Positions 1 through 64,000 of a stretch of DNA of 64,000 bases are shown here, in pieces (positions within the stretch are counted from its first letter, which is position 1; each line of letters opens with the position of its first letter). The notes under the pieces were generated by a model. It saw nothing but the letters and a program-made list of their open reading frames with translations. It ran no database searches and was not told the origin of the DNA. The stretch lies in contig JAFDHO010000001.1 of NCBI GenBank assembly GCA_019308745.1, positions 13,905 through 77,904 on the forward strand, read 5' to 3'. The translations under genes and the position numbers were made by a program. Origin of the DNA: Deltaproteobacteria bacterium. GTDB lineage: Bacteria > Desulfobacterota > DSM-4660 > Desulfatiglandales > HGW-15.

Positions 1-1
1 G

Positions 2-277
2 CTGGGAATAGCGGATCGTGACTGGATCTGGATCGAATCCCCCAGAGGAAGGGTCAAGCAAAGGTGCAGGCTCTTTGACGGCATTGATCCAAGGGTCGTG
101 CACGCACAGCACGGCTGGTGGTACCCGGAGATGCCCGGGGAAGAGCCCTGGCTCCACGGGGTATGGGAGTCCAACATCAATGTGGTGGTGGACGACGAGC
201 CGGATCACTGCAATGCCATCTCCGGGGGTTGGCCCCTCAGGGCAGGGTTGTGTAGGGTCTACAAGGTCGCGGACTAA
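2..277 (+). CDS. 3' end (91 codons) of a molybdopterin (DMSO-reductase family) oxidoreductase; the 5' part lies upstream of the window
   Basis: Frame 2 is open from the window edge to TAA at 275-277. It reads LGIADRDWIWIESPRGRVKQRCRLFDGIDPRVVHAQHGWWYPE...LRAGLCRVYKVAD, a typical C-terminal molybdopterin-dinucleotide-binding domain ending. It is absent from the ORF track because it has no in-window start codon. Confidence 0.7.
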   Translation: MGIADRDWIWIESPRGRVKQRCRLFDGIDPRVVHAQHGWWYPEMPGEEPWLHGVWESNINVVVDDEPDHCNAISGGWPLRAGLCRVYKVAD

Positions 278-334
278 CCTCTCTCCTGCAGTGTCTTTTG
301 CATCGAACAGCATGGCCCTATTGCATATTTTTCC

Positions 335-380
335 TTGACAAGACCCGCGGAAAATAATAGAAGATATCAAACGATCGTTT
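335..380 (+). promoter_or_regulatory. Promoter plus operator copy 1: TTGACA-N17-TAGAAG, then the palindrome AAACGATCGTTT (369-380)
   Basis: Perfect -35 hexamer at 335-340, 17-bp spacer, and a 12-bp perfect palindrome 5 nt after the -10. The same geometry recurs at four other promoters in this window. Confidence 0.6.
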
Positions 381-548
381 AATGTATCCGCGCTAACCCC
401 AAGAAAATCTTTTGATATCCTACAGATAGGCTAGATTAGTATCCTTAATGTGTTCATTTATTCACAGTAGCCTTTAGGAAGGATCAGATCCCCGAGGATT
501 TTGGAGGGGACCGGAGGTGTTGTTAACCTTTTTGTAAGGGGGAGAAAA

Positions 549-1586
549 ATGAAGAAAGCGTACATCTTTGTCCTTTTGTTTGCCTTTTCAATCTCTTTCA
601 TGGCACTTACGCCGGGCCCAGCAGTCTCAAAGCAAATTGAGTTGAGATTCAATTACTCCATGCCGGCTAAGGTCCCGCCGAGCACTGGCTGGGAATGGTT
701 TGCGCGGGAACTGACGCAACGGAGCGGAGGGAGGGTCAAGGTAACCACCTTTCCGCACGGTGCTCTTTTCAAGATCCGGCAGGCATGGGAAAATACCATT
801 GCAGGCACCGCAGATATCACCAATCTCAGCGTCAGGACCTTTGCCAAACGACTGCCCCTGACCTCGGTGACTATGCTCCCCACCATCTACTGGCCGGACA
901 CGGTGCAGGGGACCGTGGCGAGTGGCAGGGCCATAATGACCCTCTACAAAGAGTTCCCGGAAATCCAAAAGGAATTCAAGGACCTCAAGGTATTGTGCTT
1001 TAACCAGCTGGCCGCCTATCACCTCCTGACCAAGAAGCCCGTTCGCAAGCCCTCTGATCTCAAGGGCATGAAGATCGGGGCCGGCGGGATCATGGGCGAG
1101 TTCATCCAGAGCCAGGGGGGTAGCTTTGTCGCCATCGCACCACCCAAGTCCTATATGTCCCTCAAGACCGGAGTTATAGACGGCATGGCCATGGCCTGGA
1201 GTTCCATGGGGGTTTACAAGCTCTGGGAAGTGGCGGGCTACGTAAATGAAATCACCATCGGCCGCGTTCCCCTCCCGGTGGTCATGAACAAACAGGCTTG
1301 GAATTCCCTGCCCCCTGATCTACAAGACCTGGTTATGAAGCTGGCGGACGAACAAATGGAGTACGGAACCGAGACCCTGTATGATAATCTGGTCAGGCAG
1401 AAGAAGAACATGATCAGAAACGGGGTCGAAGCTTACGTTCCCACCGGGAATGAAGCCAAGGCCTGGATCAATGCCTTTGAACCCCTGGAAACGAGGTGGC
1501 TGGCTGAAAGGGAAAAGCAAGGTCTCAGGGTAGCGCCAAAGGTCCTCATGCGGTACATGGAGCTCGCGTCAAAGGCAGGGGAGTAG
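549..1586 (+). CDS. dctP: TRAP transporter periplasmic solute-binding protein (DctP family)
   Basis: ATG at 549 preceded by GGGGGAG. N-terminal signal peptide MKKAYIFVLLFAFSISFMALTPGPAVS. The length and sequence are DctP-like, and it is followed by DctQ and DctM genes. Confidence 0.85.
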   Translation: MKKAYIFVLLFAFSISFMALTPGPAVSKQIELRFNYSMPAKVPPSTGWEWFARELTQRSGGRVKVTTFPHGALFKIRQAWENTIAGTADITNLSVRTFAKRLPLTSVTMLPTIYWPDTVQGTVASGRAIMTLYKEFPEIQKEFKDLKVLCFNQLAAYHLLTKKPVRKPSDLKGMKIGAGGIMGEFIQSQGGSFVAIAPPKSYMSLKTGVIDGMAMAWSSMGVYKLWEVAGYVNEITIGRVPLPVVMNKQAWNSLPPDLQDLVMKLADEQMEYGTETLYDNLVRQKKNMIRNGVEAYVPTGNEAKAWINAFEPLETRWLAEREKQGLRVAPKVLMRYMELASKAGE

Positions 1587-1632
1587 AGGTACATCCCTCG
1601 CGGATAAGCGGTTCGATTCTCCCGCGGATCGG

Positions 1633-1660
1633 GGGAGGTTTGGGAACCTCCTTTCCTTTC
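1633..1660 (+). terminator. Hairpin plus T-rich tract between dctP and dctQ (possible partial terminator or mRNA stabiliser)
   Basis: GGAGGT (1634-1639) pairs with ACCTCC (1646-1651), followed by TTTCCTTTC. Confidence 0.35.
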
Positions 1661-1760
1661 AAGGATGGAAGGGCCACCTCCCCTTTTCCTTTTTATCGGG
1701 GGGCTTTGGGGTTATTGCCCCCCGGGTTGGCGGAATCCTATTGCAGCTCGGAGAGTAAAG

Positions 1761-2288
1761 ATGGCAGAAGGAGAAACCCGCGCAAAAGGACCATCTGGCG
1801 CTATTGAGAGAGGACTCTACAGGGTAAGCATATGGATCGGTGTCCTCTCGGCCACCGCCCTGTGCCTGATGATGCTCGTCACTGTCGTGGATGTGGGTGG
1901 GCGGTATCTCCTTAACAAGCCCATATACGGGGCCTACGAACTGATCGGGATGCTCCTTGTTGCCGCCGGGCCACTCGGCATGGCCCTCTGCCAAAAGGAT
2001 CGGAAACACATCGTAGTATCCCTCATTGTGGACAAGCTCCCTGCCAGGACCCAGACCCTCATAAATGCCGTCACCCTGTTCCTGAGCTTCTTTACCTACG
2101 GCATCATCACCTGGCAGATGTCCAGACTAACGGTTCAATATTGGATGAGGGGGAGGGGCGGAGTCTCGCCCGACCTGGGCATATCCCTGGCCTACGTCTC
2201 AGTCGTTTTTGCTGTTGGAGCCTTCCTGTTCACTCTCGTGCTCTTGTTGCACTTCGTTCAATCTCTTCGGGGCATGGCAAGGAGGTAA
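1761..2288 (+). CDS. dctQ: TRAP transporter small permease (DctQ family)
   Basis: ATG at 1761 after GGAGAG. About 175 aa with four hydrophobic helices (VSIWIGVLSATALCLMMLVTVVDV...). Lies between the DctP and DctM genes. Confidence 0.8.
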   Translation: MAEGETRAKGPSGAIERGLYRVSIWIGVLSATALCLMMLVTVVDVGGRYLLNKPIYGAYELIGMLLVAAGPLGMALCQKDRKHIVVSLIVDKLPARTQTLINAVTLFLSFFTYGIITWQMSRLTVQYWMRGRGGVSPDLGISLAYVSVVFAVGAFLFTLVLLLHFVQSLRGMARR

Positions 2289-2293
2289 CTGCA

Positions 2294-3592
2294 GTGGATC
2301 CGGCTGCAATTGGGCTCATCGGCATCTTTTTCCTCGTTGTCTTCATTTTCGCGGGGGTCCCCGTAGGCGTGACCCTTGCCCTCATCGGGTTCGGCGGTTT
2401 CATCGCCATCCTGGGGCCTGATAGGGCCCTGTCAAACATGGCTCTCATCCCCTTTGAGACCGTTAACCGCTATTCCTTTGCGGTGATACCGCTCTTCCTT
2501 TTGATGAGCACCTTTGTGGGCCGTAGCGGCATCGGCGAAGATGCCTACAGGGCAGCCCGGGCGTGGGTGGGGCACATCAAGGGTGGCCTTGCCATGGCCA
2601 CGGTGGTGGCCTGCGGCCTCTTCGCCGCGACGAGCGGATCAAGCCTGGCCACGGCCGTTGCAATGGGGAAGGTCGCTTACCCTGAGATGAAGAAACTGCG
2701 CTACGACCCCAGGCTGGCCATAGGCTGTATTGCTGCCGGCGGATCCCTGGGATTGCTCATTCCGCCCAGCATGGCCTTTATCCTCATCGGGATACTCACG
2801 GAGGTCTCCATAGGAAAGCTCTTCATGGCCGGTATCATCCCGGGCATCCTGGAGATCGTCTCCTATGCCGTCGCCATTTACATCATGTGCAGGCGGAACC
2901 CTGCCATGGGCCCGGCGGTTGCCCCCGTCTCCATGCTTGGAAGAGTGAAATCCGTCAAAGACACCTGGATGGTGGGTGTCCTGTTCGTGGGGGTCATCGG
3001 CGGGATCTACGGCGGAGTCTTCACACCCACCGAGGCAGGGGGTGTGGGGGCATTCGGTGCTTTGGTCATCGGGCTGATCACGAGACGCCTCAACAGAGAA
3101 GATCTCAAGTTTTGCTTCATGGACACGGCCCGCCACACCGCAATGATCATCGTCATGCTGATCGGTGCCTTCGTCTTCATGCGATTCCTTGCCTATACCA
3201 GAATTCCCAACCTCGCCAGCGAATGGGTGATCTCCCTGAACATGCCACCCATACTCATCGTCATCGTTATTCTCGTCAGTTTCCTATTCTTTGGCATGTT
3301 TTTCGATATGTACGCCGTGGTCATCCTGACGTCCCCTATCCTGTTCCCCATCATGATGGACATGGGATTTGATCCGGTTTGGTGGGGCGTGATCATGTGC
3401 AGGATGATCGAGATCGGGATGGTGACGCCCCCCTTTGGCATAAACCTTTTCGGGCTGGCTGCATCGGCTGAGGTGCCGGTTGGCACCATGTACCAGGGGA
3501 TCATACCCTTTGTTATCGCGGATATATTCGTGGTGGCGGCCCTTGTTGCCTTTCCCATACTTTCAACCTTCATACCATACCACCTGATGTAA
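2294..3592 (+). CDS. dctM: TRAP transporter large permease (DctM family)
   Basis: GTG at 2294 lies 8 nt after AGGAGG, which overlaps the dctQ stop. 432 aa polytopic membrane protein (GVPVGVTLALIGFGGF...). The longer track ORF from 2141 overlaps dctQ and is less likely. Confidence 0.85.
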   Translation: MDPAAIGLIGIFFLVVFIFAGVPVGVTLALIGFGGFIAILGPDRALSNMALIPFETVNRYSFAVIPLFLLMSTFVGRSGIGEDAYRAARAWVGHIKGGLAMATVVACGLFAATSGSSLATAVAMGKVAYPEMKKLRYDPRLAIGCIAAGGSLGLLIPPSMAFILIGILTEVSIGKLFMAGIIPGILEIVSYAVAIYIMCRRNPAMGPAVAPVSMLGRVKSVKDTWMVGVLFVGVIGGIYGGVFTPTEAGGVGAFGALVIGLITRRLNREDLKFCFMDTARHTAMIIVMLIGAFVFMRFLAYTRIPNLASEWVISLNMPPILIVIVILVSFLFFGMFFDMYAVVILTSPILFPIMMDMGFDPVWWGVIMCRMIEIGMVTPPFGINLFGLAASAEVPVGTMYQGIIPFVIADIFVVAALVAFPILSTFIPYHLM

Positions 3593-3614
3593 GAAACGGG
3601 GGTCAAAGGGCGTG

Positions 3615-3881
3615 TCAGCCCGCTCTGAGAAAAAGGATTGCGACAGCCGCAGCGATCAGTGCCCCTGGAACCCCAATGAATATCAGGCCCATCCATGCGG
3701 CCCTGGTCTCCATCTCCTTGTAGGAAGCGACGAAATTCTGGCCTGCGAGGGCAAAGAGGGCAAGGGCGCAGGCCCCAAGGGGCCAGGCATACCAGGCAAC
3801 CTCGGTGCCCCCCTGTCGGTCCCACATGAGCAGCCTCATTCCACCCGCCCCGATGAGCAACCCGTACAAAAACCACCACAT
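3615..3881 (-). CDS. rdhB: Reductive dehalogenase membrane anchor protein (RdhB-like, 88 aa, about 3 TM helices)
   Basis: MWWFLYGLLIGAGGMRLLMW... small hydrophobic protein. Its AAAGGAGA RBS overlaps the end of rdhA, giving the classic rdhA-rdhB order. Confidence 0.7.
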   Translation of the reverse strand: MWWFLYGLLIGAGGMRLLMWDRQGGTEVAWYAWPLGACALALFALAGQNFVASYKEMETRAAWMGLIFIGVPGALIAAAVAILFLRAG

Positions 3882-3899
3882 TGCCGTGATATCTCCTTT

Positions 3900-5387
3900 C
3901 TATTCCAACAGGGTCCTTTTCGTGTCGTTGATCCCGTGGGGCGGCATATCCAGCCGCCACCAGGCTTCGAGGTCTCGTTGCCTTTGATATCCGAACACGC
4001 CGTCCATCTTGGTAATAAACCCGTTCACCAGACCCGTAGCGAAGGGGTTTTTCGAGATGGTGGCCTTCACGATCCTATGCATAAAGGACCTGTCCTTCTT
4101 GCTGAAGGGGCAGACGGCAAAACAGGTGGAACACCCCGCCGTCGAAACGGACCACCAGGTCCGGCAAAAAGTAGAGTTCTCATACCACGTCCTGTGCCCG
4201 GGATTGTTCCAGGGCCCTACCGGTTCCCAGAAGGGCTCTGTCTCCAGACTCAATGTCCCCGCAGGGCATTTCTCTGCGCACACCTTGCAGGTCTTACAGA
4301 AACGCAGGATCCCGGCATCGATAGGTTTGGTGGGGGCAAGAGGAAGGTCCGTGACCACCTTGAAGATCCTCTGGAGCGGCCCGTACTCCGGGCTGATCAT
4401 CCTGTTCAGACGGCTCATCTCCCCCAAACCTGCCATGACTCCCAGTGCCGGGGCAATGCCGAGGCCGTTGAACCACATCCCCATGAGCCCCTGGTAGCCC
4501 AGGACATGAAGGAAGGTCTGGAGCCTGTCCATGATGTTTCTGGCCCTCCCATAGGCCGACCCGCTCGCAGAACTTGAAAAGGCAGTGGGTGCCAACCCGG
4601 ATCGCCTTTTGATCAACTCCTCAGACATCTGGAGGGAAAAGACAATCACCCATCGTGCCTTTTCCGGGATTACCCTCTTGTCCTCCGTCTCGTAGGCCTT
4701 GTCAACGCCTTCGAATTCGAGCCGCTTTCCGTCCAGGGCATCCACGGCATATATCAGCTTACGGTGGCGCTCATCGAGCTCCACAAAGCCCACCTGGCTC
4801 GCACCGAAATGCCTGAGGGCTGCCCGTATCATTCTGGAGTTCTCTTCGGGCCTGCCTTCATACCTCGGGATCCCCAGCTCTTCAGGGCTCAGGGGCCTCG
4901 GCCTGGCCGGATCGTGGAGCCTTGAAACGGTCACATCCCTCGTATAGAAGTGCCCCTCCTCCTTTGTCTCGGAGATCGTGTTCGCCCAGGTGCCCAAGAA
5001 GGTAACCGGCACGGAGCCCGACTGTCCGTAAGATATGTCAAGGGCCCGGTCCCTGAGGGTGTATCCCGGCTTGTTATCCAGGATCCACTGTTTGAACTTC
5101 TCCTCCCGTTCCCTGTTGAGTTGCTTTGCCTTTTCCTCACCCACATACCTTCTCCAGGACACCTGCTGGATCTTTGTCGCATCAAACCGCTCCATTCCTT
5201 CCCAATCCACCTCCATGGTCGGCTCATCAACCCAGCTCACCCACCAGGGCCGTCGCCATTCCCCTATGGGAGAAGCCATGACCTCGTCCAGGTCGTGATA
5301 GATCCTGGCCCCGTCCCGTTGATTTCTCTCATCCAGACCCAGGTTCTTCATAGTGGCACGCCCGCTCACTGTGCTGCGCTTCTTCAT
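3900..5387 (-). CDS. rdhA: Reductive dehalogenase homologue (RdhA), corrinoid/Fe-S enzyme
   Basis: N-terminal HDLDEV...RPWWVSWVDEPTMEVDW block typical of RdhA. C-terminal FCKTCKVCAEKCPAG (CxxCxxCxxxCP) and CSTCFAVCPF (CxxCxxxCP) motifs. GGGAGA RBS before ATG at 5387. Confidence 0.85.
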   Translation of the reverse strand: MKKRSTVSGRATMKNLGLDERNQRDGARIYHDLDEVMASPIGEWRRPWWVSWVDEPTMEVDWEGMERFDATKIQQVSWRRYVGEEKAKQLNREREEKFKQWILDNKPGYTLRDRALDISYGQSGSVPVTFLGTWANTISETKEEGHFYTRDVTVSRLHDPARPRPLSPEELGIPRYEGRPEENSRMIRAALRHFGASQVGFVELDERHRKLIYAVDALDGKRLEFEGVDKAYETEDKRVIPEKARWVIVFSLQMSEELIKRRSGLAPTAFSSSASGSAYGRARNIMDRLQTFLHVLGYQGLMGMWFNGLGIAPALGVMAGLGEMSRLNRMISPEYGPLQRIFKVVTDLPLAPTKPIDAGILRFCKTCKVCAEKCPAGTLSLETEPFWEPVGPWNNPGHRTWYENSTFCRTWWSVSTAGCSTCFAVCPFSKKDRSFMHRIVKATISKNPFATGLVNGFITKMDGVFGYQRQRDLEAWWRLDMPPHGINDTKRTLLE

Positions 5388-5477
5388 GATTCTCCCTCAG
5401 CCTCAGAGGTCTTGTGCAAAAGTGCGAAATCTGGTAATTGTTTCAAAAGCTTCCTGAAAAAAGGAGAAACACATTTT

Positions 5478-5521
5478 AATGATCGTTTGTTCCTGATAGC
5501 ATTAACATCCGTTGCTGTCAA
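5478..5521 (-). promoter_or_regulatory. Promoter plus operator copy 2 (minus strand): TTGACA-N17-TATCAG-gaac-AAACGATCATT, upstream of rdhA
   Basis: The reverse complement of 5478-5521 reads TTGACAgcaacggatgttaatgcTATCAGgaacAAACGATCATT. The geometry matches the other four copies. Confidence 0.55.
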
Positions 5522-5701
5522 GGCCAATTTCTTGCCGAAAGGAGACCTGTTCCATCATCGATGCGGTTCCATTCCTGGAGCGACATCGCATGCTTCATCC
5601 TTCGCAGGCAAAGCCTGGCAGCCACAGCCGTTGTGCATTGAGGTGAATGACGTCTCTCATGCCGAGTTACATGTAGTTTTTTATGGTGAAGGCGAATAAA
5701 C

Positions 5702-5745
5702 TTGACAGGATTCCGGGTGGACTATAGAATTTCTAATCGATCGTT
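5702..5745 (+). promoter_or_regulatory. Promoter plus operator copy 3: TTGACA-N17-TAGAAT-ttct-AATCGATCGTT
   Basis: TTGACA at 5702-5707, TAGAAT at 5725-5730, palindrome at 5735-5745. Lies 30 nt upstream of the TTG start at 5776. Confidence 0.6.
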
Positions 5746-5775
5746 CAGTAAATATTTTCCGGCGGTGGAGGTACA

Positions 5776-6549
5776 TTGAATCTGACGACGCTGACATACG
5801 AGAAGAAGGATCGAATCGCGTTCATCTCTCTGGCCAAGAGGATCGAGGAGGCCGGGTTGGCCCTTACCTTTGCGACGGAACTTTCCGAGGTGTGCTCGGA
5901 CATCCAGGCCGACAAGGACATAGGGGCAACCCTGCTATTCTGTGAGGAGAAGGATGCCCTCTCAATGGACGGCCATGTGCTGAGAGAGTGGCCGTGGCAA
6001 TTGGAAGGTGGCGAGGAAGGGCCGGTTTCCCTGGCCGAACCCGTGGCGAGACTGGAACAGCCCGTGGTCGCGGGAATACCGGGAGATGCCGTAGGTCCCG
6101 GCCTTGAACTGGCCCTGACCTGTGACTTGAGAATTGGGTCTCGGGGCTCCGGTTTTGGACTCCCCCATGTCAGATACGGTCTTATGCCCTGGGATGGAGG
6201 CATCCAGAGGCTTTCAAGGTTGATAGGGAAAGGCAAGGCCATGGAGATGATTCTCACCGCTCAAAGGATAGAGGCACAGGAGGCTTACAGGATCGGCCTG
6301 TTGAACCGGGTGGCCTCTGAGAATGAACTCAAAGACCTGGCCCTCAATATGGTGACTGAAATGGCTTCAAAGGCCCCCCTGTCCATGGCCTATGCCAAAG
6401 AAGCCGTCAACAAGGGCATGGATTTGACCCTTGAGCAAGGATTGCGCCTTGAGGCGGATCTCTACTTCTTGATACAGACGTCGCAGGATCGCACTGAAGG
6501 CATCAAGGCCTTCCAGGAAAAGAGGGCGCCCCATTTCAGGGGAAGGTAG
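5776..6549 (+). CDS. Crotonase-superfamily protein, divergent N-terminal half
   Basis: TTG start after GGTGGAGG. The C-terminal two thirds is crotonase-like (GPGLELALTCDLRIGS, EGIKAFQEKRAPHFRG). The usual NRPxxxNA and FCAGADL blocks are not recognisable. Confidence 0.7.
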   Translation: MNLTTLTYEKKDRIAFISLAKRIEEAGLALTFATELSEVCSDIQADKDIGATLLFCEEKDALSMDGHVLREWPWQLEGGEEGPVSLAEPVARLEQPVVAGIPGDAVGPGLELALTCDLRIGSRGSGFGLPHVRYGLMPWDGGIQRLSRLIGKGKAMEMILTAQRIEAQEAYRIGLLNRVASENELKDLALNMVTEMASKAPLSMAYAKEAVNKGMDLTLEQGLRLEADLYFLIQTSQDRTEGIKAFQEKRAPHFRGR

Positions 6550-6564
6550 CGGGGAGTCTTCTCT

Positions 6565-7335
6565 ATGGACAACGCATTCAAGACCTTGATCTACGAAAAG
6601 ACGGAAGAGGGCATTGCCTACGTCACCCTGAATCGCCCCGGGGCATTGAACGCCTACAACATCCAGATGAGAGACGACCTCTACGAGGTCCTCAGGGCCA
6701 TAAGGGATGACGATGAAGTCAGGGCCGTCATATTCAAGGGTTCTGGAGAAAAGGCGTTCTGTGCGGGCGCAGACCTGGAGGAATTCCTGACCGCCCCCTC
6801 CCCCACTGTTGCGCGCCGGGTACGATTTGATCGGGATGTCTGGGGGTTGTTCCTGAGTCTTCCTCAACCCCTGATTGCAGCCTTACACGGGTACGTCCTG
6901 GGCTCGGGCATTGAAATGGCGCTGTGTTGTGACATACGAATTGCCTCTGATGATTCCAAGTTCGGCCTGCCGGAGATGGGCCTAGGTATCATACCCGCGG
7001 CAGGGGGGACCCAGACCCTTCCCCGCACCATAGGGCGCTCGAGGGCCATGGAGATGCTCCTCACCAATAGGTGGATCAGTGGGGAAGAGGCATATCTCTT
7101 CCAGTTGGTCAACAGGGTCGTTCCCAGGGACCAGCTTCTTCCCACTGCAAGGGATATGGCGAGGAGGATTGCGTCCCAAGACCCGAAGGCCGTGAGGTTT
7201 GCCAAGGAGGCCGTGAACAGGGGCCTCGACCTGTCCTTGTCTGAAGGGCTGCGTTTGGAAAGGGCCCTGTTCTTGCGGTTGACAAGGGGTCGTAACCAGG
7301 AGGGTACGGATCACAGAACAACAAGGGAGGCGTGA
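6565..7335 (+). CDS. Enoyl-CoA hydratase/isomerase family protein
   Basis: VTLNRPGALNAYN, FKGSGEKAFCAGADLEEF and GYVLGSGIEMALCCDIRIAS are canonical crotonase motifs. Confidence 0.85.
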   Translation: MDNAFKTLIYEKTEEGIAYVTLNRPGALNAYNIQMRDDLYEVLRAIRDDDEVRAVIFKGSGEKAFCAGADLEEFLTAPSPTVARRVRFDRDVWGLFLSLPQPLIAALHGYVLGSGIEMALCCDIRIASDDSKFGLPEMGLGIIPAAGGTQTLPRTIGRSRAMEMLLTNRWISGEEAYLFQLVNRVVPRDQLLPTARDMARRIASQDPKAVRFAKEAVNRGLDLSLSEGLRLERALFLRLTRGRNQEGTDHRTTREA

Positions 7336-7460
7336 AAGAATTGACAAACAAAGTTGGAGAAAGATATGTGTGCAAGAAGTGCGGGGCTGAGTTCATAGTG
7401 ACCAAGGGCGGCAAAGGGTCACTCGTGTGTTGTGGCCGGCCCATGGAGATCAAAAAATAG
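7332..7460 (+). CDS. Desulforedoxin-like small metal-binding protein (42 aa)
   Basis: GTG at 7332 overlaps the upstream TGA (GTGA). Reads VKELTNKVGERYVCKKCGAEFIVTKGGKGSLVCCGRPMEIKK, a CxxC...CC pattern with the spacing of desulforedoxin or the Dfx N-domain. Too short for the ORF track. Confidence 0.55.
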   Translation: MKELTNKVGERYVCKKCGAEFIVTKGGKGSLVCCGRPMEIKK

Positions 7461-7509
7461 CCCTAGAAAACAACCCTTTAACGTGACATACTCTTGGAGG
7501 TGTTCGTAC

Positions 7510-7650
7510 ATGGCCCAACTCGGCAAGCGATACAGGTGCGAGCTATGCGGCACGGAAGTACTCTGTACCAAGGCTGGAGAAGGAACTCCCCTGTGCTGTG
7601 ACAAGGAGATGGTGGTTCAAGAGCCGAAACCGCTTCCCTCATCTGATTGA
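7510..7650 (+). CDS. Desulforedoxin-like small metal-binding protein (46 aa), second tandem copy
   Basis: ATG at 7510 lies 9 nt after GGAGG. Reads MAQLGKRYRCELCGTEVLCTKAGEGTPLCCDKEMVVQEPKPLPSSD, the same CxxC...CC pattern. Confidence 0.6.
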   Translation: MAQLGKRYRCELCGTEVLCTKAGEGTPLCCDKEMVVQEPKPLPSSD

Positions 7651-7717
7651 ACTCCCCGGAATTCCCCTGGCAAGCTTGAGCAAAGTCCTATTGTGTGAGG
7701 GGTGATTATCAAGTCCC

Positions 7718-8374
7718 ATGCCCTTTGATCTGGCAGAGGAGGCCCTTGTTGCCTCGGGTCTTGGGGATGACCGAGAGGTCACCCGGTACCTTGATAGGCT
7801 CGAGCAGTTGCATTCGAGATTTCTGGCATCATCCGGGGGAATGGCCTCTTCTTCCCCGGCCGAAAAGGCGGGGAAGCTCTTTCGCTTCCTGTGGAGAGAA
7901 AAGCCCTTCCGATATGGGAGAAACGGCCCCTTCAGGTTTCATACCGTTATCACAAATCAGCTAAGCAGGGATAGGTCTGTGGTTGGGAACTGCCTGGGAC
8001 TGACGCTTCTTTACAACAGCCTCCTCCTCAAACTTGATATTGATGCGAAGGCCGTGTATCTTGAAGACGCCTTTGGCGAAGGGCCCCATGTCTTATCCCT
8101 GATCATCAGGGAGGGGGAGCCCCTGGAAGTCGAGAATATATTCCCCTGGGGCTTCGACTATAGGGGCCATCTTTCAAATCCTTCCAGGGTCCTGTGGGAC
8201 AGTCAAGAACTGGTGGCAGACCTGTACCTCAGCATGGGGAATCGGTACTTCAAGGACTCATTCCTCGATGAGGCGTTGACGGCATATGATATGGCCCTTC
8301 GCCTGAATCCCGGCTATGAGAAGGCCCGCCTCAATAGGCTTATCCTTCTGGAGAAAAGGGCAGGGAAGAACTGA
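7718..8374 (+). CDS. Hypothetical protein with a C-terminal TPR-like repeat; possible transglutaminase-like core
   Basis: VGNCLGLTLLYNSLLLKLDIDA...PHVLSL resembles a transglutaminase-like Cys/His core. ALTAYDMALRLNPGYEKARLNRLILL is TPR-like. The assignment is weak. Confidence 0.4.
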   Translation: MPFDLAEEALVASGLGDDREVTRYLDRLEQLHSRFLASSGGMASSSPAEKAGKLFRFLWREKPFRYGRNGPFRFHTVITNQLSRDRSVVGNCLGLTLLYNSLLLKLDIDAKAVYLEDAFGEGPHVLSLIIREGEPLEVENIFPWGFDYRGHLSNPSRVLWDSQELVADLYLSMGNRYFKDSFLDEALTAYDMALRLNPGYEKARLNRLILLEKRAGKN

Positions 8375-8439
8375 GAGAAATAGCCCGTTGCAGAGAGAGG
8401 GATCCAAGTCTTACTTGGTTGCCCTATAGGATTCGCTTC

Positions 8440-9660
8440 ATGGATGAAGAATACAGCCATTGTGCCCTGCCGCTGGCCAGCTTGAGGATCCTGGACCTTG
8501 CCCATGGGAGGACCGGGTTTTGCACCAGGCTCTTGGCTGACCTGGGGGCGGAGGTCATCATGGTGGAAAGGCCGGGAGGGGACCCCGCACGAGAATGCGG
8601 GCCCTTTTTCGAGGATTCGCGGGGCAAGAGGGGAAGCCTCTCCTTTTTCTACGGCAACACCAACAAGCTCAGCATAACCCTCAACCTGCAAAACCCCAAA
8701 GCCGGCTCCATTTTCCGGGGTCTGGTCAAACAGGCGGACGTATGCGTTGAGGCGTTTGCCCCGGGATATCTTGATCGGCTCGCGCTTGGTTACCAGGACC
8801 TTCGGCGCCTAAACCCGAGACTCATCCTAGCCTCCATATCCGGGCACGGTCAGGATGGCCCTCGGAAAGGATACAAGACCTGTGACCTGGCAGCTTCTGC
8901 CTTCGGCGGGCAGATGTATGCCACGGGGTCTCCTTCAAAGTCGCCATTGAAGGCCTTTGGCGAGCAGTCCTATTTCTCCGCTTCCCTATTCGCCGCCCTT
9001 GGAATCCTCATGGCTCTCAAGGTGCGAGACAAGAGCGGCAAAGGAGACCACCTCGACATCTCCATGCAGGAGGCGGTCGCCGGGACGCTGGAACATGTCC
9101 TGCCCAGCTATCAGGGGAATGATTCTGTTCCAGGAAGGAGGGGACCGAGGCACTGGAACAATTCCTTTGCCATACTCCCATGCAAGGACGGATTCATCCA
9201 GCTAACGCCCCTTCTCCAGTGGGACACCCTCGTGGAGTGGCTCGACAGCGAAGGCATGGCCGAAGACCTGAAGGACGAAAGGTGGCGTGACCCGTCCTAT
9301 CGGCTCTCGCACGCAGATCATATTGTTGAGGTCCTGAGTCGATGGACCTCTGCCCACTCCGTAACGGATCTCTTTGAGAAAGGACAACTCATGCGCTTCC
9401 CCTGGGCACCGGTGCAAACCCCTTCGGAGATAATCCGCTGCCCACAGCTCAGGGCCCGGGGATTCTTCGTCGCGGCCGGGAGGACGGGTAAGGAGAGACA
9501 TCTGGAAGCCCCTCGATTTCCTTTCAAGTTCAATCCTCCCCTCCCCCTGACCCATCTCCCTCTTCCTGAGCCAGGGGAGCACAATATGCGAATCTACGGC
9601 CAAATGCTTGGCTTGACCGGTGAGGAAATAGAGGAACTCAAGGAAGGGAGGATAATCTGA
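8440..9660 (+). CDS. Family III CoA-transferase (CaiB/BaiF/Frc type)
   Basis: LRILDLAHGRTGFCTRLLADLGAEVIMVERPGGDP N-terminal signature and about 400 aa length. ATG at 8440 is preferred over TTG at 8419. Confidence 0.85.
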   Translation: MDEEYSHCALPLASLRILDLAHGRTGFCTRLLADLGAEVIMVERPGGDPARECGPFFEDSRGKRGSLSFFYGNTNKLSITLNLQNPKAGSIFRGLVKQADVCVEAFAPGYLDRLALGYQDLRRLNPRLILASISGHGQDGPRKGYKTCDLAASAFGGQMYATGSPSKSPLKAFGEQSYFSASLFAALGILMALKVRDKSGKGDHLDISMQEAVAGTLEHVLPSYQGNDSVPGRRGPRHWNNSFAILPCKDGFIQLTPLLQWDTLVEWLDSEGMAEDLKDERWRDPSYRLSHADHIVEVLSRWTSAHSVTDLFEKGQLMRFPWAPVQTPSEIIRCPQLRARGFFVAAGRTGKERHLEAPRFPFKFNPPLPLTHLPLPEPGEHNMRIYGQMLGLTGEEIEELKEGRII

Positions 9661-9666
9661 GCGACC

Positions 9667-10854
9667 ATGGATAGGGGAGCCTTGACAGGGTTGAGGGTCA
9701 TTGACTTGGGTCGTGTTCTGGCAGGTCCCTATGCAACAAGGGTTCTTGCCGATTTCGGGGCAGAGGTCATCAAGGTTCAATCCCGGAAGACCGCGACCGG
9801 CGCAGAGTCCAATGGATCCGCCTATTTCAGGCATTGGAACCGGAACAAGAGGAGTGTTACCCTGGATATGAGCCATCCGGAGTCAAGGGACCTCCTGCTG
9901 AAACTCATATCCAAGTGCGACATTCTGGTAGAGAACTTCTCCTCCAGGGTCATGGCAAACTGGGAACTGGACTATGAGGTGCTCCGCAGTGAGAATCCCG
10001 GGCTCATCATGTTGAGCATGTCGGCAGCGGGACAGACCGGTCCCTGGAAGGATCTTGTCGCCTTCGGCCCCACGATTCAGTCCCTGGGTGGTCTGTCGTA
10101 CCTGACGTCCTATTCCGGTGATCATCCCACGGGTCTCAGCCATTCCTACGGGGACATCATTGCGGGTCTCTATGGTGCAATCGCCGTGCTCGTGGCCCTG
10201 GAGCACAGGAAGGTTACCGGCAAGGGAATGCTCATAGATCTGAGCGAGTATGAAGCCCTGTGCACGGCCCTGGGCCCAACCCTGATGGATGCCTCTGTCA
10301 ATGGGAGCAGAATACGCCCGCGGGGGAACCATGCGGACCACATTCCCGCCGCCCCCTATGGGTGTTACAGGTGCAAGGGAGAGGATAGGTGGTGTGTCAT
10401 TGCTGTCTTCAATGAGGAGGAGTGGCAGGCCCTGTGCAGGCTCATGGGAAGGCCGGAATGGTCAAGGGAAGGCCGATTCTCCTGCCTATCGAGGCGAAGG
10501 GCACACAGGGACGTGCTGGACAGACTTCTTGAAGAATGGACCGCTCGCTTCCCCGCGGAAGAACTTGTCGAACTCTTGCAGAGATCCGGGGTCCCTTCGG
10601 GGATCGTTCAAGGCCCCGAAGACCTCCTTGAAGACCCCCAGCTCGCGGCACGGGGATTCTTTTCGACGTCTTCTTCTCATGACGGGAGGAATATCTTTGT
10701 TGACGCCTACCCCATAAGATCCAGGAATTGGAAAAAGGGCCCGGTAAACCCAGCCCCCCAACTTGGAGAAGATAATGACTACGTGTTCAGGGAATTGCTG
10801 GGGCTCAAAGAGGAAGAGGTTTCCTACTATGTCACCAAAGGCGTTATTGGCTAG
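9667..10854 (+). CDS. Family III CoA-transferase, second adjacent paralogue
   Basis: LRVIDLGRVLAGPYATRVLADFGAEVIKVQS signature, 395 aa, only 6 nt after the previous gene. Confidence 0.85.
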   Translation: MDRGALTGLRVIDLGRVLAGPYATRVLADFGAEVIKVQSRKTATGAESNGSAYFRHWNRNKRSVTLDMSHPESRDLLLKLISKCDILVENFSSRVMANWELDYEVLRSENPGLIMLSMSAAGQTGPWKDLVAFGPTIQSLGGLSYLTSYSGDHPTGLSHSYGDIIAGLYGAIAVLVALEHRKVTGKGMLIDLSEYEALCTALGPTLMDASVNGSRIRPRGNHADHIPAAPYGCYRCKGEDRWCVIAVFNEEEWQALCRLMGRPEWSREGRFSCLSRRRAHRDVLDRLLEEWTARFPAEELVELLQRSGVPSGIVQGPEDLLEDPQLAARGFFSTSSSHDGRNIFVDAYPIRSRNWKKGPVNPAPQLGEDNDYVFRELLGLKEEEVSYYVTKGVIG

Positions 10855-10990
10855 CCTGTGTCCCTTTACCAATCGGGAGCCAAGGGCGTTGGGAAATGCG
10901 CTTTCCGTACATTGACGTCCGGTTGGGATTTTGCAAAATGACTCCTAAACCAGATTGTTGTGCTCAACTCGTAGCTCAGGCTGTTGGCAC

Positions 10991-11020
10991 GGCCCGGGAG
11001 TTGTCCGAGGGCCTCTTTTT
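10991..11020 (+). terminator. Probable intrinsic terminator after the CoA-transferase pair
   Basis: GGCCC (10991-10995) pairs with GGGCC (11009-11013), followed by TCTTTTT. Confidence 0.45.
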
Positions 11021-11098
11021 GCAAAACCCCGACCGGGCGCTACAGATTTCCAAATGGATTTGCGCATTTCTAGTGAACTGAAACCAGCGAAATTCTTC

Positions 11099-11142
11099 TT
11101 GACAACAAGTGGCGGTGGAAATAGCATTATCAAACGATCGTT
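11099..11142 (+). promoter_or_regulatory. Promoter plus operator copy 4: TTGACA-N17-TAGCAT-tatc-AAACGATCGTT
   Basis: TTGACA at 11099-11104, TAGCAT at 11122-11127, palindrome at 11132-11142. Confidence 0.6.
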
Positions 11143-11299
11143 AGGTCATGTCTTGTTGGGTTCCTCACTAGAATCCGTGGGCTGAAAACTACCTGATGCT
11201 CGCCCTCAAGAGGGTTGGGATGTCTTTTCGGAGTGACTGCTGGGAGGCGCCTGAGGCGCTTTGGGAATTGTAAGTTCTTTTTGAAGCTTGGAGGGAGCA

Positions 11300-12628
11300 A
11301 TGAAGGAGTGGAAGGCCGAATTCGAGAAAAAGTTGATCACGGCCGAGGAGGCCGCCAAACTGGTCAAGCCGGGTGACAGGGTGTCCTTTACCCTCGGCCG
11401 CGAAGCCTTTTCCATAGGGTTGGCCATTGCCGCCCGCATAGGGGAGCTGCGTGATGTGAAGGTATTTCAACCCTTTCCGGGTTATGACTTCGGCTGGTAC
11501 GATGCAGGCTGGGAAGAGTTCTTCCAAATAAGCATCCTGATGCCCACGGCGGTCTCCCAACAGATGATAGATGAAAGGAGGGGCGACATCGAAGTCAATG
11601 ACATCCTGTGCTGGAGCGAGAGCACACTGTGTCAATCCGATGTCGTGATAACCGAGGTCTCCCCGCCGGACGAAAAGGGGTTCTGCAGTTTTGGGGCGGC
11701 GCTGTGGAACAAGAGAAAACACATCAAACAGGGAAAACTTGTTCTTGCAGAGATCAATGACCGGCTCATAAGGACCTTCGGTGATAACTTTGTCCACGTC
11801 TCCGAGATCGACTATTTTGTCCCTCACCAGGAATCGGGCGGAGTGGCATCCAGCGGCAGTCTGGGGGGCAGGGAAAAGAAGGAACCGGCCCAGTACATGA
11901 AGGATATCACCCGCCACGTCTCCGGCCTGATAGGAGACGGGGACACGGTGCAGATCGGCATCGGGAGGGTCTCGGAACGACTCGTGGAACTCGGCCTGTT
12001 CGATGGAAGATCCGATATCGGCTGGTACTCCGAAGCCACGCCGCCGGGCGTGATCAAGCTCGTGCGGGAAGGCGTGATCAACGGCAGGAAGAAGAATTTC
12101 TTCCCCGGTAAAGTGATTGTAACCACCCTGGGTGGGGCAACAAAAGACGATATGGACTGGGCCAGCAACAACCCCCTCTTTTGGCTGGCCGATGTGGACT
12201 TTCTCTGGGATGTGAGGAATATCTCCGCAAATGATAATATGGTGGCCATCAACCAGGCCCTCACCGTAGATCTCTCCGGTCAGGTATCTGCCGAAAGCAT
12301 CGGGCACAAGATATTCAGCAGTGCAGGAGGGCAGACGGCATTTGCCTACGGCGCCCTCCTCTCCAAGGATGGAAGGGGAATTACCGTACTGCCCTCCACC
12401 GCTAAGACGAGGGACGGAAAATTGACTTCAAGGATCGTCCCCGCCCTCGAGCCCGGTACCGCCGTCACCGTCCCCCGTAACTGCGTTGACCACGTGGTCA
12501 CGGAATATGGCATCGCAAGACTCAGGGGCAAATCCCTTCGTCATCGGTGCGAGGAGCTTATCGCCGTGGCCCATCCCGACTTCAGAGAGGAACTCCGCGA
12601 CTCCGCCAGAAGGCTCTACTGGCCCTGA
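11300..12628 (+). CDS. Acetyl-CoA hydrolase/transferase family protein (4-hydroxybutyrate CoA-transferase-like)
   Basis: ATG at 11300 after GGAGGGA. ITAEEAAKLVKPGDRVSF N-terminus and SSAGGQTAFAYGA (GGQ.DF..GA-type) block. Confidence 0.8.
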   Translation: MKEWKAEFEKKLITAEEAAKLVKPGDRVSFTLGREAFSIGLAIAARIGELRDVKVFQPFPGYDFGWYDAGWEEFFQISILMPTAVSQQMIDERRGDIEVNDILCWSESTLCQSDVVITEVSPPDEKGFCSFGAALWNKRKHIKQGKLVLAEINDRLIRTFGDNFVHVSEIDYFVPHQESGGVASSGSLGGREKKEPAQYMKDITRHVSGLIGDGDTVQIGIGRVSERLVELGLFDGRSDIGWYSEATPPGVIKLVREGVINGRKKNFFPGKVIVTTLGGATKDDMDWASNNPLFWLADVDFLWDVRNISANDNMVAINQALTVDLSGQVSAESIGHKIFSSAGGQTAFAYGALLSKDGRGITVLPSTAKTRDGKLTSRIVPALEPGTAVTVPRNCVDHVVTEYGIARLRGKSLRHRCEELIAVAHPDFREELRDSARRLYWP

Positions 12629-12650
12629 CAGTTCTTGCATTTTTCCGTGA

Positions 12651-14237
12651 TCAAGGGCCTGTGCCACCGCCCCGGTCAATATCAAAGGTCTCCTCCCTCC
12701 AGGCGATTTCTCCGTCGATCAGGGTCATTTCCACGTGAATATCTCTCAGCTCTTCAGGGGGTACCCTGGTGGGGTCGGTGCTGAGGAGCACCATGTCCGC
12801 CAGCTTCCCGGGTGTTAGGGTACCCTTAACTCTTTCTTCGAATCCCACCCATGCACCATGGACCGTGTACATCTTGAGTGCGTCCAGGGTGCTTATGGCT
12901 TCTTCGGAGATAACCGGGGCGCCGCTCTTGGCCCTCCTGGACACCGCAGCATACACCCCTATCAAAGGATCTGGCGGGGCCACGGGACAATCGGAGCTCC
13001 CGGCGACCACGATGCCTGATTTCATAAGTGTCCCGGTGGCATAAAGGCCCTTCAGGACTGGAATACTCTCCAGGTAGCGGTCGCCATTATAATAAACAAA
13101 ACAGGGCTGGGTAACCACCGCGATACCCTGCTCTGCCAGGCGCCTCGACAACGAGGGCGTGCAGAGGGAACAGTGCTCGATGCGATGCCTGTGATCGGGT
13201 CTCGGGTACTTCCCGAGGGCATACTCAATGGCCTCGCAGGCGGATTCCACTGCGTGTCCTTCGATTGCGTGTATCGCCACCTGCATGCCCATTCGATGGA
13301 CGTGGAAGACCTTTCGGTTCAACTCCTCCTGCCCCGGATGCAATCGCCCGGTTGTCTCATCCAAGATCACCTTCACTCCCCCGAGACTGACATGGTTGTC
13401 CCCGGGAAAATCCTTCGGCGAAAAGTGTTTATCCCCTTCAAAGGAATCAGTGCCCAGCAAGACCCTGGCCCTGGGCAGGAAGGCCTTTCCCCTCTTCCAC
13501 CTCCGAATCCTGTCCAACTCCTCCAGGCCGTTTCCCTGGGAGGCTTCGTGGATGGACGTTACCCCGCAGGACAAAAGCCGCCTGTTGACCTCCCTTATTC
13601 CCCGCTCCAATTCCCCGTCTGACTGGGGAGGCATCCTCCTTGAGAGATACTTTCCCATCTCATAGAGGACACCGGTCGGCTCTCCTGTCTCCAAATCCCT
13701 TTCGATCAGGCCCCCTGGCGGATCCGGTGTATGCCTCGTAATCCCCACCAATCGCAGGGCCATGCTATTCAGGACGTGTGCGTGTCCTGTACGATGGGTC
13801 AGCCTTATGGGGTGCCGTGAAGAGGCCCTGTCCAGATCCCACCTTGTCGGATGTCGTTTCTCAGCTAGATGGAACTCGTGGTACCCCCTTGCCCTTATCC
13901 AGTGTCCCTTTGGCAAAGAAGCGGCCTTGGCCTGGATCCCCTCTATGATGTGTTCAATCGTGAGGAAGTCATCTCCACCGGCGAAATCCATGCTGAGCAC
14001 AGCCTGTGCGGAGGCTCGAAGGTGGAAGTGGCTATCGATGAATCCCGGTACCAGGGGTTTCCCCCCGCAATCCACGACGACGGTGCCAGTAGTCTTGGAC
14101 CTTTGCCAATCCTGTCCCCCTTCGAGGGCAAGGATCCGTCCGCCAGCCACAACAACGAACCCTCTCTTGATGGGTGGTCCGGCCATGGGAATGATATGGG
14201 CATTATGGAGGATCAAGTCTGGCGCCTGTCGTCCCAT
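12651..14237 (-). CDS. Metal-dependent amidohydrolase (Amidohydro_3-like)
   Basis: The start is set at ATG 14237 (MGRQAPDLILHNAHIIPMAG) with GGGAGG upstream. Contains the GFIDSHFHL HxH metal motif. The 110-codon upstream extension in the track has no family signal. Confidence 0.8.
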   Translation of the reverse strand: MGRQAPDLILHNAHIIPMAGPPIKRGFVVVAGGRILALEGGQDWQRSKTTGTVVVDCGGKPLVPGFIDSHFHLRASAQAVLSMDFAGGDDFLTIEHIIEGIQAKAASLPKGHWIRARGYHEFHLAEKRHPTRWDLDRASSRHPIRLTHRTGHAHVLNSMALRLVGITRHTPDPPGGLIERDLETGEPTGVLYEMGKYLSRRMPPQSDGELERGIREVNRRLLSCGVTSIHEASQGNGLEELDRIRRWKRGKAFLPRARVLLGTDSFEGDKHFSPKDFPGDNHVSLGGVKVILDETTGRLHPGQEELNRKVFHVHRMGMQVAIHAIEGHAVESACEAIEYALGKYPRPDHRHRIEHCSLCTPSLSRRLAEQGIAVVTQPCFVYYNGDRYLESIPVLKGLYATGTLMKSGIVVAGSSDCPVAPPDPLIGVYAAVSRRAKSGAPVISEEAISTLDALKMYTVHGAWVGFEERVKGTLTPGKLADMVLLSTDPTRVPPEELRDIHVEMTLIDGEIAWREETFDIDRGGGTGP

Positions 14238-14460
14238 AGGGCCTCCCTGAAGAAAAAAACACATCCTATTCGGCCGGGGCTGACCCGTCTGCACCCGGGC
14301 TCCTGGATATTGAATGTACACCATAACTTCTGGATCGGCAATTCCAACATTCTTGCTCGACCCCGCTCCCAAACCATCGACGTGATCGTTTGAGTCCTGC
14401 CCGAGACGGCAAAGATTCTCCCCTCCTTTTTCAGACCCCGGGGCAAAGCCTTGTTTTTCC

Positions 14461-14490
14461 TTGACACCGCCGCTTTGTGCGCCATACACT
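14461..14490 (+). promoter_or_regulatory. Candidate sigma70 promoter TTGACA-N18-TACACT (no operator palindrome)
   Basis: Perfect -35 at 14461-14466 and TACACT at 14485-14490, upstream of the MoaD-like genes. Confidence 0.35.
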
Positions 14491-14576
14491 TTTTTCTCAT
14501 GGTTGCCGGGTATCTCATCTCCTCCCGGGACCGGTCGGACAAAGATGATCCAAATGAATAAACCCATTCATGGACA

Positions 14577-14789
14577 ATGGAAAGGGCCGAAAGGTTCGCA
14601 AAACCCGGATTGACTTCCCTCTACGCCCTAGTGGCCAAAAGAATCACCGGGGACTGGAGAAACCGAAGCTCACTTCAAACAGCCGAAATGACCCTTTGTG
14701 GGGGCGAAGCATATCCTGATGAGATGAACACGCCTGCTAAGGATGGTGACGAGGTCTATATCATTGTGGGGATGGATCATGTAGGGTAA
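14577..14789 (+). CDS. Truncated MoaD/ThiS-like paralogue (possibly a pseudogene remnant)
   Basis: The C-terminal part LYALVAKRITG...GGEAYPDEMNTPAKDGDEVYIIVGMDHVG aligns with LRNLAAKFPG...NGESAYPEELSKDVKEGDEIHITTVIGDG of the next gene. The N-terminal beta-strands are missing, and a stop lies 6 codons upstream of the ATG. Confidence 0.3.
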   Translation: MERAERFAKPGLTSLYALVAKRITGDWRNRSSLQTAEMTLCGGEAYPDEMNTPAKDGDEVYIIVGMDHVG

Positions 14790-14813
14790 TCATGGTTTGG
14801 GGAGGCACAGGAT

Positions 14814-15089
14814 TTGGGTATTAAGATAAACATACACCCTGTCCTCTTTGGGGCTACGAATGATCAAGAGGTCGTGGAAGTAGATGGCCGCACGGTCGAA
14901 GAGTGTCTCAGGAATCTTGCGGCCAAGTTCCCCGGCCTCGGAAGGAAGCTCTTTGACAGGGATGGAAGGAAGTTGCTCGGCATCTTTGACATCTGGGTCA
15001 ACGGGGAGAGCGCATACCCTGAAGAACTGTCAAAGGATGTCAAAGAAGGAGATGAGATACACATTACCACGGTCATTGGGGATGGGTAG
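14814..15089 (+). CDS. MoaD/ThiS-family ubiquitin-like (beta-grasp) protein, C-terminus GDG rather than GG
   Basis: 91 aa. The pattern KINIHPVLFG...VEVDGRTVEECL...VNGE...V.EGDEIHI is MoaD-like. TTG start after GGGGAGG. Confidence 0.65.
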   Translation: MGIKINIHPVLFGATNDQEVVEVDGRTVEECLRNLAAKFPGLGRKLFDRDGRKLLGIFDIWVNGESAYPEELSKDVKEGDEIHITTVIGDG

Positions 15090-15141
15090 ACTAACTTGCT
15101 AGATAAGCATCTGAGGTCTACGTGGGGTTCTGGTTTTGACC

Positions 15142-15879
15142 ATGATTTCAGCTCTTGAGCGCCAAAGGTATCAAAGGCAAATAGGGATCAAAGAGGTCGG
15201 TGAAGAGGGACAAGAAAGGCTCAAGGCCGCAAAAGTCCTCGTCGCCGGTGCTGGCGGCCTTGGCTCCGCATCCCTGCCCTACCTCGTAGCAGCCGGGTTT
15301 GGCGCCATCAGGATCATCGATCAGGACCTGGTAGAGCTCAGTAATCTTAACAGGCAGATATTACACTGGACCGAAGACATCGGCCGACCGAAGACGGCAT
15401 CTGCCATGGACAAGCTCGGGAGGCTCAACCCCGAAGTAGACATGGAGTCATTCCAGGAGAAGATTACGAACAAGAATGCCGATGCCCTGGTAGGTGACTG
15501 TGACCTGATCGTCGACGCCTTGGATAACCTGTCAACCAGGTATATCTTGAACAGGGTAGCCATCGAAAAGGGCATACCCTTCTTCCATGGGGCTGTTTCA
15601 GGCTTCGAAGGCCGGGCCATGACCATTATACCCGGCAGGACTGCATGCCTCCATTGTTTTTACCGGGGGCGCCTCAAGGGCAAGAAGACGCCCGTGATAG
15701 GCGTCACCCCCGCGATCATAGGGATTATCCAGGCCACGGAAGTCATAAAATACGTCCTTGGGACCGGCAAACTCCTCACGAACACCCTGATGGTCTACGA
15801 CGGTTTGAGCGCCACCTTTAACAAGTTCAAGATAAACAGGGATCCCAACTGCAAGGCCTGTGGCCACCTCCCCTCCTGA
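15142..15879 (+). CDS. ThiF/MoeB/HesA-family E1-like adenylyltransferase
   Basis: VLVAGAGGLGSASLPYLVAAGFGAIRIIDQDLVELSNLNRQ nucleotide-binding block plus two CxxC pairs (CLHC, CKAC). TTG at 15136 is an alternative start. Confidence 0.85.
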   Translation: MISALERQRYQRQIGIKEVGEEGQERLKAAKVLVAGAGGLGSASLPYLVAAGFGAIRIIDQDLVELSNLNRQILHWTEDIGRPKTASAMDKLGRLNPEVDMESFQEKITNKNADALVGDCDLIVDALDNLSTRYILNRVAIEKGIPFFHGAVSGFEGRAMTIIPGRTACLHCFYRGRLKGKKTPVIGVTPAIIGIIQATEVIKYVLGTGKLLTNTLMVYDGLSATFNKFKINRDPNCKACGHLPS

Positions 15880-15969
15880 TGGCACGGGCCCCAGTCCTTT
15901 CAGCCCTCCTCCAACTCCTGTCGACCCACAAGAGCCTATAGACAGGGCGCCAGAGCCCAAAAAAATATC

Positions 15970-16014
15970 TTGACAACATATCGCCGCGCCAATAATATGA
16001 ACAAACGATCGTTT
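15970..16014 (+). promoter_or_regulatory. Promoter plus operator copy 5: TTGACA-N17-TAATAT-gaac-AAACGATCGTTT
   Basis: TTGACA at 15970-15975, TAATAT at 15993-15998, perfect 12-bp palindrome at 16003-16014. Lies 15 nt before ATG 16029. Confidence 0.65.
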
Positions 16015-16028
16015 AGCATCTTTGCGGG

Positions 16029-18389
16029 ATGAACGGAACCATGAAGACAGAACCCGGAATAAACAGACTCCTGGAACCCTTTGAAGTCCTGGACCTGACA
16101 GATGAAAAGGGAAGTTTCTGTCCCTACATCCTGAGTCACCTGGGGGCCTCTGTCACTCGCTTGGAGAGCAGGGAACCCAAGAGGGATTTCTGGTGGTGGG
16201 CCTATGACAGTCAAAAGAAGAGGCTCGAGGTCGATATTGAAAGAGAACAGGACAAGGCCCTCTCACTTGTGAGAAGGGCGGATTTTCTGGTTGAGTCTTT
16301 TCCTCCCGGGCATATGGACAGAATTGGCCTGGGATATTCTGCCTTGAAGGAACTCAATCCCCGACTCATCTACACCTCCATTACCCCTTACGGACAAACA
16401 GGCCCCTACAAGGACTATAAGGCCTCTGATCTTGAGATCATGGCCATGTCTGGCGTCATGTATGTCCTCGGGGATCCGGATCGCCCTCCCGTGAGAATCA
16501 GTTTCCCCCAGTCCTATCTCTTGACTTCGGCGATAGCCGCCGTGGGGACCCTGATTGCCCACCATTGGAGGGAGACGACCGGTCAGGGGCAACATGTGGA
16601 TGTCTCCGCTCAGGAAAGCCTTTATGATGTGCTCATGCAGGCCCCCTATTATTACAAATGGTTTGGAAACGACCCCGCCAGGACCGGGCCCTATAGACTT
16701 GGTGTCTCTGGCGGAATCTTTCTCCACCCCATGATCTGGAAATGCCGGGACGGGCACGTCGCGTACATGATGCAGGGCGGAAAGCTGGGGGCCTATTCAA
16801 ACAGCACCCTGGCGAGGTACATCGAGGAGGAAGGGATCCTGCCGGATCATGTCCGCCAGATCCGGTGGGAAGAACTGGACATGGCCCAGATGACCCAGGA
16901 GAAGATGGAGGAGATCTGGAAGCCCTTTGCCGATTTTTTTTTACGCCACACCGTTGAGGAAATCTACCGGATTGCCCTAAAGGAGCGCATTCAGCTCTTC
17001 CCCGTGAATACGGTCAGGGACATCATCCATGACGAGCAGCTCGAGGCCCGCGAGTACTGGGTTTTCAAGGACATCCGTGAGCTTGGAAAGGAGCTCAAGT
17101 TCCCGGGCCGCCTGGCTAAGTTATCATTTCCTGATCAAGGGGGTGAGAGCGGGGAAAGAGCCGGCCCCAATGAAAGCCCTGAAAGACCCCCCTTTGAAGG
17201 CCTCAAGATTGCTGATTTTTCATGGGTCGCAGCCGGTCCTTGGGTCACCACGTGGCTGGAAGGTTATGGCGCCGAGGTCGTCAAGGTTGAATCCATAAAC
17301 CGTCTGGACGCGACCCGGGTCTCGGGACCTTACTTGGACAACAGGCCCGGCCCCGATCGTTCGGGGATGTTTCTTGTGTTCAACGGAGCGAAAAAGAGCC
17401 TTACCCTCAATCTCAATACTCCGGGCGGAAGAGAAATCGCACGCAAATTGGTCAAGTGGGCGGATGTGGTGGTTGAGAGCTTTGCCCCGGGACAGATGCG
17501 CAGATGGGGTTTGAACTACGAGGAGCTTTGCAAGTTAAACCCCAAGCTCATCATGCTGAGCGCATCCATGATGGGTGCGACAGGACCCCACGCGGAACAG
17601 CCCGGGCTGGGACTCCAGTTAACCTCCCTTGCGGGGTTTACCTACCTGACCGGATGGCCCGATAGGGACCCCCCTTATATATGGGGCGCCTACACGGACA
17701 TTCCTGCCTCCAGAATAGGGGCCAGTGCCCTTCTGGCGGTCCTTGATTACTACCGACGGAGCGGAAAGCCATGCTATATCGACCTTTCCCAGTATGAGGC
17801 CAGCCTCCATTTCCTTTCGCCCCTGATCCTTGAATTCCAGGCAACCGGTAATCCAGGCAACAGGATGGGAAACCGTTCCCCTATTGCATCTCCCCACGGC
17901 GTATTCCCCTGCAAGGGAAAGGACCGATGGTGCGCAATATCCGTGTTTAGCGAAGAGGAGTGGCAGGCCCTTTGCCAGGCCATGGGCACACCGGAAACGG
18001 CGACAAACACCCTCTTTTCGACCTTCGAGAAGAGGAAAGAGAATGAAGATGCCCTTGAAGATCTTATTGCATCGTGGACAAGGGGACGTCCGCCTGAGGA
18101 TGTAATGACCCTTCTTCAAGATGCCGGAGTCAACGCCGGTGTCGTGAAGACCAGTGGAGATCTCTTTGCTGATCCCCAGTTTAAACACCGGCGCCACTTC
18201 ATCCCCGTGTCCCATCCTGAAGTGGGAGATTACGAGTACTTCTGTCCCGGTTTCAGGCTGGCCAAGGTCCCTATTAGGGCCGGGAGGGCCCCGTGCCTGG
18301 GAGAACACAACGAATACGTGTGCACCAAGATACTCGGACTGACCGACGATGAGTTTATCGAATATCTCACGTCCGGGGCCCTGGAGTAG
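16029..18389 (+). CDS. Tandem-fused double family-III CoA-transferase (786 aa)
   Basis: Two complete signatures. The first is FEVLDLTDEKGSFCPYILSHLGASVTRLES at the N-terminus. The second is LKIADFSWVAAGPWVTTWLEGYGAEVVKVES near nt 17200. They are joined by a Pro/Glu/Gly-rich linker (DQGGESGERAGPNESPERPP). Confidence 0.8.
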   Translation: MNGTMKTEPGINRLLEPFEVLDLTDEKGSFCPYILSHLGASVTRLESREPKRDFWWWAYDSQKKRLEVDIEREQDKALSLVRRADFLVESFPPGHMDRIGLGYSALKELNPRLIYTSITPYGQTGPYKDYKASDLEIMAMSGVMYVLGDPDRPPVRISFPQSYLLTSAIAAVGTLIAHHWRETTGQGQHVDVSAQESLYDVLMQAPYYYKWFGNDPARTGPYRLGVSGGIFLHPMIWKCRDGHVAYMMQGGKLGAYSNSTLARYIEEEGILPDHVRQIRWEELDMAQMTQEKMEEIWKPFADFFLRHTVEEIYRIALKERIQLFPVNTVRDIIHDEQLEAREYWVFKDIRELGKELKFPGRLAKLSFPDQGGESGERAGPNESPERPPFEGLKIADFSWVAAGPWVTTWLEGYGAEVVKVESINRLDATRVSGPYLDNRPGPDRSGMFLVFNGAKKSLTLNLNTPGGREIARKLVKWADVVVESFAPGQMRRWGLNYEELCKLNPKLIMLSASMMGATGPHAEQPGLGLQLTSLAGFTYLTGWPDRDPPYIWGAYTDIPASRIGASALLAVLDYYRRSGKPCYIDLSQYEASLHFLSPLILEFQATGNPGNRMGNRSPIASPHGVFPCKGKDRWCAISVFSEEEWQALCQAMGTPETATNTLFSTFEKRKENEDALEDLIASWTRGRPPEDVMTLLQDAGVNAGVVKTSGDLFADPQFKHRRHFIPVSHPEVGDYEYFCPGFRLAKVPIRAGRAPCLGEHNEYVCTKILGLTDDEFIEYLTSGALE

Positions 18390-18579
18390 TAAAGGCCCTG
18401 GGAAAGGGATAGGTGCAAGCACGCAGGAGAATGGAAGTAGTGGAATACTGGAAAACCCATCCCGCCATTCCACGTTCCCCATTGAGTCAAGGGACAAAGG
18501 CCACGATCATGGGCGTTTTACAGGTATTCACCGGCTTTATTGAAAGAACAGCATTATCGTTTGGAAATAGGAAAAGGAG

Positions 18580-20097
18580 ATGAAGACGATGGAAAAGGAT
18601 ATTTCCAGTATGCGCAGTTCCCTGGAGTTCTTAAAGGCAGAAGGCGACGTCATGGAAATCAAAGAGGAAGCGGATCCGATCCTCGAGATCTCAGCGATCA
18701 CCAAGTCTTTCGATGGAGGCCCGGTCCTTCTCTTTGATAAGGTGAAAGGCTACCCCGGCGTGAGGGACGTGTCCAATGTCATGGCCAACGAGAGTATCTA
18801 CCCGAAACTTTTTGATGCATCAAATGACAAAGAGATGATGCGTCGTGCCCACCACGCCTTGCTCAATCCCATTCCTCCCAGGGTGGTTGAAGAGGCGCCC
18901 GCGCAAGAGGTGGTGATCAAGGAGGATATCGACGTCTTCAGCACCTTGCCCATTCTGCTTCATACGGAAGAGGATGCCGGAAGGATCCTGGGTGGCCTCA
19001 ATGTCCTCATTTCCGGCAAGTACTTCGATGGCGGGCATGAGATATCCTTCAAACGGACCCACTTCCAGGATCGGGATTGGGGAACCATCATGGCGGGCGA
19101 TTCAACCCACATCGGAAAGATAATCAAGAGGTTCAGGCCAGAACCCATACCGGTGACCCTCAATCTCTGCACGCCGCCGGCGGTTCTCCTGGCTGCCGGA
19201 GGGACCTATCTCCACGCCATGATTCCCTTTGGATCCGATGAACTGGGTTTTGCAGGAGGCCTCCAGGGATATCCCGTGGATATCGTCAAGGCCAAGACGG
19301 TCGATGCCTATGCCGTTGCCCAGGCCGAGTGGGTGGTGGAGGGATACATCGAGACGGCCCCTACCCATTGGGAGAGTGAAAAGGCCGCCCAGGCAGGCAA
19401 GTGGGAGGTTGCCCCGTTCTTCCCCGAGTATACCGGCTACCTTGGTGGCTCCGTCAAGACAAGCGGCTTCAAGGTTACTGCCATCACGCACAGGGAGGAC
19501 CGTCCGATCTTCTACTCTCCCCTTGCCCACTCCTTCGAAGGAGAGAACCTGATGCGTCCCTTCCGTGCAGCGTCCATGTATGAGTGGGCCCGCCGGATCA
19601 CGGATCCCGCATTCATTGCCGACGTCAACGTACTCCAGGGGCAAAAGGGACTCCTCGGGGTTGTTTTCCAGGTGAGCAAGTCCAAACCCAGGTTCGAGGG
19701 ATACCAAAAGACGCTCCTGTACAATATCCTGACCCTCCCCGAGGCGCCTCAGGTCGGTATTGCGGTCGATGAAGATGTGGACATCTATTGCGCCGAGGAC
19801 GTCATCTGGGCCATGACCACGAGGGTCAACCCGGAAACCGGGATTGTCAGGGGCTGGGGTGACAGGCACAGGCAGGGGAATCCCATGGAAGACCTCTCCC
19901 AAATAAGCGGCCTCCAGGGGTTTTACGGCATAGACGCCACAGTCCCCTTTGATCACCCGTTGAAAATGGTCTTCAGGCAGGGGAAATACCCCGTGGATAA
20001 GATTGACCTAAAGAAGTGGTTCACAGAAGAGCAGATCCATGCAGCCAGGAGTCGCCAGTGTGAATATGCCAAGGTTATCGCAAAACGAGGTTCCTGA
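18580..20097 (+). CDS. UbiD-family (prenyl-FMN dependent) decarboxylase
   Basis: 505 aa. The N-terminus MRSSLEFLKAEGDVMEIKEEADPILEISAI...VLLFDKVKGYPG is typical of UbiD-like carboxy-lyases. Confidence 0.8.
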   Translation: MKTMEKDISSMRSSLEFLKAEGDVMEIKEEADPILEISAITKSFDGGPVLLFDKVKGYPGVRDVSNVMANESIYPKLFDASNDKEMMRRAHHALLNPIPPRVVEEAPAQEVVIKEDIDVFSTLPILLHTEEDAGRILGGLNVLISGKYFDGGHEISFKRTHFQDRDWGTIMAGDSTHIGKIIKRFRPEPIPVTLNLCTPPAVLLAAGGTYLHAMIPFGSDELGFAGGLQGYPVDIVKAKTVDAYAVAQAEWVVEGYIETAPTHWESEKAAQAGKWEVAPFFPEYTGYLGGSVKTSGFKVTAITHREDRPIFYSPLAHSFEGENLMRPFRAASMYEWARRITDPAFIADVNVLQGQKGLLGVVFQVSKSKPRFEGYQKTLLYNILTLPEAPQVGIAVDEDVDIYCAEDVIWAMTTRVNPETGIVRGWGDRHRQGNPMEDLSQISGLQGFYGIDATVPFDHPLKMVFRQGKYPVDKIDLKKWFTEEQIHAARSRQCEYAKVIAKRGS

Positions 20098-20308
20098 TCG
20101 CTGCCGGCATCCTCGCATCAGGAGGGGAAAACGAGGTATCCGCCTGTGACCCCGTGAGCAATGCCCCCCCTCACAGGTCCGACGATGATTCCTTTCAGCG
20201 GGGTTCATTTCGAGCCGACCCTGTGATAGGATTGCTACTGGAGGCACTATCCCTCGGCCCAACCTGCGGGCCGTGCAAACAAATTATGGAGAAAGGGGGA
20301 CCCTATTC

Positions 20309-20476
20309 ATGACTAACGCCAAGAAAGCAGAGATGATGGTCAGGTGTAAGAACTGCATAAAGCGGTTTGAAGTGAAGCCCAAGGCGGACAAGGCAAAATG
20401 CCCCCATTGTGGCGTGGAGTACCGCATATCCTGGCCGAAACCCGACCTGCCCTACATCAGGGGACTGGCCAAATAG
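20309..20476 (+). CDS. Small zinc-ribbon protein (55 aa)
   Basis: MTNAKKAEMMVRCKNCIKRFEV...KCPHCGVEYRI has two CxxC knuckles. ATG at 20309 after AAAGGGGGA. Confidence 0.5.
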   Translation: MTNAKKAEMMVRCKNCIKRFEVKPKADKAKCPHCGVEYRISWPKPDLPYIRGLAK

Positions 20477-20503
20477 GCCCCGCTATCCCTAAGGAGGATT
20501 CGG

Positions 20504-22393
20504 ATGCAAAAACAGAAGATTGGTTACGTTGACCTGTCCACGGGCGAAATCCAAACGAGGGAGATTCCTGAAATCATGCGCAGAAAATTCCTCGGGGGCC
20601 GGGGTATTGATATGTACTTACTCTACAACCATGTCAAGCCGGGATGCGATCCTCTGGGACCTGACAACGTATTCGTAGCCAGCGCAGGGCTCCTCAGTGG
20701 GACCCTTGCGCCTTCCTGCTCCCGATTTCACGTGGGTGCCAAGTCTCCCCTCACCGGATTCATAGGCAGCGCCAACAGCGGAGGGTATTTCGCCCCAGAG
20801 CTCAGGTTTGCCGGGTTCGACCATATCCTCGTCAGGGGAAAGGCCAAGAACCCCGTCTATCTCTTCGTAAATGATGGCACCATTGAGATCCGAGATGCCT
20901 CCCAGATCTGGGGACACGACACCATCGAGACCCAGGAGCTGATCAAGGAGGACCTCAATGACCAGCAGGTGAAGTCCATCTGTATTGGTCAGGCGGGAGA
21001 GAATCTTGTGCGATTCGCCAACGTCAGGACCGGCCAGAAGAATGCGGCAGGAAGGACGGGCATTGGCGCAGTCATGGGATCCAAGAACCTCAAGGCGATA
21101 GCTGCCCGCGGGACCCTCGGGGTTGAAATCGCACACCCGGATGAGGCGTTCGAGGTCTACGAAAAGATGCTCCAGGTTGTCCTGAGAAGTAAGGCCACCC
21201 GTGCCATTCAAGAATACGGGACCATGGTCACCTTCAACACCTCCAATACCTCGGGTCAAATAAGGGTAAAGAACTTCATGACCAACACCCTGGAGGACTC
21301 GGAACAGCTGGAACCCGAATACTTCTACGAAAACTATACCATAGGAATGGCAGGGTGCTTCGGGTGCCCCATCCACTGCCGCCACAAGTACATTGTGCCG
21401 GAAGGCCCCACTGCGGGCACTTACACGGAGGGCCCTGAGTACACCACCCTTGGCGCCTTCGGCACCGAGCTCTACTGCAAGCGAATCGAGACGGTCCTCA
21501 GGGGGAACCATCTCGCCAACATGTATGGATTCGACACCCTGGAGTTCGGCAGCATGGTCGCGTGGGCCATGGAACTCTATGACAGAGGGTTCATCGATGA
21601 CAAAGTGACCGGGGGTCTCAAGCTGGAATGGGGCGACGAGGATGCCATATTTGAACTGGTGGACCAGGTCACATTCAGACGGGGCTTCGGAGACATCCTT
21701 GCAGAAGGACCCAAAAGGGCCATTGAAAAGCTCGGGGATGAGACCGCCTATTATAACATCAATATCAAGGGCATGAGCAATTTGCACTCCGATGAGAGGG
21801 CTATCCCCTCCTTTGCTTTGGGGATCGGAACGGCCACTAGGGGTTCTGACCACCTGAGGAACCGTCCCGTCACCGATCTCTTCAATCTTCCCAAGAAAGT
21901 GTTGAAAGATCATTATGGTTTTGATGTGGTCAATGACTATTCTGCCTACGAAACAAAGGGCAAGGTCATATGGTGGCATGAGACCTACAACCCGATCACG
22001 GACTCCGTAGGCATATGCAGGATTGCCACGATCACCTTTAGCCTTAACAGGCTCAATTTCAAGGAATATAGCGAACTCATCCGCGTCATGACAGGTATGG
22101 AATTCACGCCCGAGGAATTGCAGCAGATCGGGGAGAGGATCTATACCACCGAGCGTCTGTTCAACATTCGAGAAGGAGCGACGAGGAAGGACGATTATCC
22201 CTCCGAGCGCTATTTCAAGGAACCAACTCCCGCTGGGCTGCCGAAGAATCGGGGCAAGACTATCGACCGGAAGAAATACGACATGATGCTGGACGAGAAC
22301 TACGCAATGCATGGCTGGGACAAGAGGGGAGTGCCCAAGAAAGAAACCCTCCAGAAACTGGGGCTGGACAAAGAGCCTTCTCACATCATCTGA
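20504..22393 (+). CDS. Tungsten-pterin aldehyde:ferredoxin oxidoreductase (AOR family)
   Basis: IGYVDLSTGEIQTREIP...FLGGRGIDMYLLY N-terminus, CFGCPIHC [4Fe-4S] motif, 629 aa. Confidence 0.9.
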   Translation: MQKQKIGYVDLSTGEIQTREIPEIMRRKFLGGRGIDMYLLYNHVKPGCDPLGPDNVFVASAGLLSGTLAPSCSRFHVGAKSPLTGFIGSANSGGYFAPELRFAGFDHILVRGKAKNPVYLFVNDGTIEIRDASQIWGHDTIETQELIKEDLNDQQVKSICIGQAGENLVRFANVRTGQKNAAGRTGIGAVMGSKNLKAIAARGTLGVEIAHPDEAFEVYEKMLQVVLRSKATRAIQEYGTMVTFNTSNTSGQIRVKNFMTNTLEDSEQLEPEYFYENYTIGMAGCFGCPIHCRHKYIVPEGPTAGTYTEGPEYTTLGAFGTELYCKRIETVLRGNHLANMYGFDTLEFGSMVAWAMELYDRGFIDDKVTGGLKLEWGDEDAIFELVDQVTFRRGFGDILAEGPKRAIEKLGDETAYYNINIKGMSNLHSDERAIPSFALGIGTATRGSDHLRNRPVTDLFNLPKKVLKDHYGFDVVNDYSAYETKGKVIWWHETYNPITDSVGICRIATITFSLNRLNFKEYSELIRVMTGMEFTPEELQQIGERIYTTERLFNIREGATRKDDYPSERYFKEPTPAGLPKNRGKTIDRKKYDMMLDENYAMHGWDKRGVPKKETLQKLGLDKEPSHII

Positions 22394-22410
22394 GAGCGAG
22401 GAAAGCGACG

Positions 22411-22917
22411 ATGGAAAAGACTATTCTTGTAGATGCAACCAAGTGCACGGGATGCAGGACATGCGAACTGGTCTGCTCGGTCAAAAAGGAGGGAATCGCA
22501 AATCCTTCAAAGGCGCGAATCACGGTGATCCGCTTTGAGGATATCGTGTTTGAAGTCCCCATGATCTGCCAGCAATGCGCGGATGCGCCGTGCATGGCCG
22601 TATGTCCGGTAAAAGCCATTGGTCGCGACACCGATTCCGGGGTAGTACATGTGGACGATGATCGATGCATCGGGTGTAAAGCCTGCATGAGCGTATGCCC
22701 CTTCGGCGCCCTGGGTTTTGACCCCGTTGACAAGCGGATGTTCAAATGCGACCAGTGTGAGGGGGATCCGCCCTGCGTGAAGTTCTGTGAACCCGGGGCC
22801 TTGCAATATGTCGATGTTTTTTCTGTGAGGGCCAGGAAGAGCTGGGACAGGGCACGAAACCTCTCAGAGATCGCCCGGAAATTCCATCCGGAATCAGCGC
22901 GCATGGATCTGCCTTAG
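22411..22917 (+). CDS. Polyferredoxin with four [4Fe-4S]-type motifs (AOR electron-transfer subunit type)
   Basis: Four cluster motifs: CTGCRTCELVC, CQQCADAPCMAVCP, CIGCKACMSVCP and CDQCEGDPPCVKFC. Confidence 0.85.
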   Translation: MEKTILVDATKCTGCRTCELVCSVKKEGIANPSKARITVIRFEDIVFEVPMICQQCADAPCMAVCPVKAIGRDTDSGVVHVDDDRCIGCKACMSVCPFGALGFDPVDKRMFKCDQCEGDPPCVKFCEPGALQYVDVFSVRARKSWDRARNLSEIARKFHPESARMDLP

Positions 22918-23007
22918 GCCGCGGGATGAGTAAGGATCCGGGGTCCAGGGGACCAGGCTTCGGGCCACTCTCTGAAAGGGCTATGGTCACCAGCAACTGA
23001 CAGTGTA

Positions 23008-23135
23008 GAGAAGCCAGAATCCAGAAGCCAGGAACCAGAAGAACCTTGATGTCCCTTTGCTTCCGCATATTCATCATACTGGGCTGAGCGTTGGCGAAAA
23101 CATTATTATTCTGGATTCTGACTCCTGGATTCTTC
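23008..23135. repeat. Low-complexity palindromic intergenic element, family copy 1
   Basis: CAGAATCCAGAA (23015-23026) is the exact reverse complement of TTCTGGATTCTG (23109-23120). It shares AGAAGCCAGAAT and the 18-mer TTCTGGATTCTGACTCCT with the element at 61041-61146. Confidence 0.8.
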
Positions 23136-23243
23136 AACGGAGTATTAGGGGGAGACCATCTTCTTTGGCTCCAGGGGAACCGGATCTTCGGCGGTCCCAG
23201 GGGGCCCTCCCTACATCAGTGTCCAATTATGTGAGGCAGGCCC

Positions 23244-23828
23244 ATGAGAGAGATCAGGATACACGGCAGGGGCGGACAGGGAGCAGTAACAGCCGGTGAC
23301 ATGATCGTTACCGCGGCCGTGCTTGAGGGCAAATACGGCACCAGCTTTCCCCTTTACGGGGATGCAAGACGGGGCGCTCCGGTTGTGACCTTCCTGGCCA
23401 TCAACGATGCACGGATAAGGCAAAAGACCAAGGTCTACAATCCCGATTGCCTCATCGTGCTCGACCCCCGCCAATACAAATGGCCTCAAACCTATGATGG
23501 TATCAAGCCGGGTGGGGTCCTTATACTGAACTACGGGGATGAGCTTGAAGAGCAACCGCACCCCTGCATACAACGCGCCGGTGCGGTGGACGCCACGAAA
23601 ATAGCCATGGAAGAGATCGGCATCCCTGCCTTCAATACCTGTGTTCTGGGGGCATTTGCCGCCACGACGGGGTGGGTCAAGCTTGATGCGGTCATCTACG
23701 CAATAGAGAAGAGCTTCTCGGGGGAGCTTGCGGCCAAGAACATCACGACGGCGGAAAGGGGCTACCGGGAGGTGAGGATCCGGGAGTGGGCCCTGAAGGA
23801 CAATACTATGAACCAAAGAGGAGCATAA
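23244..23828 (+). CDS. 2-oxoacid:ferredoxin oxidoreductase, gamma subunit
   Basis: IRIHGRGGQGAVTAGDMI signature, and the gene order is gamma-delta-alpha-beta. Confidence 0.85.
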   Translation: MREIRIHGRGGQGAVTAGDMIVTAAVLEGKYGTSFPLYGDARRGAPVVTFLAINDARIRQKTKVYNPDCLIVLDPRQYKWPQTYDGIKPGGVLILNYGDELEEQPHPCIQRAGAVDATKIAMEEIGIPAFNTCVLGAFAATTGWVKLDAVIYAIEKSFSGELAAKNITTAERGYREVRIREWALKDNTMNQRGA

Positions 23829-24100
23829 TGGAGTTTCGGAGCAAATACGAGAATTCCTGGTTCAAGGCGGGGGAAACCCTGGGAAGGCCGGTGAGCGGTT
23901 GGCGATACACCCGGCCCTACCTGGACAGGGATAAATGCAATCGCTGCGGCTGGTGTTACCTCTATTGCCCGGGCGGATGTATCCAGGTACAAGAGGACCT
24001 TTATGTCATAGATTTCGACTTTTGCAAAGGATGCGGAATCTGCGCCAACGAATGTCCCAAGAAGGCCATAACCATGGTGAATGAGGAACAGGAACAATGA
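23828..24100 (+). CDS. 2-oxoacid:ferredoxin oxidoreductase, delta (2x[4Fe-4S]) subunit
   Basis: ATG overlaps the upstream TAA (TAATG). Contains CNRCGWCYLYCP and CKGCGICANECP. Confidence 0.85.
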   Translation: MEFRSKYENSWFKAGETLGRPVSGWRYTRPYLDRDKCNRCGWCYLYCPGGCIQVQEDLYVIDFDFCKGCGICANECPKKAITMVNEEQEQ

Positions 24101-25320
24101 GCGTTGCCCGTGAAATGAAAAGGAATATAGAGGTATGTGATGGTAACAAGGCAGTGGCCTACGGGGTCTTACTCAGCCGACCCGACGTGGTGGCCGTGTA
24201 TCCCATCACTCCCCAGTCCGCAGTGGGTGAATGGCTCTCCCGCTGGTATGATGAGGGGAAGCTGGACGCTGAAGTGGTCCGCGTGGAGGGTGAAAATTCC
24301 TCCATGGGCGTCTGCTGTTCGGCCTCCTTGACAGGAGGGAGAGTCTTTACCGCCACGTCATCTTGGGGACTCCTCTTCATGACCGACGGGCTTCATTACG
24401 CAGCCGGCTATCGCATCCCCGTTGTCATGACCAATGCCAATCGGGAGACCCCGGGAATCTTCACCATCGGCAACAGTTCTCAGGACATGTGGTCCATGAG
24501 GGACACCGGATGGGTGCAAATCAACGTGGAAGACAACCAGGAGATTCTCGACTCCGTGATAATGGCCTACAGGATAGCAGAAGATCCCGAGATCCTCCTC
24601 CCTGTCATGGTCTGCTATGACGGCTTCTACCTCTCCTATCGAAAGGATCCCCTGGAGATACCCGAGCAGGACCTCGTGGACAAGTTTCTGGCCCCCCTGG
24701 GAAAATCCAGGAGGATGGTCATCACGCCTGATGATCCCATGATCTTTGGCGTGCCGAGTTTCTTCCCCCAGGACCAGGGAGAAGGTTGCACCGAGTTTCG
24801 GTACAAGCATAGCGCCGCCCTCGAGAGGGTCAAGGACAAGATCGACAAGGTGGACAGGGACTTTGGAGGCATTTTTGGCAGGAGTTACGGCGGCCAGGTA
24901 GAGGGATACAGGACCCGGGACGTCGAAACGGTCCTGGTAGCCACCGGCAGTTGCGTGGGAACTGCAAAGGTGGTCGTGGACCAGATGAGAGAGGAAGGCC
25001 ATAAGGTCGGGCTTATCAAGGTGAAGTTGTTGAGGCCCTTCCCCAAGGAAAGACTGGCGCAGGCCCTGAAAGGGAAAAAGGCCGTAGGGGTCATTGACCG
25101 AAGTGTCTGTTTCGGATACCATTGCGGGCACCTCTACATGGAGACGAAGGCCGCCATCGCTTTTGGCTCCATCCCACCCGACGTGCCGACGCTGAATTTT
25201 ATAGGTGGTCTTGCCAACCTGGATATTTCATCCGATCACATCAGGAGGGCGATAGACCTTACAAACGCCGCATCCCGCGGGGAGGTTTTCAAGGAAGTTA
25301 CCTGGCTCTCCCTTGAGTAG
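24097..25320 (+). CDS. 2-oxoacid:ferredoxin oxidoreductase, alpha subunit
   Basis: GNKAVAYGVLLSRPDVVAVYPITPQS N-terminus, 407 aa, ATGA overlap with the delta subunit gene. Confidence 0.85.
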   Translation: MSVAREMKRNIEVCDGNKAVAYGVLLSRPDVVAVYPITPQSAVGEWLSRWYDEGKLDAEVVRVEGENSSMGVCCSASLTGGRVFTATSSWGLLFMTDGLHYAAGYRIPVVMTNANRETPGIFTIGNSSQDMWSMRDTGWVQINVEDNQEILDSVIMAYRIAEDPEILLPVMVCYDGFYLSYRKDPLEIPEQDLVDKFLAPLGKSRRMVITPDDPMIFGVPSFFPQDQGEGCTEFRYKHSAALERVKDKIDKVDRDFGGIFGRSYGGQVEGYRTRDVETVLVATGSCVGTAKVVVDQMREEGHKVGLIKVKLLRPFPKERLAQALKGKKAVGVIDRSVCFGYHCGHLYMETKAAIAFGSIPPDVPTLNFIGGLANLDISSDHIRRAIDLTNAASRGEVFKEVTWLSLE

Positions 25321-25347
25321 GGGATAGGCCCATTGAGAGGGTAAACC

Positions 25348-26235
25348 ATGAAAGGTGTTGCCAAACGCATAGCCAGCCATTTCAAGGAGGATCTGTTGGC
25401 CTCGGCGACGTCCCTGTGCCCCGGATGCCCGGCCGAACTCGCCGCAAGAGTCATGCTCAGGGTGCTGGGGAGAAATGTCATTACCTTCCGCACGCCCGGT
25501 TGCCAGCCCATTTTCATGACCAGGGTTGCCGGTATACCCTGCTTGATGACCAACATAGCATCGAGCATGACCGGTGCCAGCAGGTACCTCCGAAAGACGG
25601 GCAGAGAGGATGTCATATGTGTCTGCTTTGTGGGAGATGGGGCCACCGCAGATGTGGGTTTCCAGCCCCTTTCGGGGGCCGCCGCCAGAGGGGAGCATAT
25701 CCTCTACATATGCAATGACAACGAAGGATACATGAACACGGGTATACAGTGCAGTAGTGTGACTCCCCAGGGTTCCTGGACGAGCACCACCTGGATAGGG
25801 GAAAAGAGCCGCGGGAAGAGCAACGAAGGCAAATACATGCCCCTGATCATGCTCATGCACGGGGTGTCCTACGTGGCAACCGCGACCATGGCCTACTATG
25901 AAGATTACGTCCTCAAGCTGGAGAAGGCAAAAGAAGCGGTAAAGCGCGGTATGGCCTACATCCACCTCCACACCCCCTGTGCCACGGGGTGGAGGGCTCC
26001 CGTTGAAAAGGGGATAGAGATGAGCCGCCTGGCCGTTCAGACCAACTATTTTCCCCTCTGGGAGGCGGAAGATGGCAGGTTACGGTTGACCCACCGCGTC
26101 AAGAGACCCAATCCCCTCAAGGATCTTCTCAAGATGCAAAAGAGGTTTTCCCACATCACGGACCGGGAGCTGGAAGCATTACAACAAACCATTGATAAAC
26201 GACTGGCCCTTCTAGAAAGACTGGCTGAAGATTAG
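25348..26235 (+). CDS. 2-oxoacid:ferredoxin oxidoreductase, beta (TPP-binding) subunit
   Basis: CPGCPAELAAR and GDGATADVGFQ TPP-binding blocks. Confidence 0.85.
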   Translation: MKGVAKRIASHFKEDLLASATSLCPGCPAELAARVMLRVLGRNVITFRTPGCQPIFMTRVAGIPCLMTNIASSMTGASRYLRKTGREDVICVCFVGDGATADVGFQPLSGAAARGEHILYICNDNEGYMNTGIQCSSVTPQGSWTSTTWIGEKSRGKSNEGKYMPLIMLMHGVSYVATATMAYYEDYVLKLEKAKEAVKRGMAYIHLHTPCATGWRAPVEKGIEMSRLAVQTNYFPLWEAEDGRLRLTHRVKRPNPLKDLLKMQKRFSHITDRELEALQQTIDKRLALLERLAED

Positions 26236-26265
26236 GTCGTAGTGGGCCGCAGGGGGTTCCGCGGA

Positions 26266-28869
26266 ATGGATGTGATCTCAAAGGGTAGTGTTAAGGAGGA
26301 TAGGTGGCTCCGGACCATATGCACGGGATGTTATGCCCACTGCGCTGTCAGGGTCCATCGCATTGATGGAGTCGTGGTCAAAGTGGAGGGGGATCCTGAA
26401 TCCGTGAAGGGGGCCAAGGGCGGGGTGTGCGCCAAGTCCTCCTACATGATTCAAATGCTCTATCACCCCAAGAGGTTCAAGTACCCCGTGAGACGAACCA
26501 ATCCCAGGAAGGGGGTTGGCACGGATCCGGGATGGAAACGCATAACCTGGGATGAGGCCCTTGAGGAGATCACGGGGCGGCTCCTTAAGCTGAGAGATGC
26601 CGGCGAGACCTGGAAGATGCTCACTATTGGAGGTGTCGGCGCCCTCCCCCTGACATCGCCTCTTTTGGGCCAAACAGGCTGGAGGAACCTCTTCGGTTCC
26701 ATTAGCGGGGGGGCAGGACACTCTGTCCATTGCGGACAGGCCTCTCATCTTGGCGCAGGCATGAACCACTGCGCCTGGTCCGTGACACCGGACTTCAAAT
26801 ACTGCAACTATGCCATACACTTCGGGGCGAACAAGGGACTGGGGAGTGGCCATTCTGCAGCGATGTTGATGAGCCTCTCCGCGGAAGCACGGGCACGAGG
26901 TATGAAGGTCATTGCCTTTGACCCAATGTGCCACTTTGCAGGGGGTAAGGCCGATGAATGGTTGCCCCTTATTCCCGGCACGGACGGCATTATTGCCCTT
27001 GCTATGGCCAACGTTATCGTCAATGAATTGGGCGTCTACGATGTCGACCATCTGAAAACGAAGACCAACGCCCCTTACCTTGTCCTGCCTGACGGGCGCT
27101 ATGTGCGTGATGATACGGGCGAACCCATGATATGGGATTCCCCGGACCGTGTGCCCAAGGCGTGGAAGGATTCTTCAATAAAGGACCCTGCCCTCGAGGG
27201 TTCCTTTCAAGTCAATGGCCTAAAGTGCCGAACTGTGTTCTCTATGGTCAAAGAACACCTCACCCAGTATACCCCGGGCCAGGCTGAAGGAATCAGCACT
27301 GTCCCCGCATCGACCATAAAGCGCATTGCCACCGAGTTTGCTGAGAATGCCCGCATAGGCAGCACCATTGAGATCGAAGGGATAAGGTTTCCCTACAGAC
27401 CGGTTGCCGCCTTCATGTTCCGAGGGGGCCAGGGCCATACCAACGGCTTCCACAATTATCAGTCCGTGGACTTCCTGAACCAGCTCGTGGGGGCAGCCGA
27501 TGTGCCCGGCGGCGCCCTCGGGTGGCCCGCCAGAAGCCTGGGCTATCCGGGCACAGGCACGACTGCCTTTGAACCTGTAGCGAGTAAGGACGGTTTTCTC
27601 TTTTCCACCGCCTGGATGCCCATGCACGGCACGTGGCCGCACCCGGAGCCCAAGGAACCCGGGGACCCGGCCCTTTATGACATTTTCACGGCAGCCCCTC
27701 CCATGTCTACCATGCCTCTCAAATCGGACGCCCCCGAGATATGGAAGAAGTTTGGTTTTCCGGATGAACCCTTCGAATTCCTCCTGACCTTCTGGTCAAA
27801 TGCCGCCATGACCGCGGCGAACTTCGAGGTGTGGGAAAAGAGGTTCAAGAACCTGTATACCGTCTGTTCTGCTGCCGTGCCCACCGAGACAACCGAGTGG
27901 TTCGGGGATATCGTCCTTCCTGACGTGGTCGGCCTCGAGCTCGACAATTTTGTGCCTGGCGAGGCATACGTATTCAGTTACCCTATCGGCATGCTGGACT
28001 GGGAATACCATCCCATGCTCAGGATTGTGGAACCCGAGTACGAAAGAAGGTTCATCGGCGACACCTGCCTGGAACTCTGGGATAGACTCGACCTTCGTGA
28101 CAGGTATATGGACGTCATTGCCAGGTGGCTTGGCAGAACCGCCTGCCCCCGCCCTTGGCAGGCAGGTGAAAAACTCTCGTGGGATGAAATGACCGACAGG
28201 GTCTTGCGGGCGCGATTCGGGGATGAGCATGATCTCGAGTGGTTCCGCGATAACGGCTTCATGCGCTGGAAAAAGAGACCCGAGGAGGCTTACTGGCGAT
28301 GGCAGATCAATGCCAGGGCATCCATCTATCATGAGTGGCTGGTGGACCAGGGCGTAAAGGTGAAGAACATCTGCCAGCCCCGGGGCTACGAGCTGGATTG
28401 GAAACAGTATGTCCCTCTTATCAGCTATTTCCCGGCCGCCTCTCACCAAGCCAAGAGCGGCGATTTTGACCTGTTTGCATTCGGCTACAGGGATATATTG
28501 CACAACGCGTCCACGACCCAAGAAATCCCGTGGCTCTTTGAAGTGAGCGAGATGAATCCCTTCACCTTCAACGTGGTCATGAACAGCGAAACTGCCCGGG
28601 AAAAAGGCATTGAAGACATGGATGAGGCTTACCTGGAGAACGAGGCAGGCCAGAGAATCAAGGTGAAAATCCATACCACGGAGGGCATACATCCCCGTTG
28701 CATTGCCATGGCCCACGGCAGTTGTCACTGGCTTAAAGGGCATCCGGCGGAAGGAAAGTCCGGCCTCCTCAACGCCCTTTTCATGGTCGAGGACAAGTAC
28801 TTCTGTCCCATCTCCCAATCAATTGAAACGTCCGTGAGGGTGAAGGTATACAAGGGGGTGCATAGATAA
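26266..28869 (+). CDS. Cytoplasmic molybdo/tungstopterin oxidoreductase catalytic subunit (DMSO-reductase family), paralogue 1
   Basis: N-terminal CTGCYAHC...GGVCAK Fe-S motif with no twin-arginine signal. About 870 aa. ATG at 26266 (GTG at 26242 is an alternative). Confidence 0.8.
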   Translation: MDVISKGSVKEDRWLRTICTGCYAHCAVRVHRIDGVVVKVEGDPESVKGAKGGVCAKSSYMIQMLYHPKRFKYPVRRTNPRKGVGTDPGWKRITWDEALEEITGRLLKLRDAGETWKMLTIGGVGALPLTSPLLGQTGWRNLFGSISGGAGHSVHCGQASHLGAGMNHCAWSVTPDFKYCNYAIHFGANKGLGSGHSAAMLMSLSAEARARGMKVIAFDPMCHFAGGKADEWLPLIPGTDGIIALAMANVIVNELGVYDVDHLKTKTNAPYLVLPDGRYVRDDTGEPMIWDSPDRVPKAWKDSSIKDPALEGSFQVNGLKCRTVFSMVKEHLTQYTPGQAEGISTVPASTIKRIATEFAENARIGSTIEIEGIRFPYRPVAAFMFRGGQGHTNGFHNYQSVDFLNQLVGAADVPGGALGWPARSLGYPGTGTTAFEPVASKDGFLFSTAWMPMHGTWPHPEPKEPGDPALYDIFTAAPPMSTMPLKSDAPEIWKKFGFPDEPFEFLLTFWSNAAMTAANFEVWEKRFKNLYTVCSAAVPTETTEWFGDIVLPDVVGLELDNFVPGEAYVFSYPIGMLDWEYHPMLRIVEPEYERRFIGDTCLELWDRLDLRDRYMDVIARWLGRTACPRPWQAGEKLSWDEMTDRVLRARFGDEHDLEWFRDNGFMRWKKRPEEAYWRWQINARASIYHEWLVDQGVKVKNICQPRGYELDWKQYVPLISYFPAASHQAKSGDFDLFAFGYRDILHNASTTQEIPWLFEVSEMNPFTFNVVMNSETAREKGIEDMDEAYLENEAGQRIKVKIHTTEGIHPRCIAMAHGSCHWLKGHPAEGKSGLLNALFMVEDKYFCPISQSIETSVRVKVYKGVHR

Positions 28870-29513
28870 TGAGATGGGGCATGGTGATAGATCTCAAGAA
28901 ATGCGTCGGCTGCTATTCCTGCACCGTGTCCTGTAAGGAGGAGCACTTTTTGCCACCGGGCATTTTCTGGAACAGGGTTCTGATTGCCCACAAGGGGAAA
29001 TACCCGGTGGTTACCAAGGAGATTCTTCCGGTCCTCTGCAACCATTGCAAAGAAGCGGCATGCGTGGAGGTATGCCCCACCGGGGCCAGCCACAAGAGGG
29101 AGGACGGAATCGTGCTCGTGGATTCGGACATGTGCGTGGGTTGCAAGGCCTGTATCGTTGCCTGTCCTTACCAGCACAGGAGTTTTTTCAAGTCCTATAT
29201 GCCCTATTTTAAAGACAGCGGCTATACCCCGCCCGAGGAACTGGGCATGCGTCTTCAGCCTCTCCCAGAGGGCACTGCCGTGAAGTGCACCTTTTGCGTC
29301 GAAAAAATAGAGGATGGAATGAGCAAGGGCCTGATGCCGGGAGATGCCTTTGAGGCAACTCCCGCCTGCGTGACTGCCTGCCCAACCAACGCAAGGGTAT
29401 TCGGAGATATTGATGATCCCGAAAGTGAGGTATCCAACCTGATAAGGGCCAGAAAAGGAGTCCCATTCCACCCCGAGTTTGAAACGGAACCATCCGTATT
29501 CTACATAGAGTGA
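28869..29513 (+). CDS. Four-cluster Fe-S subunit (DmsB/PsrB type)
   Basis: TAATG overlap with the upstream gene. Contains CVGCYSCTVSC, CNHCKEAACVEVCP, CVGCKACIVACP and CTFC...ACVTACP. Confidence 0.85.
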   Translation: MRWGMVIDLKKCVGCYSCTVSCKEEHFLPPGIFWNRVLIAHKGKYPVVTKEILPVLCNHCKEAACVEVCPTGASHKREDGIVLVDSDMCVGCKACIVACPYQHRSFFKSYMPYFKDSGYTPPEELGMRLQPLPEGTAVKCTFCVEKIEDGMSKGLMPGDAFEATPACVTACPTNARVFGDIDDPESEVSNLIRARKGVPFHPEFETEPSVFYIE

Positions 29514-29578
29514 CCTCTTTGGCTCTGGATCCCAAGGACAGGCGCCCAAGAGCCTTTTGATCATGGAGGATAGCGAAT

Positions 29579-32194
29579 ATGCCAGGACCCCGATCCAATG
29601 GCGTAAACATAGAACAGGATGAATGGATCAACACCACTTGCGGTTGTTGCTATTGTGGCTGTGCCATAAGGGTTCGTCGTGTAAATGGTCTGCCCGTCAA
29701 GATAGAGGGGATCCCGGGCAGTACTATGGGCAGCCGAGGGATATGCGGGAAGGGGGTTGCCGGCCTCATGTATCATTACGACCCCAACCGCCTGAAAAAA
29801 CCACTGAAGAGGACCAACCCTGAAAAGGGCCTGGGTGTTGACCCGAAATGGAAGGAGATATCCTGGGGCGAGGCCCTGGAAGAGATCTCCGAGAGAATGA
29901 AGAGAATAATCCGGGATGACCCCTATAAGATCCTGATCAGCAACCAGACCCAGAGGGCGAGTGACGGACCGCACAATCACGTGATCAAATATGCCCATGC
30001 CTTCGGCCAGGATCCCCACATAGCCAACGGTTGCATTGTAACGGGAGGCTCAAGCCTTCATTGCGGCAATGCCGCCCACATGATGGGAGGCCTTATCCAT
30101 GCCTCATGGTCCGTGGCACCGGACTGGAGGTATACCAGGTATGTTATCAAGTTCGGGGCCAGCAAGGGGACCGGCTCAGGGCATTCGGCCATGACAAACG
30201 CCCGTTTGCGGGCAGAGGCCTTGGATCGGGGGGTCAAGGAGGTTGTCTTTGATCCCATGTGCAATTTTGCAGGAGGAAAGGCCATGGAATGGGTGCCGAT
30301 TCTGCCCGGAACAGACTCTGCCGTGGCCCTTGCCATGTGTAACCACATCCTCAATGTCATGAAGCAATACGACCTTCTTTATCTGAAGGCCAAAACAAAC
30401 CTGCCTTACCTGATAGGCGAAGACGGGACTTATGTCAGGGACCGGGACTCCGGTAAGCCACTGATCTTTGATGAAGGAGAGGGGAAAGTCAAGGTCTTCG
30501 ATGATCCTGTGGAAAGGCCTGAAGACTATGCCCTGGAAGGGGACTTTGACGTCTATGGCCTCAGATGTCGCCCGGCTTTCATGGCCTTGAAAGAGCACCT
30601 TCGGAACTATGAAATCCAATGGGCGTCAGAGGTGAGCACGGTCCCTGCCGAGACGATACGGCGTATAGCGGAGGAATGGGTTGAAAATGCCCAGATAGGC
30701 AGCACGATTACCATTGATGGCAAGTCCTTCCCCTACAGGCCCGTTTCTGCCGTCCTGTTCCGGGGCGGACAGGGTCATTCCAACGGGATCCACCAGGCCG
30801 CCGCCGTCGACCTCCTCAACGAACTTGTTGGGGCCGAGGACGTGCCCGGCGGAACTCTGGGGTGGCCTTCTATTCGGAGGGCCTATCCCGGGGGACACTA
30901 TGAGAGGAGATCAAGGGTCGGCCCCGACGGCGTGATTATTCCCGGTGTCTTCTACGGCCATGATCCATGGCCCCCGAGGAAACCCCGCGTTCCCCAAAAG
31001 AACGTGGGGTGTGTGGATTTCTGGCCCCATGCCACCTGTCCCCACATCGGCTATGTGAGGGAGAGGGAGGAGATATGGAAGAAGCTCGGAATGACCACAA
31101 AGCCGGAGATGATCATAGGTCCTGCCTCCAATTTCATCATCAGCAATTGTGACTGGGAGGATTCCGTCGCGTATTTCAAGGATATGTTTGTGGTCCTCTT
31201 TGATATATGGGTCAATGAGACGGACGAGGCAGTTGGTGATATCATCCTCCCCGACGTATGCTACCTGGAAAAGGACTGCTGGAGCAGCGGTATTGACTCC
31301 TACTTTTTCAGCCAGAGCCCTTCCTACGAAGATTGGTATGTCCATATGCAAAAGGCAGTCGCGCCACCCCCGGGCGAGGCAAGGTTCTTCATGGATGTCC
31401 TGCTTGAGATCGCCAAGAGGGCGGGGTTTCGGGACAGGTACTATGAAATCATGAACAGGCACTATAGCGTGGAAGATGAGGACTTAAAACTCAAGCCCGG
31501 TGAGGACCTTACCTGGAAAGAGATAGGGGAACGCTTCTTCAGGTGGATATATGGCAAAGATGCTGAAAAGGTCTGGGAACAGGGTTATGCCACCTGGAAG
31601 AAGCCGGTTGAGGATGTCTATTGGCGCTGGGAGATACCCTCAAGGGTCCCGGTTTACATGGAGTTCTTGATCCATTCAAAGCGCGAGGTCGAAAAGGTCT
31701 GCCGGCAAGTGGACCTGAGATTGCACCACGAACAATACACCCCGCTGCCCTCCTGGTTTTGGCCTGCCAGCTACATGGAACTTGATGAGGAATTCGACCT
31801 GATCGGCTTTTCCTACAGGGATATCCTTCACACAAACAATACCACCTACCAGAATCCCATGCTGGACGAAGTGAGCCATCTGTGCCCCTATACCTACACG
31901 GTGACCATCCACCCCAGCCTGGGGAAAAGGAAAGGAATCAAAGAGGGTGACCGGATCTGGATGGAAAACAGGTACGGCGCAAGGGAAAGAGGCGTCGTGA
32001 AATTCATGGAGGGTCAGCATCCCGCCACTCTCGGAATAGCGGGCCAGGGAGGTCTTGTAGCCAAAGGAAGGCCCATCGCAAAGAGAAAGGGCAGCAACTT
32101 CTGCAAGATCCTTCCCAATTACCTGAAGCATTATGATCCTGTGACGGGCAACATTGAAACGTCTGTGGCTCTCAAGATTTACAAGGAATCGTGA
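29579..32194 (+). CDS. Cytoplasmic molybdo/tungstopterin oxidoreductase catalytic subunit, paralogue 2
   Basis: N-terminal CGCCYCGC...GICGKG motif, no Tat signal. Alignable along its length with paralogue 1 (for example HCGNAAH versus HCGQASH, and FDPMCNFAGGKAMEW versus FDPMCHFAGGKADEW). Confidence 0.8.
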   Translation: MPGPRSNGVNIEQDEWINTTCGCCYCGCAIRVRRVNGLPVKIEGIPGSTMGSRGICGKGVAGLMYHYDPNRLKKPLKRTNPEKGLGVDPKWKEISWGEALEEISERMKRIIRDDPYKILISNQTQRASDGPHNHVIKYAHAFGQDPHIANGCIVTGGSSLHCGNAAHMMGGLIHASWSVAPDWRYTRYVIKFGASKGTGSGHSAMTNARLRAEALDRGVKEVVFDPMCNFAGGKAMEWVPILPGTDSAVALAMCNHILNVMKQYDLLYLKAKTNLPYLIGEDGTYVRDRDSGKPLIFDEGEGKVKVFDDPVERPEDYALEGDFDVYGLRCRPAFMALKEHLRNYEIQWASEVSTVPAETIRRIAEEWVENAQIGSTITIDGKSFPYRPVSAVLFRGGQGHSNGIHQAAAVDLLNELVGAEDVPGGTLGWPSIRRAYPGGHYERRSRVGPDGVIIPGVFYGHDPWPPRKPRVPQKNVGCVDFWPHATCPHIGYVREREEIWKKLGMTTKPEMIIGPASNFIISNCDWEDSVAYFKDMFVVLFDIWVNETDEAVGDIILPDVCYLEKDCWSSGIDSYFFSQSPSYEDWYVHMQKAVAPPPGEARFFMDVLLEIAKRAGFRDRYYEIMNRHYSVEDEDLKLKPGEDLTWKEIGERFFRWIYGKDAEKVWEQGYATWKKPVEDVYWRWEIPSRVPVYMEFLIHSKREVEKVCRQVDLRLHHEQYTPLPSWFWPASYMELDEEFDLIGFSYRDILHTNNTTYQNPMLDEVSHLCPYTYTVTIHPSLGKRKGIKEGDRIWMENRYGARERGVVKFMEGQHPATLGIAGQGGLVAKGRPIAKRKGSNFCKILPNYLKHYDPVTGNIETSVALKIYKES

Positions 32195-32198
32195 AGCA

Positions 32199-32225
32199 CC
32201 CCGTGCTTCTGCACGGGGCATTTTG
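32199..32225 (+). terminator. Intrinsic terminator
   Basis: CCCCGTGC (32199-32206), TTCT loop, GCACGGGG (32211-32218), followed by CATTTTGG. Lies 5 nt after the stop codon. Confidence 0.65.
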
Positions 32226-32299
32226 GCGATGGCGAGTGACTTCCGGAGCGTCTTTTTACACCCGGACCCGACTTTGTCTCGTGAGGAAAGGAGGCACTA

Positions 32300-33331
32300 A
32301 TGACCTTTAAGGTGGTAAATACCTTTGTTATTCCCGAAATCGATTACGGTGACAGCCTGCTGGACTCCGTGGACGCTGACATTGAAAGAGGCCTGTGGAC
32401 TGCCGAGGAAGACCTCATTTCCCATTGTCAAGACGCGGACGCGATCATATGTACGAGTCCCGCACAGGAATGGTCTGAAAAGGTCCTGGACTCTCTCGTC
32501 AGGTGCCGCATCATTGCAACCACGTCCATCGGGTATGACCGCATCCCCTTGGAGCCGGCCACGGAAAGGGCAATTGCGGTCACCAATATCCCCGATTACT
32601 GCGTGGACGAGGTCTCGAGCCAGGCTATCGCCCTCATGATGGCCCTGGCCCGAAAACTCTTTCCCCTGGACAGGGATGTCAGGGAGAGGCAAACTCATTT
32701 CACGCCTGGAAATAGGGAAGCAGTCAGGGATATTCTCCACCCCATCCTTAGGACCCGGGATCAGGTCCTGGGAATAATCGGATTTGGGAAGATAGGCACT
32801 GCCGTGGCCCTCAAGGCAAAAGGGATAGGCATGAGGGTCATTGCTTACGACCCTTACGTGTTTGGTGCCGTCATGCAGACTCACGGAGTCCAGCCTGTGG
32901 ACCTGGACACCCTCCTGAGAGATTCGGACATCATCAGTATCAATGCCAATCTCACAAGTGAAACCCGGCACATGATTGACGAGGAGGCCTTCAAGAAGAT
33001 GAAGCCCACCTGCTACCTCGTCAATACCGCAAGGGGTGGAATCGTTGACCAGGACGCCCTGATCAGGGCGCTTCAAGAAGGGATGATCGCCGGGGCCGGG
33101 CTTGACGTGCTTGCCGTTGAGCCTGTTCCGGCACAAGATCCCCTCCTCAGGATGCCCAATGTCATTCTCACGGGGCACTCTGCCTGGTACTCCACGGCCT
33201 CCGACTCCGAAGCCGAATACTGGCACAAGGCCATGGGTCAGGTCATCATGGCCCTGAAGGGCCGCTTTCCCACCTATACCGTCAATCCGGAAGTGAAAAA
33301 AGAGTGGCTCACAAAATGGGGAACGACTTGA
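32300..33331 (+). CDS. D-isomer-specific 2-hydroxyacid dehydrogenase (NAD-binding)
   Basis: GIIGFGKIGTAVALKAKGIGMRVIAYDP Rossmann motif, NTARGGIVDQDAL, LDVLAVEP and LTGHSAW catalytic-His region. Confidence 0.85.
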   Translation: MTFKVVNTFVIPEIDYGDSLLDSVDADIERGLWTAEEDLISHCQDADAIICTSPAQEWSEKVLDSLVRCRIIATTSIGYDRIPLEPATERAIAVTNIPDYCVDEVSSQAIALMMALARKLFPLDRDVRERQTHFTPGNREAVRDILHPILRTRDQVLGIIGFGKIGTAVALKAKGIGMRVIAYDPYVFGAVMQTHGVQPVDLDTLLRDSDIISINANLTSETRHMIDEEAFKKMKPTCYLVNTARGGIVDQDALIRALQEGMIAGAGLDVLAVEPVPAQDPLLRMPNVILTGHSAWYSTASDSEAEYWHKAMGQVIMALKGRFPTYTVNPEVKKEWLTKWGTT

Positions 33332-33504
33332 ACACCCCAAGCGCCTCAGACGTGCCCGGCCTTCATTGACGGGAAGCCTGCTCTCTGACCCCTCTTTGGC
33401 CCAATGGCCCTGAGCCCGGTCGAAGAGGAAACGGACGCACCAGATTCCCGCGGCCCTTCCTTGGGCTGCTTTTTCCGGCCATCCGGATGACTCAAACGGG
33501 CAGC

Positions 33505-34068
33505 TTACTCCCGCGGCTTACATATTATTTCGAGTATCCGTGTGTCAAAGAAGTTATGCGTGTTCGCTGCCTTCAGGACAACGGCCGTATCAGCCCCCTT
33601 GGCGCTGCCGCCTATGGCGATGACTTCCTTCCCCGAGGCTACCAGTCCAGCGTCCACCGCCATGCACGTGACCTCGCACCCTACCTTCACACCGGAGCCA
33701 AAGAGCCTCAATACTTGGGCGATCAGTTCATCCACCTGGATGGCTCCGAACTTGTTTTTGACCGCCCTTCCAAGCATCCCGAAGGCATGACCCGCAAAGA
33801 TGATCTTCCCTCCGTTTTTCTCGATCACCGCACGGTTCTTGTCGAGCAATCGAACCTTGTTGGGCTCCCTGAAACCGACCACCCCTGCCACAACCACGAA
33901 GTTGTATCCCTTGAAGACCTCGGATGCCCTGGCCCCGGTATCTCCACTCAATGAAGCAACCACAACATCCTCGAGCCCAAGGGCATCCGCCCGCTCCTTT
34001 GCCAGTTCCAGGGTCCCGACTGTATTCTCCGGACCTCGCTTTTCGAAATATACAGTACGTACTTCCAT
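33505..34068 (-). CDS. Pyruvate-kinase C-terminal (alpha/beta) domain-like protein
   Basis: 187 aa. VYFEKRGPENTVGTLELAKERADALGLEDVVVASLSGDTG resembles stand-alone PK_C-like proteins. Confidence 0.55.
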   Translation of the reverse strand: MEVRTVYFEKRGPENTVGTLELAKERADALGLEDVVVASLSGDTGARASEVFKGYNFVVVAGVVGFREPNKVRLLDKNRAVIEKNGGKIIFAGHAFGMLGRAVKNKFGAIQVDELIAQVLRLFGSGVKVGCEVTCMAVDAGLVASGKEVIAIGGSAKGADTAVVLKAANTHNFFDTRILEIICKPRE

Positions 34069-34570
34069 AGACTTTAGCCCCCTTTCTTTTCTTCATCTCC
34101 CATTATTCCCACGCATCGAATTTATGAATTCGCAAAAGGTCAAAATTGAGATGGCAAAGTAAAGAGCTTCAAGCAAGGTTCAAGTGGAGCTTGCGCAATC
34201 CCGTTATCGGGAGCGCGCGAATCTCACGTGATCCCCGCCGAACGAACCGGGAAATCACAACGAGATGAAGCGTAACGCGGATCACCAGACCCGCCCTGCG
34301 AGGAACTGGACCTCTTACGAAGCCGTCAAATTGGTTGAAAATACTTCTCTCTCAAACCCCTTTTCTATCTGCTTGCTTGTCCGTGCTAATGAAGGCCATT
34401 TGTTCCATGTCATCCCAAGTGGATCCCTTGGAGACCTATACGACGAAGCGGTAAAAAAGTCAAACGCAATGGAGCAGGATCCAAGGCAACAGGTTGGTTG
34501 CCGACCGACAATTTCATCTTTCTATGCATCATTCTTGAAATACCAGAGACGCCCATCTCGCCTTGCCTTC

Positions 34571-34599
34571 TTGACATCTGCAAAAAAAGCCTCTAATGT
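34571..34599 (+). promoter_or_regulatory. Strong sigma70-type promoter TTGACA-N17-TAATGT
   Basis: TTGACA at 34571-34576, exact 17-bp spacer, TAATGT at 34594-34599. Confidence 0.55.
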
Positions 34600-34605
34600 G
34601 GACTC

Positions 34606-34764
34606 CCACGGGCAAGCGCGTGGCACCACTTAGTTTCGCCGAATTGCGTCGCGATCGGCGGGACTTGGTGGTAGGACATCCCGCTCTTAGCCGCATTCAT
34701 CCACGGCTAAAGCCGTGGCTTTCTGCGGGCGGGATAAATCAATCTCTACCTGGAGATAGAATAC
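34606..34764 (+). ncRNA. Highly structured 5' leader (candidate riboswitch, attenuator or sRNA; class not recognised)
   Basis: Three nested stem sets. First: CCACG/CGTGG (34606-34623). Second: CACCA/TGGTG (34624-34670) enclosing CGCCGA/TCGGCG (34637-34660). Third: ATCCCGC/GCGGGAT (34678-34735) enclosing CCACGGC-TAAA-GCCGTGG (34701-34718) followed by CTTTCT. In addition ATCTC/GAGAT (34742-34757) covers the GGAGA RBS. Confidence 0.45.
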
Positions 34765-34983
34765 ATGCCCTGTCGCTACCACCCTGATCGCGAAACTTAT
34801 ATTTGCTGCCAGAAAATGGACATAGGTTACTGCCGGGAATGTCTGGAGAATTGCGAGGCATGCACCGATCCGTGCACCTATTGCAAGTTCAGGCCACAGT
34901 GTATTATTTGGGAATTGTGCCGCAAGAGCCAAAAGAGATACCGCCTTGAGGAAGAAGCAAAAGGCCCTAAGACCTCGGAATAG
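34765..34983 (+). CDS. Cys-rich mini-protein with B-box-like zinc-finger spacing (72 aa)
   Basis: MPCRYHPDRETYICCQKMDIGYCRECLENCEACTDPCTYC has the spacing CxxH-x7-C(C)-x7-CxxC-x3-CxxC-x3-CxxC. GGAGA RBS 9 nt upstream. Confidence 0.55.
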   Translation: MPCRYHPDRETYICCQKMDIGYCRECLENCEACTDPCTYCKFRPQCIIWELCRKSQKRYRLEEEAKGPKTSE

Positions 34984-35061
34984 TATGAGTCCTGCGTGAC
35001 AAAACATGGTTCCATGGTGGCGAAGCTTGGTAGCCTCCTAGAAGACCCAAAAGGCCCCAAC

Positions 35062-35895
35062 ATGGATTACACCCCCCGGCAACTGAGAGAGGCCGAACAG
35101 AAGGTCAGGATTCTCCATGAGATTACGAGGTTCGTCTCCTCTCTCCTGGATGTCCAACTCGTGCTCGACGCCATTGTCGATCTCCTCGTGAGAGAATTCA
35201 GGTTGGATACCTGCTCCATCCGCCTCCTGGACCCGGACGGCAAGCTCAGAATAAAGAGCCACAGGGGCCTCAGCGAAAAGTTCGTGAGGGAGGCAACCTC
35301 TGCTCCCAACAATGAGACCTATTCTGGGGAGTGCTTTCTTACCGGTCGGATAGTCATTGTCAATGACAGTGAAGCCATGGAAAAGCATCAATTAAAGAAC
35401 CGTATCGTGCGCGAGGACATCCGGTCGTTTGCAGTATCCCCCATAAAAGTCGAAGGGGAAACCATTGGCGTCCTGGTAACCGCCAGCCGCAAGAGGGACT
35501 ACTTTCACGAGCGGTTCAATGACGTCATCTACACCATAACGAACCAGATCGGTATCGCCATCAACATGTCTCGGCTCTATGAAGAGATCTACCAATTGAA
35601 TCGAAGGCTGGAACAAAAAGTAAGGGAACGAACAGCCGAACTTGAACAAAAGACCCAACAGCTCATCCGGGCGGAGAGACTGGCCACGATCGGTGACCTT
35701 TCCCAGAGGATCGCCCACGAACTCAGGAATTCCCTCACGGTCGTAGGGGGATTCGCCCGCAGACTCTACAAAAAATCCAGGGAAGATGACCCAAACAGGG
35801 AATACCTCCTAACCATGATGGAAGAGGTCAGGGTCCTGGAAGAAAAGGTCTCAAACATCATCAAGCTCGCCAATGGCGAGGTGACGGATGGATGA
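35062..35895 (+). CDS. GAF domain plus HisKA (DHp) protein lacking a HATPase_c domain
   Basis: GAF-like core (ITRFVSSLLDVQLVLDAIVDLL...SFAVSPIKVEGETIGVLV), then a coiled coil, then the H-box ERLATIGDLSQRIAHELRNSL. The ORF ends about 60 aa later. The start is uncertain (34996, 35014 or 35062). Confidence 0.7.
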   Translation: MDYTPRQLREAEQKVRILHEITRFVSSLLDVQLVLDAIVDLLVREFRLDTCSIRLLDPDGKLRIKSHRGLSEKFVREATSAPNNETYSGECFLTGRIVIVNDSEAMEKHQLKNRIVREDIRSFAVSPIKVEGETIGVLVTASRKRDYFHERFNDVIYTITNQIGIAINMSRLYEEIYQLNRRLEQKVRERTAELEQKTQQLIRAERLATIGDLSQRIAHELRNSLTVVGGFARRLYKKSREDDPNREYLLTMMEEVRVLEEKVSNIIKLANGEVTDG

Positions 35896-35945
35896 CCCCC
35901 CTGCGCTTCACCACGCCTGATGGCTGACCAGGGAAAACCGGGACT

Positions 35946-37178
35946 TTACCAGGTAATTCCGTGTGGTACGTCTGGTAGGATGGCCTCTCCTTCGGCAGGG
36001 GGCAGGGATGCAAATTGAGGGCAGTAGTCGGGGGCATACCTGTAAGCCCTGAATACCCCCCACATGATCCTTTTCCCCGCCGACGGGGTGGGCCGCACAT
36101 ATTGCCAGACAAGCTCCTGTTCCCTGGTGATTTCCATGAACACACCGTTCTGGCCCTCGCAGAGCAGCGTGTTGCCGTTTGCCAACCGCTGCGCATTACT
36201 GATAAATGGAGAGAAGTGGTTTCTGCCGTAGACATAGGGCACGGGACCATGATCCTCTGTTTGCCACAGGATTTCGCCTGTCTTGATATCCACCTCTATG
36301 GCCCGGGACCCGTAAACATACATGCCGTTGTCATAAACCAACATGTGCCCGGCCCCGGGGAGGCCTTCCGGGATCACGTGGGCCGCGTGGGGTCCGCCCA
36401 TGGTCCTGGGATCTTTCACGTTCCCGAGCAGTACCTGCCCCTTGTCCCTGTCATAGTACGCAACGTTCCCCCATCTCCACAGGATAGAGCCTGTATCCTT
36501 CTCCACGATGAAGGCACTGTCCATATGCCTCGAGCTGCTAAGGACATTTCCGTCCGGCATGATATCGATATTGTTGATATGGGACCACTCATTCCTGGCA
36601 TGAAAGGGGCTGATCACGTCTATGTCCGGGTCAAGGTGCTCAAAGGCGTGCCACTCCCACAGGATATTCCCTTCAGGATCGATCTCCCTGAAATAGTCGG
36701 AAAAAATGGTTCCGTCGTGATGCTCCGTTCCAGGCAGCCCGCCCCGCACCCTCGGAGCCATGTCCCGTGGGATTTTTTCCCAGCCCACGTAGATGTAATT
36801 GCCGTTGGCCAGCTTGGCCATATCATGGTGGCTGCAAGGATCATCCCACTCGAAAAGGACATCCCCTTCCCAGTTGTATTCCACGATCAAACCCCCTGCT
36901 CCACCCATATGGTACCCCTCCGCCAAGGGTGAACCTTCCGACACACGCCGGAGCATGGCAAACATGTTACCATTAGGGAGCAACCTGCCATAGTGTACCG
37001 GAAACGCGGTCCTCCATGTGTGTAATATTCTTCCAGCCATATCCATGAGGTTGATCACGCCGGATTCCTCTTTGACCTCGCCATCTGATGCAAGGGGCGC
37101 CCAGATCGTGTAGCCGTTGAAGGCCCTTTCAGGATCATAATAGGTGGTACCGACAGGATGAGTCACTGGCCAAACCAC
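35946..37178 (-). CDS. Beta-propeller protein, arylsulfotransferase (ASST)-like
   Basis: 410 aa with repeated NGN/DGN turn motifs (LLPNGNMF, MPDGNVLSS, LANGNTLLCEG) as seen in ASST-type propellers. No signal peptide is obvious. The family call is tentative. Confidence 0.45.
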   Translation of the reverse strand: MVWPVTHPVGTTYYDPERAFNGYTIWAPLASDGEVKEESGVINLMDMAGRILHTWRTAFPVHYGRLLPNGNMFAMLRRVSEGSPLAEGYHMGGAGGLIVEYNWEGDVLFEWDDPCSHHDMAKLANGNYIYVGWEKIPRDMAPRVRGGLPGTEHHDGTIFSDYFREIDPEGNILWEWHAFEHLDPDIDVISPFHARNEWSHINNIDIMPDGNVLSSSRHMDSAFIVEKDTGSILWRWGNVAYYDRDKGQVLLGNVKDPRTMGGPHAAHVIPEGLPGAGHMLVYDNGMYVYGSRAIEVDIKTGEILWQTEDHGPVPYVYGRNHFSPFISNAQRLANGNTLLCEGQNGVFMEITREQELVWQYVRPTPSAGKRIMWGVFRAYRYAPDYCPQFASLPPAEGEAILPDVPHGITW

Positions 37179-37599
37179 TTGTTTCCCTCCTCGCGAGTTG
37201 TCTTAGAATCAGACGCCATTTCGTCTTCTCATTCAATTCGAAGTCTTGGAGACGTACCTGGCTGCGAAGAGAGGATATCGGAAGTCCGATGTTCATGTCA
37301 ATATGAATGTCGGTAGGACTTTACGCCAAAGAGCTTAGAACCTGGAAATCCTTCCATTCTCATGACTTTTTTTTGGATCCGTTCACCCACCGCGTACCGG
37401 AAAGCTCTTGTGTCTTGTGAAAAGGTCCCCTAAGGCAGCACTCTACACACTCTGCTCCGGAAAAGGACAGGCTCCAAGATTTCCTTTTGCATCTTCGCGC
37501 CTAGAATGGTATGGATGTGTGTCTTCAATCCTCATTTCACCGCTTACAACAGCGTGTTGAACGAGAGGCTCAGATTCTTTTCAGAGGTGGAAGGATACC

Positions 37600-39237
37600 A
37601 TGGATGAAGAAATCATAAGAACCGACGTCTTGTGTATCGGCGGAGGCATTGCCGGCCTCATGGCAGCCATCAGGGCGAGCGAACTCGGGGCAAAGGTCGT
37701 TGTTGCAGAAAAGGGTAGTGTGCTTTACAGCGGCTGCGGCAGGATGGGAAATGATCATTTTGAGACTTACATCCCTGAGGTCCACGGTGAGGATAAGGAC
37801 GCCTGGATCGAGGAATTGATCAAGACCGCAAAGGGTGAGATCCTCATTGGCAAAGACATCCTCAGGGCCCAGTTCGGCAAGGCCTTTGACGTGGTCAAGC
37901 TCTGGGACGAATGGGGCATCCCTATGAGGTACAAGGGCAGATGGGAATTCGCCGGACACTCCTTTCCGGGCCACCCCATGACCCATATCAAATATGAGGG
38001 CCGTTTCCAGAAAAAGGTGCTCGCCAAGCAGGCAAAGGATCGAGGAGCCACGCTCCTAAACCGTGTCATGGTCTTTGACCTTCTCAGGGAAGGGGATCGG
38101 GTCACCGGGGCCATAGGGATCAAGACCAGAGAAGACAAGGCCGTCCTCTTTCAGGCCAAGGCGATCATCCTGGGCACCGGCAAATGCTCCAAGCTTTATC
38201 CTCCCCTGACTCCGGGATGGATCGGGAATGACCCCCACGGAAACGTCCAGACCGGTGACGGCAGGGCCATGGCGTACCGGGTCGGCGCGGAGCTACAAAA
38301 CCTGGAGATGTCCCAGAGGCACATCGGCCCGAAGTATTTTACAAAGTTCGGCCAGGCCACCTGGGTAGGGGTTGTCCGCAACTGGGACGGCAAACCGGCA
38401 GGGACCTTCGTGGACAAACCCGACAGGAGGTACGGTGACATGATCTGCGAGGTCAACAAGCTCGCACCCGAGCAATACATGAAGGAGGGGAAAGGACCCC
38501 TTTACATGGATTGCACCGGTATCTCCCAAGAAGACTACGAATACATGATGCACTGGATGGTCCACGAAGGAAACGTATCACTCCTGGAGCACATGGAAGA
38601 AGAAGGGATGGACCTCAGGAGACACCCCATTGAGTTCGCCACCTATCCATTGAGGGGCGGAGGCCTGATCGTGGCCAATGAAAGGGCCGAGACCACCATC
38701 AAGGGGCTGTATGCGGCAGGTGACGAGGCATTCGGCGATATCTCCGCAGCAGCCACCTTCGGTTACATAGGCGGCGAGAGTGCCGCCCACTATGTCCAGG
38801 GTAAAAGGTTCAGGAATATCGAGAAGAAGAGGCCGGTCATTGATACCAGGAAGAAAATGCTTGCCGATTTGAGGGGGAGGGAGAGCGGGCCTGACTGGGA
38901 AGAGACCACCGTTGCCATGCAACAGACCATGCTGGATTATGCCGGGCACGTTCGTAATGAGACCCTGCTTAAACAGGGCCTCTTCCATCTCCGGCGCATC
39001 AAAGAAAAGGCCCATAAGGAAATGGTAGCACGCAACCCCCATGAACTTTCCCGATGCCTCGAGGTCCTGAACATGCTCGATCTCGGTGAAATCACCTTTG
39101 TTATGGCCATGGACCGAAAGGAGACAAGGGGGCTTCATGCCAGGCCGGATTATCCCTTTACCAATCCCACCCTCAACAAGAGACATATCATCTGCAAAAG
39201 GGATGGGAGAAACCTCATCTCCTGGAAACCATACTAG
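37600..39237 (+). CDS. FAD-dependent oxidoreductase of the fumarate reductase / AprA flavoprotein superfamily
   Basis: DVLCIGGGIAGLMAAIRASELGAKVVVAEKG dinucleotide-binding motif. 545 aa. LYAAGDEA FAD-contact block. Confidence 0.75.
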   Translation: MDEEIIRTDVLCIGGGIAGLMAAIRASELGAKVVVAEKGSVLYSGCGRMGNDHFETYIPEVHGEDKDAWIEELIKTAKGEILIGKDILRAQFGKAFDVVKLWDEWGIPMRYKGRWEFAGHSFPGHPMTHIKYEGRFQKKVLAKQAKDRGATLLNRVMVFDLLREGDRVTGAIGIKTREDKAVLFQAKAIILGTGKCSKLYPPLTPGWIGNDPHGNVQTGDGRAMAYRVGAELQNLEMSQRHIGPKYFTKFGQATWVGVVRNWDGKPAGTFVDKPDRRYGDMICEVNKLAPEQYMKEGKGPLYMDCTGISQEDYEYMMHWMVHEGNVSLLEHMEEEGMDLRRHPIEFATYPLRGGGLIVANERAETTIKGLYAAGDEAFGDISAAATFGYIGGESAAHYVQGKRFRNIEKKRPVIDTRKKMLADLRGRESGPDWEETTVAMQQTMLDYAGHVRNETLLKQGLFHLRRIKEKAHKEMVARNPHELSRCLEVLNMLDLGEITFVMAMDRKETRGLHARPDYPFTNPTLNKRHIICKRDGRNLISWKPY

Positions 39238-39248
39238 GGAGGGAAACC

Positions 39249-39482
39249 ATGCCACCGGTCATTGATAAAGAGAAGTGCAGCCGATGTGGTAAATGCGTCG
39301 ATATTTGCAGCGAAGACGTGTTCTACGGGTCTGAGAAAGGAGAGATCCCGTCGGTTACGTACCCGAAGGAATGCAGTCACTTTGCCGGCTGCGTCCACAT
39401 CTGCCCTGAAGGGGCCATTCGTTTGAGGATTCCCCTGCCTATGCTCCTCGCCTACAAACCGGACAAAGAAGTTGTCCCGTAA
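39249..39482 (+). CDS. Small 2-cluster ferredoxin (AprB N-domain-like)
   Basis: CSRCGKCVDICSEDV and CSHFAGCVHICPEG. Lies 11 nt after the flavoprotein gene. Confidence 0.7.
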   Translation: MPPVIDKEKCSRCGKCVDICSEDVFYGSEKGEIPSVTYPKECSHFAGCVHICPEGAIRLRIPLPMLLAYKPDKEVVP

Positions 39483-39598
39483 GCAATGAAGCTGAGGCAC
39501 ACACTCGGAAGGATTTTGAGCGGCATTTTTTCAGTGGAATAATCCCCAAAATGCGTTATTATCTGTAGCAAAAGACCTAACCAATGGGGGCATGTACA

Positions 39599-40336
39599 AT
39601 GAAAGCAGGGAGAAATATCTTAACAATCTGCTGCGCCTTTCTGCTCCTCTTTGCCTTTTCCTGCGGCACGGCCTACAAGGCCAAGCCGCTTCCATTCAAG
39701 ACCCCGGCAGCCTACCCCAACGCCACCCGAGCGGCAGGAGCCCTTATCGCCGCCAAGGCATTCGCCGACCCCTCAGAAGCCAAGGAGGCCTTCGGCTTTG
39801 ATGTCCGGGGGGCCGGGATGCTGCCCGTCCAGGTCGTCTTCGACAATCAGGGCTCTCATACCCTTGAAATCGATGCCACCCAGTCTTTCCTGGAGGACTA
39901 TGAGGGCAATCTGTGGCCTATCCTCTCCGAAGACATGGCCTATGACAGGGCCACCAAGTACGCCCAGACAAAGCAGGTTTTCAAGGAAGGGGCCTATGGA
40001 GGATTCATGGGGGCTGCGGCCGGGGCCGTGATCGGGGCTGCCGTGGGGATCGTGACCGGGGAAAACGTTGCTGAGTCCGCGGGAAAGGGGGCTGCGGCAG
40101 GTGTTGCTGCGGGTGCCACCCTTGGCGGTGTCAAGGCCTACGGCTCGGACGATGCTAGGTGGAAGATCATCGAAGACCTCCAGCAGAAGGACCTTCAAAC
40201 CAGGCCCGTTGAGCCCAGGAGCCTGGCCTATGGCTTCCTGTTTTTCCCTGGCGAAGCCAAGTCGGCCAAGAGTCTCCGAACAAGGATCAGGGAGAGGGAT
40301 ACCGGTAAGACCCACAACCTTATCCTGAATTTCTGA
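39599..40336 (+). CDS. Secreted or lipoprotein-like protein with a glycine-zipper segment
   Basis: MKAGRNILTICCAFLLLFAFSCGTAY signal with a Cys, then GAAAGAVIGAAVGIVTGENVAESAGKGAAAGVAAGATLGG. Confidence 0.5.
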   Translation: MKAGRNILTICCAFLLLFAFSCGTAYKAKPLPFKTPAAYPNATRAAGALIAAKAFADPSEAKEAFGFDVRGAGMLPVQVVFDNQGSHTLEIDATQSFLEDYEGNLWPILSEDMAYDRATKYAQTKQVFKEGAYGGFMGAAAGAVIGAAVGIVTGENVAESAGKGAAAGVAAGATLGGVKAYGSDDARWKIIEDLQQKDLQTRPVEPRSLAYGFLFFPGEAKSAKSLRTRIRERDTGKTHNLILNF

Positions 40337-40371
40337 TCCGCCTTACCTGAAAATCACGCAGAAGGCGCCCT

Positions 40372-42162
40372 TCACGCGGGTTTGCCTGTGAAATCTATCT
40401 TTATGCGTCCGGACAGGACATCATCGATGGTGACCTTGTCCTTTTTGAGATACTCGTCTCCGATATCCTTGTCGATGACCTTTTCCTGGTATAACTTTGT
40501 TGTGACGTAGGCGCGCAGTCTCCGTTTGTCTATCTTGTTTACCGGGGTAAGAGGCCACCCCGAAACTATTTCAATCCTCTCCGGCAACTGAAATACGGCC
40601 ATGCCCTTGTCCTTGAGGTAGTACACGATCTCCTGGAAATCGACCTCTTTACCCTTCACGGGCTGGACCACAGCACACATCTTTTCCCCCAGGACCATGT
40701 CCGGCATGCCAACGGCCGCACAGTAGGCCACCTTGGGGTGCGACTTGAGCTGATCCTCCACCCTTTCCGGGTAGACGTTCTCCCCTCCCCTAAGGATAGT
40801 GTCCTTCTTCCGGCCCTCCACAACGTAACACCCGTCTTCCCTGAGGGACATCAAGTCTCCCGTGTGGAAAAAACCATCCCGGTCAAAGGCCAACCTATTT
40901 TCTTCCTCTGCCTTGAAGTATCCTCTGAAATTGAGCGGCCCCCTCACGACCAGTTCCCCGACCTCTCCTCTTTTGACCTCCCTGTTCTGATCATCGACGA
41001 GTTTCACCTCCACCTCGGGATCTTCAATGATGGGTCTTCCCACGGTATACATCTGAACATCCTTGGGGCTGTCCCACCGGGTGGTAATCTGAGGGCCTTC
41101 GGCCATGCCAAAGGTGTTGACAAAGTTGACCCCGAAGGTGTCGATACACCACTCCACGACCTCGGGCCGGGATTTCTGTCCCCCTGATGCCAGGACCCTG
41201 AAGGAACTCAGGTCGTATTTCCTGGCAATGTCGAAGGCATCCTTCCAGTAGAGGACCAGGACAGGCACGATCAGGGTGTGGGTGACCTTATACTTTTCGA
41301 TCATTTGGAAGCTGTTTTCAGGCCTCGGGGAGTTACAGAGGACCATGGAACCTCCCCGATATATGACAGGGCCACAGATGTTTTCCATGGACGCATTGTG
41401 GGCAACCGGGATGGTTACCAGGCCCACGGAATCATCCGTATAGCCCGCTGTCCGTCCCACAAAGTCCCAGCCGCATATGTAATCGTTGTGTGTCCTGGGA
41501 ATGCCCTTCGGGACACCTGTCGAACCACCGGAGAGTTGTTCTATGCAAATGTCGTTGGGATCCGGCCTGAACCGGTAAAGGTAGTTCTTGGGGTAATCCT
41601 TTTCCGCGGGTTCCTGGAGCAGTTCTTCAACGGCCTTCCATCCTCTCGGCCCCTCTCCTCCGATGGTGAGAAGCACCTCGAGTTGTTCGTGCCGCGGCCT
41701 GAGTTCCTCTATCATTGCCACGTAATCAAACTTCTCTCCAACCGGCACGCAAATGCCTTTGGCTTGATGGACGCGCAGTTCGTGGTCAATTTCCATGCGG
41801 CGATGGCGGGGAAGGCACATGACCGGAATGGCCCCGATCCTGTTGAGAGCAAAGTAGAGGACAAGGAATTCGACGACGTTCGGGAGCTGCAGCACGAAAA
41901 AGTCTCCATTCCCTATCCCCATCTTCAAGAGATGAATGGCCACACGGTTGGTCTTCTCCCGGAGTTCTCTCCAGGCCAGTCCCTTGTTTTCGCCTGCCAC
42001 GGCCAGCCTGTCGGGCCGGAGATCCGCATTCCGATCCAGGCAGTCGCATACCGTGATGTTATGGAAAAACCCCTTGGCCGCGTACCTTTCTATTTCCTCC
42101 CGGGTAAAGGGATGCCAGAGGCCGTCCAGTATCTCTCTGTGGGTCTTCCTCTGTGCCGCCAT
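40372..42162 (-). CDS. AMP-forming acyl/aryl-CoA ligase (DhbE/EntE-like aryl-acid adenylating type)
   Basis: LSGGSTGVPKGIPRTHNDY AMP-binding motif. N-terminus YAAKGFFHNITVCDCLDRNADLRPDRLAV. About 50 aa of extra C-terminal tail. Confidence 0.8.
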   Translation of the reverse strand: MAAQRKTHREILDGLWHPFTREEIERYAAKGFFHNITVCDCLDRNADLRPDRLAVAGENKGLAWRELREKTNRVAIHLLKMGIGNGDFFVLQLPNVVEFLVLYFALNRIGAIPVMCLPRHRRMEIDHELRVHQAKGICVPVGEKFDYVAMIEELRPRHEQLEVLLTIGGEGPRGWKAVEELLQEPAEKDYPKNYLYRFRPDPNDICIEQLSGGSTGVPKGIPRTHNDYICGWDFVGRTAGYTDDSVGLVTIPVAHNASMENICGPVIYRGGSMVLCNSPRPENSFQMIEKYKVTHTLIVPVLVLYWKDAFDIARKYDLSSFRVLASGGQKSRPEVVEWCIDTFGVNFVNTFGMAEGPQITTRWDSPKDVQMYTVGRPIIEDPEVEVKLVDDQNREVKRGEVGELVVRGPLNFRGYFKAEEENRLAFDRDGFFHTGDLMSLREDGCYVVEGRKKDTILRGGENVYPERVEDQLKSHPKVAYCAAVGMPDMVLGEKMCAVVQPVKGKEVDFQEIVYYLKDKGMAVFQLPERIEIVSGWPLTPVNKIDKRRLRAYVTTKLYQEKVIDKDIGDEYLKKDKVTIDDVLSGRIKIDFTGKPA

Positions 42163-42178
42163 CTCTTCTCCCTCCTTA

Positions 42179-42216
42179 TATGGACCGAGCCGACCGTGTC
42201 GGCGGAAACTCTTCCC
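42179..42216 (-). promoter_or_regulatory. Conserved leader motif A with a GCCGAC-CGT-GTCGGC hairpin, just upstream of the ligase RBS
   Basis: TATGGACCGAGCCGACCGTGTCGGCGGAAACTCTTCCC has a second copy at 46524-46557 with a compensatory stem change. Confidence 0.45.
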
Positions 42217-44507
42217 TACCGACTCTTTCCCTTTATGGCCTTCAGGACCTCCTCCGGTATAATGGGCAGACGCCTAAAGCGCGTGCCCACCGCATCAGAT
42301 ACGGCATTGGCGATGGATGCCAGGACAGGTGCGCTTGCCCCCTCACCTGCCTCCTTGGCACCGAAGGGGCCCTCCGGATCCGGTATCTCCAGGGAGAAGA
42401 GTTCCTGGGACCCGGGTATATCCTTAAAGGTCGGCATCTTGTAGTCCCTGAAAGACGTATTGAACGTGTTTCCCTTCTCATCCCGGATGAGTTGCTCGAA
42501 CAGGGCCTGGCCCACATGCATGACCGTGGACCCTATCAGCTGTCCCCTGACCAGCATAGGATTCAGTTCCCGGCCCCCGTCGTGGGCCATCCACATGTTG
42601 CAAATGTCTACTAGGCCTGTCTCCGGGTCTACCTCTACCTCGCAGACCTGGGCGTAATAGCTGTAGGCGGCACTGAAGTTTCCCGTCCCCTTTGAGAAAT
42701 CCAGATTTCCCACCGGCGCATTGTAATACCCCCTGCCCATAATGGTCATGCCTTTTCTGTTCTGGCAATACCGGACGAGCCTCGCAAAGTCCATACTCTG
42801 TTCCGGGTCGTTCTTGACCGACACCTGCCTGTGCTTGAAGATAAGGTCCTCCTCCTTGACATCGAATACCTCCGCAGCTACCCGGCCGAGTTGCCTCTTT
42901 GCGTCCAGGGCCGCCATCTTGGCCGCGTTGCCGGCATAGAAGGTCACCCTTGACGACCAGGTCCCCCCGTCCATGGGAGTGAGGTCGCTGTCAATCAACG
43001 CAAAGCTCACATCATCCGGCTCGATCCCCAGCACCTCCGCCACGATCATGGGTAGGACCGTGTCGCAACCCTGTCCCACGTCCGTGGCCCCGCTCTGGAG
43101 CGCCACGGTCCCGTCTTCAAGCACCTTCAACATGGCCGAACAGGCCGACATCCCCATGATGTTGGAACCGCTGATAAACCCGGTGGAGGCCACGCCAATG
43201 CCCCGGTACTTGGGCAGTTTGCCCCTCTTTTCGTCCCAGCCGGACATTTCCCTGGCCTTGTCCAGGGCCTCTCTGAGCCCGCAGGTAGTGATCTTGAATC
43301 CGTTGGGGGCCTCGTAGCCCGGGGTCATGGCATTCCTCTTTCTGATATCGAGGGGGTCCATGCCAAGCTCCTGGGCGATCTCGTCCATGAGCCCTTCGAG
43401 GGCAAAATTGATCTGTGGGGCGCAGTGTCCCCTGAGGGCACCGCAAAAGGACTTATTGGTGTACACCCGGTAGCCCCTGTAACGGGCATTGGGGATCTTG
43501 TAAGCCATCATCATGAAGGCGCTGATGAGGTAGATGCTCAACTGGCCGATGCTGCTGTGGGCACCCCCGTCCGCGATAGCGAAGCAGTCCAATGCCTGGA
43601 TCAAACCCTCCTTGTCGACGCCCAGCTTGAGGCGGATCTTGTACGGATGGCGCATATGGCCCATTAGCAGGACCTCTTCCATGGTGTGGGAGATCTTGAC
43701 GGGCCGGCCTGTCTTCTTGGAGAGCATGACCGCTGCAAAGTCCATGGGCAGGGCCTCCTGCTTCCCCCCGGAATTGCCGGCTCCCACGAAGGTCTGCTTC
43801 ATGCGGATCTTACTGGGTGGGACCCCCAGGCCCATGGCAAGCTGTCTCCAGGCCGTGTAGGGGCTCTGCTTACACGCCTCCAGGGTAATCCTGTCAGTGG
43901 CATCCCAGTATCCGATGCAGGTGTGCGTCTCGAGCATCCCGTGCTTTATAGCCTGGGTCTCGAAGGTTTCCTCTTTGATGAGGTAAGACGCCTCGAAGCC
44001 CTTCTCCACATCCCCGAAGGCCCACTCGGACTTGGAACTTATATTGTTGGGCTTATCATCATAGAGCAGGGGCGCCCCCTCCTTCATGGCCTCTTCAGGG
44101 CCAAAGACAGCACGCAGGGGCTCGTACTCCACCTCAATAAGGTCCAGGCCCTCATACGCCATGTCCTCGTCTATGGCCGCAACCGCTGCGACCTCCTCGC
44201 CTATGTACCTGACCCGATCCAAGGCCAGAGGCAGGTAGTCCCTCGTGTGGATAAAGTTGCCATAGGTGATCCCGGGGAAGTCCTTCCCCGTGATCACCGC
44301 CTTCACCCCCGGGAGCCTTTCTGCCCTGGAAGTATCTATGCCCAGGATCCTTGCGTGTGCGTGGGGACTCCTGAGCATCTTGCCGTGAAGCATGCCCGGG
44401 ACCACCAGGTCCGCCGCAAATTTGCATTCCCCCGTGACCTTTATCCTGGCGTCTTTCTTGGGATAGGGCTTGCCTATGACGTTCAATCCCGTCGCCTGAT
44501 CTGCCAT
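42216..44507 (-). CDS. Xanthine dehydrogenase/aldehyde oxidase family molybdopterin-binding large subunit
   Basis: The start is set at ATG 44507 (MADQATGLNVIGKPYPKKDARIKVTGECKFAADL) after AAAGGAG. 764 aa. Confidence 0.85.
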   Translation of the reverse strand: MADQATGLNVIGKPYPKKDARIKVTGECKFAADLVVPGMLHGKMLRSPHAHARILGIDTSRAERLPGVKAVITGKDFPGITYGNFIHTRDYLPLALDRVRYIGEEVAAVAAIDEDMAYEGLDLIEVEYEPLRAVFGPEEAMKEGAPLLYDDKPNNISSKSEWAFGDVEKGFEASYLIKEETFETQAIKHGMLETHTCIGYWDATDRITLEACKQSPYTAWRQLAMGLGVPPSKIRMKQTFVGAGNSGGKQEALPMDFAAVMLSKKTGRPVKISHTMEEVLLMGHMRHPYKIRLKLGVDKEGLIQALDCFAIADGGAHSSIGQLSIYLISAFMMMAYKIPNARYRGYRVYTNKSFCGALRGHCAPQINFALEGLMDEIAQELGMDPLDIRKRNAMTPGYEAPNGFKITTCGLREALDKAREMSGWDEKRGKLPKYRGIGVASTGFISGSNIMGMSACSAMLKVLEDGTVALQSGATDVGQGCDTVLPMIVAEVLGIEPDDVSFALIDSDLTPMDGGTWSSRVTFYAGNAAKMAALDAKRQLGRVAAEVFDVKEEDLIFKHRQVSVKNDPEQSMDFARLVRYCQNRKGMTIMGRGYYNAPVGNLDFSKGTGNFSAAYSYYAQVCEVEVDPETGLVDICNMWMAHDGGRELNPMLVRGQLIGSTVMHVGQALFEQLIRDEKGNTFNTSFRDYKMPTFKDIPGSQELFSLEIPDPEGPFGAKEAGEGASAPVLASIANAVSDAVGTRFRRLPIIPEEVLKAIKGKSR

Positions 44508-44527
44508 CAAAACACTCCTTTCCTCTC

Positions 44528-45001
44528 TCAACTCTGAGCCATCTGCCCTGCGGCCGCCACGACCGCCTCGATGATCTGGACATAGCCCGTGCAGCGGCAA
44601 AGGTGTCCCGCCAGGGCCTCCTTGATGTCTTCTTCCTGGGGATTCGGATTTTCTTCCAGAAACGCCTTGGTGGCCATGATCATACCCGGCGTACAAAACC
44701 CGCACTGCACTGCCCCGTGGGTCACGAACTTCTCCTGGATCGGGTGGAGCTCCCCTCCACTGGAAAGCCCTTCTATGGTCTGGATGTCCTTTCCGCCGGC
44801 CTCAACGGCCAGCATCAAGCAAGAGTTGACAGCCTCGCCGTCTACGATCACGGTACAGGCCCCGCAGTGCCCTTCCGCGCAACTCTGCTTGGTCCCGGTC
44901 AGGTTCAAACCATCCCGAAGGGCCTCCAGGAGGGTCCTCCAGGGCGGGATCTCAATCTTGTATGTCTCGTTATTGACCCTGAGTTCGATATCGTGCTTCA
45001 C
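44528..45001 (-). CDS. [2Fe-2S] small subunit of the XDH-family enzyme
   Basis: CAEGHCGACTVIVDG...NSC and QCGFCTPGMIM motifs. GTG start after GGAGG. Confidence 0.9.
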   Translation of the reverse strand: MKHDIELRVNNETYKIEIPPWRTLLEALRDGLNLTGTKQSCAEGHCGACTVIVDGEAVNSCLMLAVEAGGKDIQTIEGLSSGGELHPIQEKFVTHGAVQCGFCTPGMIMATKAFLEENPNPQEEDIKEALAGHLCRCTGYVQIIEAVVAAAGQMAQS

Positions 45002-45158
45002 TTGACGCCTCCATCTAGTAGCAAGAGTAGTCCCTTTCCCTGATGATCGGGATAATGTGAAGTTGGAGATATTCCATCCCCCATTCCTCTACATCAACCA
45101 TTCATAAAGTTTCGGGAATGCCGGATGACCGCTCCCACCGTAGCGAACGGTACTGCCT

Positions 45159-46040
45159 TTACCCCACCTTTTCCAGTGCCCTTTTGATGGCCCTCTTGAC
45201 CAGCACGGGGATCAACTCCTTGCGATACTCTTCTGTGGTTCGCCATGAGGAGCGCGGCGAGCACTCCCCGACGACAATGGTCGCAGCCTCCGAAATGATC
45301 TCCTCGTCGGGCTCTTTGCCTGAAAGCACTTTTTCGGCCCCCTTTGCCCTGATGGGCGTGGGAGCGGCGGTTGCCAGGGCAAGCCTCGCCTCTGTGCAGC
45401 TGCCGTCTCCCGGATCGAGGGTGAGCAGGGCGGCCACCCCGATCATGGTTATTTCCATGGCCCGCCGCCTCCCGAACTTGACGTATTCGCCTCCGCTGTG
45501 CGGCTTCACGGGCGGGACCTCGATCCTGGTGAGGATCTCGTCCTTTCCCAGGCAATTCTCTTTCGGCCCCTTGAAGAACTCCTCAAGGGGCACAACCCTT
45601 TCTCCCTTGCTGGTGGCCACCACTGCCTTGGCCTCGAGGGCCAGGAGCGAAGGGGGCATGTCAGCCGACGGCGCCGCGGTGCAGAGGTTCCCTCCTAGGG
45701 TCGCCCTGTTCCTTATCTCCTTTGAGCCCAATACGGATGCCGCCTGTGACAAGATAGGATAATGGGCCTTGATCAAAGGGGATTTCTCAATCTGCGCTAT
45801 GCGGCACATGGCCCCTAGCTTGAGGCCGGTCTTTTCGCCGAACTCCATGATGTCGAGTCCTTCGGCCTGGCCCAGGCTCATGACATATTCGGGCCGATGT
45901 TCTCCCCATCTCATCTGGGGGATGAGATCGGTGCCCCCGGCGAGCATCCTTGTCCTGTCTCCGTTCTCCCTGAGAAACGCCAGGGCCTCCTCCAGGGTGC
46001 CGGGGCTAAAATATTCAAACTTGGGTAAAGTCCTGAACAT
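45159..46040 (-). CDS. FAD-binding medium subunit of the XDH-family enzyme
   Basis: FEYFSPGTLEEALAFLRENGDRTRMLAGGTDLIP and ATLGGNLCTAAPSAD blocks, 293 aa. Confidence 0.85.
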   Translation of the reverse strand: MFRTLPKFEYFSPGTLEEALAFLRENGDRTRMLAGGTDLIPQMRWGEHRPEYVMSLGQAEGLDIMEFGEKTGLKLGAMCRIAQIEKSPLIKAHYPILSQAASVLGSKEIRNRATLGGNLCTAAPSADMPPSLLALEAKAVVATSKGERVVPLEEFFKGPKENCLGKDEILTRIEVPPVKPHSGGEYVKFGRRRAMEITMIGVAALLTLDPGDGSCTEARLALATAAPTPIRAKGAEKVLSGKEPDEEIISEAATIVVGECSPRSSWRTTEEYRKELIPVLVKRAIKRALEKVG

Positions 46041-46108
46041 GGTTTTCTCCTTCGTAGTACCTCATTCACGGAAGTCTCTTCTTCGTCAAGGCACGACCAT
46101 GGGATCGA

Positions 46109-46138
46109 AGCATAGAAGACCAACCTCCTCAGTGTCAA
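46109..46138 (-). promoter_or_regulatory. Candidate promoter for the XDH-family/ligase operon (TTGACA-N18-TATGCT on the minus strand)
   Basis: The reverse complement of 46133-46138 is TTGACA and of 46109-46114 is TATGCT. Lies about 65 nt upstream of ATG 46040. Confidence 0.35.
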
Positions 46139-46253
46139 GGAAGAACTGGAAACCCGAACTGCAGCTCTATATGGAAATATCCTGGCCCAGAGGACCGGGC
46201 TTTGGTTATCCCAAGAGCGCATTTGCTCTATCGGAAGTTCACTGTTTCATTCA

Positions 46254-46405
46254 CATCCCAAATAGCAGATCCCAAATGCCAAACAATTCTCAATGACCGG
46301 AATTCCAAACCCCAAGCAATGTCTTCTCGCACAGGGTTTTGGTCATTGGATATTGGAATTTGAAATTTGCCTGTAATTTGGCACTTGGAATTTGTGATTT
46401 TGGAC
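46254..46405. repeat. Long imperfect palindrome built from CCAAAT/ATTTGG-type oligo repeats
   Basis: CAATGACC (46291-46298) pairs with GGTCATTG (46341-46348), and AAACCC with GGGTTT. The arms are rich in TCCCAAAT / GGAATTTG. A further GGAATTTGGAATTTTGG block lies at 46486-46509. Confidence 0.7.
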
Positions 46406-46523
46406 ACAAAGCACCAAGGCAGGGCCATCATCAATCAAACGCTCCTCCAGTCGACGTCCTGGTCGCGATTCGGGGTTTGCCTGTTCGGAATTTGGAATTT
46501 TGGTTTCCGCCCATGTCCTCGCC

Positions 46524-46557
46524 TATGGATCGAGCTGACCGTGTCAGAGGAACTCCC
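46524..46557 (-). repeat. Leader motif B (second copy of the 42179-42216 motif)
   Basis: TATGGATCGAGCTGACCGTGTCAGAGGAACTCCC. On the minus strand it is followed by GGCGAGGAC-ATG and a 27-codon ORF that runs into the CCAAAT repeat. Confidence 0.5.
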
Positions 46558-46812
46558 TTATGTAGTAAGGCGACCGCATCGCCGTCCAGAGCGTAACACG
46601 GTTACCTCGTTCCAAAAGCAAAGGAAGGCCGATCACCTTAAGGTAGACGAGAGCCCGGATCCGAATCCCGCCTTGAGAAACTCCTTCCGACATGCCATAA
46701 TGAAATCATTTCAAGTAGTATGGATGACTCAGGGGAAGCTGCCCATGTCTTCACGGTTTCAAGATATCGTCTTTATCGTAAACCCAAACGCCGCAATGGG
46801 CTCTGTTAGACG

Positions 46813-46836
46813 GGGACGTTGATTTGTAAGTAAGTA
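46813..46836 (+). repeat. Solo copy (22/24 match) of the 24-bp terminal repeat GGGACGTTGATTTGTAATTCAGTA
   Basis: GGGACGTTGATTTGTAAGTAAGTA, in the same orientation as the copy at 48077-48100. Confidence 0.75.
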
Positions 46837-46905
46837 TCTTGGCCCCTCAACCCGGCTCGCCTTTATGCTTCTCCCTAGAGAGACTGAATCAAGACCGAAC
46901 ATCCA

Positions 46906-47355
46906 TCACGATTTCTTTCCTGTCATGCTTTCCACATCAAGTCTCAGGACATTAGTCTTTCTCAAAATATCTTCATCGTAGGAATAGGACCCTTTTGCCC
47001 CATAGTGAGCCATGATCACGTCAAGGCCCTTCCGCCTTTCTTCCGGGTCTTGAACAATACTTATTCTCCCATACCCGATGACGCTTTGGTACTTCACGCC
47101 CCATTTACAGGCCGCATCCGCTTTCTTCACTTCCACGTCAATATCCATCTCAAAGCAGGCCCTCGGATTCTTTTCCAGGATCTCAAGCTTTCTACCCTTT
47201 AGGCCCGTATGGAAATATAGGGTGTTGTCTTTGTAGCCAAAGCACAGGGGCACCACATAAGGATATCCTTCGGCAAGCATGGCGACTCTGCACACCAGGG
47301 CCCGCGAAATGATGGCTTCGATTTCCGCCTGATCCCTTATCTCCTTTCTTGTCAT
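46906..47355 (-). CDS. Pyridoxamine 5'-phosphate oxidase-like FMN-binding protein
   Basis: AIISRALVCRVAMLAEGYPYVVPLCFGYKDNTLYFHTGLKGRKLEIL resembles the split-barrel PNPOx/NimA-like family. Confidence 0.7.
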   Translation of the reverse strand: MTRKEIRDQAEIEAIISRALVCRVAMLAEGYPYVVPLCFGYKDNTLYFHTGLKGRKLEILEKNPRACFEMDIDVEVKKADAACKWGVKYQSVIGYGRISIVQDPEERRKGLDVIMAHYGAKGSYSYDEDILRKTNVLRLDVESMTGKKS

Positions 47356-48053
47356 GGAAACTCCTTTCCAATCGCTTCATAGAGGGCGGCCCTTGCCAGG
47401 AGGCGCGTAGAATCAAGGGTCGGCAGGGGGCAATCCTTAGGGTTCACGATCAGAGGCAGTTCGGTACACCCCAGCACCACTGTATCACAACCTCCTTCCT
47501 TGAGCCTCTCGATAACATCGTTGAAATAATGCCTGGACTCTTCCCGGAAGATCCCGTTGACCAGTTCCTCGAAAATCACCCGGTCGATTCTTTCCCGGTC
47601 CTTTTCATCGGGGATGCTGAAAAGCATGCCAGCCTTCTTAAATACCTCGGGATAAACTGGGCCTGTCATCAGATACTTCGTGCCCATGATCCCGATGTGA
47701 GCATATGACTTCTTTTTCGCCTCCTTTGCGACCGTTTCTGCAATGTGGAGCCAGGGAATCGGGGAGCGAGAAATAACAAACTGAAAGGCTTCATGAATCG
47801 TATTGTCCGGGCAAATGGCGAACTCCGACCCGGCCTGCACCACCTTGTGTGTTGAAGAAAGCATGAGTCTGCCCACTTCCTCCCACTCACCCTTTCGGAT
47901 ATGCTCCATGTATTCCGAAAGGGGGTGGGTGTGCATGGTGATCTCGGGGTGGCTGTGCTCCCCCATGAACTGAGGCGCCTCCATGCAGATCGTTCTGTAG
48001 CAAAGGGCCGCGCCTTCAGCACTGCATGCGACGATGCCAATATGCTTTGCCAT
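47352..48053 (-). CDS. Aspartate/glutamate racemase-family protein
   Basis: IGIVACSAEGAALCY and VVLGCTELPLIV contain the two catalytic-Cys blocks. ATGA overlap with the downstream gene. Confidence 0.8.
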   Translation of the reverse strand: MAKHIGIVACSAEGAALCYRTICMEAPQFMGEHSHPEITMHTHPLSEYMEHIRKGEWEEVGRLMLSSTHKVVQAGSEFAICPDNTIHEAFQFVISRSPIPWLHIAETVAKEAKKKSYAHIGIMGTKYLMTGPVYPEVFKKAGMLFSIPDEKDRERIDRVIFEELVNGIFREESRHYFNDVIERLKEGGCDTVVLGCTELPLIVNPKDCPLPTLDSTRLLARAALYEAIGKEFP

Positions 48054-48076
48054 AGGAAATCTCCCTCCTTTAGGCA

Positions 48077-48350
48077 GGGACGTTGATTTGTAATTCAGTA
48101 ACTACTCCGGCATCACGGCCTATCCTTTTGATGGCCTCCCACTACTTCCCATTACTAATACCACATTAGTTCATTCCTACCGTTTAATCAATCTCTTGTT
48201 GCCCAGATCCACAAGCTGCCGGTAACCTGCTCATAGAAAACCTTGATCGGTGGTGTATCAGTCTCCGACCCGCACATACATGAGGATAGACAGAGTCCCT
48301 GCAAGCCATCATGCCCCATGCCGAAATACTGAATTACAAATCAACGTCCC
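48077..48350. mobile_element. 274-bp MITE-like element with perfect 24-bp terminal inverted repeats and no ORF
   Basis: GGGACGTTGATTTGTAATTCAGTA at 48077-48100, with its exact reverse complement at 48327-48350. The 226-bp interior is AT-richer and non-coding. Confidence 0.75.
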
Positions 48351-49313
48351 CAGGAGGATGGCTGCCCATGCAGAGGCTCGGATGAGAGAAAGGGATCTCT
48401 TAATGTCGCTGGGTTCCGGGTCAGGGAATTCGTCTCCCAGCCACGGCTTGTCCTTCATGCCGCCAGCATACCGGGTAGGACCTCCGAGGCGAACGTGAAG
48501 AGCGCCCGAGACGAAGCTCTCTCCATGCGCCGCGTTGGGGGAGTCGTGCTTCAGCCTGTCCCTGAGGAACGTCCTCAACCCGCTTCCCAAATCGCACCCT
48601 GTCAGCATGGCACTTATGGAAAGGGGCGCCACGGAAAGCCGCGCGGGAATGAAGTTCATCAGGTCATCCATTCTGGCCCCTGCCCAGCCGATTCTCAGGT
48701 AGGGCTCGTGCCTGTAACCCAGCATGGAATCCATGGTGCTCGTCACCTTGAAGGCCGTCATCAGGCAAAGCCCCGAGAGAACCGGACTGACGTCTAAAGC
48801 TTCACCCAGTAACGCTCCAATTACGTACCAGAAAACGGGTGACAAGAACCCGTCTACGAAGTTCTCTGCCAGGGTCTCTATGGCGGCCCTGCATAGCCCT
48901 GGTCTATCCAGGAAGGTTACATCACGTCCCACGACAAGAGAGACGGCCTTTCTTGTGCCTTCCAGGTCTTGTTTCTCGAGGGCCTCAATCACCGGTCCTA
49001 TGTGATTCACAAGATCCTTGAAGGCAATCAAGGAATAGCACACAAAGAGGGCGAAGGCGGTCTCGATGACGGGGTGGACGGCCTCCAAAGTCTTCGAAAG
49101 GAGGAACAGGATACAAAGGACAACTGACTGGGACAGGGAAAAAAGGATTACCCCGCCCAGCCTGCTGTCCCAGCCGATCCTTCTCGTCGTGTGTTCAAGA
49201 AAAGATACCAGGCGACCCATAAGACGAACTGGATGGAAAGGATAGGCCGGATCGCCCATCACAAGATCCAGCAGGAAGGCAAGGACAAGAACGAGGAAGG
49301 CCTCGATCATCAT
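48309..49313 (-). CDS. cbiB: Adenosylcobinamide-phosphate synthase
   Basis: LVLAFLLDLVMGDPAYPFHPVRLMGRL N-terminus, polytopic. ATGA overlap with the upstream gene. The last 13 codons lie inside the MITE-like element. Confidence 0.85.
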   Translation of the reverse strand: MMIEAFLVLVLAFLLDLVMGDPAYPFHPVRLMGRLVSFLEHTTRRIGWDSRLGGVILFSLSQSVVLCILFLLSKTLEAVHPVIETAFALFVCYSLIAFKDLVNHIGPVIEALEKQDLEGTRKAVSLVVGRDVTFLDRPGLCRAAIETLAENFVDGFLSPVFWYVIGALLGEALDVSPVLSGLCLMTAFKVTSTMDSMLGYRHEPYLRIGWAGARMDDLMNFIPARLSVAPLSISAMLTGCDLGSGLRTFLRDRLKHDSPNAAHGESFVSGALHVRLGGPTRYAGGMKDKPWLGDEFPDPEPSDIKRSLSLIRASAWAAILLGTLICNSVFRHGA

Positions 49314-50422
49314 CAGGCTCCGGGCGCTGAGGCCAAGACCTCGAGCAAGCGGTCATTCTCAGCCCTGCGGCGCACCCCAATGCGAAAAAAACCTTCTTCC
49401 AGGCCCGGGAAATTCCTGCAGTCCCTGGCATACAGGCCATTGACAAGGAGATGTCTCAGGAGGTCGTCCAGGTCCTGTCCCGCTTCCCAGCGGCACAAGA
49501 GGAAATTGGCCGTGGGATTGCAAGGCCTGTATCCGGGGCCTTCTTTGAGCTTTGTGTAGACGCGGTCCCTTTCTTGGGCTATGACCCTACGTGACTCCTC
49601 GTCATAATCCCTCGCCCCAATGATCAAGGTGGCAACCCTATCTGCAACGGCGTTCACGGTCCAGGGTTCCTTGGCCTGCTTCAGGAGGGAAATCGTTTGT
49701 TCATGGCCTACCACGGCCCCCAACCTGAGCCCTGCCAGGGCGTAGAACTTGGTCAGCGAGTGGACCACGAGCACATTTTTCATTGGTGGTTCTAAGAGAA
49801 GGCTCTCCTCCTGCCATTCCTCCAGGAACTGGACAAATGCCTCGTCCAGGATGACCCATTTGTCAGGATGCCTTTCGGCCAACTCCACCATATCTCTTTT
49901 GGGGGCCAGGGTGCCGGTGGGATTATTGGGTCTCCCCAGCCAGATGGCATCTGCTTCTTCGAGGGCACGGGAAAGGACCGCCACGGGAAGGGGGGCGAAA
50001 TCCTCTTCAGGTGAGAGCCTGAGGCGCGTTACCCTGGCACCGGCAAGTAAGGTGGCACGCTCATAGTCATGGTAGGAGGGTGTAACCACCACCGCGTGTT
50101 CCACACCCAGGACCCTGGGAATCATATAGATGAGCTCGGTTGAGCCGTTTCCGGGGAGGCATCGGGTCCTTGGGATACCGAACCTCTCCTCATAGAAGCG
50201 GGTTACGCCGTCCCCTTCAATGGCCGGGTAGTTTCCTATCAACTCGTAGAACTCGGACCAGCGCTCCCGTACGGGCGCAGGAGCTCCCCTCGGATTGATG
50301 TTGACACTGAAATCCAGCACAGGTCCGGGATCGAGACCCAGCCGGATCATGTCTGCGGCCGGGCTGCCCCCGTGCCTGTATCCTTTGCCTCTATAGTTCA
50401 TTGTCCCCTGTTCCGCCATCAT
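49313..50422 (-). CDS. cobD: L-threonine-O-3-phosphate decarboxylase (class I/II aminotransferase fold)
   Basis: HGG motif near the N-terminus (YRHGGSP), a PLP-aminotransferase-like body, and its position between cbiH and cbiB. The start may be 50401. Confidence 0.75.
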   Translation of the reverse strand: MMAEQGTMNYRGKGYRHGGSPAADMIRLGLDPGPVLDFSVNINPRGAPAPVRERWSEFYELIGNYPAIEGDGVTRFYEERFGIPRTRCLPGNGSTELIYMIPRVLGVEHAVVVTPSYHDYERATLLAGARVTRLRLSPEEDFAPLPVAVLSRALEEADAIWLGRPNNPTGTLAPKRDMVELAERHPDKWVILDEAFVQFLEEWQEESLLLEPPMKNVLVVHSLTKFYALAGLRLGAVVGHEQTISLLKQAKEPWTVNAVADRVATLIIGARDYDEESRRVIAQERDRVYTKLKEGPGYRPCNPTANFLLCRWEAGQDLDDLLRHLLVNGLYARDCRNFPGLEEGFFRIGVRRRAENDRLLEVLASAPGA

Positions 50423-50489
50423 TGGCGAAGTCCGATGGCGCCTTCAAGAGGGCTCCCCGAGCCTGGAGTGCGCTCCAAATCCGCTCGCT

Positions 50490-51245
50490 TCATGGTTCCT
50501 TGTCTGATCCATACTTACTCAAGTATCCCCTTGGAGTGACCATCTTTCCGGCCACCAGTCGTGTCTGTGAGTTTCCCACAAACACAATGGAGAGCATGTC
50601 CACCCGTGACAAGTCCGCCTCCGATGCAGGACCTACCACCACTTCCTGGCCGTCCCGCATGGCATTACGAACGATGCCCACGGGTGCATCATCACCTCTC
50701 CACTCACGCACCAGGTCCATTATTCTGCCCAGTTGCCAATCTCGCTTCCGTGAGCTTGGATTGTAGATGACGAGGACGAAGTCCGCTTCGAGGGCCGCCT
50801 TCGCGCGGCGCTCGATGATCTTCCATGGAGTCAGAAGATCACTCAGGCTAATGACGGCAAAGTCATGCATCAACGGGGCGCCCAGTAGAGAGGCTGCCGC
50901 GGTAAGGGCTGGTATCCCGGGGACCATTTCCACGTCCAGATCATCCACGAGCCCCTGTTCAATCAGAAGATCCATGATCAGCCCGGCCATTCCGTATATC
51001 CCGGCATCTCCGCTGCTAACTATGGCCGTGCTCCTTCCTTCAAGGGCCTTTTCTATGGCCCCCTTGCAGCGCTCGATCTCCTTGGTCATACCTGTTGATA
51101 CAACTTCTTTCCCCTTCAAGAGCCCTGGTTCGATCAATTGGATATACCCTTTGTACCCCACGATGACCTCGGCACCTTCCAGGGTCTCCTTCGCCCTGGG
51201 AGACAAATGCTCCGGGCTGCCAGGGCCAAGTCCGACGACTCTCAA
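50490..51245 (-). CDS. cbiH: Cobalt-precorrin-3 C17-methyltransferase
   Basis: LRVVGLGPGSPEHLSPRAKETLEGAEVIVGY. A TTG start at 51245 forming a TTGA overlap with the cbiG stop is preferred to the 100-nt overlapping ATG at 51341. Confidence 0.8.
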   Translation of the reverse strand: MRVVGLGPGSPEHLSPRAKETLEGAEVIVGYKGYIQLIEPGLLKGKEVVSTGMTKEIERCKGAIEKALEGRSTAIVSSGDAGIYGMAGLIMDLLIEQGLVDDLDVEMVPGIPALTAAASLLGAPLMHDFAVISLSDLLTPWKIIERRAKAALEADFVLVIYNPSSRKRDWQLGRIMDLVREWRGDDAPVGIVRNAMRDGQEVVVGPASEADLSRVDMLSIVFVGNSQTRLVAGKMVTPRGYLSKYGSDKEP

Positions 51246-52279
51246 GGTGCCACGGCCACGGCCAGGGCCACGTTGCCCGATATCCGCTTGGGAACGATGA
51301 GCTCCCCGCCCCCTGCCCCCGTTATGGCTGCTGCTTCGCATACGCTTCGTGCTCCCACATATCTTTTTGCCATGTCAGAAGGATTGGGCACCTTCACCCT
51401 ATCCAACTCCTCTGCCGGGAAAAACCTTATCTCCGTCCCCAGGGAAGAGGCCGCCTCGAGCAGTCCCTCCTCATCCCTCTTGAGGTCAATGGTGGAAAGG
51501 CACAGGATGCTCCCGAGACCTAAACCCTCGGAACCGAACAACTCCCGGATCACCCGGTATATCTCCCGAGCCGTGGTGCCCCGGTTGCATCCCAGACCGA
51601 CCACAAGACATCGAGGGTGGAGGACCAGTTGTTTGGCAATCGGCACCTTTTCCTTCCAGGTGACCCATAGGCCGGGAATGCCCGGCCGCCAGTCCCCTTC
51701 CCTGACCACTTCTACAACCTCTATCGCCGGTATACCCCTTCTTAGCCCCATCCTGTCTTCAGGATCAAAGACCTGGATCGGACCCCCCTCAAGGAGTGCC
51801 GCGTTGACGTGCTTTATTCCGTCCGTGTTCCCTATGGACAAGCCCCTTTCAAGGGCCAGGACGTCTATAGATGGGAGGCCCTCTTGGTCCGTGGCTGTAG
51901 TGATAACCGCCTCCCCGCCCGTGATGCCGGCGATTCTCCGGGCAAGGTCATTGCCTCCCCCGAGGTGGCCCGAGAGCAGGCTGATGACATACCGCCCCTC
52001 CTGATCCACCACCACAACGGCCGGATCCGTGACCTTGGAACGGATGAGGCGGCCAATGGTTCGGACCGCTATCCCCGTGGCCCCAATGAACACATGGGCA
52101 CCGTAGTCCCCGAACCGGGATTGGACCAAGGGGGCCACCGCTGAAAAGGGGATCGCGTCGAAGTCTTCTGCAAGCCTCCGGGGCAGGAATAGATCGCCCC
52201 TTAACGCCTCGCAAATCCGCCTCCCGAGCGTCGCCCCCTTTCGTGTGAATGCGTAGATGGCTGTCCTGCCCGGCGACAT
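51242..52279 (-). CDS. cbiG: Cobalt-precorrin-5A hydrolase
   Basis: 345 aa with a two-domain CbiG-like organisation (IYAFTRKGATLGRRI...; C-terminal GVGCNRGT-type block LVVGLGCNRGTTA). Confidence 0.8.
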   Translation of the reverse strand: MSPGRTAIYAFTRKGATLGRRICEALRGDLFLPRRLAEDFDAIPFSAVAPLVQSRFGDYGAHVFIGATGIAVRTIGRLIRSKVTDPAVVVVDQEGRYVISLLSGHLGGGNDLARRIAGITGGEAVITTATDQEGLPSIDVLALERGLSIGNTDGIKHVNAALLEGGPIQVFDPEDRMGLRRGIPAIEVVEVVREGDWRPGIPGLWVTWKEKVPIAKQLVLHPRCLVVGLGCNRGTTAREIYRVIRELFGSEGLGLGSILCLSTIDLKRDEEGLLEAASSLGTEIRFFPAEELDRVKVPNPSDMAKRYVGARSVCEAAAITGAGGGELIVPKRISGNVALAVAVAP

Positions 52280-52285
52280 GCCGCC

Positions 52286-53095
52286 CTAGCCCCCATCCTT
52301 CTGTGGCCCGGTTTTTCCGTGCCTAAACCCGTGGGAAAAGGCCGCATCATAGAGCCTTGAACGGGCCTCTCCCTCCTCTCCGGGAAGGACCAGGAATACC
52401 GCCTGTCTTTTTATCCCCTTGTCCTTCACCTCGGCTGCCAATCGGGACAGGGTCGTGAACAGGATGGTTTCATCTTCCCATCCAATCCTGTGCCCCACGA
52501 CCACGGTAGTATGGGGAGGGTATCCTCCATCCAGAAGGCCCTTTGCCACTTCGTCCACCCTGGAGGCGGAGAGGTAAAGGACTATGGTGCACTGGTGAGT
52601 CGAGAGGTTTCTCAGCTCTTCCTTATCGGGAACCGGTGTCCTGCCTGCTGCCCTGGCAAAAATGACTGTCTGGGTCGCTTCCGGCACGGTGAGAGACACC
52701 TTTGCTGCCGCCGCCGCAGCAAAGCCCGCCGTCACCCCCGGTATCACCTGATAGGGAACCTTTTCCCTGTCCAGGAGCTTCATCTGCTCTTTCACGGCGC
52801 CGTAAAGGGACGGATCACCCGTGTGGACCCGGGCAACCGTTCCTCCGGAACGTACCACGTCCATGACGGCCTCATGGATCTCCTCCAGGGGCATGGACGA
52901 TGAATCCAGGACCCTGGCGCCCTTCTTGGCGCATGAGACCACTTCCCTTGGCACCAGGGATCCGGCATAGAGGACCAGGTCCGCCTCCATGATGCGTCGC
53001 CGTCCCTTCACCGTAATCAATTCGGGATCCCCCGGCCCCGCGCCCACAAAGGTAACCGGACAGGAATTGTCTTTGATCGGTCTCCCCTCTTTCAC
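52286..53095 (-). CDS. cbiF: Cobalt-precorrin-4 C11-methyltransferase
   Basis: VTFVGAGPGDPELITVKG. GTG at 53095 after AAGGGG. Confidence 0.85.
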   Translation of the reverse strand: MKEGRPIKDNSCPVTFVGAGPGDPELITVKGRRRIMEADLVLYAGSLVPREVVSCAKKGARVLDSSSMPLEEIHEAVMDVVRSGGTVARVHTGDPSLYGAVKEQMKLLDREKVPYQVIPGVTAGFAAAAAAKVSLTVPEATQTVIFARAAGRTPVPDKEELRNLSTHQCTIVLYLSASRVDEVAKGLLDGGYPPHTTVVVGHRIGWEDETILFTTLSRLAAEVKDKGIKRQAVFLVLPGEEGEARSRLYDAAFSHGFRHGKTGPQKDGG

Positions 53096-53108
53096 GATTG
53101 CCCCTTTG

Positions 53109-54326
53109 CTAGTCCTTCGGTTTCTGAGCACTCAAAACAAAGACCGGATTGAGCCCCTCGAGCCTCAGGTCGCCTGACGTCTCCCTGGAGCGGGCCACGT
53201 GGACCTGGGTGATGCCAAAAGGCCATTTGAGGGTCTCCAGGTATCCCTTCACCTGCCACAGAGACCCCATGAGGACCGCGTTGACCACCATCCTCCCCCC
53301 GGGCCGAAGCCTCTCTGCGACCGGCTCCAGGATCTCCTGACCATGCCTCAGGCCTCCCCCCAGGAAGACCCTGTCAGGATCGGGGAGCGAGACCAGGCAT
53401 CCCGGCATTGTCCCTTCAACCACCTCGACACCATAAGCGCCCGTCCTCCGGATGTTCTCCCCGATCTGCTGCGCCCGTTCTCTGTCCTTCTCAACCGCGT
53501 AGACCCGTCCTTCCCTGCTAAAACAGGACGCCTCGATGGCAACGGAACCACACCCGGCCCCTAGGTCCCAGACCGTATTCCCCGGCCTTACACGCATCAG
53601 CGCAAGGGCCACGACCCTTATCTCCCTCTTGGTGATCATCCCCCTTTCGTGGACGTAGGAGTCGTCTTCGATGCCCAGCCCGAGAGGGATCTCGGGTTGT
53701 CTGACCCGGCGCAGCAACAGGAAGTTGAGGTGCGAAAACTGGAGTTTCTCTGCCTCTTCAAGGGAGACCTCCCTGACCTTCTGGCCTTCCCTGCACAGGT
53801 CCTCCAGCACGGTCATGGCAAAGGTCTCTATCCCCCTGTCCCTCAAGACGCGCGCCACGAGTGCTGGCCCTTGAGCATCCCCCGTGTAGACCCCGACCCT
53901 ATCGGAAAAGGCAAGGGCCCTCAGGAGGGGCCGGATGTCCTTGCGGCCATGGAGGGAGACGGTCCTTATATCCTCCCACGGTATCTTCAACAGGGATGCC
54001 GCTACCTGGAGTGTGGTGACATTGGGGTGGAACTCGACGCGGTCTTTTCCCAGGAAATCCATGAGCCTTCTTCCTATGCCGAAGAACAGGGGGTCTCCGT
54101 CTGCCAGCACCACCACTTCCCTGTCACGGTCCGCCTCTTCCTCTATCCTCTTGAACACCTTGTCCAGGTCGCCCTTTACAGGGATCGCCTCCCCCTTGAA
54201 ATCCTGGAAAAGGGCAAGGAAGCGCCCCCCTGCAACCAGGATGTCCGCACCGTAAATCAGATCGTTGAACCCCTCGGGCATGTTCCAGGGATCCATCCCC
54301 GCGCCTATTATGCGCACCTTCTTCAT
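53109..54326 (-). CDS. cbiET: Fused cobalt-precorrin-7 C5-methyltransferase / cobalt-precorrin-6B C15-methyltransferase (decarboxylating)
   Basis: N-terminal tetrapyrrole-methylase half (MKKVRIIGAGMDP) and C-terminal SAM-MTase half (VWDLGAGCGSVAIEA). Confidence 0.8.
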   Translation of the reverse strand: MKKVRIIGAGMDPWNMPEGFNDLIYGADILVAGGRFLALFQDFKGEAIPVKGDLDKVFKRIEEEADRDREVVVLADGDPLFFGIGRRLMDFLGKDRVEFHPNVTTLQVAASLLKIPWEDIRTVSLHGRKDIRPLLRALAFSDRVGVYTGDAQGPALVARVLRDRGIETFAMTVLEDLCREGQKVREVSLEEAEKLQFSHLNFLLLRRVRQPEIPLGLGIEDDSYVHERGMITKREIRVVALALMRVRPGNTVWDLGAGCGSVAIEASCFSREGRVYAVEKDRERAQQIGENIRRTGAYGVEVVEGTMPGCLVSLPDPDRVFLGGGLRHGQEILEPVAERLRPGGRMVVNAVLMGSLWQVKGYLETLKWPFGITQVHVARSRETSGDLRLEGLNPVFVLSAQKPKD

Positions 54327-54442
54327 GGCACCATACCTTTCGTGCGAGCAATCAGGCTTTCCAGCCTCTCCAAGGGCGACTGTTGCCAATGGTTTGGCCC
54401 GCCGCAGGACTTTCCCTTGACGTCCCGGCCATCCGGAAGGGG

Positions 54443-55567
54443 CTATCCTCCCGGGTCCCGATCCCTGTCCTCATCTGTCATTTCTGCCAACAGTTCCCCT
54501 TCCGTGGAAAAGACACAGTAGGTAATCCGGGGACCTTTTCCGGCAAAGCCTCGCGCATGGAAAAGGGCTTCTCGGATCACGCGCCTCAAGATCCCGTCTC
54601 TAACCCCCGAGCCGCTGATGATCTCCAGGGCCTCTCTCGCCGTATTGGCTCCCTTTATCAAACCTGCGGTCTCATCATCCATCCCCTCTTCTCTGGACCA
54701 ATGGGACAGGGATGGCAGGTCAATGGTGGATTTCCTCGCATGGGTGCAACCGTGGCCCCGGGCCATCTTCAGGAGTTTTCCGAAGAAACAGGCATAGGCG
54801 ATATGCCTGAAGGACCTCTGAGAGGCCTCTTCCAGGGAGAACCTGAAGAAATCAGCTACCTGAATAAAACAGACCTCTGGAAGATCTTTGCGGTGGTTTC
54901 TCATGAACCGCTCGCTCCTGCCTCCGGTACTGAGGACCATGGTATCGGATCCCTGGGCCTGCGCCACGTCCATGGCGAGGGTGATGGTGGCCTTATAGGC
55001 CTGGTTGGAGAAGGGGATGACCGTGCCCCTGGTCCCCAGGATGGATATCCCTCCCACAATGCCCAGCCTCGAGTTGAGGGTCTTTCGTGCCATCTCCTCT
55101 CCCCGGGGCACCTCTATCCTGACGGTCACCTCTCCCTCATGGCCCGTCTCTCTCAAGCCTTCCAGCACCGCCTTGGTTATCTGCCTCCGGGGCGCCGGGT
55201 TAATGGCCGACTCACCCACGAGTACGGGCAAACCAGGTCGCGTCACCCGGCCTACGCCCCGCCCTCCTTTGATGACAACGTGACCCGGGGCACCCCCCTT
55301 GTTCAGGGTAACCGTGCACCATATCTGAGCCCTGTGGGTCACGTCAGGGTCGTCCCCCGCGTCCTTGATGACGAGGGCCCTGGCCCCAGCGCCTTCCCTT
55401 TCCACGTGTCCCACGGGGATCTGCAATCGGCCCTCTTCCGGCAGGGGTATATCCACCGAACTCGGCCCCTCCTGTCCTCCCAGCACAAGGACGGCTGCCT
55501 TGGCTGCCGCAGCAGCCGATGACCCGGTAGTGAATCCTGTACGAAGTTTTCTCCTTCTTTTCCCCAT
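54443..55567 (-). CDS. cbiD: Cobalt-precorrin-5B C1-methyltransferase
   Basis: LRTGFTTGSSAAAAAKAAVL N-terminus, 374 aa. Confidence 0.85.
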   Translation of the reverse strand: MGKRRRKLRTGFTTGSSAAAAAKAAVLVLGGQEGPSSVDIPLPEEGRLQIPVGHVEREGAGARALVIKDAGDDPDVTHRAQIWCTVTLNKGGAPGHVVIKGGRGVGRVTRPGLPVLVGESAINPAPRRQITKAVLEGLRETGHEGEVTVRIEVPRGEEMARKTLNSRLGIVGGISILGTRGTVIPFSNQAYKATITLAMDVAQAQGSDTMVLSTGGRSERFMRNHRKDLPEVCFIQVADFFRFSLEEASQRSFRHIAYACFFGKLLKMARGHGCTHARKSTIDLPSLSHWSREEGMDDETAGLIKGANTAREALEIISGSGVRDGILRRVIREALFHARGFAGKGPRITYCVFSTEGELLAEMTDEDRDRDPGG

Positions 55568-55580
55568 TCAGACCTCTGCC

Positions 55581-56240
55581 TCAAGGGATCTCCTTTTGGA
55601 TCCTCTCTTTCGCCAGGCCGGCAAGGGCATTTATCACGGTCGCGGCCAGGGCGGATCCCCCTTTGCGGCCCCTAATGGTTATATAGGGCACCCTGCCCTG
55701 TTCCACGAGCCTTTCCTTGGATTCCGCCGCGTTAACAAACCCGACGGGCATACCAACCACGAGGGCAGGCCGGCACAGGCCGCTTTCCACGAGGTCCAGG
55801 AGCCTCATGAGGGCGGTGGGGGCATTGCCTATGACATATATCCCGCCGTTGATCCTGTTGAAGACCCGGTCCACGGCCGCACTGGCCCTTGTTATTCCCT
55901 CTCCTCTTGACCGCCGCACGACCTCCTCGTCACCGATATGACATTCCACGGTGCATCTCCATTTCTCAAGGCGCCTTGGGCCTATCCCGACCTTTACCAT
56001 CTCCGTGTCCGTCGCCAGGAGACAGCCCCTGGTTATGGCCCCTAGGCCCGCTTCAATGGCGTCCGGATGAAAATCGACCAGTTCCAGCAATTCGAAATCA
56101 GCACTCGTATGGATCATTCGCCTCACGATGACCCACTCGTCTCCCTCAAATGGCCTGGGCTCAGGCACCTCGGCATCAATGATGCTCAGGGACAGACGCT
56201 CTATTTCCGAAGGCCCCGGCGGGCCGGTCCTGTTGTTCAT
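55581..56240 (-). CDS. cbiC: Cobalt-precorrin-8 methylmutase
   Basis: The start is set at ATG 56240 (MNNRTGPPGPSEIE). Contains the IHTSADFELLE block. 219 aa. Confidence 0.8.
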   Translation of the reverse strand: MNNRTGPPGPSEIERLSLSIIDAEVPEPRPFEGDEWVIVRRMIHTSADFELLELVDFHPDAIEAGLGAITRGCLLATDTEMVKVGIGPRRLEKWRCTVECHIGDEEVVRRSRGEGITRASAAVDRVFNRINGGIYVIGNAPTALMRLLDLVESGLCRPALVVGMPVGFVNAAESKERLVEQGRVPYITIRGRKGGSALAATVINALAGLAKERIQKEIP

Positions 56241-56268
56241 GCTCTTTCCCCCACAGCCTGCTGCAATT

Positions 56269-57645
56269 TCACTTCCCGCAATACTCCACAAAGGACCCGG
56301 CAATATCCGGATTGCTCCCCCAGTGAAGATGGATATAAGATCCGAGGGTCCTTTCCAGCATGAAGCCCTCCGGCCTGGACCCCGGATGCCTCCTGTCTCC
56401 CACCTCATACACGCGCCTTACGGAAGAGGGCATGTCCTTCACGTCGGAGTAATGGAACTCGTGCCCCCTGGAGACGGTCCCACGAGAACCCAACAGGGTC
56501 CTCTCCCTGGTCCTGACCTCCCTGTACCCCAGGGCCTGAAGCTTAGGCCTCATCTCCGCATTGGCGGGAAAGAGGCCGACCAGACGGTGTTCTCTGCCTT
56601 CTTTGTCCGTGATGCCGTTTGTGAGAAGCATAAATCCCCCGCACTCGGCGTATACGGGTCCTCCTGACATGGCAAACTCCTTGATCTCGCGAAGCATCTG
56701 TCCGTTGGCAGCCAGATCCCGGCAGTACAATTCCGGATATCCCCCCCCCAGGATCAATCCCTTGACGCCATGGGGCAGGCCCGTGTCCCTCAAGGGCGAG
56801 AAGGGGACAAGCCGTGCTCCTGCCTCCCGCAGGAGCCTCAGGTTCTCCGGATAGTAGAAGGTAAAGGCCCGGTCCATGGCAATACCTATGGGTACGGAGC
56901 CCTGTTCTGATTGACGGGGAATATCCTGTTGCAGGTCAGTCCCCCGGGTGGAGCCGTGCACCCTTGTCTCATCCAGGATGCGATCAAGGTCAAGAGCCCT
57001 CTCCACCCACTGGGCCAGCCTGTCGATACCCTCCTGGTCTAGGGGATTGTCTTCATCCGTTACGAGCCCGAGGTGCCTGGAGGGGATCTCCAGGTCCTCT
57101 TCCCTCGGAAGCCCGCCGAGCACGGGAAGGTCCGGTAATGCACTGTCCATAGCTCGCCTCAGGAATTCCCTGTGAGCATCGCTCCCCACCCTGTTGAATA
57201 TCACCCCCTTCAGGGGAAGCTCGGGATCAAAACTGCTGAAGCCCATGGCCAATGCGGCGCATGAGCGGGCCATGGATCTGGCATCTATGACCAGGATCAC
57301 CGGAATTCCCAGGTGCTTTGCCATCTCGGCCGTGGACCCTTCCTGGCTCTCGCCGGACACACCATCGAACAACCCCATGACCCCTTCCACCACAGCCGCG
57401 TCCGCATCCCTGGTGTACCTGGAGAATATGTGCTCGCAATACTCGAGCCCGATCATCCATCCGTCAAGGTTGTGGCAGTCCCTTCCCGTCACCCGTCTGT
57501 GGTGTCCGGGATCGATGAAATCAGGGCCCACCTTGAAGGGCTGAACCCTCAAACCCCTCCTTACGAGTGCCGCCATTATCCCCAGGGAGACGATGGTCTT
57601 GCCGCACCCGCTCTGGGTCCCCGCAATACAGACAGATGAAATCAT
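56269..57645 (-). CDS. cbiA: Cobyrinate a,c-diamide synthase
   Basis: MISSVCIAGTQSGCGKT P-loop. C-terminal glutamine amidotransferase half with AECGGFM. ATGA overlap with cobQ. Confidence 0.85.
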   Translation of the reverse strand: MISSVCIAGTQSGCGKTIVSLGIMAALVRRGLRVQPFKVGPDFIDPGHHRRVTGRDCHNLDGWMIGLEYCEHIFSRYTRDADAAVVEGVMGLFDGVSGESQEGSTAEMAKHLGIPVILVIDARSMARSCAALAMGFSSFDPELPLKGVIFNRVGSDAHREFLRRAMDSALPDLPVLGGLPREEDLEIPSRHLGLVTDEDNPLDQEGIDRLAQWVERALDLDRILDETRVHGSTRGTDLQQDIPRQSEQGSVPIGIAMDRAFTFYYPENLRLLREAGARLVPFSPLRDTGLPHGVKGLILGGGYPELYCRDLAANGQMLREIKEFAMSGGPVYAECGGFMLLTNGITDKEGREHRLVGLFPANAEMRPKLQALGYREVRTRERTLLGSRGTVSRGHEFHYSDVKDMPSSVRRVYEVGDRRHPGSRPEGFMLERTLGSYIHLHWGSNPDIAGSFVEYCGK

Positions 57646-59171
57646 GACCTCAATTGTCCCTTTCTTATTGCCTTCTCTATTATTTTTTCGACATCGCAAT
57701 GCCTTTCAAAATGATCTGCCAGCCTGTCATACTCCCTGAAGCGAGCGAGCCTCCCCTGCCTGGGCTTCCTGGGCCGCAATCCCTTGGCCCTCCTCAACCG
57801 GTTCAGCAGGTGCCCCCTGATTTCCGGTGAGTCCAGGACGCCATGGACATAGGTCCCAATGACCCTTCCGTCTTCACTCACCCATCCGTCCTCCCACTTC
57901 CGCCCTTTTCCGGGTTCCTTCAGTAATGCAAAAGGCCGGCCCGTGCTTCCGACCGGAGTACTCCTTCCCATGTGGATCTCGTAGCCCTTCAGCTTACACC
58001 CGTAAAGGGGACATTCCCCGTTGACCCGCCTCACCACCTTGTCCTTGTCCAGCCTCGTCTCCACCGGCAGGAGGCCCAGCCCTCTCACCTCGCCTCGCCC
58101 CGATTCCACCCCGTGGGGGTCCTCGATCTCTTTCCCAAGGAGTTGGTATCCGCCACAGATGCCAAGCGTGGTTCTTCCCTGTGCCGCAAAGTCCGCAATT
58201 CTCTTCTTCCAGCCTCTTCGGCTTAGCCAGGCTGCGTCCTCCATGACATTCTTTGTGCCGGGTATAACGAGCAGATCGTACTCTGAGCTCAGCTCACCGG
58301 ATCGGGTAATATAGTTGACCACCACATCGGGCTCCCTTTCCAGGATCTCCAGATCCGTGAAATTAGAAATCGCCGGGAGTCTGAGGACGGCAACGTTCAC
58401 CGTTTCCTTTCCCACCGCCCGAAGCGCCCTCTTATCCTGCTGGACCGCCACGGAGTCCTCGGTGTCCACAAGAATATCTTCAAAAAAAGGGACAAGTCCC
58501 AGCACTGACTTGCCGGTCTTCTCTTCCAGGATCCTGATCCCGGAATGAAAGAGACGTGGGTCTCCCCTGAACTTGTTGATCAAGAATCCGATGGTAAGAT
58601 CTTGTTCGTCCTTGTCCATCAAGTCATAGGTCCCAATAACCTGGGCAAACACTCCTCCCTTGTCAATATCCGCCACAAGGACACAGGCCGCACCGGCGCT
58701 CTTTGCCATCCGGAAATTTACGAGGTCATTCTCCTTCAGATTCATCTCACAGCAACTTCCGGCCCCCTCCAAGACGATCACGTCATACTGCGAGGAGAGC
58801 CTGTCGTATGAATCCATCACTACCTGCCTCAGTGTCTCCTTGTACCCATGATACTCCATGGCGGTCAATTGGGTCGCCACCCTCCCCTGGACCACCACCT
58901 GGGCTGCCTGGCCGCTTGATGGCTTGAGGAGCACCGGGTTCATGTGGACCGAAGGCAGCAGACCCGCAGCCTCTGCCTGGGCCACCTGGGCCCTGCCTAT
59001 CTCGCCCCCCTCCACGGTCACATAGGAGTTATTGGACATGTTCTGGGCCTTGAAGGGGGCCACCCTGTATCCCCTCCTCTTCAGGATGCGGCAGAAGGCA
59101 GTGGCAGCAATAGACTTCCCTACGTCACTCCCCGTGCCCAGGAACATGAGTGTCTTGGCATCTCGCTTCAT
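57642..59171 (-). CDS. cobQ: Cobyric acid synthase
   Basis: LMFLGTGSDVGKSIAATAFCRIL N-terminus. C-terminal GATase with ICGGYQLLG. Confidence 0.9.
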   Translation of the reverse strand: MKRDAKTLMFLGTGSDVGKSIAATAFCRILKRRGYRVAPFKAQNMSNNSYVTVEGGEIGRAQVAQAEAAGLLPSVHMNPVLLKPSSGQAAQVVVQGRVATQLTAMEYHGYKETLRQVVMDSYDRLSSQYDVIVLEGAGSCCEMNLKENDLVNFRMAKSAGAACVLVADIDKGGVFAQVIGTYDLMDKDEQDLTIGFLINKFRGDPRLFHSGIRILEEKTGKSVLGLVPFFEDILVDTEDSVAVQQDKRALRAVGKETVNVAVLRLPAISNFTDLEILEREPDVVVNYITRSGELSSEYDLLVIPGTKNVMEDAAWLSRRGWKKRIADFAAQGRTTLGICGGYQLLGKEIEDPHGVESGRGEVRGLGLLPVETRLDKDKVVRRVNGECPLYGCKLKGYEIHMGRSTPVGSTGRPFALLKEPGKGRKWEDGWVSEDGRVIGTYVHGVLDSPEIRGHLLNRLRRAKGLRPRKPRQGRLARFREYDRLADHFERHCDVEKIIEKAIRKGQLRS

Positions 59172-60232
59172 ACGCCTATGATTCCCATGAAAAGAACATA
59201 GAGTGCTCCGGCTACCAAAAGGCTCCCAACCCTGAAGGCCTGTGTCAGGACCATGAGGCGGATCCCGGTGCCCGGTCTGAATATGCCCATGTAATAGGGC
59301 ATCTGGTGCCTCAGGGCTCGTATCGGCGCGGCCATGATATTTCCCGCGAGAAGTGCAAGGACCGTCTGGGACAAGGTCAAGGCCCCCGAATCCAGCATTG
59401 CGCCGGCAGCCGCATACCCGGAGGTAAACTCTGCGACCAGAGTGAATATGACCACAGACATGGCCTCAACCGGTATCAGATCACTGGTAAAAAGACCGGC
59501 AGCGCTTCTCCTGAGCCACAGGAAAAACCCCGCGTGGGAGGCCATTGCAATCACCAGGTACACGGGCAACACAATGAGCAAGATCCGCCTGATACGGGCC
59601 GCAAATTTCTTGGATGTCTCAGAAAATACCGTTTTCCAATGTTTCCTGGTCCCCGGGTCCTCCTGGTAAACGGATACCGCCGGAGGTAGCTTGAAGTGGG
59701 AGTAAGCCAGGACAGAAACCAGCCTTAAGATCGCAGCACCCAGGGTGACAAGGAGGTAAACGAGCCCTGCCTTTCCCACCAGGGGCAGGAGGACGAAGAA
59801 GGTCGTCGGCAGATGCACGAAATAGGTCGGAAAGGAATTCAAAAGGACCGACAGGGTAACCTCCCTCTTGCTTGCTCTTCCCTCCCCGTAGAAGGCCACG
59901 ACCATGGAAAGAGAGGCCGTTCCGGAAAAGAAGGCGGTGGTGAAGGCTGCACCCATCTGACTCGTGAGGTGTCCCCAGCGCATGAATGGGCGGGCCATCA
60001 CGGTCACTTTGTTTGTCCAGCCTGTGGCCTCAATGATCTGACCAACGAATAGCCCCATGGAGATGAAGAAAGTAAGCCTTATGAGAGGACGTGCCAGTCT
60101 CCCCCACAGAAATTCGGGGTCCACGCTCGGACCGGGGCCCTGGCCCGAAACCCTCGACATTATGATGAGCACCAGGGTAATCCCCAGTAAGGCATACAGT
60201 GCATAAGGGTGCCTCTTTGCCTTGTCCTTCAT
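59168..60232 (-). CDS. Polytopic membrane protein, nucleoside-recognition (Gate)-domain-like, embedded in the cbi operon
   Basis: The start is set at ATG 60232 (MKDKAKRHPYALYALLGITLVL). ATGA overlaps on both sides (60229-60232 and 59168-59171). About 354 aa and about 9-10 TM segments. The family call is tentative. Confidence 0.55.
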   Translation of the reverse strand: MKDKAKRHPYALYALLGITLVLIIMSRVSGQGPGPSVDPEFLWGRLARPLIRLTFFISMGLFVGQIIEATGWTNKVTVMARPFMRWGHLTSQMGAAFTTAFFSGTASLSMVVAFYGEGRASKREVTLSVLLNSFPTYFVHLPTTFFVLLPLVGKAGLVYLLVTLGAAILRLVSVLAYSHFKLPPAVSVYQEDPGTRKHWKTVFSETSKKFAARIRRILLIVLPVYLVIAMASHAGFFLWLRRSAAGLFTSDLIPVEAMSVVIFTLVAEFTSGYAAAGAMLDSGALTLSQTVLALLAGNIMAAPIRALRHQMPYYMGIFRPGTGIRLMVLTQAFRVGSLLVAGALYVLFMGIIGV

Positions 60233-60951
60233 TTTGTGAGTCGGCCTTTCCGGACAATCAGGGTGGTCAGGTACGGGGGCCGGTCTCCGTTGGGCCCCCG
60301 CAAAGATTGCACGATCCGCTCTCCCTCTAAGCCGCACCGGCTTACCAGCACCGAGTCTTCTTTCAGTTCCAGCTCCTCCAGGGCCTCCAGGATCTCCCTG
60401 TAGTTCTTATAGACCTTGAGCATGACAATGCTGTCTGCCGCATCAATGACTTCCTTCAGTTTCCGTGCCCCCATGGCCCCGGATATCACCGTGAAAGACC
60501 CCTCGGCCTCGGCGAGGATGCTTCCGCTCGCGGCCGCGGCAGCCTGGTAAGAAGATATTCCGGGAACTATTTCAATGGACACATCCGGTGCAGCGGACCT
60601 TATGGTCCGCATTATGTAGCCGAATGTGCTGTATATCATGGGATCACCCAGGGTTACGAAGGCGGCATCCTCCCCCCGGTTCAGCCTGTCCAAAATGGAG
60701 TCCGCGTTCCTCTTCCATGCGCACTCCAGTTCCTCCTTTGAGCGAGTCATGGGAAAGTCCAGCCGCACTACGGGCGTGCTTGGCGGAACATGGGGCGATA
60801 TGATCTCCTTGGCCAGGGAATAGTTGTTCTTGCTCGAATGGGCAGCAAAGATCACGGGCACTTGATTGAGGATTCTCACTGCCTTCAGGGACAGAAGTTC
60901 CGGATCACCGGGGCCCACCCCAACTCCGTATAATGTTCCTCGCTCTTTCAT
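60229..60951 (-). CDS. cbiL: Cobalt-precorrin-2 C20-methyltransferase
   Basis: LYGVGVGPGDPELLSLKAVRIL, 240 aa. Confidence 0.85.
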   Translation of the reverse strand: MKERGTLYGVGVGPGDPELLSLKAVRILNQVPVIFAAHSSKNNYSLAKEIISPHVPPSTPVVRLDFPMTRSKEELECAWKRNADSILDRLNRGEDAAFVTLGDPMIYSTFGYIMRTIRSAAPDVSIEIVPGISSYQAAAAASGSILAEAEGSFTVISGAMGARKLKEVIDAADSIVMLKVYKNYREILEALEELELKEDSVLVSRCGLEGERIVQSLRGPNGDRPPYLTTLIVRKGRLTK

Positions 60952-61040
60952 CAGTCTTTCTCCTACTGTAATGATTCGGGTCCAAAGGACCCGGCTTCGG
61001 GCGAGCCAATGAACTACCCCGCCCCAAGCAGCGGGGTATC

Positions 61041-61146
61041 AAGAATTCAGAAGCCAGAATTCAGGAGACAGAATAAGACAACCAGACAAATGGCTTGATA
61101 TTAGCCTTGTTCTTCTGGGTTCTGGATTCTGACTCCTAGATTCTCC
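61041..61146. repeat. Low-complexity palindromic intergenic element, family copy 2
   Basis: AGAAGCCAGAAT at 61049-61060 and TTCTGGATTCTGACTCCT at 61120-61137 are identical to segments of the 23008-23135 element. Confidence 0.8.
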
Positions 61147-61273
61147 GCCGGGATGCTAAAGCATAGCCTTTCGCCTCTGACTCCCGCTATGCGGGGAGGA
61201 CCAGGTTTTCCCATGAGCAACAAAATCCCTTCCCAGGCCCCCGCAGCCATTCCATTGGCCGACAGCTAAAGCA

Positions 61274-62212
61274 CTATTGCCCGCCAGGCCCGAAGTACTC
61301 CGGATACAGTATCCGTGCAATAGACCGGATTCCCTTCAACAGGTGGGGCGTGGGCCTTGACACCATCTTTTCGTCAACCAGGTGTATCCGGCCCGTCCTG
61401 ACCGCCTTTATGACCCCGAAGCCGCCCTCCGCCCGAATGGCATCAATGGTCACCCGGTTCATTGGACCCTGCTGGGCCAGGTAGACATCGATCTCATCGG
61501 CCCTGGCCATTATCCTCTCCTTGCCGTATTCGGCTATGTTCGTATTGCGAACCGTAACAGCATCCGTGGCCACATTTACACCCCCCGCCGCCTCAAGACA
61601 GAATATGGCGATGGAAGAAGGAGAAAAGGTCTTCATCTTGCTGTGAATGGATTCGAAGTAGACCCTCTTCCTCTTCGCGGCCGGCATCCGGGAAAGGACG
61701 GATGAAATTTCTTCCAGTCCTTGTTTAAACCGGGCAATCATCTCTTCCGCCTCTCGGGATTTTCCTATCAAAAGCCCCAGGGCCCTCCAGTATTCGTACA
61801 TCTCCTCCGCCGACCTGGGCTGGAGAGACGCCACGGTCACCCCGGTCTGCTCCAGCTTTCGGACCAGGTTCGGGTAACCCCTGTCTATCATGGGCCTGAT
61901 GAGTACCAGATCAGGAGCAGCCGCCAGGAACCGCTCCGGCCCGTCGTGATAGGTGAAGACCGGCCTGGACTTCAGTTGCTCCACGGTCTTGTCAGCCCTG
62001 GTGATGCCCACTAACTCACGATCGACGCCCAGTTCCAGGAGGTTGACCGTGTGGGCGCCGTATAAGGATATGATCCTCCTGAAAGGCCGCTCAACCGGGA
62101 TGCGACGACCTCCCTGGTCCAGGACGACCGCTGACCCTGCCAGCGAGCTCGAAGGCGCCAACAAAACCGGGACAACCAAGAGCCACGAGATGCTGGCGAG
62201 CCTGAACCACAT
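61274..62212 (-). CDS. ABC-transporter periplasmic binding protein, BtuF/FhuD (cluster A-II) type
   Basis: The start is set at ATG 62212 (MWFRLASISWLLVVPVLLAPSSSLAGS signal peptide). Contains RIISLYGAHTVNLLELGVDRELVGIT. Confidence 0.75.
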   Translation of the reverse strand: MWFRLASISWLLVVPVLLAPSSSLAGSAVVLDQGGRRIPVERPFRRIISLYGAHTVNLLELGVDRELVGITRADKTVEQLKSRPVFTYHDGPERFLAAAPDLVLIRPMIDRGYPNLVRKLEQTGVTVASLQPRSAEEMYEYWRALGLLIGKSREAEEMIARFKQGLEEISSVLSRMPAAKRKRVYFESIHSKMKTFSPSSIAIFCLEAAGGVNVATDAVTVRNTNIAEYGKERIMARADEIDVYLAQQGPMNRVTIDAIRAEGGFGVIKAVRTGRIHLVDEKMVSRPTPHLLKGIRSIARILYPEYFGPGGQ

Positions 62213-62219
62213 ATCGCGC

Positions 62220-63032
62220 TCAATGGGCAGTTTCACTTCTCCCATTGGTCTTGAAGAAGACCTGTTTTGTCCCGTCAATGGGGTTTGTCATAATGGTACA
62301 GGGCACGCCAAAGGTATCCATGACATTTTCCGCGTTGAGCACGTCCCTGGTTTGGCCCTGCGCCACGGCACACCCTTCTTTGAGGAAGACCATCCTGTCG
62401 CAGAAGCCTCCCGCCAGGTTGAGGTCATGGAAAGTGGCTATTACCGTGCGCCCGTTCTTTTCCACCTCCTCAGCCACGCTACGGAGACAGAGGAATGTAT
62501 AGTATATGTCCATGTTCGAGGTGGCCTCGTCCAGCAAGAGGATGCGCGTGTCCTGGGCAAGGGCGCGGGCAAAGATCACCCGCTGTTTCTCGCCGCCGCT
62601 CAACCGGGTGATATACCGCTGCCGGAAGGGCGTAAGTTCCAACCTCTCCATCACTTCCTCTGCTATCTTCCTGTCCCGCACAGAGGGTGAAGATAATCTG
62701 CCACGGTAGGGATGCCGCCCCATCAGGATGATCTCCTCCACGGTAAAGGTAAAGCTGATATGGTACTCCTGGGGCACCAGGGCCAGCTCCCGGGCCAATA
62801 CCCTCCTGTTGTAACCGCCCGCCTCTTTTCCCCTTACGAGCACGCTCCCTGACACAGGTCTCTTGGCTCCCAGTATCAGGTCCAGAAGGGTGGTCTTGCC
62901 GCACCCGTTGGGACCAACGAGCCCGTAGAAGTGTCCTGCCTCCACATCCAGCGAGACTCCCCTCAGGACCTCCTTTGGGCCATAGGAAAAACGAAGGCCA
63001 CTTACTCGAACAATGTTTCCCTCTCTACCCAT
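62220..63032 (-). CDS. ABC-transporter ATPase, BtuD/FepC type
   Basis: Walker A GPNGCGKTT, signature LSGGEKQRV, Walker B LLLDEATS. Confidence 0.9.
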   Translation of the reverse strand: MGREGNIVRVSGLRFSYGPKEVLRGVSLDVEAGHFYGLVGPNGCGKTTLLDLILGAKRPVSGSVLVRGKEAGGYNRRVLARELALVPQEYHISFTFTVEEIILMGRHPYRGRLSSPSVRDRKIAEEVMERLELTPFRQRYITRLSGGEKQRVIFARALAQDTRILLLDEATSNMDIYYTFLCLRSVAEEVEKNGRTVIATFHDLNLAGGFCDRMVFLKEGCAVAQGQTRDVLNAENVMDTFGVPCTIMTNPIDGTKQVFFKTNGRSETAH

Positions 63033-64000
63033 TTTGTGCCGTGAACTGATAACGCTTCTTGAATATATAACAGAAGATCGGTCCGCCGATCATAGCTGTC
63101 AGCACCCCGATGGGGACCTCACTCGGCAAAAGGGCCCGGGTTACCGTATCCGCTGCAAGGAGCAAGATCGCACCTGCCAGTGCGGAGCACGGGAGCAATC
63201 GCCTGTTGTCCGCGCCCGTGAAAAACCTCAGGAGGTGAGGGATAATGAGTCCCACAAACCCGATGATCCCGGAAACCGACACACAGACCGCCGTCATCAA
63301 AGAGGCCGTTATGAGCAAGGTTACCCTCAACCGGTTGGCCTTTACTCCCAGGGACACGGCTGATCTGTCCCCCAGGGAGAGGATATTGAGGTCCCCTGCA
63401 TAGAACAGGCACACCAGCCCTCCCCCTGTCACAAAGATCAATGTCATCAACACATCCGACCAGTTCTTGGATGCAAAGCTCCCCATGAGCCAGAAGATGA
63501 TCACTGAAACGTGTTCGTCCGCAATATACTTCAAAAAACTTATGGCCGCGGAAAGTATGGCCGCCGCAATAATGCCGGACAGGATCAGGCTGTTGGACGA
63601 CACATCTCCACCCTGGGCAGAGAGGAACACCACGGCGGCCAGTGTTCCCACCGCGCCGAGAAAGGCGAACAGGGGTACGGAGTATAATCCCATGAGGGTG
63701 ATGTTAAACAAAAGCGCCACGGAAGCCCCGAAGGCAGCCCCCGCGGATATGCCCAGCGTGTAGGGATCGGCCAGAGGGTTGAGCAATATCCCCTGGAACA
63801 CCACGCCTGCCATGGCAAGGCCGGCCCCCACTATCACGCTGGTGAGTATCCTGGGCAATCTCACATCCAGTACGACGTAGGGCAGCACCTTGTCTATGCC
63901 TCTGGGCAGTTCCTCACTCCCTGTCATTCCGGCTATCATGACCCGTACAACGTCCACCCAGGGGGCCTTTATGAACCCCATGCCACTGGAAAAGATCACG
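63025..64000 (-). CDS. ABC-transporter permease, BtuC/FecCD type (5' end beyond the window)
   Basis: Polytopic FecCD-like sequence (LLITASLMTAVCVSVSGIIGFVGLIIPHLLR). The ORF is still open at the window edge. Confidence 0.85.
   Translation of the reverse strand, partial: VIFSSGMGFIKAPWVDVVRVMIAGMTGSEELPRGIDKVLPYVVLDVRLPRILTSVIVGAGLAMAGVVFQGILLNPLADPYTLGISAGAAFGASVALLFNITLMGLYSVPLFAFLGAVGTLAAVVFLSAQGGDVSSNSLILSGIIAAAILSAAISFLKYIADEHVSVIIFWLMGSFASKNWSDVLMTLIFVTGGGLVCLFYAGDLNILSLGDRSAVSLGVKANRLRVTLLITASLMTAVCVSVSGIIGFVGLIIPHLLRFFTGADNRRLLPCSALAGAILLLAADTVTRALLPSEVPIGVLTAMIGGPIFCYIFKKRYQFTAQNG

Follow-up and report, generated by a model that had tools for sequence, protein, structure and literature searches.

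A candidate repressor-controlled regulon for the catabolism of aromatic carboxylic or dicarboxylic acids, combining phthalate-type and phenylacetate-type enzymes

In this study, a gene region in a 64-kb stretch of DNA (the window; features lie on the + strand unless otherwise stated) was investigated, and we consider it probable that the region forms a single catabolic regulon under repressor control, whose substrate is an aromatic carboxylic or dicarboxylic acid and whose end product is most likely a thioester of the benzoyl-CoA type. Gene types were assigned by Pfam, NCBIfam and PDB searches, which recovered all the gene types listed in a preliminary description of this DNA at the places given there, and its interpretation of the region as an aromatic or dicarboxylic acid degradation island is supported. 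The enzyme types in the module are known, and their combination is undescribed: searches of the literature turned up no account of it, in agreement with the earlier remark that it could not be matched to a described pathway. None of the proteins, the Pad-like subunits of the related locus L093 included, attains an NCBIfam equivalog cutoff, and since no family-specific threshold was attained, no substrate is assigned here, as the preliminary description had anticipated.

The units of the region share one operator. The palindrome AAACGATCGTTT was found at seven sites with at most two mismatches, against 1.34 expected, and five of the seven lie directly 3' of a TTGACA/-10 promoter in the layout TTGACA, -10, AAACGATCGTTT. 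These five sigma-70-like promoters are all within 1-16 kb, and each carries the operator where transcription starts. They precede the TRAP genes (320-380, operator 369-380, ahead of dctP), rdhA-rdhB and the ECH/CoA-transferase operon (a divergent pair at 5427-5746, with the rdhA site at 5477-5488 on the - strand and the ECH operon site at 5735-5746 on the + strand), an acetyl-CoA-transferase-like gene (11083-11143, operator 11132-11143) and a long operon (15970-16014, operator 16003-16014). The last promoter consists of TTGACA, a spacing of 17 nt and TAATAT, with 10 of 12 consensus matches, and its layout with the operator is also kept in the relative L001. The long operon itself (16029-33331, 17.3 kb) is bracketed by this promoter and the best terminator-like hairpin (33450-33469). 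The genes had been described as wired to one operator together with an RdhA, which the shared promoter layout bears out, and the common operator supports the predicted co-expression of the five units as one co-regulated set. For the TRAP, rdhA and ECH units, the operator is the only link to the core module.

At the left edge, a third gene of the DMSO-reductase family had been reported as cut by the window's end, with the island continuing upstream; this did not hold. The feature (2-274) carries the Molydop_binding domain only (Pfam PF01568), and in contig L129, which is 99.92% identical to the window, it is a 202-aa ORF that aligns only with residues 538-742 of a 745-aa homologue. Aminotransferase and other amino-acid metabolism genes lie upstream of it in L129. 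The feature is therefore a C-terminal remnant of a Mo-bisPGD gene that marks the left boundary of the island, and not a working enzyme gene.

The first unit encodes a TRAP transporter of the DctPQM type in three adjacent genes, with a periplasmic binding protein that has a signal peptide (DctP, 549-1586, PF03480) and the small and large membrane subunits (DctQ, 1761-2288, PF04290; DctM, 2294-3592, PF06808). Start codons and the L129 gene calls were also used for this assignment. On the - strand, the reductive dehalogenase RdhA (3900-5387; TIGR02486, 279 bits, cutoff 160) displays a catalytic domain with two Fe-S motifs, and directly downstream of it is the gene of an 88-aa RdhB-like membrane anchor (3615-3881, - strand), whose identical counterpart in L129 matches Pfam VcrB. 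Inspection of the RdhA N-terminus (MKKRSTVSGRATMKNLGLDERNQ...) revealed neither an RRxFLK motif nor a hydrophobic stretch of a Tat signal. The nearest RdhA structure is PceA (134 bits); an assignment as a catabolic dehalogenase of the NpRdhA/BhbA type was not supported, NpRdhA scoring 65 bits. The operator places this Tat-less RdhA in the regulon, a hint that dehalogenation can be put to use in carbon catabolism and not in respiration.

The ECH operon (5776-10854; Pfam and L129 gene calls) comprises two enoyl-CoA hydratases (5776-6549 and 6565-7335), two Desulfoferrodoxin_N mini-ORFs (7341-7460 and 7510-7650), a gene to which no function was assigned (7979-8374), and an unfused pair of CoA-transferases, BbsE-like (8440-9660) and BbsF-like (9667-10854), matching PDB 9fn0_A at 200 bits. 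The two hydratases were considered as a hydratase or hydrolase of the benzoyl-CoA pathway, and only generic crotonase models were among the matches listed. Further along, a CoA-transferase of the acetyl-CoA hydrolase/transferase family (11288-12628, Pfam PF13336) has a 77%-identical homologue in L088, where it precedes the genes of the fused CoA-transferase and UbiD, and is proposed to regenerate the CoA donor. A ThiS/MoaD-like gene (14814-15089) and a ThiF/MoeB-like gene (15136-15879), both recognised by Pfam and NCBIfam, are likely to encode helpers for sulfur transfer to the pterin cofactor; in L001 a ThiS gene stands ahead of the module, and in L098-L100 within it.

The long operon opens with a family-III CoA-transferase of two CoA_transf_3 domains in one polypeptide (16029-18389), ending 190 bp upstream of a UbiD-family, prFMN-type decarboxylase gene (18580-20097). 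The preliminary description had seen the core of a phthalate-type pathway here, and the closest characterised relatives of both enzymes agree with it. The N-terminal half of the transferase is 38% identical to RS22145 and the C-terminal half 43% identical to RS22140 of the phthalate cluster of A. aromaticum EbN1, where the pair stands in the same order as the fused halves and adjoins the gene of phthaloyl-CoA decarboxylase (PCD), and the enzyme resembles a fusion of these two phthalate-cluster transferases. The nearest solved structures for the halves are BbsE and BbsF (231 and 135 bits by HMMER), which compare only roughly with the 311 and 221 bits of the EbN1 pair, obtained by BLAST. The UbiD protein matches PCD over its full length with 280 bits and 32-33% identity, the next structure scoring 136, and in a neighbour-joining tree of 112 UbiDs, drawn without support values, its clade is sister to the PCD clade and not inside it. 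The outgroup of this tree consisted of loci with generic UbiD motifs from a UbiD-alignment search of the genome contigs, in which the best locus was 44% identical among the matches listed. UbiX was not found in the 64-kb window by tblastn with EbN1 UbiX, nor were a PaaK-type ligase, PadH or a benzoyl-CoA reductase domain by profile and domain searches, so that the reported absence of UbiX and benzoyl-CoA reductase stands; in L002, UbiX and an LpdD-type chaperone are encoded directly upstream of the module. A small Zn-ribbon protein follows the UbiD gene as an ORF (20309-20476), and its copies are 63-84% identical in the same position of seven loci with the window's gene order (L001, L002, L089, L092, L093, L094 and L096).

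These two enzymes could also be read in terms of aliphatic unsaturated dicarboxylates of the glutaconate, mesaconate or itaconate type, in which the transferase would activate the acid, UbiD would decarboxylate the alpha,beta-unsaturated acyl-CoA, the 2-oxoacid oxidoreductase would be an ordinary pyruvate or 2-oxoisovalerate enzyme, and the aldehyde oxidoreductase would take aliphatic aldehydes. We regard this as unlikely. The best NCBIfam matches of the CoA-transferases are indeed mesaconate, glutarate and oxalate transferases, the regulon includes two crotonases and a butyryl-CoA:acetate-transferase-like gene, and UbiD enzymes are known to act on acrylic acids too (PMC8379154); however, those matches are all far below cutoff, the fused transferase is nearer to the phthalate-cluster pair, in the same order, and among the solved UbiDs PCD is much the nearest to the window's enzyme. 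A check of the closest characterised homologues for a non-aromatic origin likewise placed them in anaerobic aromatic pathways.

Downstream of this pair, a tungsten-type aldehyde:ferredoxin oxidoreductase (AOR, 20504-22393) displays AFOR_N (261 bits) and AFOR_C (386 bits) over its full length in Pfam, and is followed by a polyferredoxin (22411-22917). It is nearer to AOR proper than to FOR, GAPOR or BamB, scoring 412 bits with P. furiosus AOR (1aor), 320 with FOR and 248 with BamB; a benzoyl-CoA reductase of the BamB type was ruled out by these scores. The four-subunit 2-oxoacid:ferredoxin oxidoreductase (OFOR, 23244-26235; gamma, delta, alpha, beta) is related to PadE, PadF, PadG and PadI, with neither PadH nor the ferredoxin domain of PadI. 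Its NCBIfam scores are 159 for PadE (cutoff 300), 77 for PadF (150), 370 for PadG (700) and 301 for PadI (700). PadI is the top model for the beta subunit, through profile positions 148-438 only, and PadG is second for the alpha subunit, 370 against 383 for PorA. The roughly equal scores of PorA, VorB and the Pad models would suit the aliphatic dicarboxylates as well. Against this, the OFOR of L093 has five subunits in padEFGHI order, including PadH (342 bits, cutoff 475, next model 163) and a full-length PadI (420 bits, cutoff 700, next 288), which are specific to phenylglyoxylate dehydrogenase. For the OFOR, the likeness to the anaerobic phenylacetate route that had been noted earlier is upheld, both by the closeness of the window's subunits to PadG and PadI and by the L093 layout.

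The operon continues with a Mo/W-bisPGD enzyme (Mo1, 26266-28869), a four-cluster FeS subunit (28869-29513) and a paralogue of Mo1 (Mo2, 29579-32194), and ends with a D-2-hydroxyacid dehydrogenase (32300-33331). The preliminary description was right in reporting Mo/W enzymes but loose in calling them hydroxylase-type, the proteins being cytoplasmic members of the DMSO-reductase family. On inspection of the N-termini, neither Mo1 nor Mo2 has a Tat signal, from which a cytoplasmic location is predicted; this fits a CoA-ester substrate inside the cell. An NrfD anchor was not found in the window, where Mo2 occupies the place that NrfD has in relatives (both L002 and L114 have an NrfD gene), and this replacement of a membrane anchor by a second Mo catalytic subunit is a noteworthy variant. 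Mo1 and its partners may instead be a respiratory or electron-sink reductase of the polysulfide, thiosulfate or arsenate type, with the rest of the module working without them, which we judge quite unlikely. In favour of it, Mo1 is nearest to the structures and models of ArrA, PsrA and PhsA and the FeS subunit to those of ArrB and DsrO, a Cys occupies the Mo-ligand position as in ArrA, and several Mo paralogues are found in unrelated contexts in the same genome type; those on the long contigs L004 and L005 mean that a gene of the Mo family does not by itself indicate the module. However, the likeness of Mo1 to ArrA and PsrA resides mainly in the N-terminal ~260 residues, with weak C-terminal matches and scores far below cutoffs. 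Reductases of these respiratory types are typically exported to the periplasm, contrary to the Tat-less Mo proteins here, and Mo1-FeS is linked to UbiD and OFOR under both gene orders known for the module. As a lead only, a 45%-identical homologue was named padB2 by the submitter of its MAG. Two plasmid matches were examined as authentic PadB and proved uninformative, that of Azoarcus KH32C sitting in an arsenic-type Mo-enzyme cluster and that of Sporomusa in an unrelated NrfD/FeS/Mo cluster.

The order of fused CoA-transferase, UbiD, Zn-ribbon protein, AOR, ferredoxin, OFOR, Mo1 and FeS subunit is complete in L001 and L002, and L089, L092, L093, L094 and L096 keep parts of it up to their contig ends; UbiD is 74-93% identical in the close relatives with the module. 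A second order, Mo1-FeS-NrfD-OFOR-AOR-Fd-UbiD-CoA-transferase, was observed in L105, L111, L112 and L114, with UbiD 44-46% identical, and in part in L098-L100, L108, L115 and L116. The MAG labels of the homologues include Deltaproteobacteria, Desulfobacterales and Chloroflexi, all uncultured anaerobes. Synteny had been named as a check on the island, and the module genes do stand together in relatives and are not dispersed; it covers 16-32 kb and the 11288-12628 gene only; the RdhA, TRAP and ECH genes were not seen adjoining the module in the other loci examined, and this part of the island is tied in by the operator alone. Upstream in L088 there are HGD-D (2-hydroxyacyl-CoA-dehydratase family), MaoC, methylmalonyl-CoA-mutase and family-I CoA-transferase genes, in line with aliphatic dicarboxylates, but the neighbours in more distant relatives are of aromatic type (Amidohydro_2, the gamma subunit of phenylphosphate carboxylase and xanthine-dehydrogenase-type enzymes). 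The window itself has further genes with an aromatic affinity at 40-46 kb, one for an enzyme resembling 4-hydroxybenzoyl-CoA reductase (its best model, at 719 bits) and one for an aryl-acid ligase.

In L094 and L096, the genes of the fused transferase and UbiD are separated by that of an ADP-forming acyl-CoA synthetase, which would suit a fermentative oxidation of arylacetates or aryl aldehydes. AOR, the Mo enzyme and OFOR would then turn arylacetaldehyde or arylacetate into aroyl-CoA, the CoA would be passed by the transferase to the next arylacetate or used by the ADP-forming synthetase to make ATP, and UbiD would act on a free aromatic acid such as hydroxybenzoate or indole-3-carboxylate. 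The constant presence of AOR and a Pad-like OFOR in the module loci agrees with this, as does VdcC being the best NCBIfam model for UbiD (188 bits). Nevertheless, that score is far under the 650-bit cutoff, the nearest characterised UbiD by a wide margin is PCD, whose substrate is a CoA ester, and the tight pairing of transferase and UbiD mirrors the phthalate logic of activation followed by decarboxylation; such a fermentation is therefore, in our assessment, very doubtful.

Under the preferred reading, in which the regulon serves the breakdown of an aromatic carboxylic or dicarboxylic acid, the TRAP system would import the acid, the fused CoA-transferase would move CoA from a donor, probably succinyl-CoA, to one carboxyl group, and the PCD-like, prFMN-dependent UbiD would strip the second carboxyl group off the CoA ester, with the UbiX for prFMN necessarily encoded in another part of the genome. 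Regeneration of the CoA donor could fall to the acetyl-CoA-transferase-family enzyme, and removal of halogen substituents to RdhA/RdhB. Side-chain precursors would enter the same thioester pool through AOR, the Mo enzyme and OFOR, on the pattern of the Pad route: AOR with its ferredoxin may oxidise the aldehyde to the acid, Mo1-FeS(-Mo2) may convert the methylene group of an arylacetyl-CoA to the 2-oxo acid like PadBCD, and the PadEFGI-like OFOR may turn the arylglyoxylate into aroyl-CoA and CO2. These steps could make up one linear pathway or several converging routes. A single linear pathway, from a ring-carboxylated arylacetate or aryl aldehyde through a phthaloyl-CoA-type intermediate to benzoyl-CoA, seems improbable to us. 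It would begin with the uptake of, for example, a homophthalate-type acid, perhaps halogenated and dehalogenated by the intracellular RdhA; the soluble Mo1-FeS-Mo2, with its two catalytic subunits, would oxidise the alpha carbon as PadBCD does, the Pad-like OFOR would yield the phthaloyl-CoA-type intermediate, and the PCD-like UbiD would decarboxylate it to benzoyl-CoA.

Anaerobic phthalate degradation is usually regarded as recent, a response to plastics. In the region described here, the two signature enzymes of that pathway belong to a much larger module that also holds phenylacetate-pathway-like enzymes and is kept, in two gene orders and at identities as low as about 45%, in uncultured sediment bacteria; this points to a natural aromatic substrate class consumed by abundant sediment organisms. 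If the linear pathway were true, anoxic sediments would have a natural and widespread supply of phthaloyl-CoA-type intermediates, and 'xenobiotic' phthalate degradation would thereby have an evolutionary origin. The module also offers a concrete gene set for expression and assay.

Compared with known systems, BbsEF provides the nearest solved structure for both the fused halves and the unfused pair, each with an E-type and an F-type subunit. However, benzylsuccinate synthase and the bbs beta-oxidation genes are absent, and the fused enzyme is, by a rough comparison, nearer to the phthalate-cluster pair. The isophthalate route of Syntrophorhabdus aromaticivorans employs a PaaK-family isophthalate-CoA ligase and a UbiD-type isophthalyl-CoA decarboxylase (PMC9516798); the window activates by CoA-transferase and not by ligase, whereas the distant relatives L114, L003 and L090 also pair a UbiD of the superclade with an AMP-forming or PaaK-family ligase, in keeping with activation followed by decarboxylation. 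The PaaK-family ligase adjoining the module in L114 (233 bits, cutoff 646) could be of the isophthalate type rather than a phenylacetate ligase (cf. PMC9516798). The anaerobic o-phthalate pathway consists of succinyl-CoA:phthalate CoA-transferase, PCD, UbiX and a TAXI-TRAP transporter (PMC13040137), and, as encoded on EbN1 plasmid 2, it shares with the window a two-part family-III CoA-transferase beside a UbiD decarboxylase, these being the closest characterised relatives of the window's transferase (38% and 43%) and UbiD (33%), as well as TRAP-type uptake in the unit, TAXI there and DctPQM here. In the window, by contrast, the transferase is one polypeptide, UbiD belongs to a sister clade and UbiX is absent, while the operon holds AOR, OFOR and Mo enzymes that the phthalate clusters lack. 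The anaerobic phenylalanine/phenylacetate pathway of Thauera, Azoarcus and Aromatoleum (AOR, PadJ, PadBCD and PadEFGHI; PMC5109826) resembles the window in its W-type AOR with a polyferredoxin, its Mo-bisPGD enzyme with a four-cluster FeS subunit and its POR-type OFOR. The window differs in having sub-cutoff Pad scores and in lacking PadH, the PadI ferredoxin domain, a PaaK-type ligase and a membrane anchor; on the other hand, the Pad pathway is without UbiD and a family-III CoA-transferase, both of which the window has.

All gene types named in the preliminary description, which had proposed an island for the anaerobic degradation of aromatic or dicarboxylic acids, were confirmed in place at 1-33331 by Pfam, NCBIfam and PDB searches, mostly on the + strand of a window with a G+C content of about 55%. 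The uptake genes dctP, dctQ and dctM (549-3592) are followed on the - strand by an rdhB-like VcrB-family anchor ORF (3615-3881; 88 aa, three-helix, with an E-x-E motif) and by rdhA (3900-5387; TIGR02486, 279 bits, above the cutoff). Two crotonases (5776-7335), a BbsE-like/BbsF-like family-III CoA-transferase pair (8440-10854), an acetyl-CoA hydrolase/transferase-family gene (11288-12628), an Amidohydro_3 gene on the - strand, and ThiS-like and ThiF/MoeB-like genes (14814-15879) come next. Tandem Desulfoferrodoxin N-terminal rubredoxin-like mini-ORFs of 39 and 46 aa (7341-7460 and 7510-7650, +) both fall within the enoyl-CoA hydratase (ECH)/CoA-transferase operon in the gene calls of L129, a near-identical contig overlapping the left end of the window. 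Two small tandem ORFs of 70 and 91 aa (14577-15089, +) precede the ThiF/MoeB gene, and the second, the ThiS/MoaD-like one, has a C-terminal GDG instead of the usual GG. The remaining genes are a fused two-domain family-III CoA-transferase (16029-18389), UbiD (18580-20097), a small Zn-ribbon ORF (20309-20476), aldehyde:ferredoxin oxidoreductase (AOR, 20504-22393), a polyferredoxin (22411-22917), a four-subunit 2-oxoacid:ferredoxin oxidoreductase in the order gamma, delta, alpha, beta (OFOR, 23244-26235), the Mo-bisPGD enzyme Mo1 (26266-28869), a four-cluster FeS subunit (28869-29513), a second Mo-bisPGD enzyme, Mo2 (29579-32194), and a D-2-hydroxyacid dehydrogenase (32300-33331). Neither a detectable UbiX nor a benzoyl-CoA reductase domain was found in the 64-kb window, and Mo1, Mo2 and RdhA carry no Tat signal.

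We observed that these genes share a promoter-operator. The 12-bp palindrome AAACGATCGTTT occurs seven times at up to two mismatches against 1.34 expected, a count that no shuffle reached, and five of the seven sites are intergenic. They are located at 369 (+), 5477 (-), 5735 (+), 11132 (+) and 16003 (+), serving dctP, rdhA, the ECH operon, the acetyl-CoA-transferase-like gene and the fused CoA-transferase operon, respectively, and all five aligned sites display a common layout of cTTGACAa, about 17 nt, a -10-like hexamer, 5-6 nt and the palindrome. An operator so placed at the transcription start would classically be the target of a repressor; the window yielded no regulator gene. The best promoter-like match in the scanned 14.5-34.4 kb coincides with the operator site that precedes the fused CoA-transferase, and the best terminator-like hairpin (33450-33469) lies 3' of the last gene, that of the D-2-hydroxyacid dehydrogenase; together they delimit a 17.3-kb operon, 16029-33331, whose limits are established at consensus level. 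The same promoter-operator precedes the orthologous fused CoA-transferase gene in a relative (L001). The rdhA promoter also carries this catabolic operator, and RdhA lacks the Tat signal although the rdhB-like anchor gene follows rdhA; the Tat-less RdhA and the catabolic operator suggest a link between dehalogenation and carbon catabolism. Corrinoid-dependent rdhA shares its contig with a cobalamin-biosynthesis run (48309-59171, -) of CobD/CbiB, CbiG, CbiD, CbiC, CobQ/CbiA-type amidases and methylases.

With reference to phthalate degradation, the plasmid-2 cluster of Aromatoleum aromaticum EbN1 is ordered ubiX, pcd (phthaloyl-CoA decarboxylase, PCD), CoA-transferases RS22145 and RS22140, and TAXI-TRAP. 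The fused transferase matches this pair in the same order, with 38% identity of its N-half to RS22145 and 43% of its C-half to RS22140, against only 32-33% for the unfused pair at 8440-10854. The window UbiD aligns end to end with PCD, known from PDB structures 8oz5/8p02, at 280 bits (next structures, 136 bits), and its identity to each of the two PCD copies in EbN1 is 32-33%. A neighbour-joining tree, drawn without support values for 112 UbiD proteins taken from the fetched loci, places the window UbiD and its relatives (the type-1 and type-2 clades, named after two gene orders) together as the sister of the clade holding the EbN1 PCDs, within one superclade apart from about 80 other UbiDs. 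Set beside these likenesses to phthalate-pathway enzymes, a pathway for aliphatic unsaturated diacids appears unlikely.

The enzyme at 20504-22393 belongs to AOR proper, with 412 bits to P. furiosus AOR versus 248 to BamB. For the OFOR, PadI of the anaerobic phenylacetate (Pad) pathway is the best NCBIfam model of the beta subunit (301 bits, below cutoff), and PadG is second for alpha at 370 against 383 for PorA, both below cutoffs. In the relative L093, whose OFOR alpha is 77% identical to that of the window, gamma, delta and alpha are followed by an FAD protein of 417 aa, matched by PadH along its whole length (342 bits against 163 for the next model), and by a beta subunit of 429 aa that includes an N-terminal ferredoxin domain and matches full-length PadI (420 bits against 288); this arrangement corresponds to the padEFGHI order known from phenylglyoxylate dehydrogenase. 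The paralogues Mo1 and Mo2 share 41% identity from end to end, and each retains the N-terminal Fe-S cysteines together with a Cys where ArrA has its Mo ligand. Mo1 is weakly like ArrA/PsrA/PhsA, mainly in its N-terminal ~260 residues, and the FeS subunit is weakly like ArrB/DsrO; that Mo1-FeS is an unrelated reductase is unlikely in our estimate. A 45% Mo1 homologue was named padB2 by its submitter, which we treat as a lead only. PadBCD reportedly (Rhee and Fuchs, 1999) comprises a catalytic subunit, an FeS subunit and an NrfD anchor and faces the cytoplasm. This catalytic-FeS-NrfD architecture is also seen in relatives of the window module; the Pad pathway is summarised in PMC5109826. Mo2 in the window and L001 occupies the place of the NrfD membrane anchor in those relatives (L002, 16909-17784; L114, 2621-3511), and this replacement implies a putative soluble complex with two catalytic subunits.

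Neighbourhoods in relatives were collected by exact-protein look-ups and a metagenome scan, and tblastn was used to compare them with every protein of the window. The many UbiD homologues are nearly all metagenomic, and the few named ones come from MAGs that carry the labels Deltaproteobacteria, Desulfobacterales, Desulfatiglandales or Chloroflexi. Type-1 loci, with UbiD 74-93% identical to that of the window, have the order fused CoA-transferase, UbiD, Zn-ribbon, AOR, ferredoxin, OFOR, Mo1, FeS in L001, L002 and L093, and in L089, L092, L094 and L096 up to the contig ends. Wherever a type-1 locus continues downstream of UbiD, which is so in seven cases, the Zn-ribbon gene and AOR are there, as are OFOR and Mo1 in all three that extend far enough. 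Just upstream of the module L002 encodes UbiX and an LpdD-type chaperone. The upstream genes of L088 include a homologue (77%) of the 11288-12628 gene, alongside genes of the HGD-D, MaoC, mutase and family-I CoA-transferase types. In L094 (3134-5284) and L096 (7366-9567) the fused CoA-transferase and UbiD are separated by a gene for an ADP-forming acyl-CoA synthetase, which hints at ATP formation from the thioester of the pathway; that arylacetate is oxidised fermentatively, with UbiD acting on the free acid, is in our judgement unlikely. Type-2 loci, with UbiD 44-46% identical, have the order Mo1, FeS, NrfD, OFOR, AOR, ferredoxin, (ThiS), UbiD, single CoA-transferase, PaaK-family ligase; L114 shows it in full, and L098-L100, L105, L108, L111 and L112 show part of it, while in L115 and L116, Mo1-FeS lies directly 5' of UbiD. 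The PaaK-family ligase of L114 is not diagnostic, since the PaaK family also includes isophthalate-CoA ligase (PMC9516798). As the same gene families were kept through rearrangement and deep divergence, this retention indicates that the module genes work together. Other neighbours surround UbiDs of 50-59% identity in L003 (1-13361), where UbiD is paired with a second UbiD and an AMP ligase, and L090 (1224-13857), where a separate UbiD and AMP-ligase pair lies a few kb away; they include Amidohydro_2 decarboxylase-type, xanthine-dehydrogenase-type Mo enzyme, hydantoinase A/B and phenylphosphate-carboxylase gamma genes. From these varied contexts, the UbiD superclade serves several aromatic-type clusters.

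The interpretation in the preliminary description is supported, except that its upstream continuation of the island has to be corrected. Window 1-15387 is covered at 99.92% identity by L129 (JGI 3300033141), which reaches 6.1 kb further left; JGI 3300033141 Ga0366833_1001114 and 3300033149 Ga0366834_1017210 are the source contigs. In L129 the left-edge Mo-bisPGD gene (window 2-274) is a 202-aa ORF matching only residues 538-742 of a 745-aa homologue, hence a C-terminal remnant. Its upstream flank holds three tiny ORFs as well as genes for two aminotransferases, a DAP-dehydrogenase-like protein and a peptide-binding protein, which places the end of the island about 1.4 kb to the left of the window. 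The region of the remnant and tiny ORFs (L129 15111-16404) looks like the scar of a rearrangement or insertion at the island boundary. On the right, a three-subunit xanthine-dehydrogenase-family enzyme (42216-46040, -), whose large subunit has 4-hydroxybenzoyl-CoA reductase alpha as best model (719 bits; cutoff 994), adjoins an aryl-acid AMP ligase; the whole stretch, 40372-46040 (-), holds no operator site. An arylsulfotransferase (ASST) gene (35946-37178, -) between the island and these Hcr-like genes is another sign of phenolic-compound metabolism.

Gene content, shared promoter-operator, consensus-level operon limits, conserved neighbourhood and nearest relatives were observed directly, and from them we infer the steps of a pathway; that the regulon serves aromatic-acid degradation is the reading we favour, with moderate confidence. 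The TRAP system would take up an aromatic acid, the fused transferase would place CoA on one carboxyl group, and UbiD, with prFMN supplied by a UbiX encoded elsewhere, would remove a second one from the CoA ester. AOR and ferredoxin may oxidise an aldehyde precursor, Mo1-FeS(-Mo2) may oxidise the alpha carbon of an arylacetyl-CoA to an arylglyoxylate, and OFOR would convert this to aroyl-CoA, while the 11288-12628 transferase would re-form the CoA donor and RdhA with RdhB would remove halogen. These steps might form one linear route, for example from a carboxylated arylacetate through a phthaloyl-CoA-type ester to benzoyl-CoA, or several converging ones.

In summary, each component belongs to a familiar enzyme class, and the module is widespread, conserved and uncharacterised; our literature searches found no description of this combination. 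Pad-like genes have been annotated in single-cell genomes of marine Dehalococcoidia (PMC4959651). The wide conservation of the module makes a natural origin of phthalate-type chemistry testable. Its proteins reached no family-specific threshold, so we do not file them as SptAB, PCD or Pad orthologues; they resemble these enzymes in type and arrangement. The known anaerobic phthalate clusters differ in containing only a transferase or ligase, PCD, UbiX and a transporter (PMC13040137), and the Pad clusters in having neither UbiD nor a family-III transferase (PMC5109826).

Follow-up and report, generated by a model that had tools for sequence, protein, structure and literature searches.

A 12-bp palindrome common to five promoters of a dehalogenase and aromatic-acid breakdown island in an uncultured Deltaproteobacterium

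Genes and promoters of the island

The window, a 64-kb stretch of DNA from an uncultured Deltaproteobacterium, contained an island of genes for dehalogenation and aromatic-acid breakdown, in which five strong promoters carried a common 12-bp palindrome over the expected transcription start. Pfam analysis identified a TRAP transporter operon, dctP-dctQ-dctM, on the plus strand (549-3592, with the genes at 549-1586, 1761-2288, and 2294-3592), and the reductive dehalogenase gene rdhA (3900-5387, PF13486 Dehalogenase) with a VcrB-like rdhB (3615-3881) on the minus strand (3615-5387). No obvious Tat signal was found in RdhA. The plus-strand operon at 5776-10854 encoded two enoyl-CoA hydratases (ECH) and two family III CoA-transferases, together with two desulforedoxin-like ORFs and one ORF of 131 aa that matched TPR only weakly, and was followed by a gene for an AcetylCoA_hydro/4-hydroxybutyrate-CoA-transferase-like protein (11300-12628, plus strand). 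The last unit, for which an extent of 16041-33331 on the plus strand is suggested by its same-strand genes, began with a fused double CoA-transferase III, a UbiD resembling phthaloyl-CoA decarboxylase (E = 3.8e-82), a Zn ribbon protein, an aldehyde:ferredoxin oxidoreductase (AOR), and a ferredoxin. The fused CoA-transferase matched both benzylsuccinate CoA-transferase subunits. The rest of this operon encoded 2-oxoacid:ferredoxin oxidoreductase subunits, two molybdopterin oxidoreductases, and a 2-hydroxyacid dehydrogenase, and its 327-nt gap at 22917-23244 could contain an internal promoter.

All five promoters were intergenic and of the σ70 type, with TTGACA, a 17-nt spacer, and TAnnnn, and in each of them the palindrome, AAACGATCGTTT itself or a form differing from it at one or two positions, lay 4-5 nt past the -10 box. 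Site 1 (335-380, plus strand) had the sequence TTGACA-N17-TAGAAG-atatc-AAACGATCGTTT (-35 box 335-340, -10 box 358-363, palindrome 369-380) and preceded dctP with a leader of ~168 nt. Site 2, on the minus strand (5477-5521), was TTGACA-N17-TATCAG-gaac-AAACGATCATTA (5521-5516, 5498-5493, and 5488-5477 for the same three elements), separated from rdhA by a leader of ~89 nt. The first ECH gene was located ~29 nt from site 3 (5702-5746, plus strand), TTGACA-N17-TAGAAT-ttct-AATCGATCGTTC (5702-5707, 5725-5730, 5735-5746). The 4-hydroxybutyrate-CoA-transferase-like gene followed site 4 (11099-11143, plus strand), TTGACA-N17-TAGCAT-tatc-AAACGATCGTTA (11099-11104, 11122-11127, 11132-11143), after a leader of ~156 nt, and site 5 (15970-16014, plus strand), TTGACA-N17-TAATAT-gaac-AAACGATCGTTT (15970-15975, 15993-15998, 16003-16014), stood ~26 nt before the start codon at 16041. 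The -35 box was perfect at all five sites, with a conserved C and an A-rich stretch before it, and the start sites were uncertain by a few nucleotides because the -10 boxes TAGAAG and TATCAG lacked the usual final T. A sequence scan thus recovered every site that an earlier sequence-only reading had listed, in the place and with the geometry it had described, and the palindrome was absent, as that reading had said, from the other candidate promoters it had named, at 14461 and 34571 and, on the minus strand, at 46138. A possible degenerate sixth site, AAACGATCACGT (14380-14391, minus strand, 9/12 match), was found ~140 nt before the amidohydrolase gene, which starts at 14237, but its membership was doubtful because no convincing -35 and -10 boxes accompanied it.

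With up to two mismatches, the palindrome occurred seven times in the window against 1.34 expected, and TTGACA-N17-TA occurred seven times against 0.80 expected; neither count was reached in any of 100 shuffles. Five members of each set coincided at a fixed offset. Intergenic DNA, which made up 10.7% of the window, held all five of these sites (P ~2e-4 for at least five of seven), and the remaining two palindrome matches (30196 and 37749), each with two mismatches, lay inside genes and had a broken CGATCG core. Of the eight CGATCG hexamers present in the window, four fell within the five operators.

Conservation, TetR association, and the search for a regulator gene

The palindrome was kept before orthologous genes at eight loci of other organisms (L150, L153, L082, L119, L142, L054, L063, and L070), while the surrounding promoter sequence diverged. 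The rdhA orthologues at L082 and L119 (75% protein identity) were preceded by TTGACA-N17-TAATGT/TAGTGT-aatc-AAACGATCGTTA. The orthologues at L150 and L153 were located by protein homology and not by a DNA pattern. At L150, where the CoA-transferase was 82% identical, the full module TTGACA-N17-TAATAT-tatc-AAACGATCGTTT stood before the orthologous CoA-transferase-UbiD-AOR operon, with a spacer unrelated to that of site 5, and L142 and L054 resembled this case. Three sites were found at L153, before dctP, a second dctP, and Fer4-AOR, and their distances from the -10 box were 5, ~12, and 0 nt; the one at 2981 (minus strand), the orthologue of site 1, matched it in the -10 box and the palindrome and had a spacer of 18 nt. 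The palindrome stayed with the L153 genes despite the changed spacing and is therefore an independent element. Its retention while spacers diverged and geometry shifted is what would be expected for an operator. In an alignment of 11 promoters (five from the window and six from other organisms), the invariant positions were confined to CTTGACA, AA-CGATC-TT, and the first two bases (TA) of the -10 box.

Public genomes and metagenomes were scanned with a composite promoter-palindrome pattern, whose fixed core made the invariance of the core among the matches partly circular. The scan gave 141 matches, 28 of which had a TetR gene either directly downstream or in divergent orientation within 350 bp; with redundancy removed, this held for 23 of the 108 unique sequences and for 15 of the 86 clusters (binomial P ~2e-6 against an assumed background of 4%). 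By our own estimate, ~35 of the 52 genome matches were expected by chance. Pfam confirmed TetR_N and TetR_C_13 in the proteins at L062, L120, L130, and L025. The gene for the last of these, from a Deltaproteobacteria MAG, ran divergently to a pair of genes for an acyl-CoA synthetase and a hydratase, and the nearest relatives of its product with a solved structure were MbdR, the best of them, and FadR/YsiA proteins. Other matches drove genes for thiolase (L034, L037) and 3-hydroxyacyl-CoA dehydrogenase (L007, L051). The adjoining TetRs belonged to lineages mostly unrelated to that of the window and had dissimilar recognition helices, which shows that TetRs often use this class of sequence, not that the factor of this organism is a TetR.

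The sequence-only reading had recognised no helix-turn-helix (HTH) regulator gene in the 64 kb, and this was borne out by a Pfam scan of the ~60 ORFs of the window. Its proposal to inspect the flanks for a TetR, MarR, IclR, or GntR-type gene was carried out on 6 kb to the left and 2 kb to the right (~8 kb), and no HTH regulator was found there. TetR or any other HTH regulator was likewise absent from 34 kb of the closest relative. The cognate TetR_N gene of a TetR regulon is usually adjacent and autoregulated; Pfam found no TetR_N in the window, L001, L148, L150, or L153, and a local TetR_N HMM gave no match in the window or L001. A short palindrome of ~12-18 bp lying over the -10 box or the transcription start of a σ70 promoter is the operator expected of such a regulon, and one of 12 bp was present at all five promoters.

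Comparison with known regulators

The closest operator was that of PaaR (TTHA0973), a TetR-family repressor of phenylacetate catabolism in Thermus thermophilus HB8, which recognizes CNAACGNNCGTTNG and whose own gene carries the native site AACAAACGACCGTT at -3 (PMC6651687). This native site, shown to bind a TetR protein, was identical to AACAAACGATCGTT at site 5 in 13 of 14 positions, and site 2 was one base further off. PaaR controls several promoters of an aromatic-acid CoA pathway, as the regulator proposed for the window would. In the 2011 work of Sakamoto et al., the PaaR effector is reportedly phenylacetyl-CoA. The two systems differed in several respects. The gene for PaaR lies within its own cluster and is autoregulated, whereas no regulator gene was found in the island or nearby; the REPSA-derived PaaR optimum, AACnAACGTTnGTT, has a spacing shorter by 2 bp; and PaaR belongs to another phylum and to aerobic phenylacetate breakdown, whereas the window has an anaerobic dehalogenase, a phthalate-type decarboxylase, and an AOR.

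FadR/YsiA and PsrA-type proteins are acyl-CoA-responsive TetR repressors that act on hydratase, dehydrogenase, and thiolase genes of fatty-acid beta-oxidation, and the PsrA box is AAAC-N2-4-GTTT. The palindrome-bearing public matches resembled these systems in driving thiolase, 3-hydroxyacyl-CoA dehydrogenase, and acyl-CoA synthetase genes. The regulon of the window, however, would extend to the reductive dehalogenase and the TRAP transporter as well as to CoA enzymes of the aromatic type, and its operators conserve the central CGATCG besides the outer AAAC/GTTT. In Azoarcus sp. CIB, the TetR repressor MbdR of anaerobic 3-methylbenzoate degradation acts on four σ70 promoters in a cluster for anaerobic aromatic catabolism, where its operators extend over both the transcription start and the -10 box, and 3-methylbenzoyl-CoA, the first CoA thioester of the pathway, releases it (PMC4424350). 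One TetR repressor on several σ70 promoters of anaerobic aromatic catabolism would correspond to the model for the window, but the 18-bp MbdR operator (ATAC-N10-GTAT) was unrelated in sequence, and mbdR lies inside its own cluster and is autoregulated, unlike the situation in the island.

The established regulators of rdhA are the CRP/FNR activators CprK/RdhK, the MarR-type repressor RdhR, two-component systems, and, in marine Deltaproteobacteria, σ54-dependent activators (PMC6299228, PMC12090745). The dehalobox of CprK/RdhK (TTAAT-N4-ATTAA), which is expected upstream of the -35 region, had no match with up to one mismatch, and no scanned ORF contained a CRP/FNR domain. RdhR-type control, in which marR adjoins rdhA, was not supported: no MarR domain was found in the window, and the marR-bearing relatives (L143, L146) lacked the palindrome. 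The σ54 -24/-12 element TGGCAC-N5-TTGC matched five times with one mismatch, which is not above chance (4.3 expected), and in no case upstream of the five units, and Sigma54_activat was not found. No two-component response regulator gene was present in the island. The window differs from these systems in having the operator at +1 of a σ70 promoter and in having it also at the uptake and CoA-catabolism operons. The Gram-positive LexA SOS box (GAAC-N4-GTTC) was rejected, since the half-sites here are AAAC or AATC and the targets are all catabolic or transport genes, not DNA repair genes.

A candidate TetR-type repressor and competing explanations

The idea of one repressor and one regulon, put forward by the sequence-only reading, was supported by the palindrome overlapping the expected start, being present only at these promoters, and being conserved before orthologous genes. 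That reading had considered the regulator family impossible to name, and here we depart from it: the association in public data and the similarity to the PaaR operator make TetR the most likely family. Overall, the palindrome is somewhat probably the operator of one dimeric HTH repressor, most likely an acyl- or aryl-CoA-sensing TetR-family protein like PaaR, FadR, and MbdR, which would be encoded outside the 64 kb and co-regulate all five units.

An operator for another HTH family encoded elsewhere in the genome (such as IclR, GntR, XRE, or MarR, as for RdhR of Dehalococcoides) is a serious but rather unlikely alternative. No regulator gene is visible, which leaves room for other families; negative control of rdhA by MarR has been documented in Dehalococcoides (PMC6299228); and more distant rdhA relatives had either marR beside rdhA (L143, L146) or, at a distance of 7 kb, an IclR gene (L144, L145). 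All four of these loci, however, were wholly devoid of the palindrome, the regulator found directly at the motif in public scans was TetR, the one family that they covered systematically, and the sequence fits a published TetR operator. It is far less probable that the palindrome is no repressor site at all, and instead an RNA element at the 5' end of the transcripts, part of the initiation or discriminator region in this class of promoter, or a target of methylation or restriction through which promoter activity is affected. Such a role would suit a core containing GATC and CGATCG (the PvuI site), the rarity of CGATCG in the window (8 against ~19 expected, half of them in these promoters), and the partial transcription of the palindrome. 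But a start inside the palindrome would leave only part of it in the RNA, the five leaders folded no better than shuffled sequences (z -1.6 to +0.7) and had no common structure, and an Rfam search of them gave no matches. The shift from 0 to ~12 nt at L153 would be intolerable for a core-promoter element. GATC was over-represented in the window (409 against 242 expected) and was therefore no special mark, and conservation extended beyond the methylation core to the AA/TT flanks.

The unusually perfect -35 box and equal spacing at all five sites are what copies of a module would have, so that the similarity could reflect history only, through recent duplication of a promoter cassette in the island, or coincidence, with no shared regulator. 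This reading is already largely refuted and was given almost no weight. The 17-nt spacers and flanks had no similarity, so the five sites are not copies of one duplicated cassette; shuffles never attained the observed counts; and these boxes recurred upstream of the orthologous genes of other species, where the spacers were different. Protein identities of 56-82% also argued against a recent transfer of the whole island.

Under the preferred model of a single TetR-type repressor, the operator would cover ~-3 to +10 relative to the expected start, and the bound protein would block open-complex formation or promoter escape at five promoters that are intrinsically strong and need no activator. 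Substrate could enter through the TRAP transporter and be converted to a CoA thioester by basal CoA-transferase activity; the thioester, or the substrate itself, would then bind the repressor and release it from the operator. Uptake, the reductive dehalogenase, the hydratases and CoA-transferases, and the decarboxylase/AOR/oxidoreductase operon would thereby be derepressed jointly. The wealth of CoA-transferases and hydratases in the regulon, together with the phthaloyl-CoA-decarboxylase-like enzyme, is circumstantial evidence for a CoA-type ligand.

The mechanism itself is conventional, and its interest lies in the link to rdhA. No report of a TetR-type switch for dehalogenase genes was found in the literature, and if the TetR assignment is true, it would be a new type of regulator for them. 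We suggest, tentatively, that a remotely encoded TetR-type aryl-CoA sensor ties the reductive dehalogenase to the TRAP importer and an anaerobic phthalate-type CoA pathway, which might add a further type of rdhA regulation to CprK, MarR, two-component, and σ54 control and indicate, on genetic grounds, that this RdhA clade, widespread in sediments, has its role in the cytoplasmic breakdown of halogenated aromatic acids and not in respiration. The operator defines at the sequence level a regulon in an uncultured sediment Deltaproteobacterium. It connects the otherwise uncharacterised reductive dehalogenase with one particular importer and with aromatic-acid enzymes that depend on CoA, among them an AOR and the phthaloyl-CoA-decarboxylase-like UbiD, and from this linkage the predicted substrate class is a halogenated aromatic carboxylate that is taken up and processed in the cytoplasm. 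The 12-mer can serve as a probe for the regulator and the remaining regulon members in the MAG.

Promoters and probable operator sites in the window

When at most two mismatches were allowed, a scan of the window for AAACGATCGTTT gave seven matches (1.34 expected), and a scan for TTGACA-N17-TA also gave seven (0.80 expected); no shuffled sequence reached seven in either case. The two sets coincided at five positions, 335 (+), 5521 (-), 5702 (+), 11099 (+) and 15970 (+), here called sites 1 to 5. The sequence-only reading had placed five promoters under one palindrome, and all were present with exactly the geometry it described, the palindrome lying 4-5 nt past the -10 hexamer. The predicted transcription start falls between about -1 and +4 relative to the first palindrome base. 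All five sites were intergenic in a window with 10.7% intergenic DNA, and each was oriented toward the adjoining gene. The other two palindrome matches were intragenic with a disrupted CGATCG core, and half of the eight CGATCG hexamers in the window fell inside the five operators. In all 11 promoters of the alignment, which included those of relatives, a C stood directly 5' of TTGACA and an A-rich stretch lay upstream; the window stretches (325-334, 5522-5531, 5692-5701, 11089-11098 and 15960-15969) resemble UP elements. Judged from their sequence, the window promoters look intrinsically very strong, and tight repression would be needed. At 14380-14391 (-), some 140 nt before the amidohydrolase gene (start 14237), a degenerate operator-like sequence, AAACGATCACGT, was found. 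No -35/-10 pair could be recognised with it, and it may be a sixth site that is weak or has decayed.

Pfam annotation of about 60 window ORFs, including small unannotated ones, placed dctPQM behind site 1, and rdhA (3900-5387, (-)) with a VcrB-like rdhB (3615-3881, (-)) behind site 2. The site 3 unit consisted of two enoyl-CoA hydratases, two desulforedoxin-like ORFs, an ORF with weak TPR similarity and two family III CoA-transferases, and the site 4 unit of a 4-hydroxybutyrate-CoA-transferase-like gene. Site 5 headed a same-strand run from 16041 that encoded a fused double CoA-transferase, UbiD, a Zn ribbon, AOR, ferredoxin, 2-oxoacid:ferredoxin oxidoreductase, two molybdopterin oxidoreductases and a 2-hydroxyacid dehydrogenase. 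No palindrome was found in front of the amidohydrolase unit or the small-ORF/ThiS/ThiF unit.

Conservation of the palindrome in relatives

Metagenome contigs selected by pattern carried island-type genes downstream of the composite module (TTGACA-N17-TA plus palindrome). Among them were rdhA orthologues (L082 and L119, 75% identity), Fer4/Zn-ribbon/AOR operons (L054, L063, L070 and L090, 56-58% identity) and a locus with a ThiS-ThiF neighbour (L142). The invariant elements across the 11 aligned promoters were limited to CTTGACA, the -10 TA and AA-CGATC-TT. Two loci of one relative, L150 and L153, were retrieved via protein homology and are thus free of DNA-pattern bias. In L150, which came from a different sample and had a CoA-transferase 82% identical to that of the window, TTGACA-N17-TAATAT-tatc-AAACGATCGTTT preceded the orthologous operon, with a spacer entirely unlike that of window site 5. 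L153 contained three palindrome sites. One preceded dctP, with an 18-nt spacer; the next preceded a second dctP and lay about 12 nt beyond a -10-like box; the third, at a Fer4-AOR operon, abutted the -10 box. The palindrome therefore tracks the genes while the promoter register drifts, which is operator-like and unlike a core-promoter element. These two kinds of comparative evidence, from pattern-selected and from homology-found contigs, indicate that the palindrome is functional.

The palindrome was absent from more distant orthologues in the wider rdhA and CoA-transferase clades with 63-74% identity (L143-L146 and L151), where other regulators, of the MarR, IclR or LuxR-type two-component classes, were found. 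The regulon is therefore lineage-specific, restricted to a narrow lineage. In one of these loci (L143, RdhA 74% identical, palindrome absent), a marR gene at 11457-11915 lay directly 3' of rdhA, the place held by rdhB in the window; close RdhA relatives are thus connected to different regulators.

The probable cognate regulator and its alternatives

The view that the window encodes no helix-turn-helix (HTH) regulator was borne out, since the roughly 60 ORFs gave no HTH domain in Pfam, small ORFs of 70 aa (14577-14789), 131 aa (7979-8374) and 76 aa (10955-11185) included. A local TetR_N HMM matched neither the window nor the left flank (L001). The flanks, on the 79.8 kb source contig of a 'Deltaproteobacteria bacterium' MAG, had been proposed as the place to look, but no regulator gene was found in either: the left was searched to -6.1 kb, and the 2 kb on the right (L148) held only CbiK and a 61-aa ORF. 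A regulator was also absent from the orthologous left flank in the relative (L153). Small ORFs adjoining the operator at four retrieved loci (L070, L063, L142 and L055) were rejected as regulators, being PilZ, TctC or of unknown type.

Public collections were scanned with the pattern TTGACA-N17-TA-N8/9-AAWCGATCRTT, giving 52 genome loci, of which an estimated 35 or so would arise by chance, and 89 metagenome loci; none of these came from the window's genome or its source samples, and no sites from the host were added. A TetR-family gene followed directly, or was divergent at no more than 350 bp, at 28 of the 141 matches. Counting each sequence once, the figure was 23 of 108, and after clustering it was 15 of 86 (P ~2e-6 with the background taken as 4%); nearly all TetR-like ORFs at the scan loci adjoined the motif. 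A widespread module (L004, L009, L011, L036, L040, L043, L045, L053 and metagenome counterparts), seen for the most part in gut MAGs of the Firmicutes type (Clostridia), consisted of an autoregulated TetR gene with a TTGACA promoter and two GTAAACGATCGTTTAC copies, one in the -35/-10 spacer and the other at +1. A methyltransferase-like gene came next in L004 and L011. Divergent TetR genes were found on sediment contigs (L062, L113, L120 and L130) and in a Deltaproteobacteria MAG (L025), with TetR_N and TetR_C_13 confirmed by Pfam in L062, L120, L130 and L025. The L025 protein, whose best solved relatives were MbdR and FadR/YsiA proteins, was divergent from an acyl-CoA synthetase and hydratase pair. 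Chloroflexi contigs carried CAAACGATCGTTTG ahead of thiolase. A longer related palindrome, AAAACGATCRTTCGTTTT (AAACGA-N4-TCGTTT), occurred at L007 and L014 (both on contig CAJWAR010000063.1), L051 and L026; in Rhodospirillaceae MAGs it stood before a 3-hydroxyacyl-CoA (3-hydroxybutyryl-CoA) dehydrogenase gene as well as before a TetR gene, and in a Terriglobia MAG it stood before a TetR gene. This looks like a separate beta-oxidation regulon. A recognition helix common to the motif-adjacent TetRs was rejected, as their helices varied, and with such diversity no single subfamily can be named. The association supports common use of this sequence class by TetRs, as a statement about the class and not about the host's own regulator.

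One operator placed across the start sites of multiple catabolic promoters is a textbook arrangement, for which PaaR and MbdR are close precedents. PaaR of Thermus thermophilus, a TetR-family protein, has the operator CNAACGNNCGTTNG, and the site at its own promoter, AACAAACGACCGTT, matches window site 5 at 13 of 14 positions (PMC6651687). MbdR, a functional analogue of the proposed regulon, is one TetR acting at four promoters of an anaerobic aromatic cluster through operators across the start site, and its inducer is the first aryl-CoA of the pathway (PMC4424350). For the window, the most probable explanation is a TetR-type repressor encoded elsewhere. The near-consensus promoters would not need an activator, a dimer occupying about -3 to +10 would prevent initiation, and the effector would be an aryl- or acyl-CoA, as with PaaR, MbdR and FadR. 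We infer this effector because CoA chemistry predominates in the regulon, as in the UbiD and fused CoA-transferase matches. The data show the sites, their conservation and the TetR association, and from these repression, regulator family and effector are proposed.

Since the regulator gene is unseen, a repressor from a non-TetR HTH family is quite possible, although less probable than a TetR. An RNA element, methylation or a core-promoter function is a weak explanation and very improbable; against the RNA reading, no Rfam match at the gathering threshold was obtained in the whole 64 kb, and the leaders had neither a common fold nor structure beyond shuffled controls. Duplication or chance is essentially excluded. 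The 17-nt spacers and flanks of the five sites are dissimilar to one another, and the sites are therefore not copies of a single duplicated cassette.

Control of rdhA has been attributed in the literature to CRP/FNR, MarR and σ54. Two-component systems also control rdhA. Dehalobox and σ54 promoter control were rejected after negative searches for their signatures. In the papers on rdhA regulation that were covered, no case of TetR control was found, text matches to 'TetR' being 'tetrachloro…' words, and a literal search for AACGATCGTT returned primers and miRNAs only.

Target genes and neighbouring functions

The target set is modestly new, in that the same operator joins rdhA to an importer and to a CoA pathway of the phthalate type, and definition of the regulon is useful for substrate prediction and for locating the regulator in the complete MAG. 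The N and C halves of the fused family III CoA-transferase resembled subunits A and B, respectively, of benzylsuccinate CoA-transferase (PDB 9fn0). The best solved relative of UbiD was phthaloyl-CoA decarboxylase (8oz5, E = 3.8e-82), other UbiD enzymes scoring about 1e-38. These first two genes past site 5 (16041-20097) look like an anaerobic phthalate-type module, which together with the adjacent RdhA suggests that the substrate is a halogenated aromatic di- or mono-carboxylate. No twin-arginine RRxFLK signal was obvious by eye in the RdhA N-terminus (MKKRSTVSGRATMKNLGLDERNQ…), and the enzyme may be cytoplasm-facing and catabolic. The VcrB-like membrane-anchor gene follows rdhA although a Tat signal was not obvious.

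The remainder of the window contained xanthine-dehydrogenase-like genes and, adjoining the dehalogenase island, a roughly 17-kb cluster for cobalamin biosynthesis and transport (46906-64000); no cobalamin riboswitch was detected in the window. The sole signalling-type ORF in the window (34996-35895) had GAF and HisKA domains and no HATPase domain in Pfam, and may represent a sensor kinase that is truncated or split.

Follow-up and report, generated by a model that had tools for sequence, protein, structure and literature searches.

A remnant twin-arginine signal and an altered membrane anchor suggest a respiratory-type reductive dehalogenase that faces the cytoplasm and acts on an imported aromatic acid

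Reductive dehalogenases are divided into three classes: exported enzymes that are anchored by RdhB and conserve energy, membrane-fused enzymes, and soluble catabolic enzymes. The exported respiratory enzymes include PceA2B2 of Desulfitobacterium hafniense TCE1 (PDB 8Q4H) and the VcrAB/TceAB-type pairs of Dehalococcoidia; in PceA2B2, the ExE loop of the anchor lies on the P-side and binds the C-terminus of PceA (PMC10624902). Hybrid RdhAs with N-terminal transmembrane (TM) helices lack a Tat signal and are predicted to be membrane-attached and to face the cytoplasm (Atashgahi 2019, PMC6797604; Jochum et al. 2018); they occur in Desulfatiglans-related Deltaproteobacteria, and it is for them that cytoplasm-facing membrane-bound RdhAs were earlier proposed (PMC6797604). 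The catabolic enzymes NpRdhA (Nitratireductor pacificus) and BhbA (Comamonas sp. 7D-2) have neither a Tat signal nor an RdhB. Tat-less RdhAs that retain rdhB have already been counted in surveys since 2014: in the Smkt1 cluster of marine subsurface metagenomes, none of 12 genes has a Tat motif and one has an adjacent rdhB (Kawai et al. 2014, PMC3939436), and among 35 deltaproteobacterial RDase A genes, a Tat signal was counted for 16 and an RDase B for 26 (Liu and Haggblom 2018, PMC6299228). Judged by these published counts, the Smkt1 and deltaproteobacterial Tat-less genes show the same combination as the locus described here, and those papers left localisation open. The combination is puzzling: the docking loop of the anchor faces outward, where an enzyme that is not exported cannot reach it.

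The pair analysed here lies in the window, as the whole 64-kb stretch of DNA under analysis is called. Its catalytic subunit is encoded by rdhA (3900..5387, minus strand), a gene for 495 amino acids of which residues 1-31 are a remnant Tat signal, and its anchor by rdhB (3615..3881, minus strand), a gene for an 88-aa, three-helix membrane protein of the VcrB family (PF27193); these positions agree with those of the first-pass annotation. The two genes are separated by 18 nt, and the ribosome-binding site of rdhB, read from the sequence as AAGGAG (3893..3898, minus strand), lies directly past the rdhA stop codon TAG (3900-3902). The RdhA hallmarks noticed earlier in the 495-aa protein are borne out: profile searches give 279 bits against TIGR02486 (cut-off 160) and 94.6 bits against PF13486 (E 8e-27, cut-off 24.3), and both Fe-S motifs, CxxCxxCxxxCP (CKTCKVCAEKCP, residues 364-375) and CxxCxxxCP (CSTCFAVCP, residues 419-427), are present, with cysteines that are invariant among 100 aligned sequences. 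Equally invariant in these 100 sequences is the catalytic Tyr/Arg pair, Y279 and R340, which aligns with Y246 and R305 of S. multivorans PceA; in the alignment, H437 falls on H495, which contacts menaquinone in PceA2B2. The last 65 residues of RdhA correspond to the region of PceA that contacts RdhB and the quinone. The AF2 model used was built from a 100-sequence alignment and has a pLDDT of 87 (a model from a 27-sequence alignment, with a pLDDT of 52, was discarded); its best PDB matches in a fold search are PceA 4UR3 (E 7e-26) and 8Q4H_A, and its target-normalised TM-score to the PceA-like fold is about 0.73. The model thus supports a PceA-like fold for RdhA, with a corrinoid cofactor and halide release as predicted features, and rdhA and rdhB are confirmed as a genuine reductive-dehalogenase pair.

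The window pair resembles PceA2B2 and the VcrAB/TceAB-type pairs in fold, the two 4Fe-4S motifs and the catalytic Tyr/Arg residues; as in other respiratory RdhAB pairs, a VcrB-family rdhB with three helices and an ExE loop lies directly downstream, and the N-terminus of RdhA is homologous to the Tat signal of respiratory Dehalococcoidia RdhAs. Unlike these pairs, the window RdhA lacks the twin arginine and the h-region, neither the TM1-TM2 loop nor the C-tail of its RdhB is rich in K/R, and the two genes appear to be co-regulated with uptake and CoA-pathway genes instead of the typical rdh accessory or regulator genes. With NpRdhA and BhbA, the locus shares the missing Tat signal and a catabolic gene context, and the aromatic acid substrates of those enzymes are akin to the class that we infer here. 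A tripartite-transporter solute-receptor gene adjoins the dehalogenase gene in both settings; the precedent at BhbA, which the first-pass annotation gave as a TRAP receptor, holds as far as a receptor gene is concerned, but in the annotation of plasmid pBHB this gene codes for the binding protein of a tripartite tricarboxylate transporter (TTT) and not for a TRAP component. The resemblance ends with the protein itself. At 495 aa, with Dehalogenase and Fer4 as its only Pfam domains, the window RdhA has no fused reductase or extra N-terminal domain, in contrast to the roughly 700-1000 residues of NpRdhA and BhbA, and neither the N-terminal vestigial cobalamin-binding domain nor the C-terminal NAD(P)H reductase domain of the catabolic type is found in it. 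NpRdhA matches it by sequence with an E of 5e-17 over residues 248-477 only, against 4e-38 for PceA, and by fold with an E of 3e-18, against 7e-26. In the phylogeny, it is nested among respiratory Dehalococcoidia-type RdhAs and not near NpRdhA or BhbA, which corrects the intermediate position between respiratory and catabolic RdhAs proposed earlier. The hybrid RdhAs in our set (L022, L029, L030, L035 and L036) form a different branch from the window clade; hybrids have no rdhB and carry the anchor as part of RdhA itself, whereas the window has a separate RdhB with an altered charge distribution.

The N-terminus of the window RdhA (rdhA codons 1-31, 5295..5387, minus strand), which reads MKKRSTVSGRATMKNLGLDERNQRDGARIYH, matches column by column the canonical Dehalococcoidia-type Tat signals, KYHSTxSRRDFMKALGLGGAGLGAAAxAPxFHDLDEV. 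The n-region and the consensus box are retained; the twin arginine has become G9-R10, the conserved F of the consensus a T, and the h-region has been swapped for a charged linker, DERNQRDGAR. The peak hydropathy over 11 residues is 0.26 at this N-terminus versus a mean of 1.63 in canonical signals, and residues 1-45 contain no hydrophobic segment. By these sequence criteria the Tat signal is non-functional, as first proposed, and with the twin arginine and the h-region gone, no export of RdhA is therefore predicted. A signal behind an upstream start is excluded because the 495-aa ORF is already the longest reading possible, and a control search for a genuine Tat signal elsewhere within the 64-kb window found none.

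The first-pass annotation saw in this protein an individual, decaying intermediate. Instead, it belongs to a large and stable clade with a common stump; MAGs of Desulfobacterota, Rhodospirillaceae and Chloroflexota contribute at least 63 protein clusters that carry it. Across the clade (n=63), T6 is conserved in 100%, G17 in 95%, S5 in 90% and L18 in 87%, and M13 is likewise among the conserved residues of the consensus box; the columns of the twin arginine hold mostly K/N and R/K, and the h-region is deleted outright in about 40% of members. The stump diverges faster than the remainder of the protein, with about 55% identity over residues 1-31 versus 89% overall between the window RdhA and that of the orthologous locus L162. 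A remnant Tat signal is described for NarG, the membrane-bound nitrate reductase, where it is bound by the chaperone NarJ (Ize et al. 2009, as cited in PMC10609526); on that cited account, NarG is like the window RdhA as we picture it, a cytoplasm-facing respiratory-type enzyme that carries a non-exporting Tat vestige and has exported relatives. NarG belongs, however, to an unrelated enzyme family and is anchored through the haems of NarI and not by an inverted small anchor, and whereas its stump has NarJ, the counterpart for the window RdhA is only hypothetical. A conserved partner (transporter, chaperone or electron donor) was sought among 104 ORFs in the neighbourhoods of the clade, and the picture is heterogeneous: seven ABC transporters, six molybdopterin oxidoreductases, three AOR and two DctM matches, with no trigger-factor-like chaperone among the 25 most frequent families.

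Like its catalytic subunit, the anchor departs from the canonical state. The assignment of RdhB to PF27193 ('VcrB') is a precomputed match on the exact window protein, which has three hydropathy peaks and whose homologues in Dehalogenimonas and Dehalococcoides are named 'reductive dehalogenase anchoring protein' or 'dehalogenase'. With phmmer, the window RdhB alone found no match in the PDB; a 30-sequence RdhB profile has PceB (8q4h_C) as its top PDB match at a marginal E of 0.068, and in that alignment the ExE motif falls on the SEREY segment of PceB. The two glutamates, E56 and E58, lie in the TM2-TM3 loop and are both at least 90% conserved. Together with a dN/dS of 0.056 against the L162 orthologue, these features show that rdhB is real and retained, as had been claimed, but the anchor is not merely kept: the charges that determine its topology are altered throughout the clade. 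In RdhBs paired with a Tat-bearing RdhA, K/R-rich cytoplasmic segments are always present and the K+R bias has a mean of +5.5 (range +2 to +12, n=40), against a mean of -1.2 (range -4 to +1, n=40) in the clade; the two groups are fully separated (U = n1*n2, p 9e-15, uncorrected for phylogeny). The mean number of K/R in the C-tail is 3.58 in Tat-paired RdhBs versus 0.07 in the clade, and in the ExE loop 1.15 versus 2.10, and in an independent set of 120 RdhBs the bias has a bimodal distribution. The window RdhB itself lacks the K/R-rich C-terminal tail and does not follow the canonical positive-inside pattern of a K/R-rich TM1-TM2 loop and C-tail; its bias is +1 (R15, R22 and R86 versus K55 and R60), and charge therefore leaves its orientation undecided. 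A second lineage combining Tat loss, a kept rdhB and a low K/R bias was found neither among 160 loci nor among 120 RdhB homologues. Because every low-bias RdhB falls in the window clade, the correlation between Tat loss and charge represents a single evolutionary event. A literature search found no paper analysing the Tat stump of RdhA or the charge distribution of RdhB, and the loss of the RdhB charge bias across the stump clade is shown here as a new observation.

The genes around rdhAB offer hints about the substrate. Sites resembling AAACGATCGTTT occur seven times in the window versus 1.34 expected from a pattern search, and five copies stand in register behind TTGACA-N17-(-10)-N4, which bears out the earlier proposal of an operator common to rdhAB, the TRAP transporter and the CoA-pathway operons. 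The rdhAB copy is the half-palindrome AAACGATCATTA (5477..5488, minus strand); the putative promoter, recognised by consensus match (5493..5521, minus strand), consists of a -35 element TTGACA (5516-5521), a 17-nt spacer and a -10 element TATCAG (5493-5498), an architecture shared with four other window promoters. At locus L162, synteny and operator are both preserved, and the identical AAACGATCATTA variant lies upstream of rdhA. The TRAP transporter dctPQM (549..3592, plus strand), with an operator copy at 369-380 in its promoter, comprises dctP (549-1586, Pfam DctP PF03480), dctQ (about 1761-2288, Pfam DctQ PF04290) and dctM (about 2294-3592, Pfam DctM PF06808), all on the plus strand. Gene lengths were taken from the genes called on the identical contig; all three profiles score far over their cut-offs, making the transporter complete, and the N-terminus of DctP has a hydrophobic, signal-like segment. 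As had been noted, dctM is convergent with rdhB, which ends 22 nt from the dctM stop in a tail-to-tail arrangement. The TRAP genes adjoin rdhAB only in the window and at L162 and not clade-wide, given the two DctM matches mentioned above for the other clade loci. On the other side of rdhA, a divergent promoter with the operator copy AATCGATCGTTC (5702..5746, plus strand; 11 of 12 consensus positions in a promoter scan) precedes an enoyl-CoA hydratase operon, whose ECH genes (Pfam ECH_1) lie at 5776-6549 and 6565-7335 on the plus strand, and the best solved relative of the UbiD enzyme in the window is phthaloyl-CoA decarboxylase (E 4e-82). From the five in-register promoters, rdhAB is predicted to form a single regulon with the TRAP, ECH, CoA-transferase and UbiD-enzyme genes; no candidate for the regulator was found among 20 further ORFs of the window.

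How could a dehalogenase that is not exported still use an anchor of this kind? Since its signal lacks the twin arginine and the hydrophobic core, RdhA would fold and remain in the cytoplasm with the stump attached, and would keep docking on RdhB. In canonical RdhBs, clusters of K/R in the TM1-TM2 loop and in the C-tail hold the protein N-out/C-in; their loss from the clade RdhBs leads to the prediction of an inverted or dual-orientation insertion. Inversion would turn the ExE loop, the RdhA-binding loop on the P-side in PceA2B2, to the cytoplasm, and electrons would be taken at the inner face of the membrane, menaquinol being the likeliest donor. The substrate would be a halogenated organic acid, as the first-pass annotation supposed, and probably a halogenated aromatic carboxylate that is imported through the co-regulated TRAP transporter and then dehalogenated; the product may pass to the co-regulated CoA-transferase, the phthaloyl-CoA-decarboxylase-like enzyme and the enoyl-CoA hydratases. 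We give about an even chance to this reading as a whole, that is, a non-exported, respiratory-type RdhAB on an inverted or dual-topology anchor that dehalogenates an imported aromatic carboxylate. More tentatively, and with the balance somewhat against it, two coupled changes, deletion of the h-region in RdhA and inversion or dual topology of RdhB through the loss of its positive-inside charges, may have turned the enzymes of the whole clade from the outer membrane face to the inner one; whatever function the stump may serve, its conserved 'HST...MKxLGL' pattern would then persist as a docking site for chaperones that insert the cofactor, as with NarJ on NarG.

The distribution of rdhB bears on another, unlikely reading, in which RdhA is soluble in the cytoplasm and receives electrons from a ferredoxin or flavoprotein, RdhB being a disappearing relic or recruited elsewhere and no longer a functional partner. 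The anchor gene is retained at about two thirds of stump-clade loci, directly downstream of rdhA in the window and about 20 others; it has been cleanly lost several times within the clade (L001/L081, L088, L094, L096, L009, L071 and L101), and a Dehalococcoidales sister clade has the same kind of stump and wholly lacks rdhB. The last 65 residues of RdhA are alike in clade members with and without rdhB, and their comparison therefore gave no discrimination; since rdhB was lost repeatedly with the RdhA C-terminus unaltered, the anchor is dispensable in some lineages. Loss of the K/R determinants could likewise reflect relaxed constraint. Relaxation should scatter K/R, however, and what is seen is a C-tail uniformly near zero and a raised K/R content in the ExE loop. 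Strong purifying selection on rdhB (dN/dS 0.06-0.25 in the clade), conservation of the ExE loop, the WYxW motif and the helix pattern in three phyla, and the retained translational coupling of rdhA and rdhB through the short gap and the ribosome-binding site also speak for an anchor that still has a partner.

Less probable still is that an enzyme with the RdhA fold catalyses a reaction other than dehalogenation; the adjacent pathway might, for instance, use it for a different corrinoid-dependent step that reduces an aromatic acid. Nothing in the gene neighbourhood is specific to halogens, relatives carry the label 'epoxyqueuosine reductase' in some database sources, and the identity of the clade enzymes as dehalogenases is a prediction from sequence. 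Against this stand a TIGR02486 score far over its cut-off, the invariant PceA-type Tyr/Arg pair, a fold far closer to PceA than to QueG, and the presence of rdhB; to our knowledge, an RdhB partner is known for dehalogenases only. Membership of the epoxyqueuosine reductases, which the first-pass annotation had weighed, was rejected by profile (TIGR00276, 33.4 bits, cut-off 200) and by fold (E 1.5e-6 and a query-normalised TM-score of 0.32, versus 7e-26 for PceA).

Very improbable is a still exported, periplasm-facing respiratory RdhAB, carried piggy-back on another Tat substrate or with its KR/GR stump acting as an unusual signal, for although a protein without the motif may still be a Tat substrate (Kawai et al. 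2014, PMC3939436), S5, T6, M13, G17 and L18 are conserved and RdhB is retained, this reading has to contend with the missing hydrophobic core, the h-region deletions in the clade, the G-R and the lost F of the window protein, the lack of any candidate partner with a Tat signal among the genes next to rdhAB, both in the window and at L162, and the loss of the canonical RdhB topology determinants, unexpected if the canonical arrangement were in use.

The evidence suggests, then, that an enzyme of respiratory type has come to face the cytoplasm, where it would remove halogen from an aromatic acid taken up from outside. Substrate prediction for reductive dehalogenases is notoriously poor, and the common operator, by linking RdhA to uptake and to a phthaloyl-CoA-type pathway, narrows the candidate substrates. 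The clade-wide loss of the orienting charges of RdhB provides a concrete and cheaply testable answer to the puzzle of how a Tat-less RdhA can dock on its anchor, and it bears on whether the rdhA genes of marine sediment and ocean MAGs stand for organohalide respiration or for intracellular dehalogenation that does not conserve energy. If the proposed arrangement is true, RdhB would be the first small respiratory anchor seen to invert in step with its catalytic subunit, and cytoplasm-facing, RdhB-anchored enzymes would constitute a fourth architectural class of RdhA.

The dehalogenase genes lie on the minus strand, with rdhA at 3900-5387 (495-aa ORF) and rdhB, encoding the membrane anchor, at 3615-3881 (88-aa ORF). 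rdhB starts 18 nt downstream of rdhA behind a putative ribosome-binding site (AAGGAG, 3893-3898, minus) directly after the rdhA TAG; GAGGGAG is the putative site before the rdhA ATG, and dctM converges on rdhB, the stops being 22 nt apart. The gene identities are firm. RdhA scores 279 bits against TIGR02486 'reductive dehalogenase' (cut-off 160) and matches PF13486 at E 8e-27; identity as QueG is rejected, that profile giving 33 bits where its cut-off is 200. Residues 364-375 read CKTCKVCAEKCP and residues 419-427 CSTCFAVCP, while Y279 and R340, both invariant in a 100-sequence alignment, align with the catalytic Y246 and with R305 of S. multivorans PceA, and H437 aligns with PceA H495 (residue 447 of the chain, offset by 48). 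The AlphaFold2 model built from this alignment is confident (pLDDT 87, pTM 0.87); in a PDB fold search its best match is S. multivorans PceA, a respiratory enzyme (E 7e-26; TM-score about 0.73 when normalised to the target), followed by 8Q4H_A, the PceA of the PceA2B2 complex (E 5e-23), with catabolic NpRdhA at E 3e-18 and QueG ranked last at E 1e-6.

Canonical RdhA N-termini of the Dehalococcoidia type read 'MxKYHSTxSRRDFMKALGLGGAGLGAAAxxAPxFHDLDEV' in the fetched loci, and the window N-terminus, MKKRSTVSGRATMKNLGLDERNQRDGARIYHDLDEV, aligns with this Tat signal column by column. The n-region is kept and the consensus box retains its frame, but G-R stands in place of RR, T replaces the invariant F, and a charged linker takes the place of the uncharged h-region of about 15 residues; within residues 1-45 the maximal 11-residue hydropathy reaches 0.26, where canonical signals average 1.63. 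The decay of the Tat signal reported by the first-pass annotation is thus described accurately. The ORF listing opens each reading at the earliest start that follows a stop codon, which makes the 495-aa form the longest available and leaves no upstream start able to add a signal peptide. RdhA is therefore, judging from its N-terminus, likely not exported.

The RdhA protein search gave approximately 95 clusters at 53-99% identity, and the same remnant signal, or stump, recurs in essentially all of those that include the N-terminus; matches at 50% identity or less mostly carry full RRDFL[KR] signals, and a few have a related stump. Among 63 full-length members, T6 (100%), G17 (95%), S5 (90%), L18 (87%) and M13 (78%) are conserved and the two RR columns hold K/N/R, then R/K; the linker is hypervariable and absent in about 40%. 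The stump diverges faster than the rest of RdhA (about 55% versus 89% identity with the orthologue at L162, a locus from a related MAG contig). Judging by named sources and the fetched loci, the clade occurs in Desulfatiglandales and other Deltaproteobacteria, in marine Rhodospirillaceae and in Chloroflexota MAGs; in a neighbour-joining tree that leaves out the N-terminal region it nests within Tat-bearing, rdhB-linked RdhAs of the Dehalococcoidia type. By these comparisons the stump is a property of the clade and not an accident.

Directly downstream of rdhA, rdhB is found in the window and in about 20 loci of its clade, and it is absent from about 10 others in which the sequence had room to show it. 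The latter are scattered in the tree beside rdhB-positive sisters; L088 and L089, like L094 and L093, are near-identical RdhA loci whose sole difference is the presence or absence of rdhB. In L088 the gap between rdhA and the gene that follows is 147 nt, which indicates a clean and recent deletion of the anchor gene. A second stump-bearing clade, from Dehalococcoidales, branches beside the Tat- and rdhB-bearing relatives L126 and L129, and none of its stump-bearing loci has rdhB. Its loci (L017, L018, L020, L023-L028, L032, L033, L038, L039, L109-L148) show the Tat signal decaying by degrees, from a full RR and h-region (L126) through KK with the h-region kept (L018) to 442-aa forms that begin 'MKHHTKYRDLDE', the whole box being deleted. 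Five further loci (L022, L029, L030, L035, L036) encode 'hybrid' RdhAs, about 570 aa long, which have transmembrane helices at the N-terminus; the three whose sequence reaches far enough (L022, L035, L036) carry a Tat-type rdhA-rdhB pair some 2 kb further downstream in the same orientation.

The small ORF encodes a genuine RdhB. Its hydropathy plot shows three peaks, the precomputed Pfam assignment for this exact sequence is PF27193 'VcrB', and its profile search finds 122 proteins at E <= 0.001, including a 'reductive dehalogenase anchoring protein' of Dehalogenimonas lykanthroporepellens and a 'dehalogenase' of Dehalococcoides mccartyi, with PF27193 on every protein among the best 120 of the 122. 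Window RdhB shares 84% amino-acid identity with its L162 orthologue at a dN/dS of 0.056, the ratio being 0.1-0.25 against more distant clade members. For a 30-sequence profile the top solved relative is PceB of 8Q4H; this match is marginal (E 0.068), and its alignment is in register, placing E56-x-E58 of the TM2-TM3 (ExE) loop on the SEREY segment of PceB.

The positive-inside rule is established for membrane proteins, and by it the canonical RdhB charge pattern fits an N-out/C-in topology. A charge bias was defined as K+R in the TM1-TM2 loop and C-tail minus K+R in the N-terminus and ExE loop, for all aligned RdhBs adjoining an RdhA. It ranges from +2 to +12 (mean +5.5) in RdhBs paired with true Tat signals (n=40) and from -4 to +1 (mean -1.2) in the window clade (n=40); the groups separate fully (Mann-Whitney p 9e-15, uncorrected for shared ancestry). 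Mean K/R counts are 3.58 and 0.07, respectively, in the C-tail, 3.17 and 1.02 in the TM1-TM2 loop, and 1.15 and 2.10 in the ExE loop. Clade RdhBs terminate at TM3. Where Tat-paired RdhBs have a conserved WYEW motif as TM2 begins, the clade has WY[A/V]W throughout, so that the glutamate (alignment column of residue 32 in window RdhB) has disappeared along with the K/R clusters. The bias is also bimodal in an independent set of 120 homologues, where 29 of 29 low-bias RdhBs come from the window clade. The PceA2B2 cryo-EM structure shows PceA in contact with the ExE loop and with the N-terminus of PceB, both on the P side (PMC10624902). The clade pattern would predict the reverse orientation or none that is fixed. 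In window RdhB itself (bias +1: R15, R22, R86 versus K55, R60) the canonical signal is lost, yet inversion is not clear; clade members from Rhodospirillaceae and Chloroflexota, at -2 to -3, are clearer. The correlation between Tat loss and RdhB charge rests wholly on one clade, and anchor inversion is a testable hypothesis whose chances may be put at about even or somewhat lower.

Good documentation exists for RdhAs that lack both a Tat signal and rdhB (PMC4959651), and likewise for transmembrane-fused hybrids whose catalytic domain is predicted to be cytoplasmic (PMC6797604). In cluster Smkt1 of Kawai et al. 2014, Tat occurs in 0 of 12 genes and an adjacent rdhB in one, localisation being explicitly left open; Liu and Haggblom 2018 report Tat in 16 and RDase B in 26 of 35 deltaproteobacterial RDase A genes; a 2025 cold-seep survey distinguishes prototypical, transmembrane, cytosolic and 'novel' classes and defines none that is Tat-less with rdhB. 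The combination is already on record, without explanation. A full-text literature search of limited coverage returned nothing on point for RdhB topology, the positive-inside rule or remnant signals in dehalogenases. What the first-pass annotation observed is confirmed; its interpretation of the pair as an intermediate between exported and anchor-less systems is borne out in part.

The window contains seven AAACGATCGTTT-like palindromes (1.3 expected), five of them in register within CTTGACA-N17-TAnnnn-N4-AAACGATCGTT. These putative operators lie upstream of dctP (369-380), rdhA (5477-5488, minus; -35 at 5516-5521, -10 at 5493-5498), an enoyl-CoA hydratase pair (5735-5746), an acetyl-CoA hydrolase/transferase gene (11132-11143) and the gene of a fused family-III CoA-transferase, behind which comes that of a UbiD enzyme (16003-16014). 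The five promoters of common architecture would define a regulon of TRAP transporter, rdhAB, hydratases, CoA-transferases and UbiD; no regulator gene for the operator was identified within the window. The two-domain CoA-transferase (786 aa) and UbiD genes (16029-20097) resemble the anaerobic phthalate pathway, the best solved relative of the UbiD protein being phthaloyl-CoA decarboxylase (8OZ5, E 4e-82, full length), and an AOR-family gene follows (20504-22393). L162, whose RdhA is 89% identical, keeps the gene order (hydratase pair, rdhA-rdhB, dctMQP) and the operator, and with it the variant AAACGATCATTA specific to rdhA. At other loci of the clade the neighbouring genes are mixed (104 ORFs: seven ABC transporters, six molybdopterin oxidoreductases, three AOR, two DctM), and the TRAP link is therefore specific to the window lineage. 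The precedent of a TRAP receptor beside BhbA is roughly right, in that the gene directly upstream of bhbA on Comamonas sp. 7D-2 plasmid pBHB (L163, NC_021077.1 39663-54070) encodes a periplasmic solute receptor, but its annotation is that of a tripartite tricarboxylate transporter (TTT) substrate-binding protein rather than TRAP; NAD(P) transhydrogenase genes are located downstream.

Elsewhere in the window, two paralogous molybdopterin oxidoreductase genes (26242-32194; 875 and 871 aa, DNA stretches about 70% identical) flank a 4Fe-4S protein gene (28869-29513). A perfect 24-nt inverted repeat (48077-48100 and 48327-48350, the latter within 48320-48351) and a related 32-nt arm (46812-46843) bracket an ORF at 47352-48053 and may be a regulatory palindrome or mobile-element ends. 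Tandem 14-nt AGAAGCCAGAATCC-like units occupy two distant intergenic sites (23009-23045 and 61035-61071, with an inverted copy at 61115-61137).

Given its dead signal, RdhA would be synthesised, loaded with cofactors and retained in the cytoplasm. The conserved stump could serve as a chaperone-binding tag, by analogy with NarG, whose remnant Tat signal NarJ binds (PMC10609526, as it cites Ize et al. 2009); no NarJ-like stump-binding chaperone for RdhA was found in this analysis. Homology to PceAB and conservation of H437, the counterpart of the menaquinone-contacting H495 of PceA, suggest that RdhA docks at the ExE-loop face of RdhB; a cytoplasmic RdhA binding there would therefore need RdhB to show that face to the cytoplasm, with which the loss of charge bias is consistent. 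Following the PceA2B2 mechanism (PMC10624902), oxidising quinol at the inner face would set the protons free on the inside, so the step itself would build no proton-motive force. As the regulon suggests, the TRAP system would import a halogenated aromatic (di)carboxylate, a plausible substrate class, whose halogen would be removed reductively, the product passing through CoA transfer, UbiD-type decarboxylation and the hydratases. The window pair is a member of a widespread clade of respiratory-type RdhAB known from sequence alone, in which changes in both partners, RdhA and RdhB, fit a cytoplasm-facing complex.
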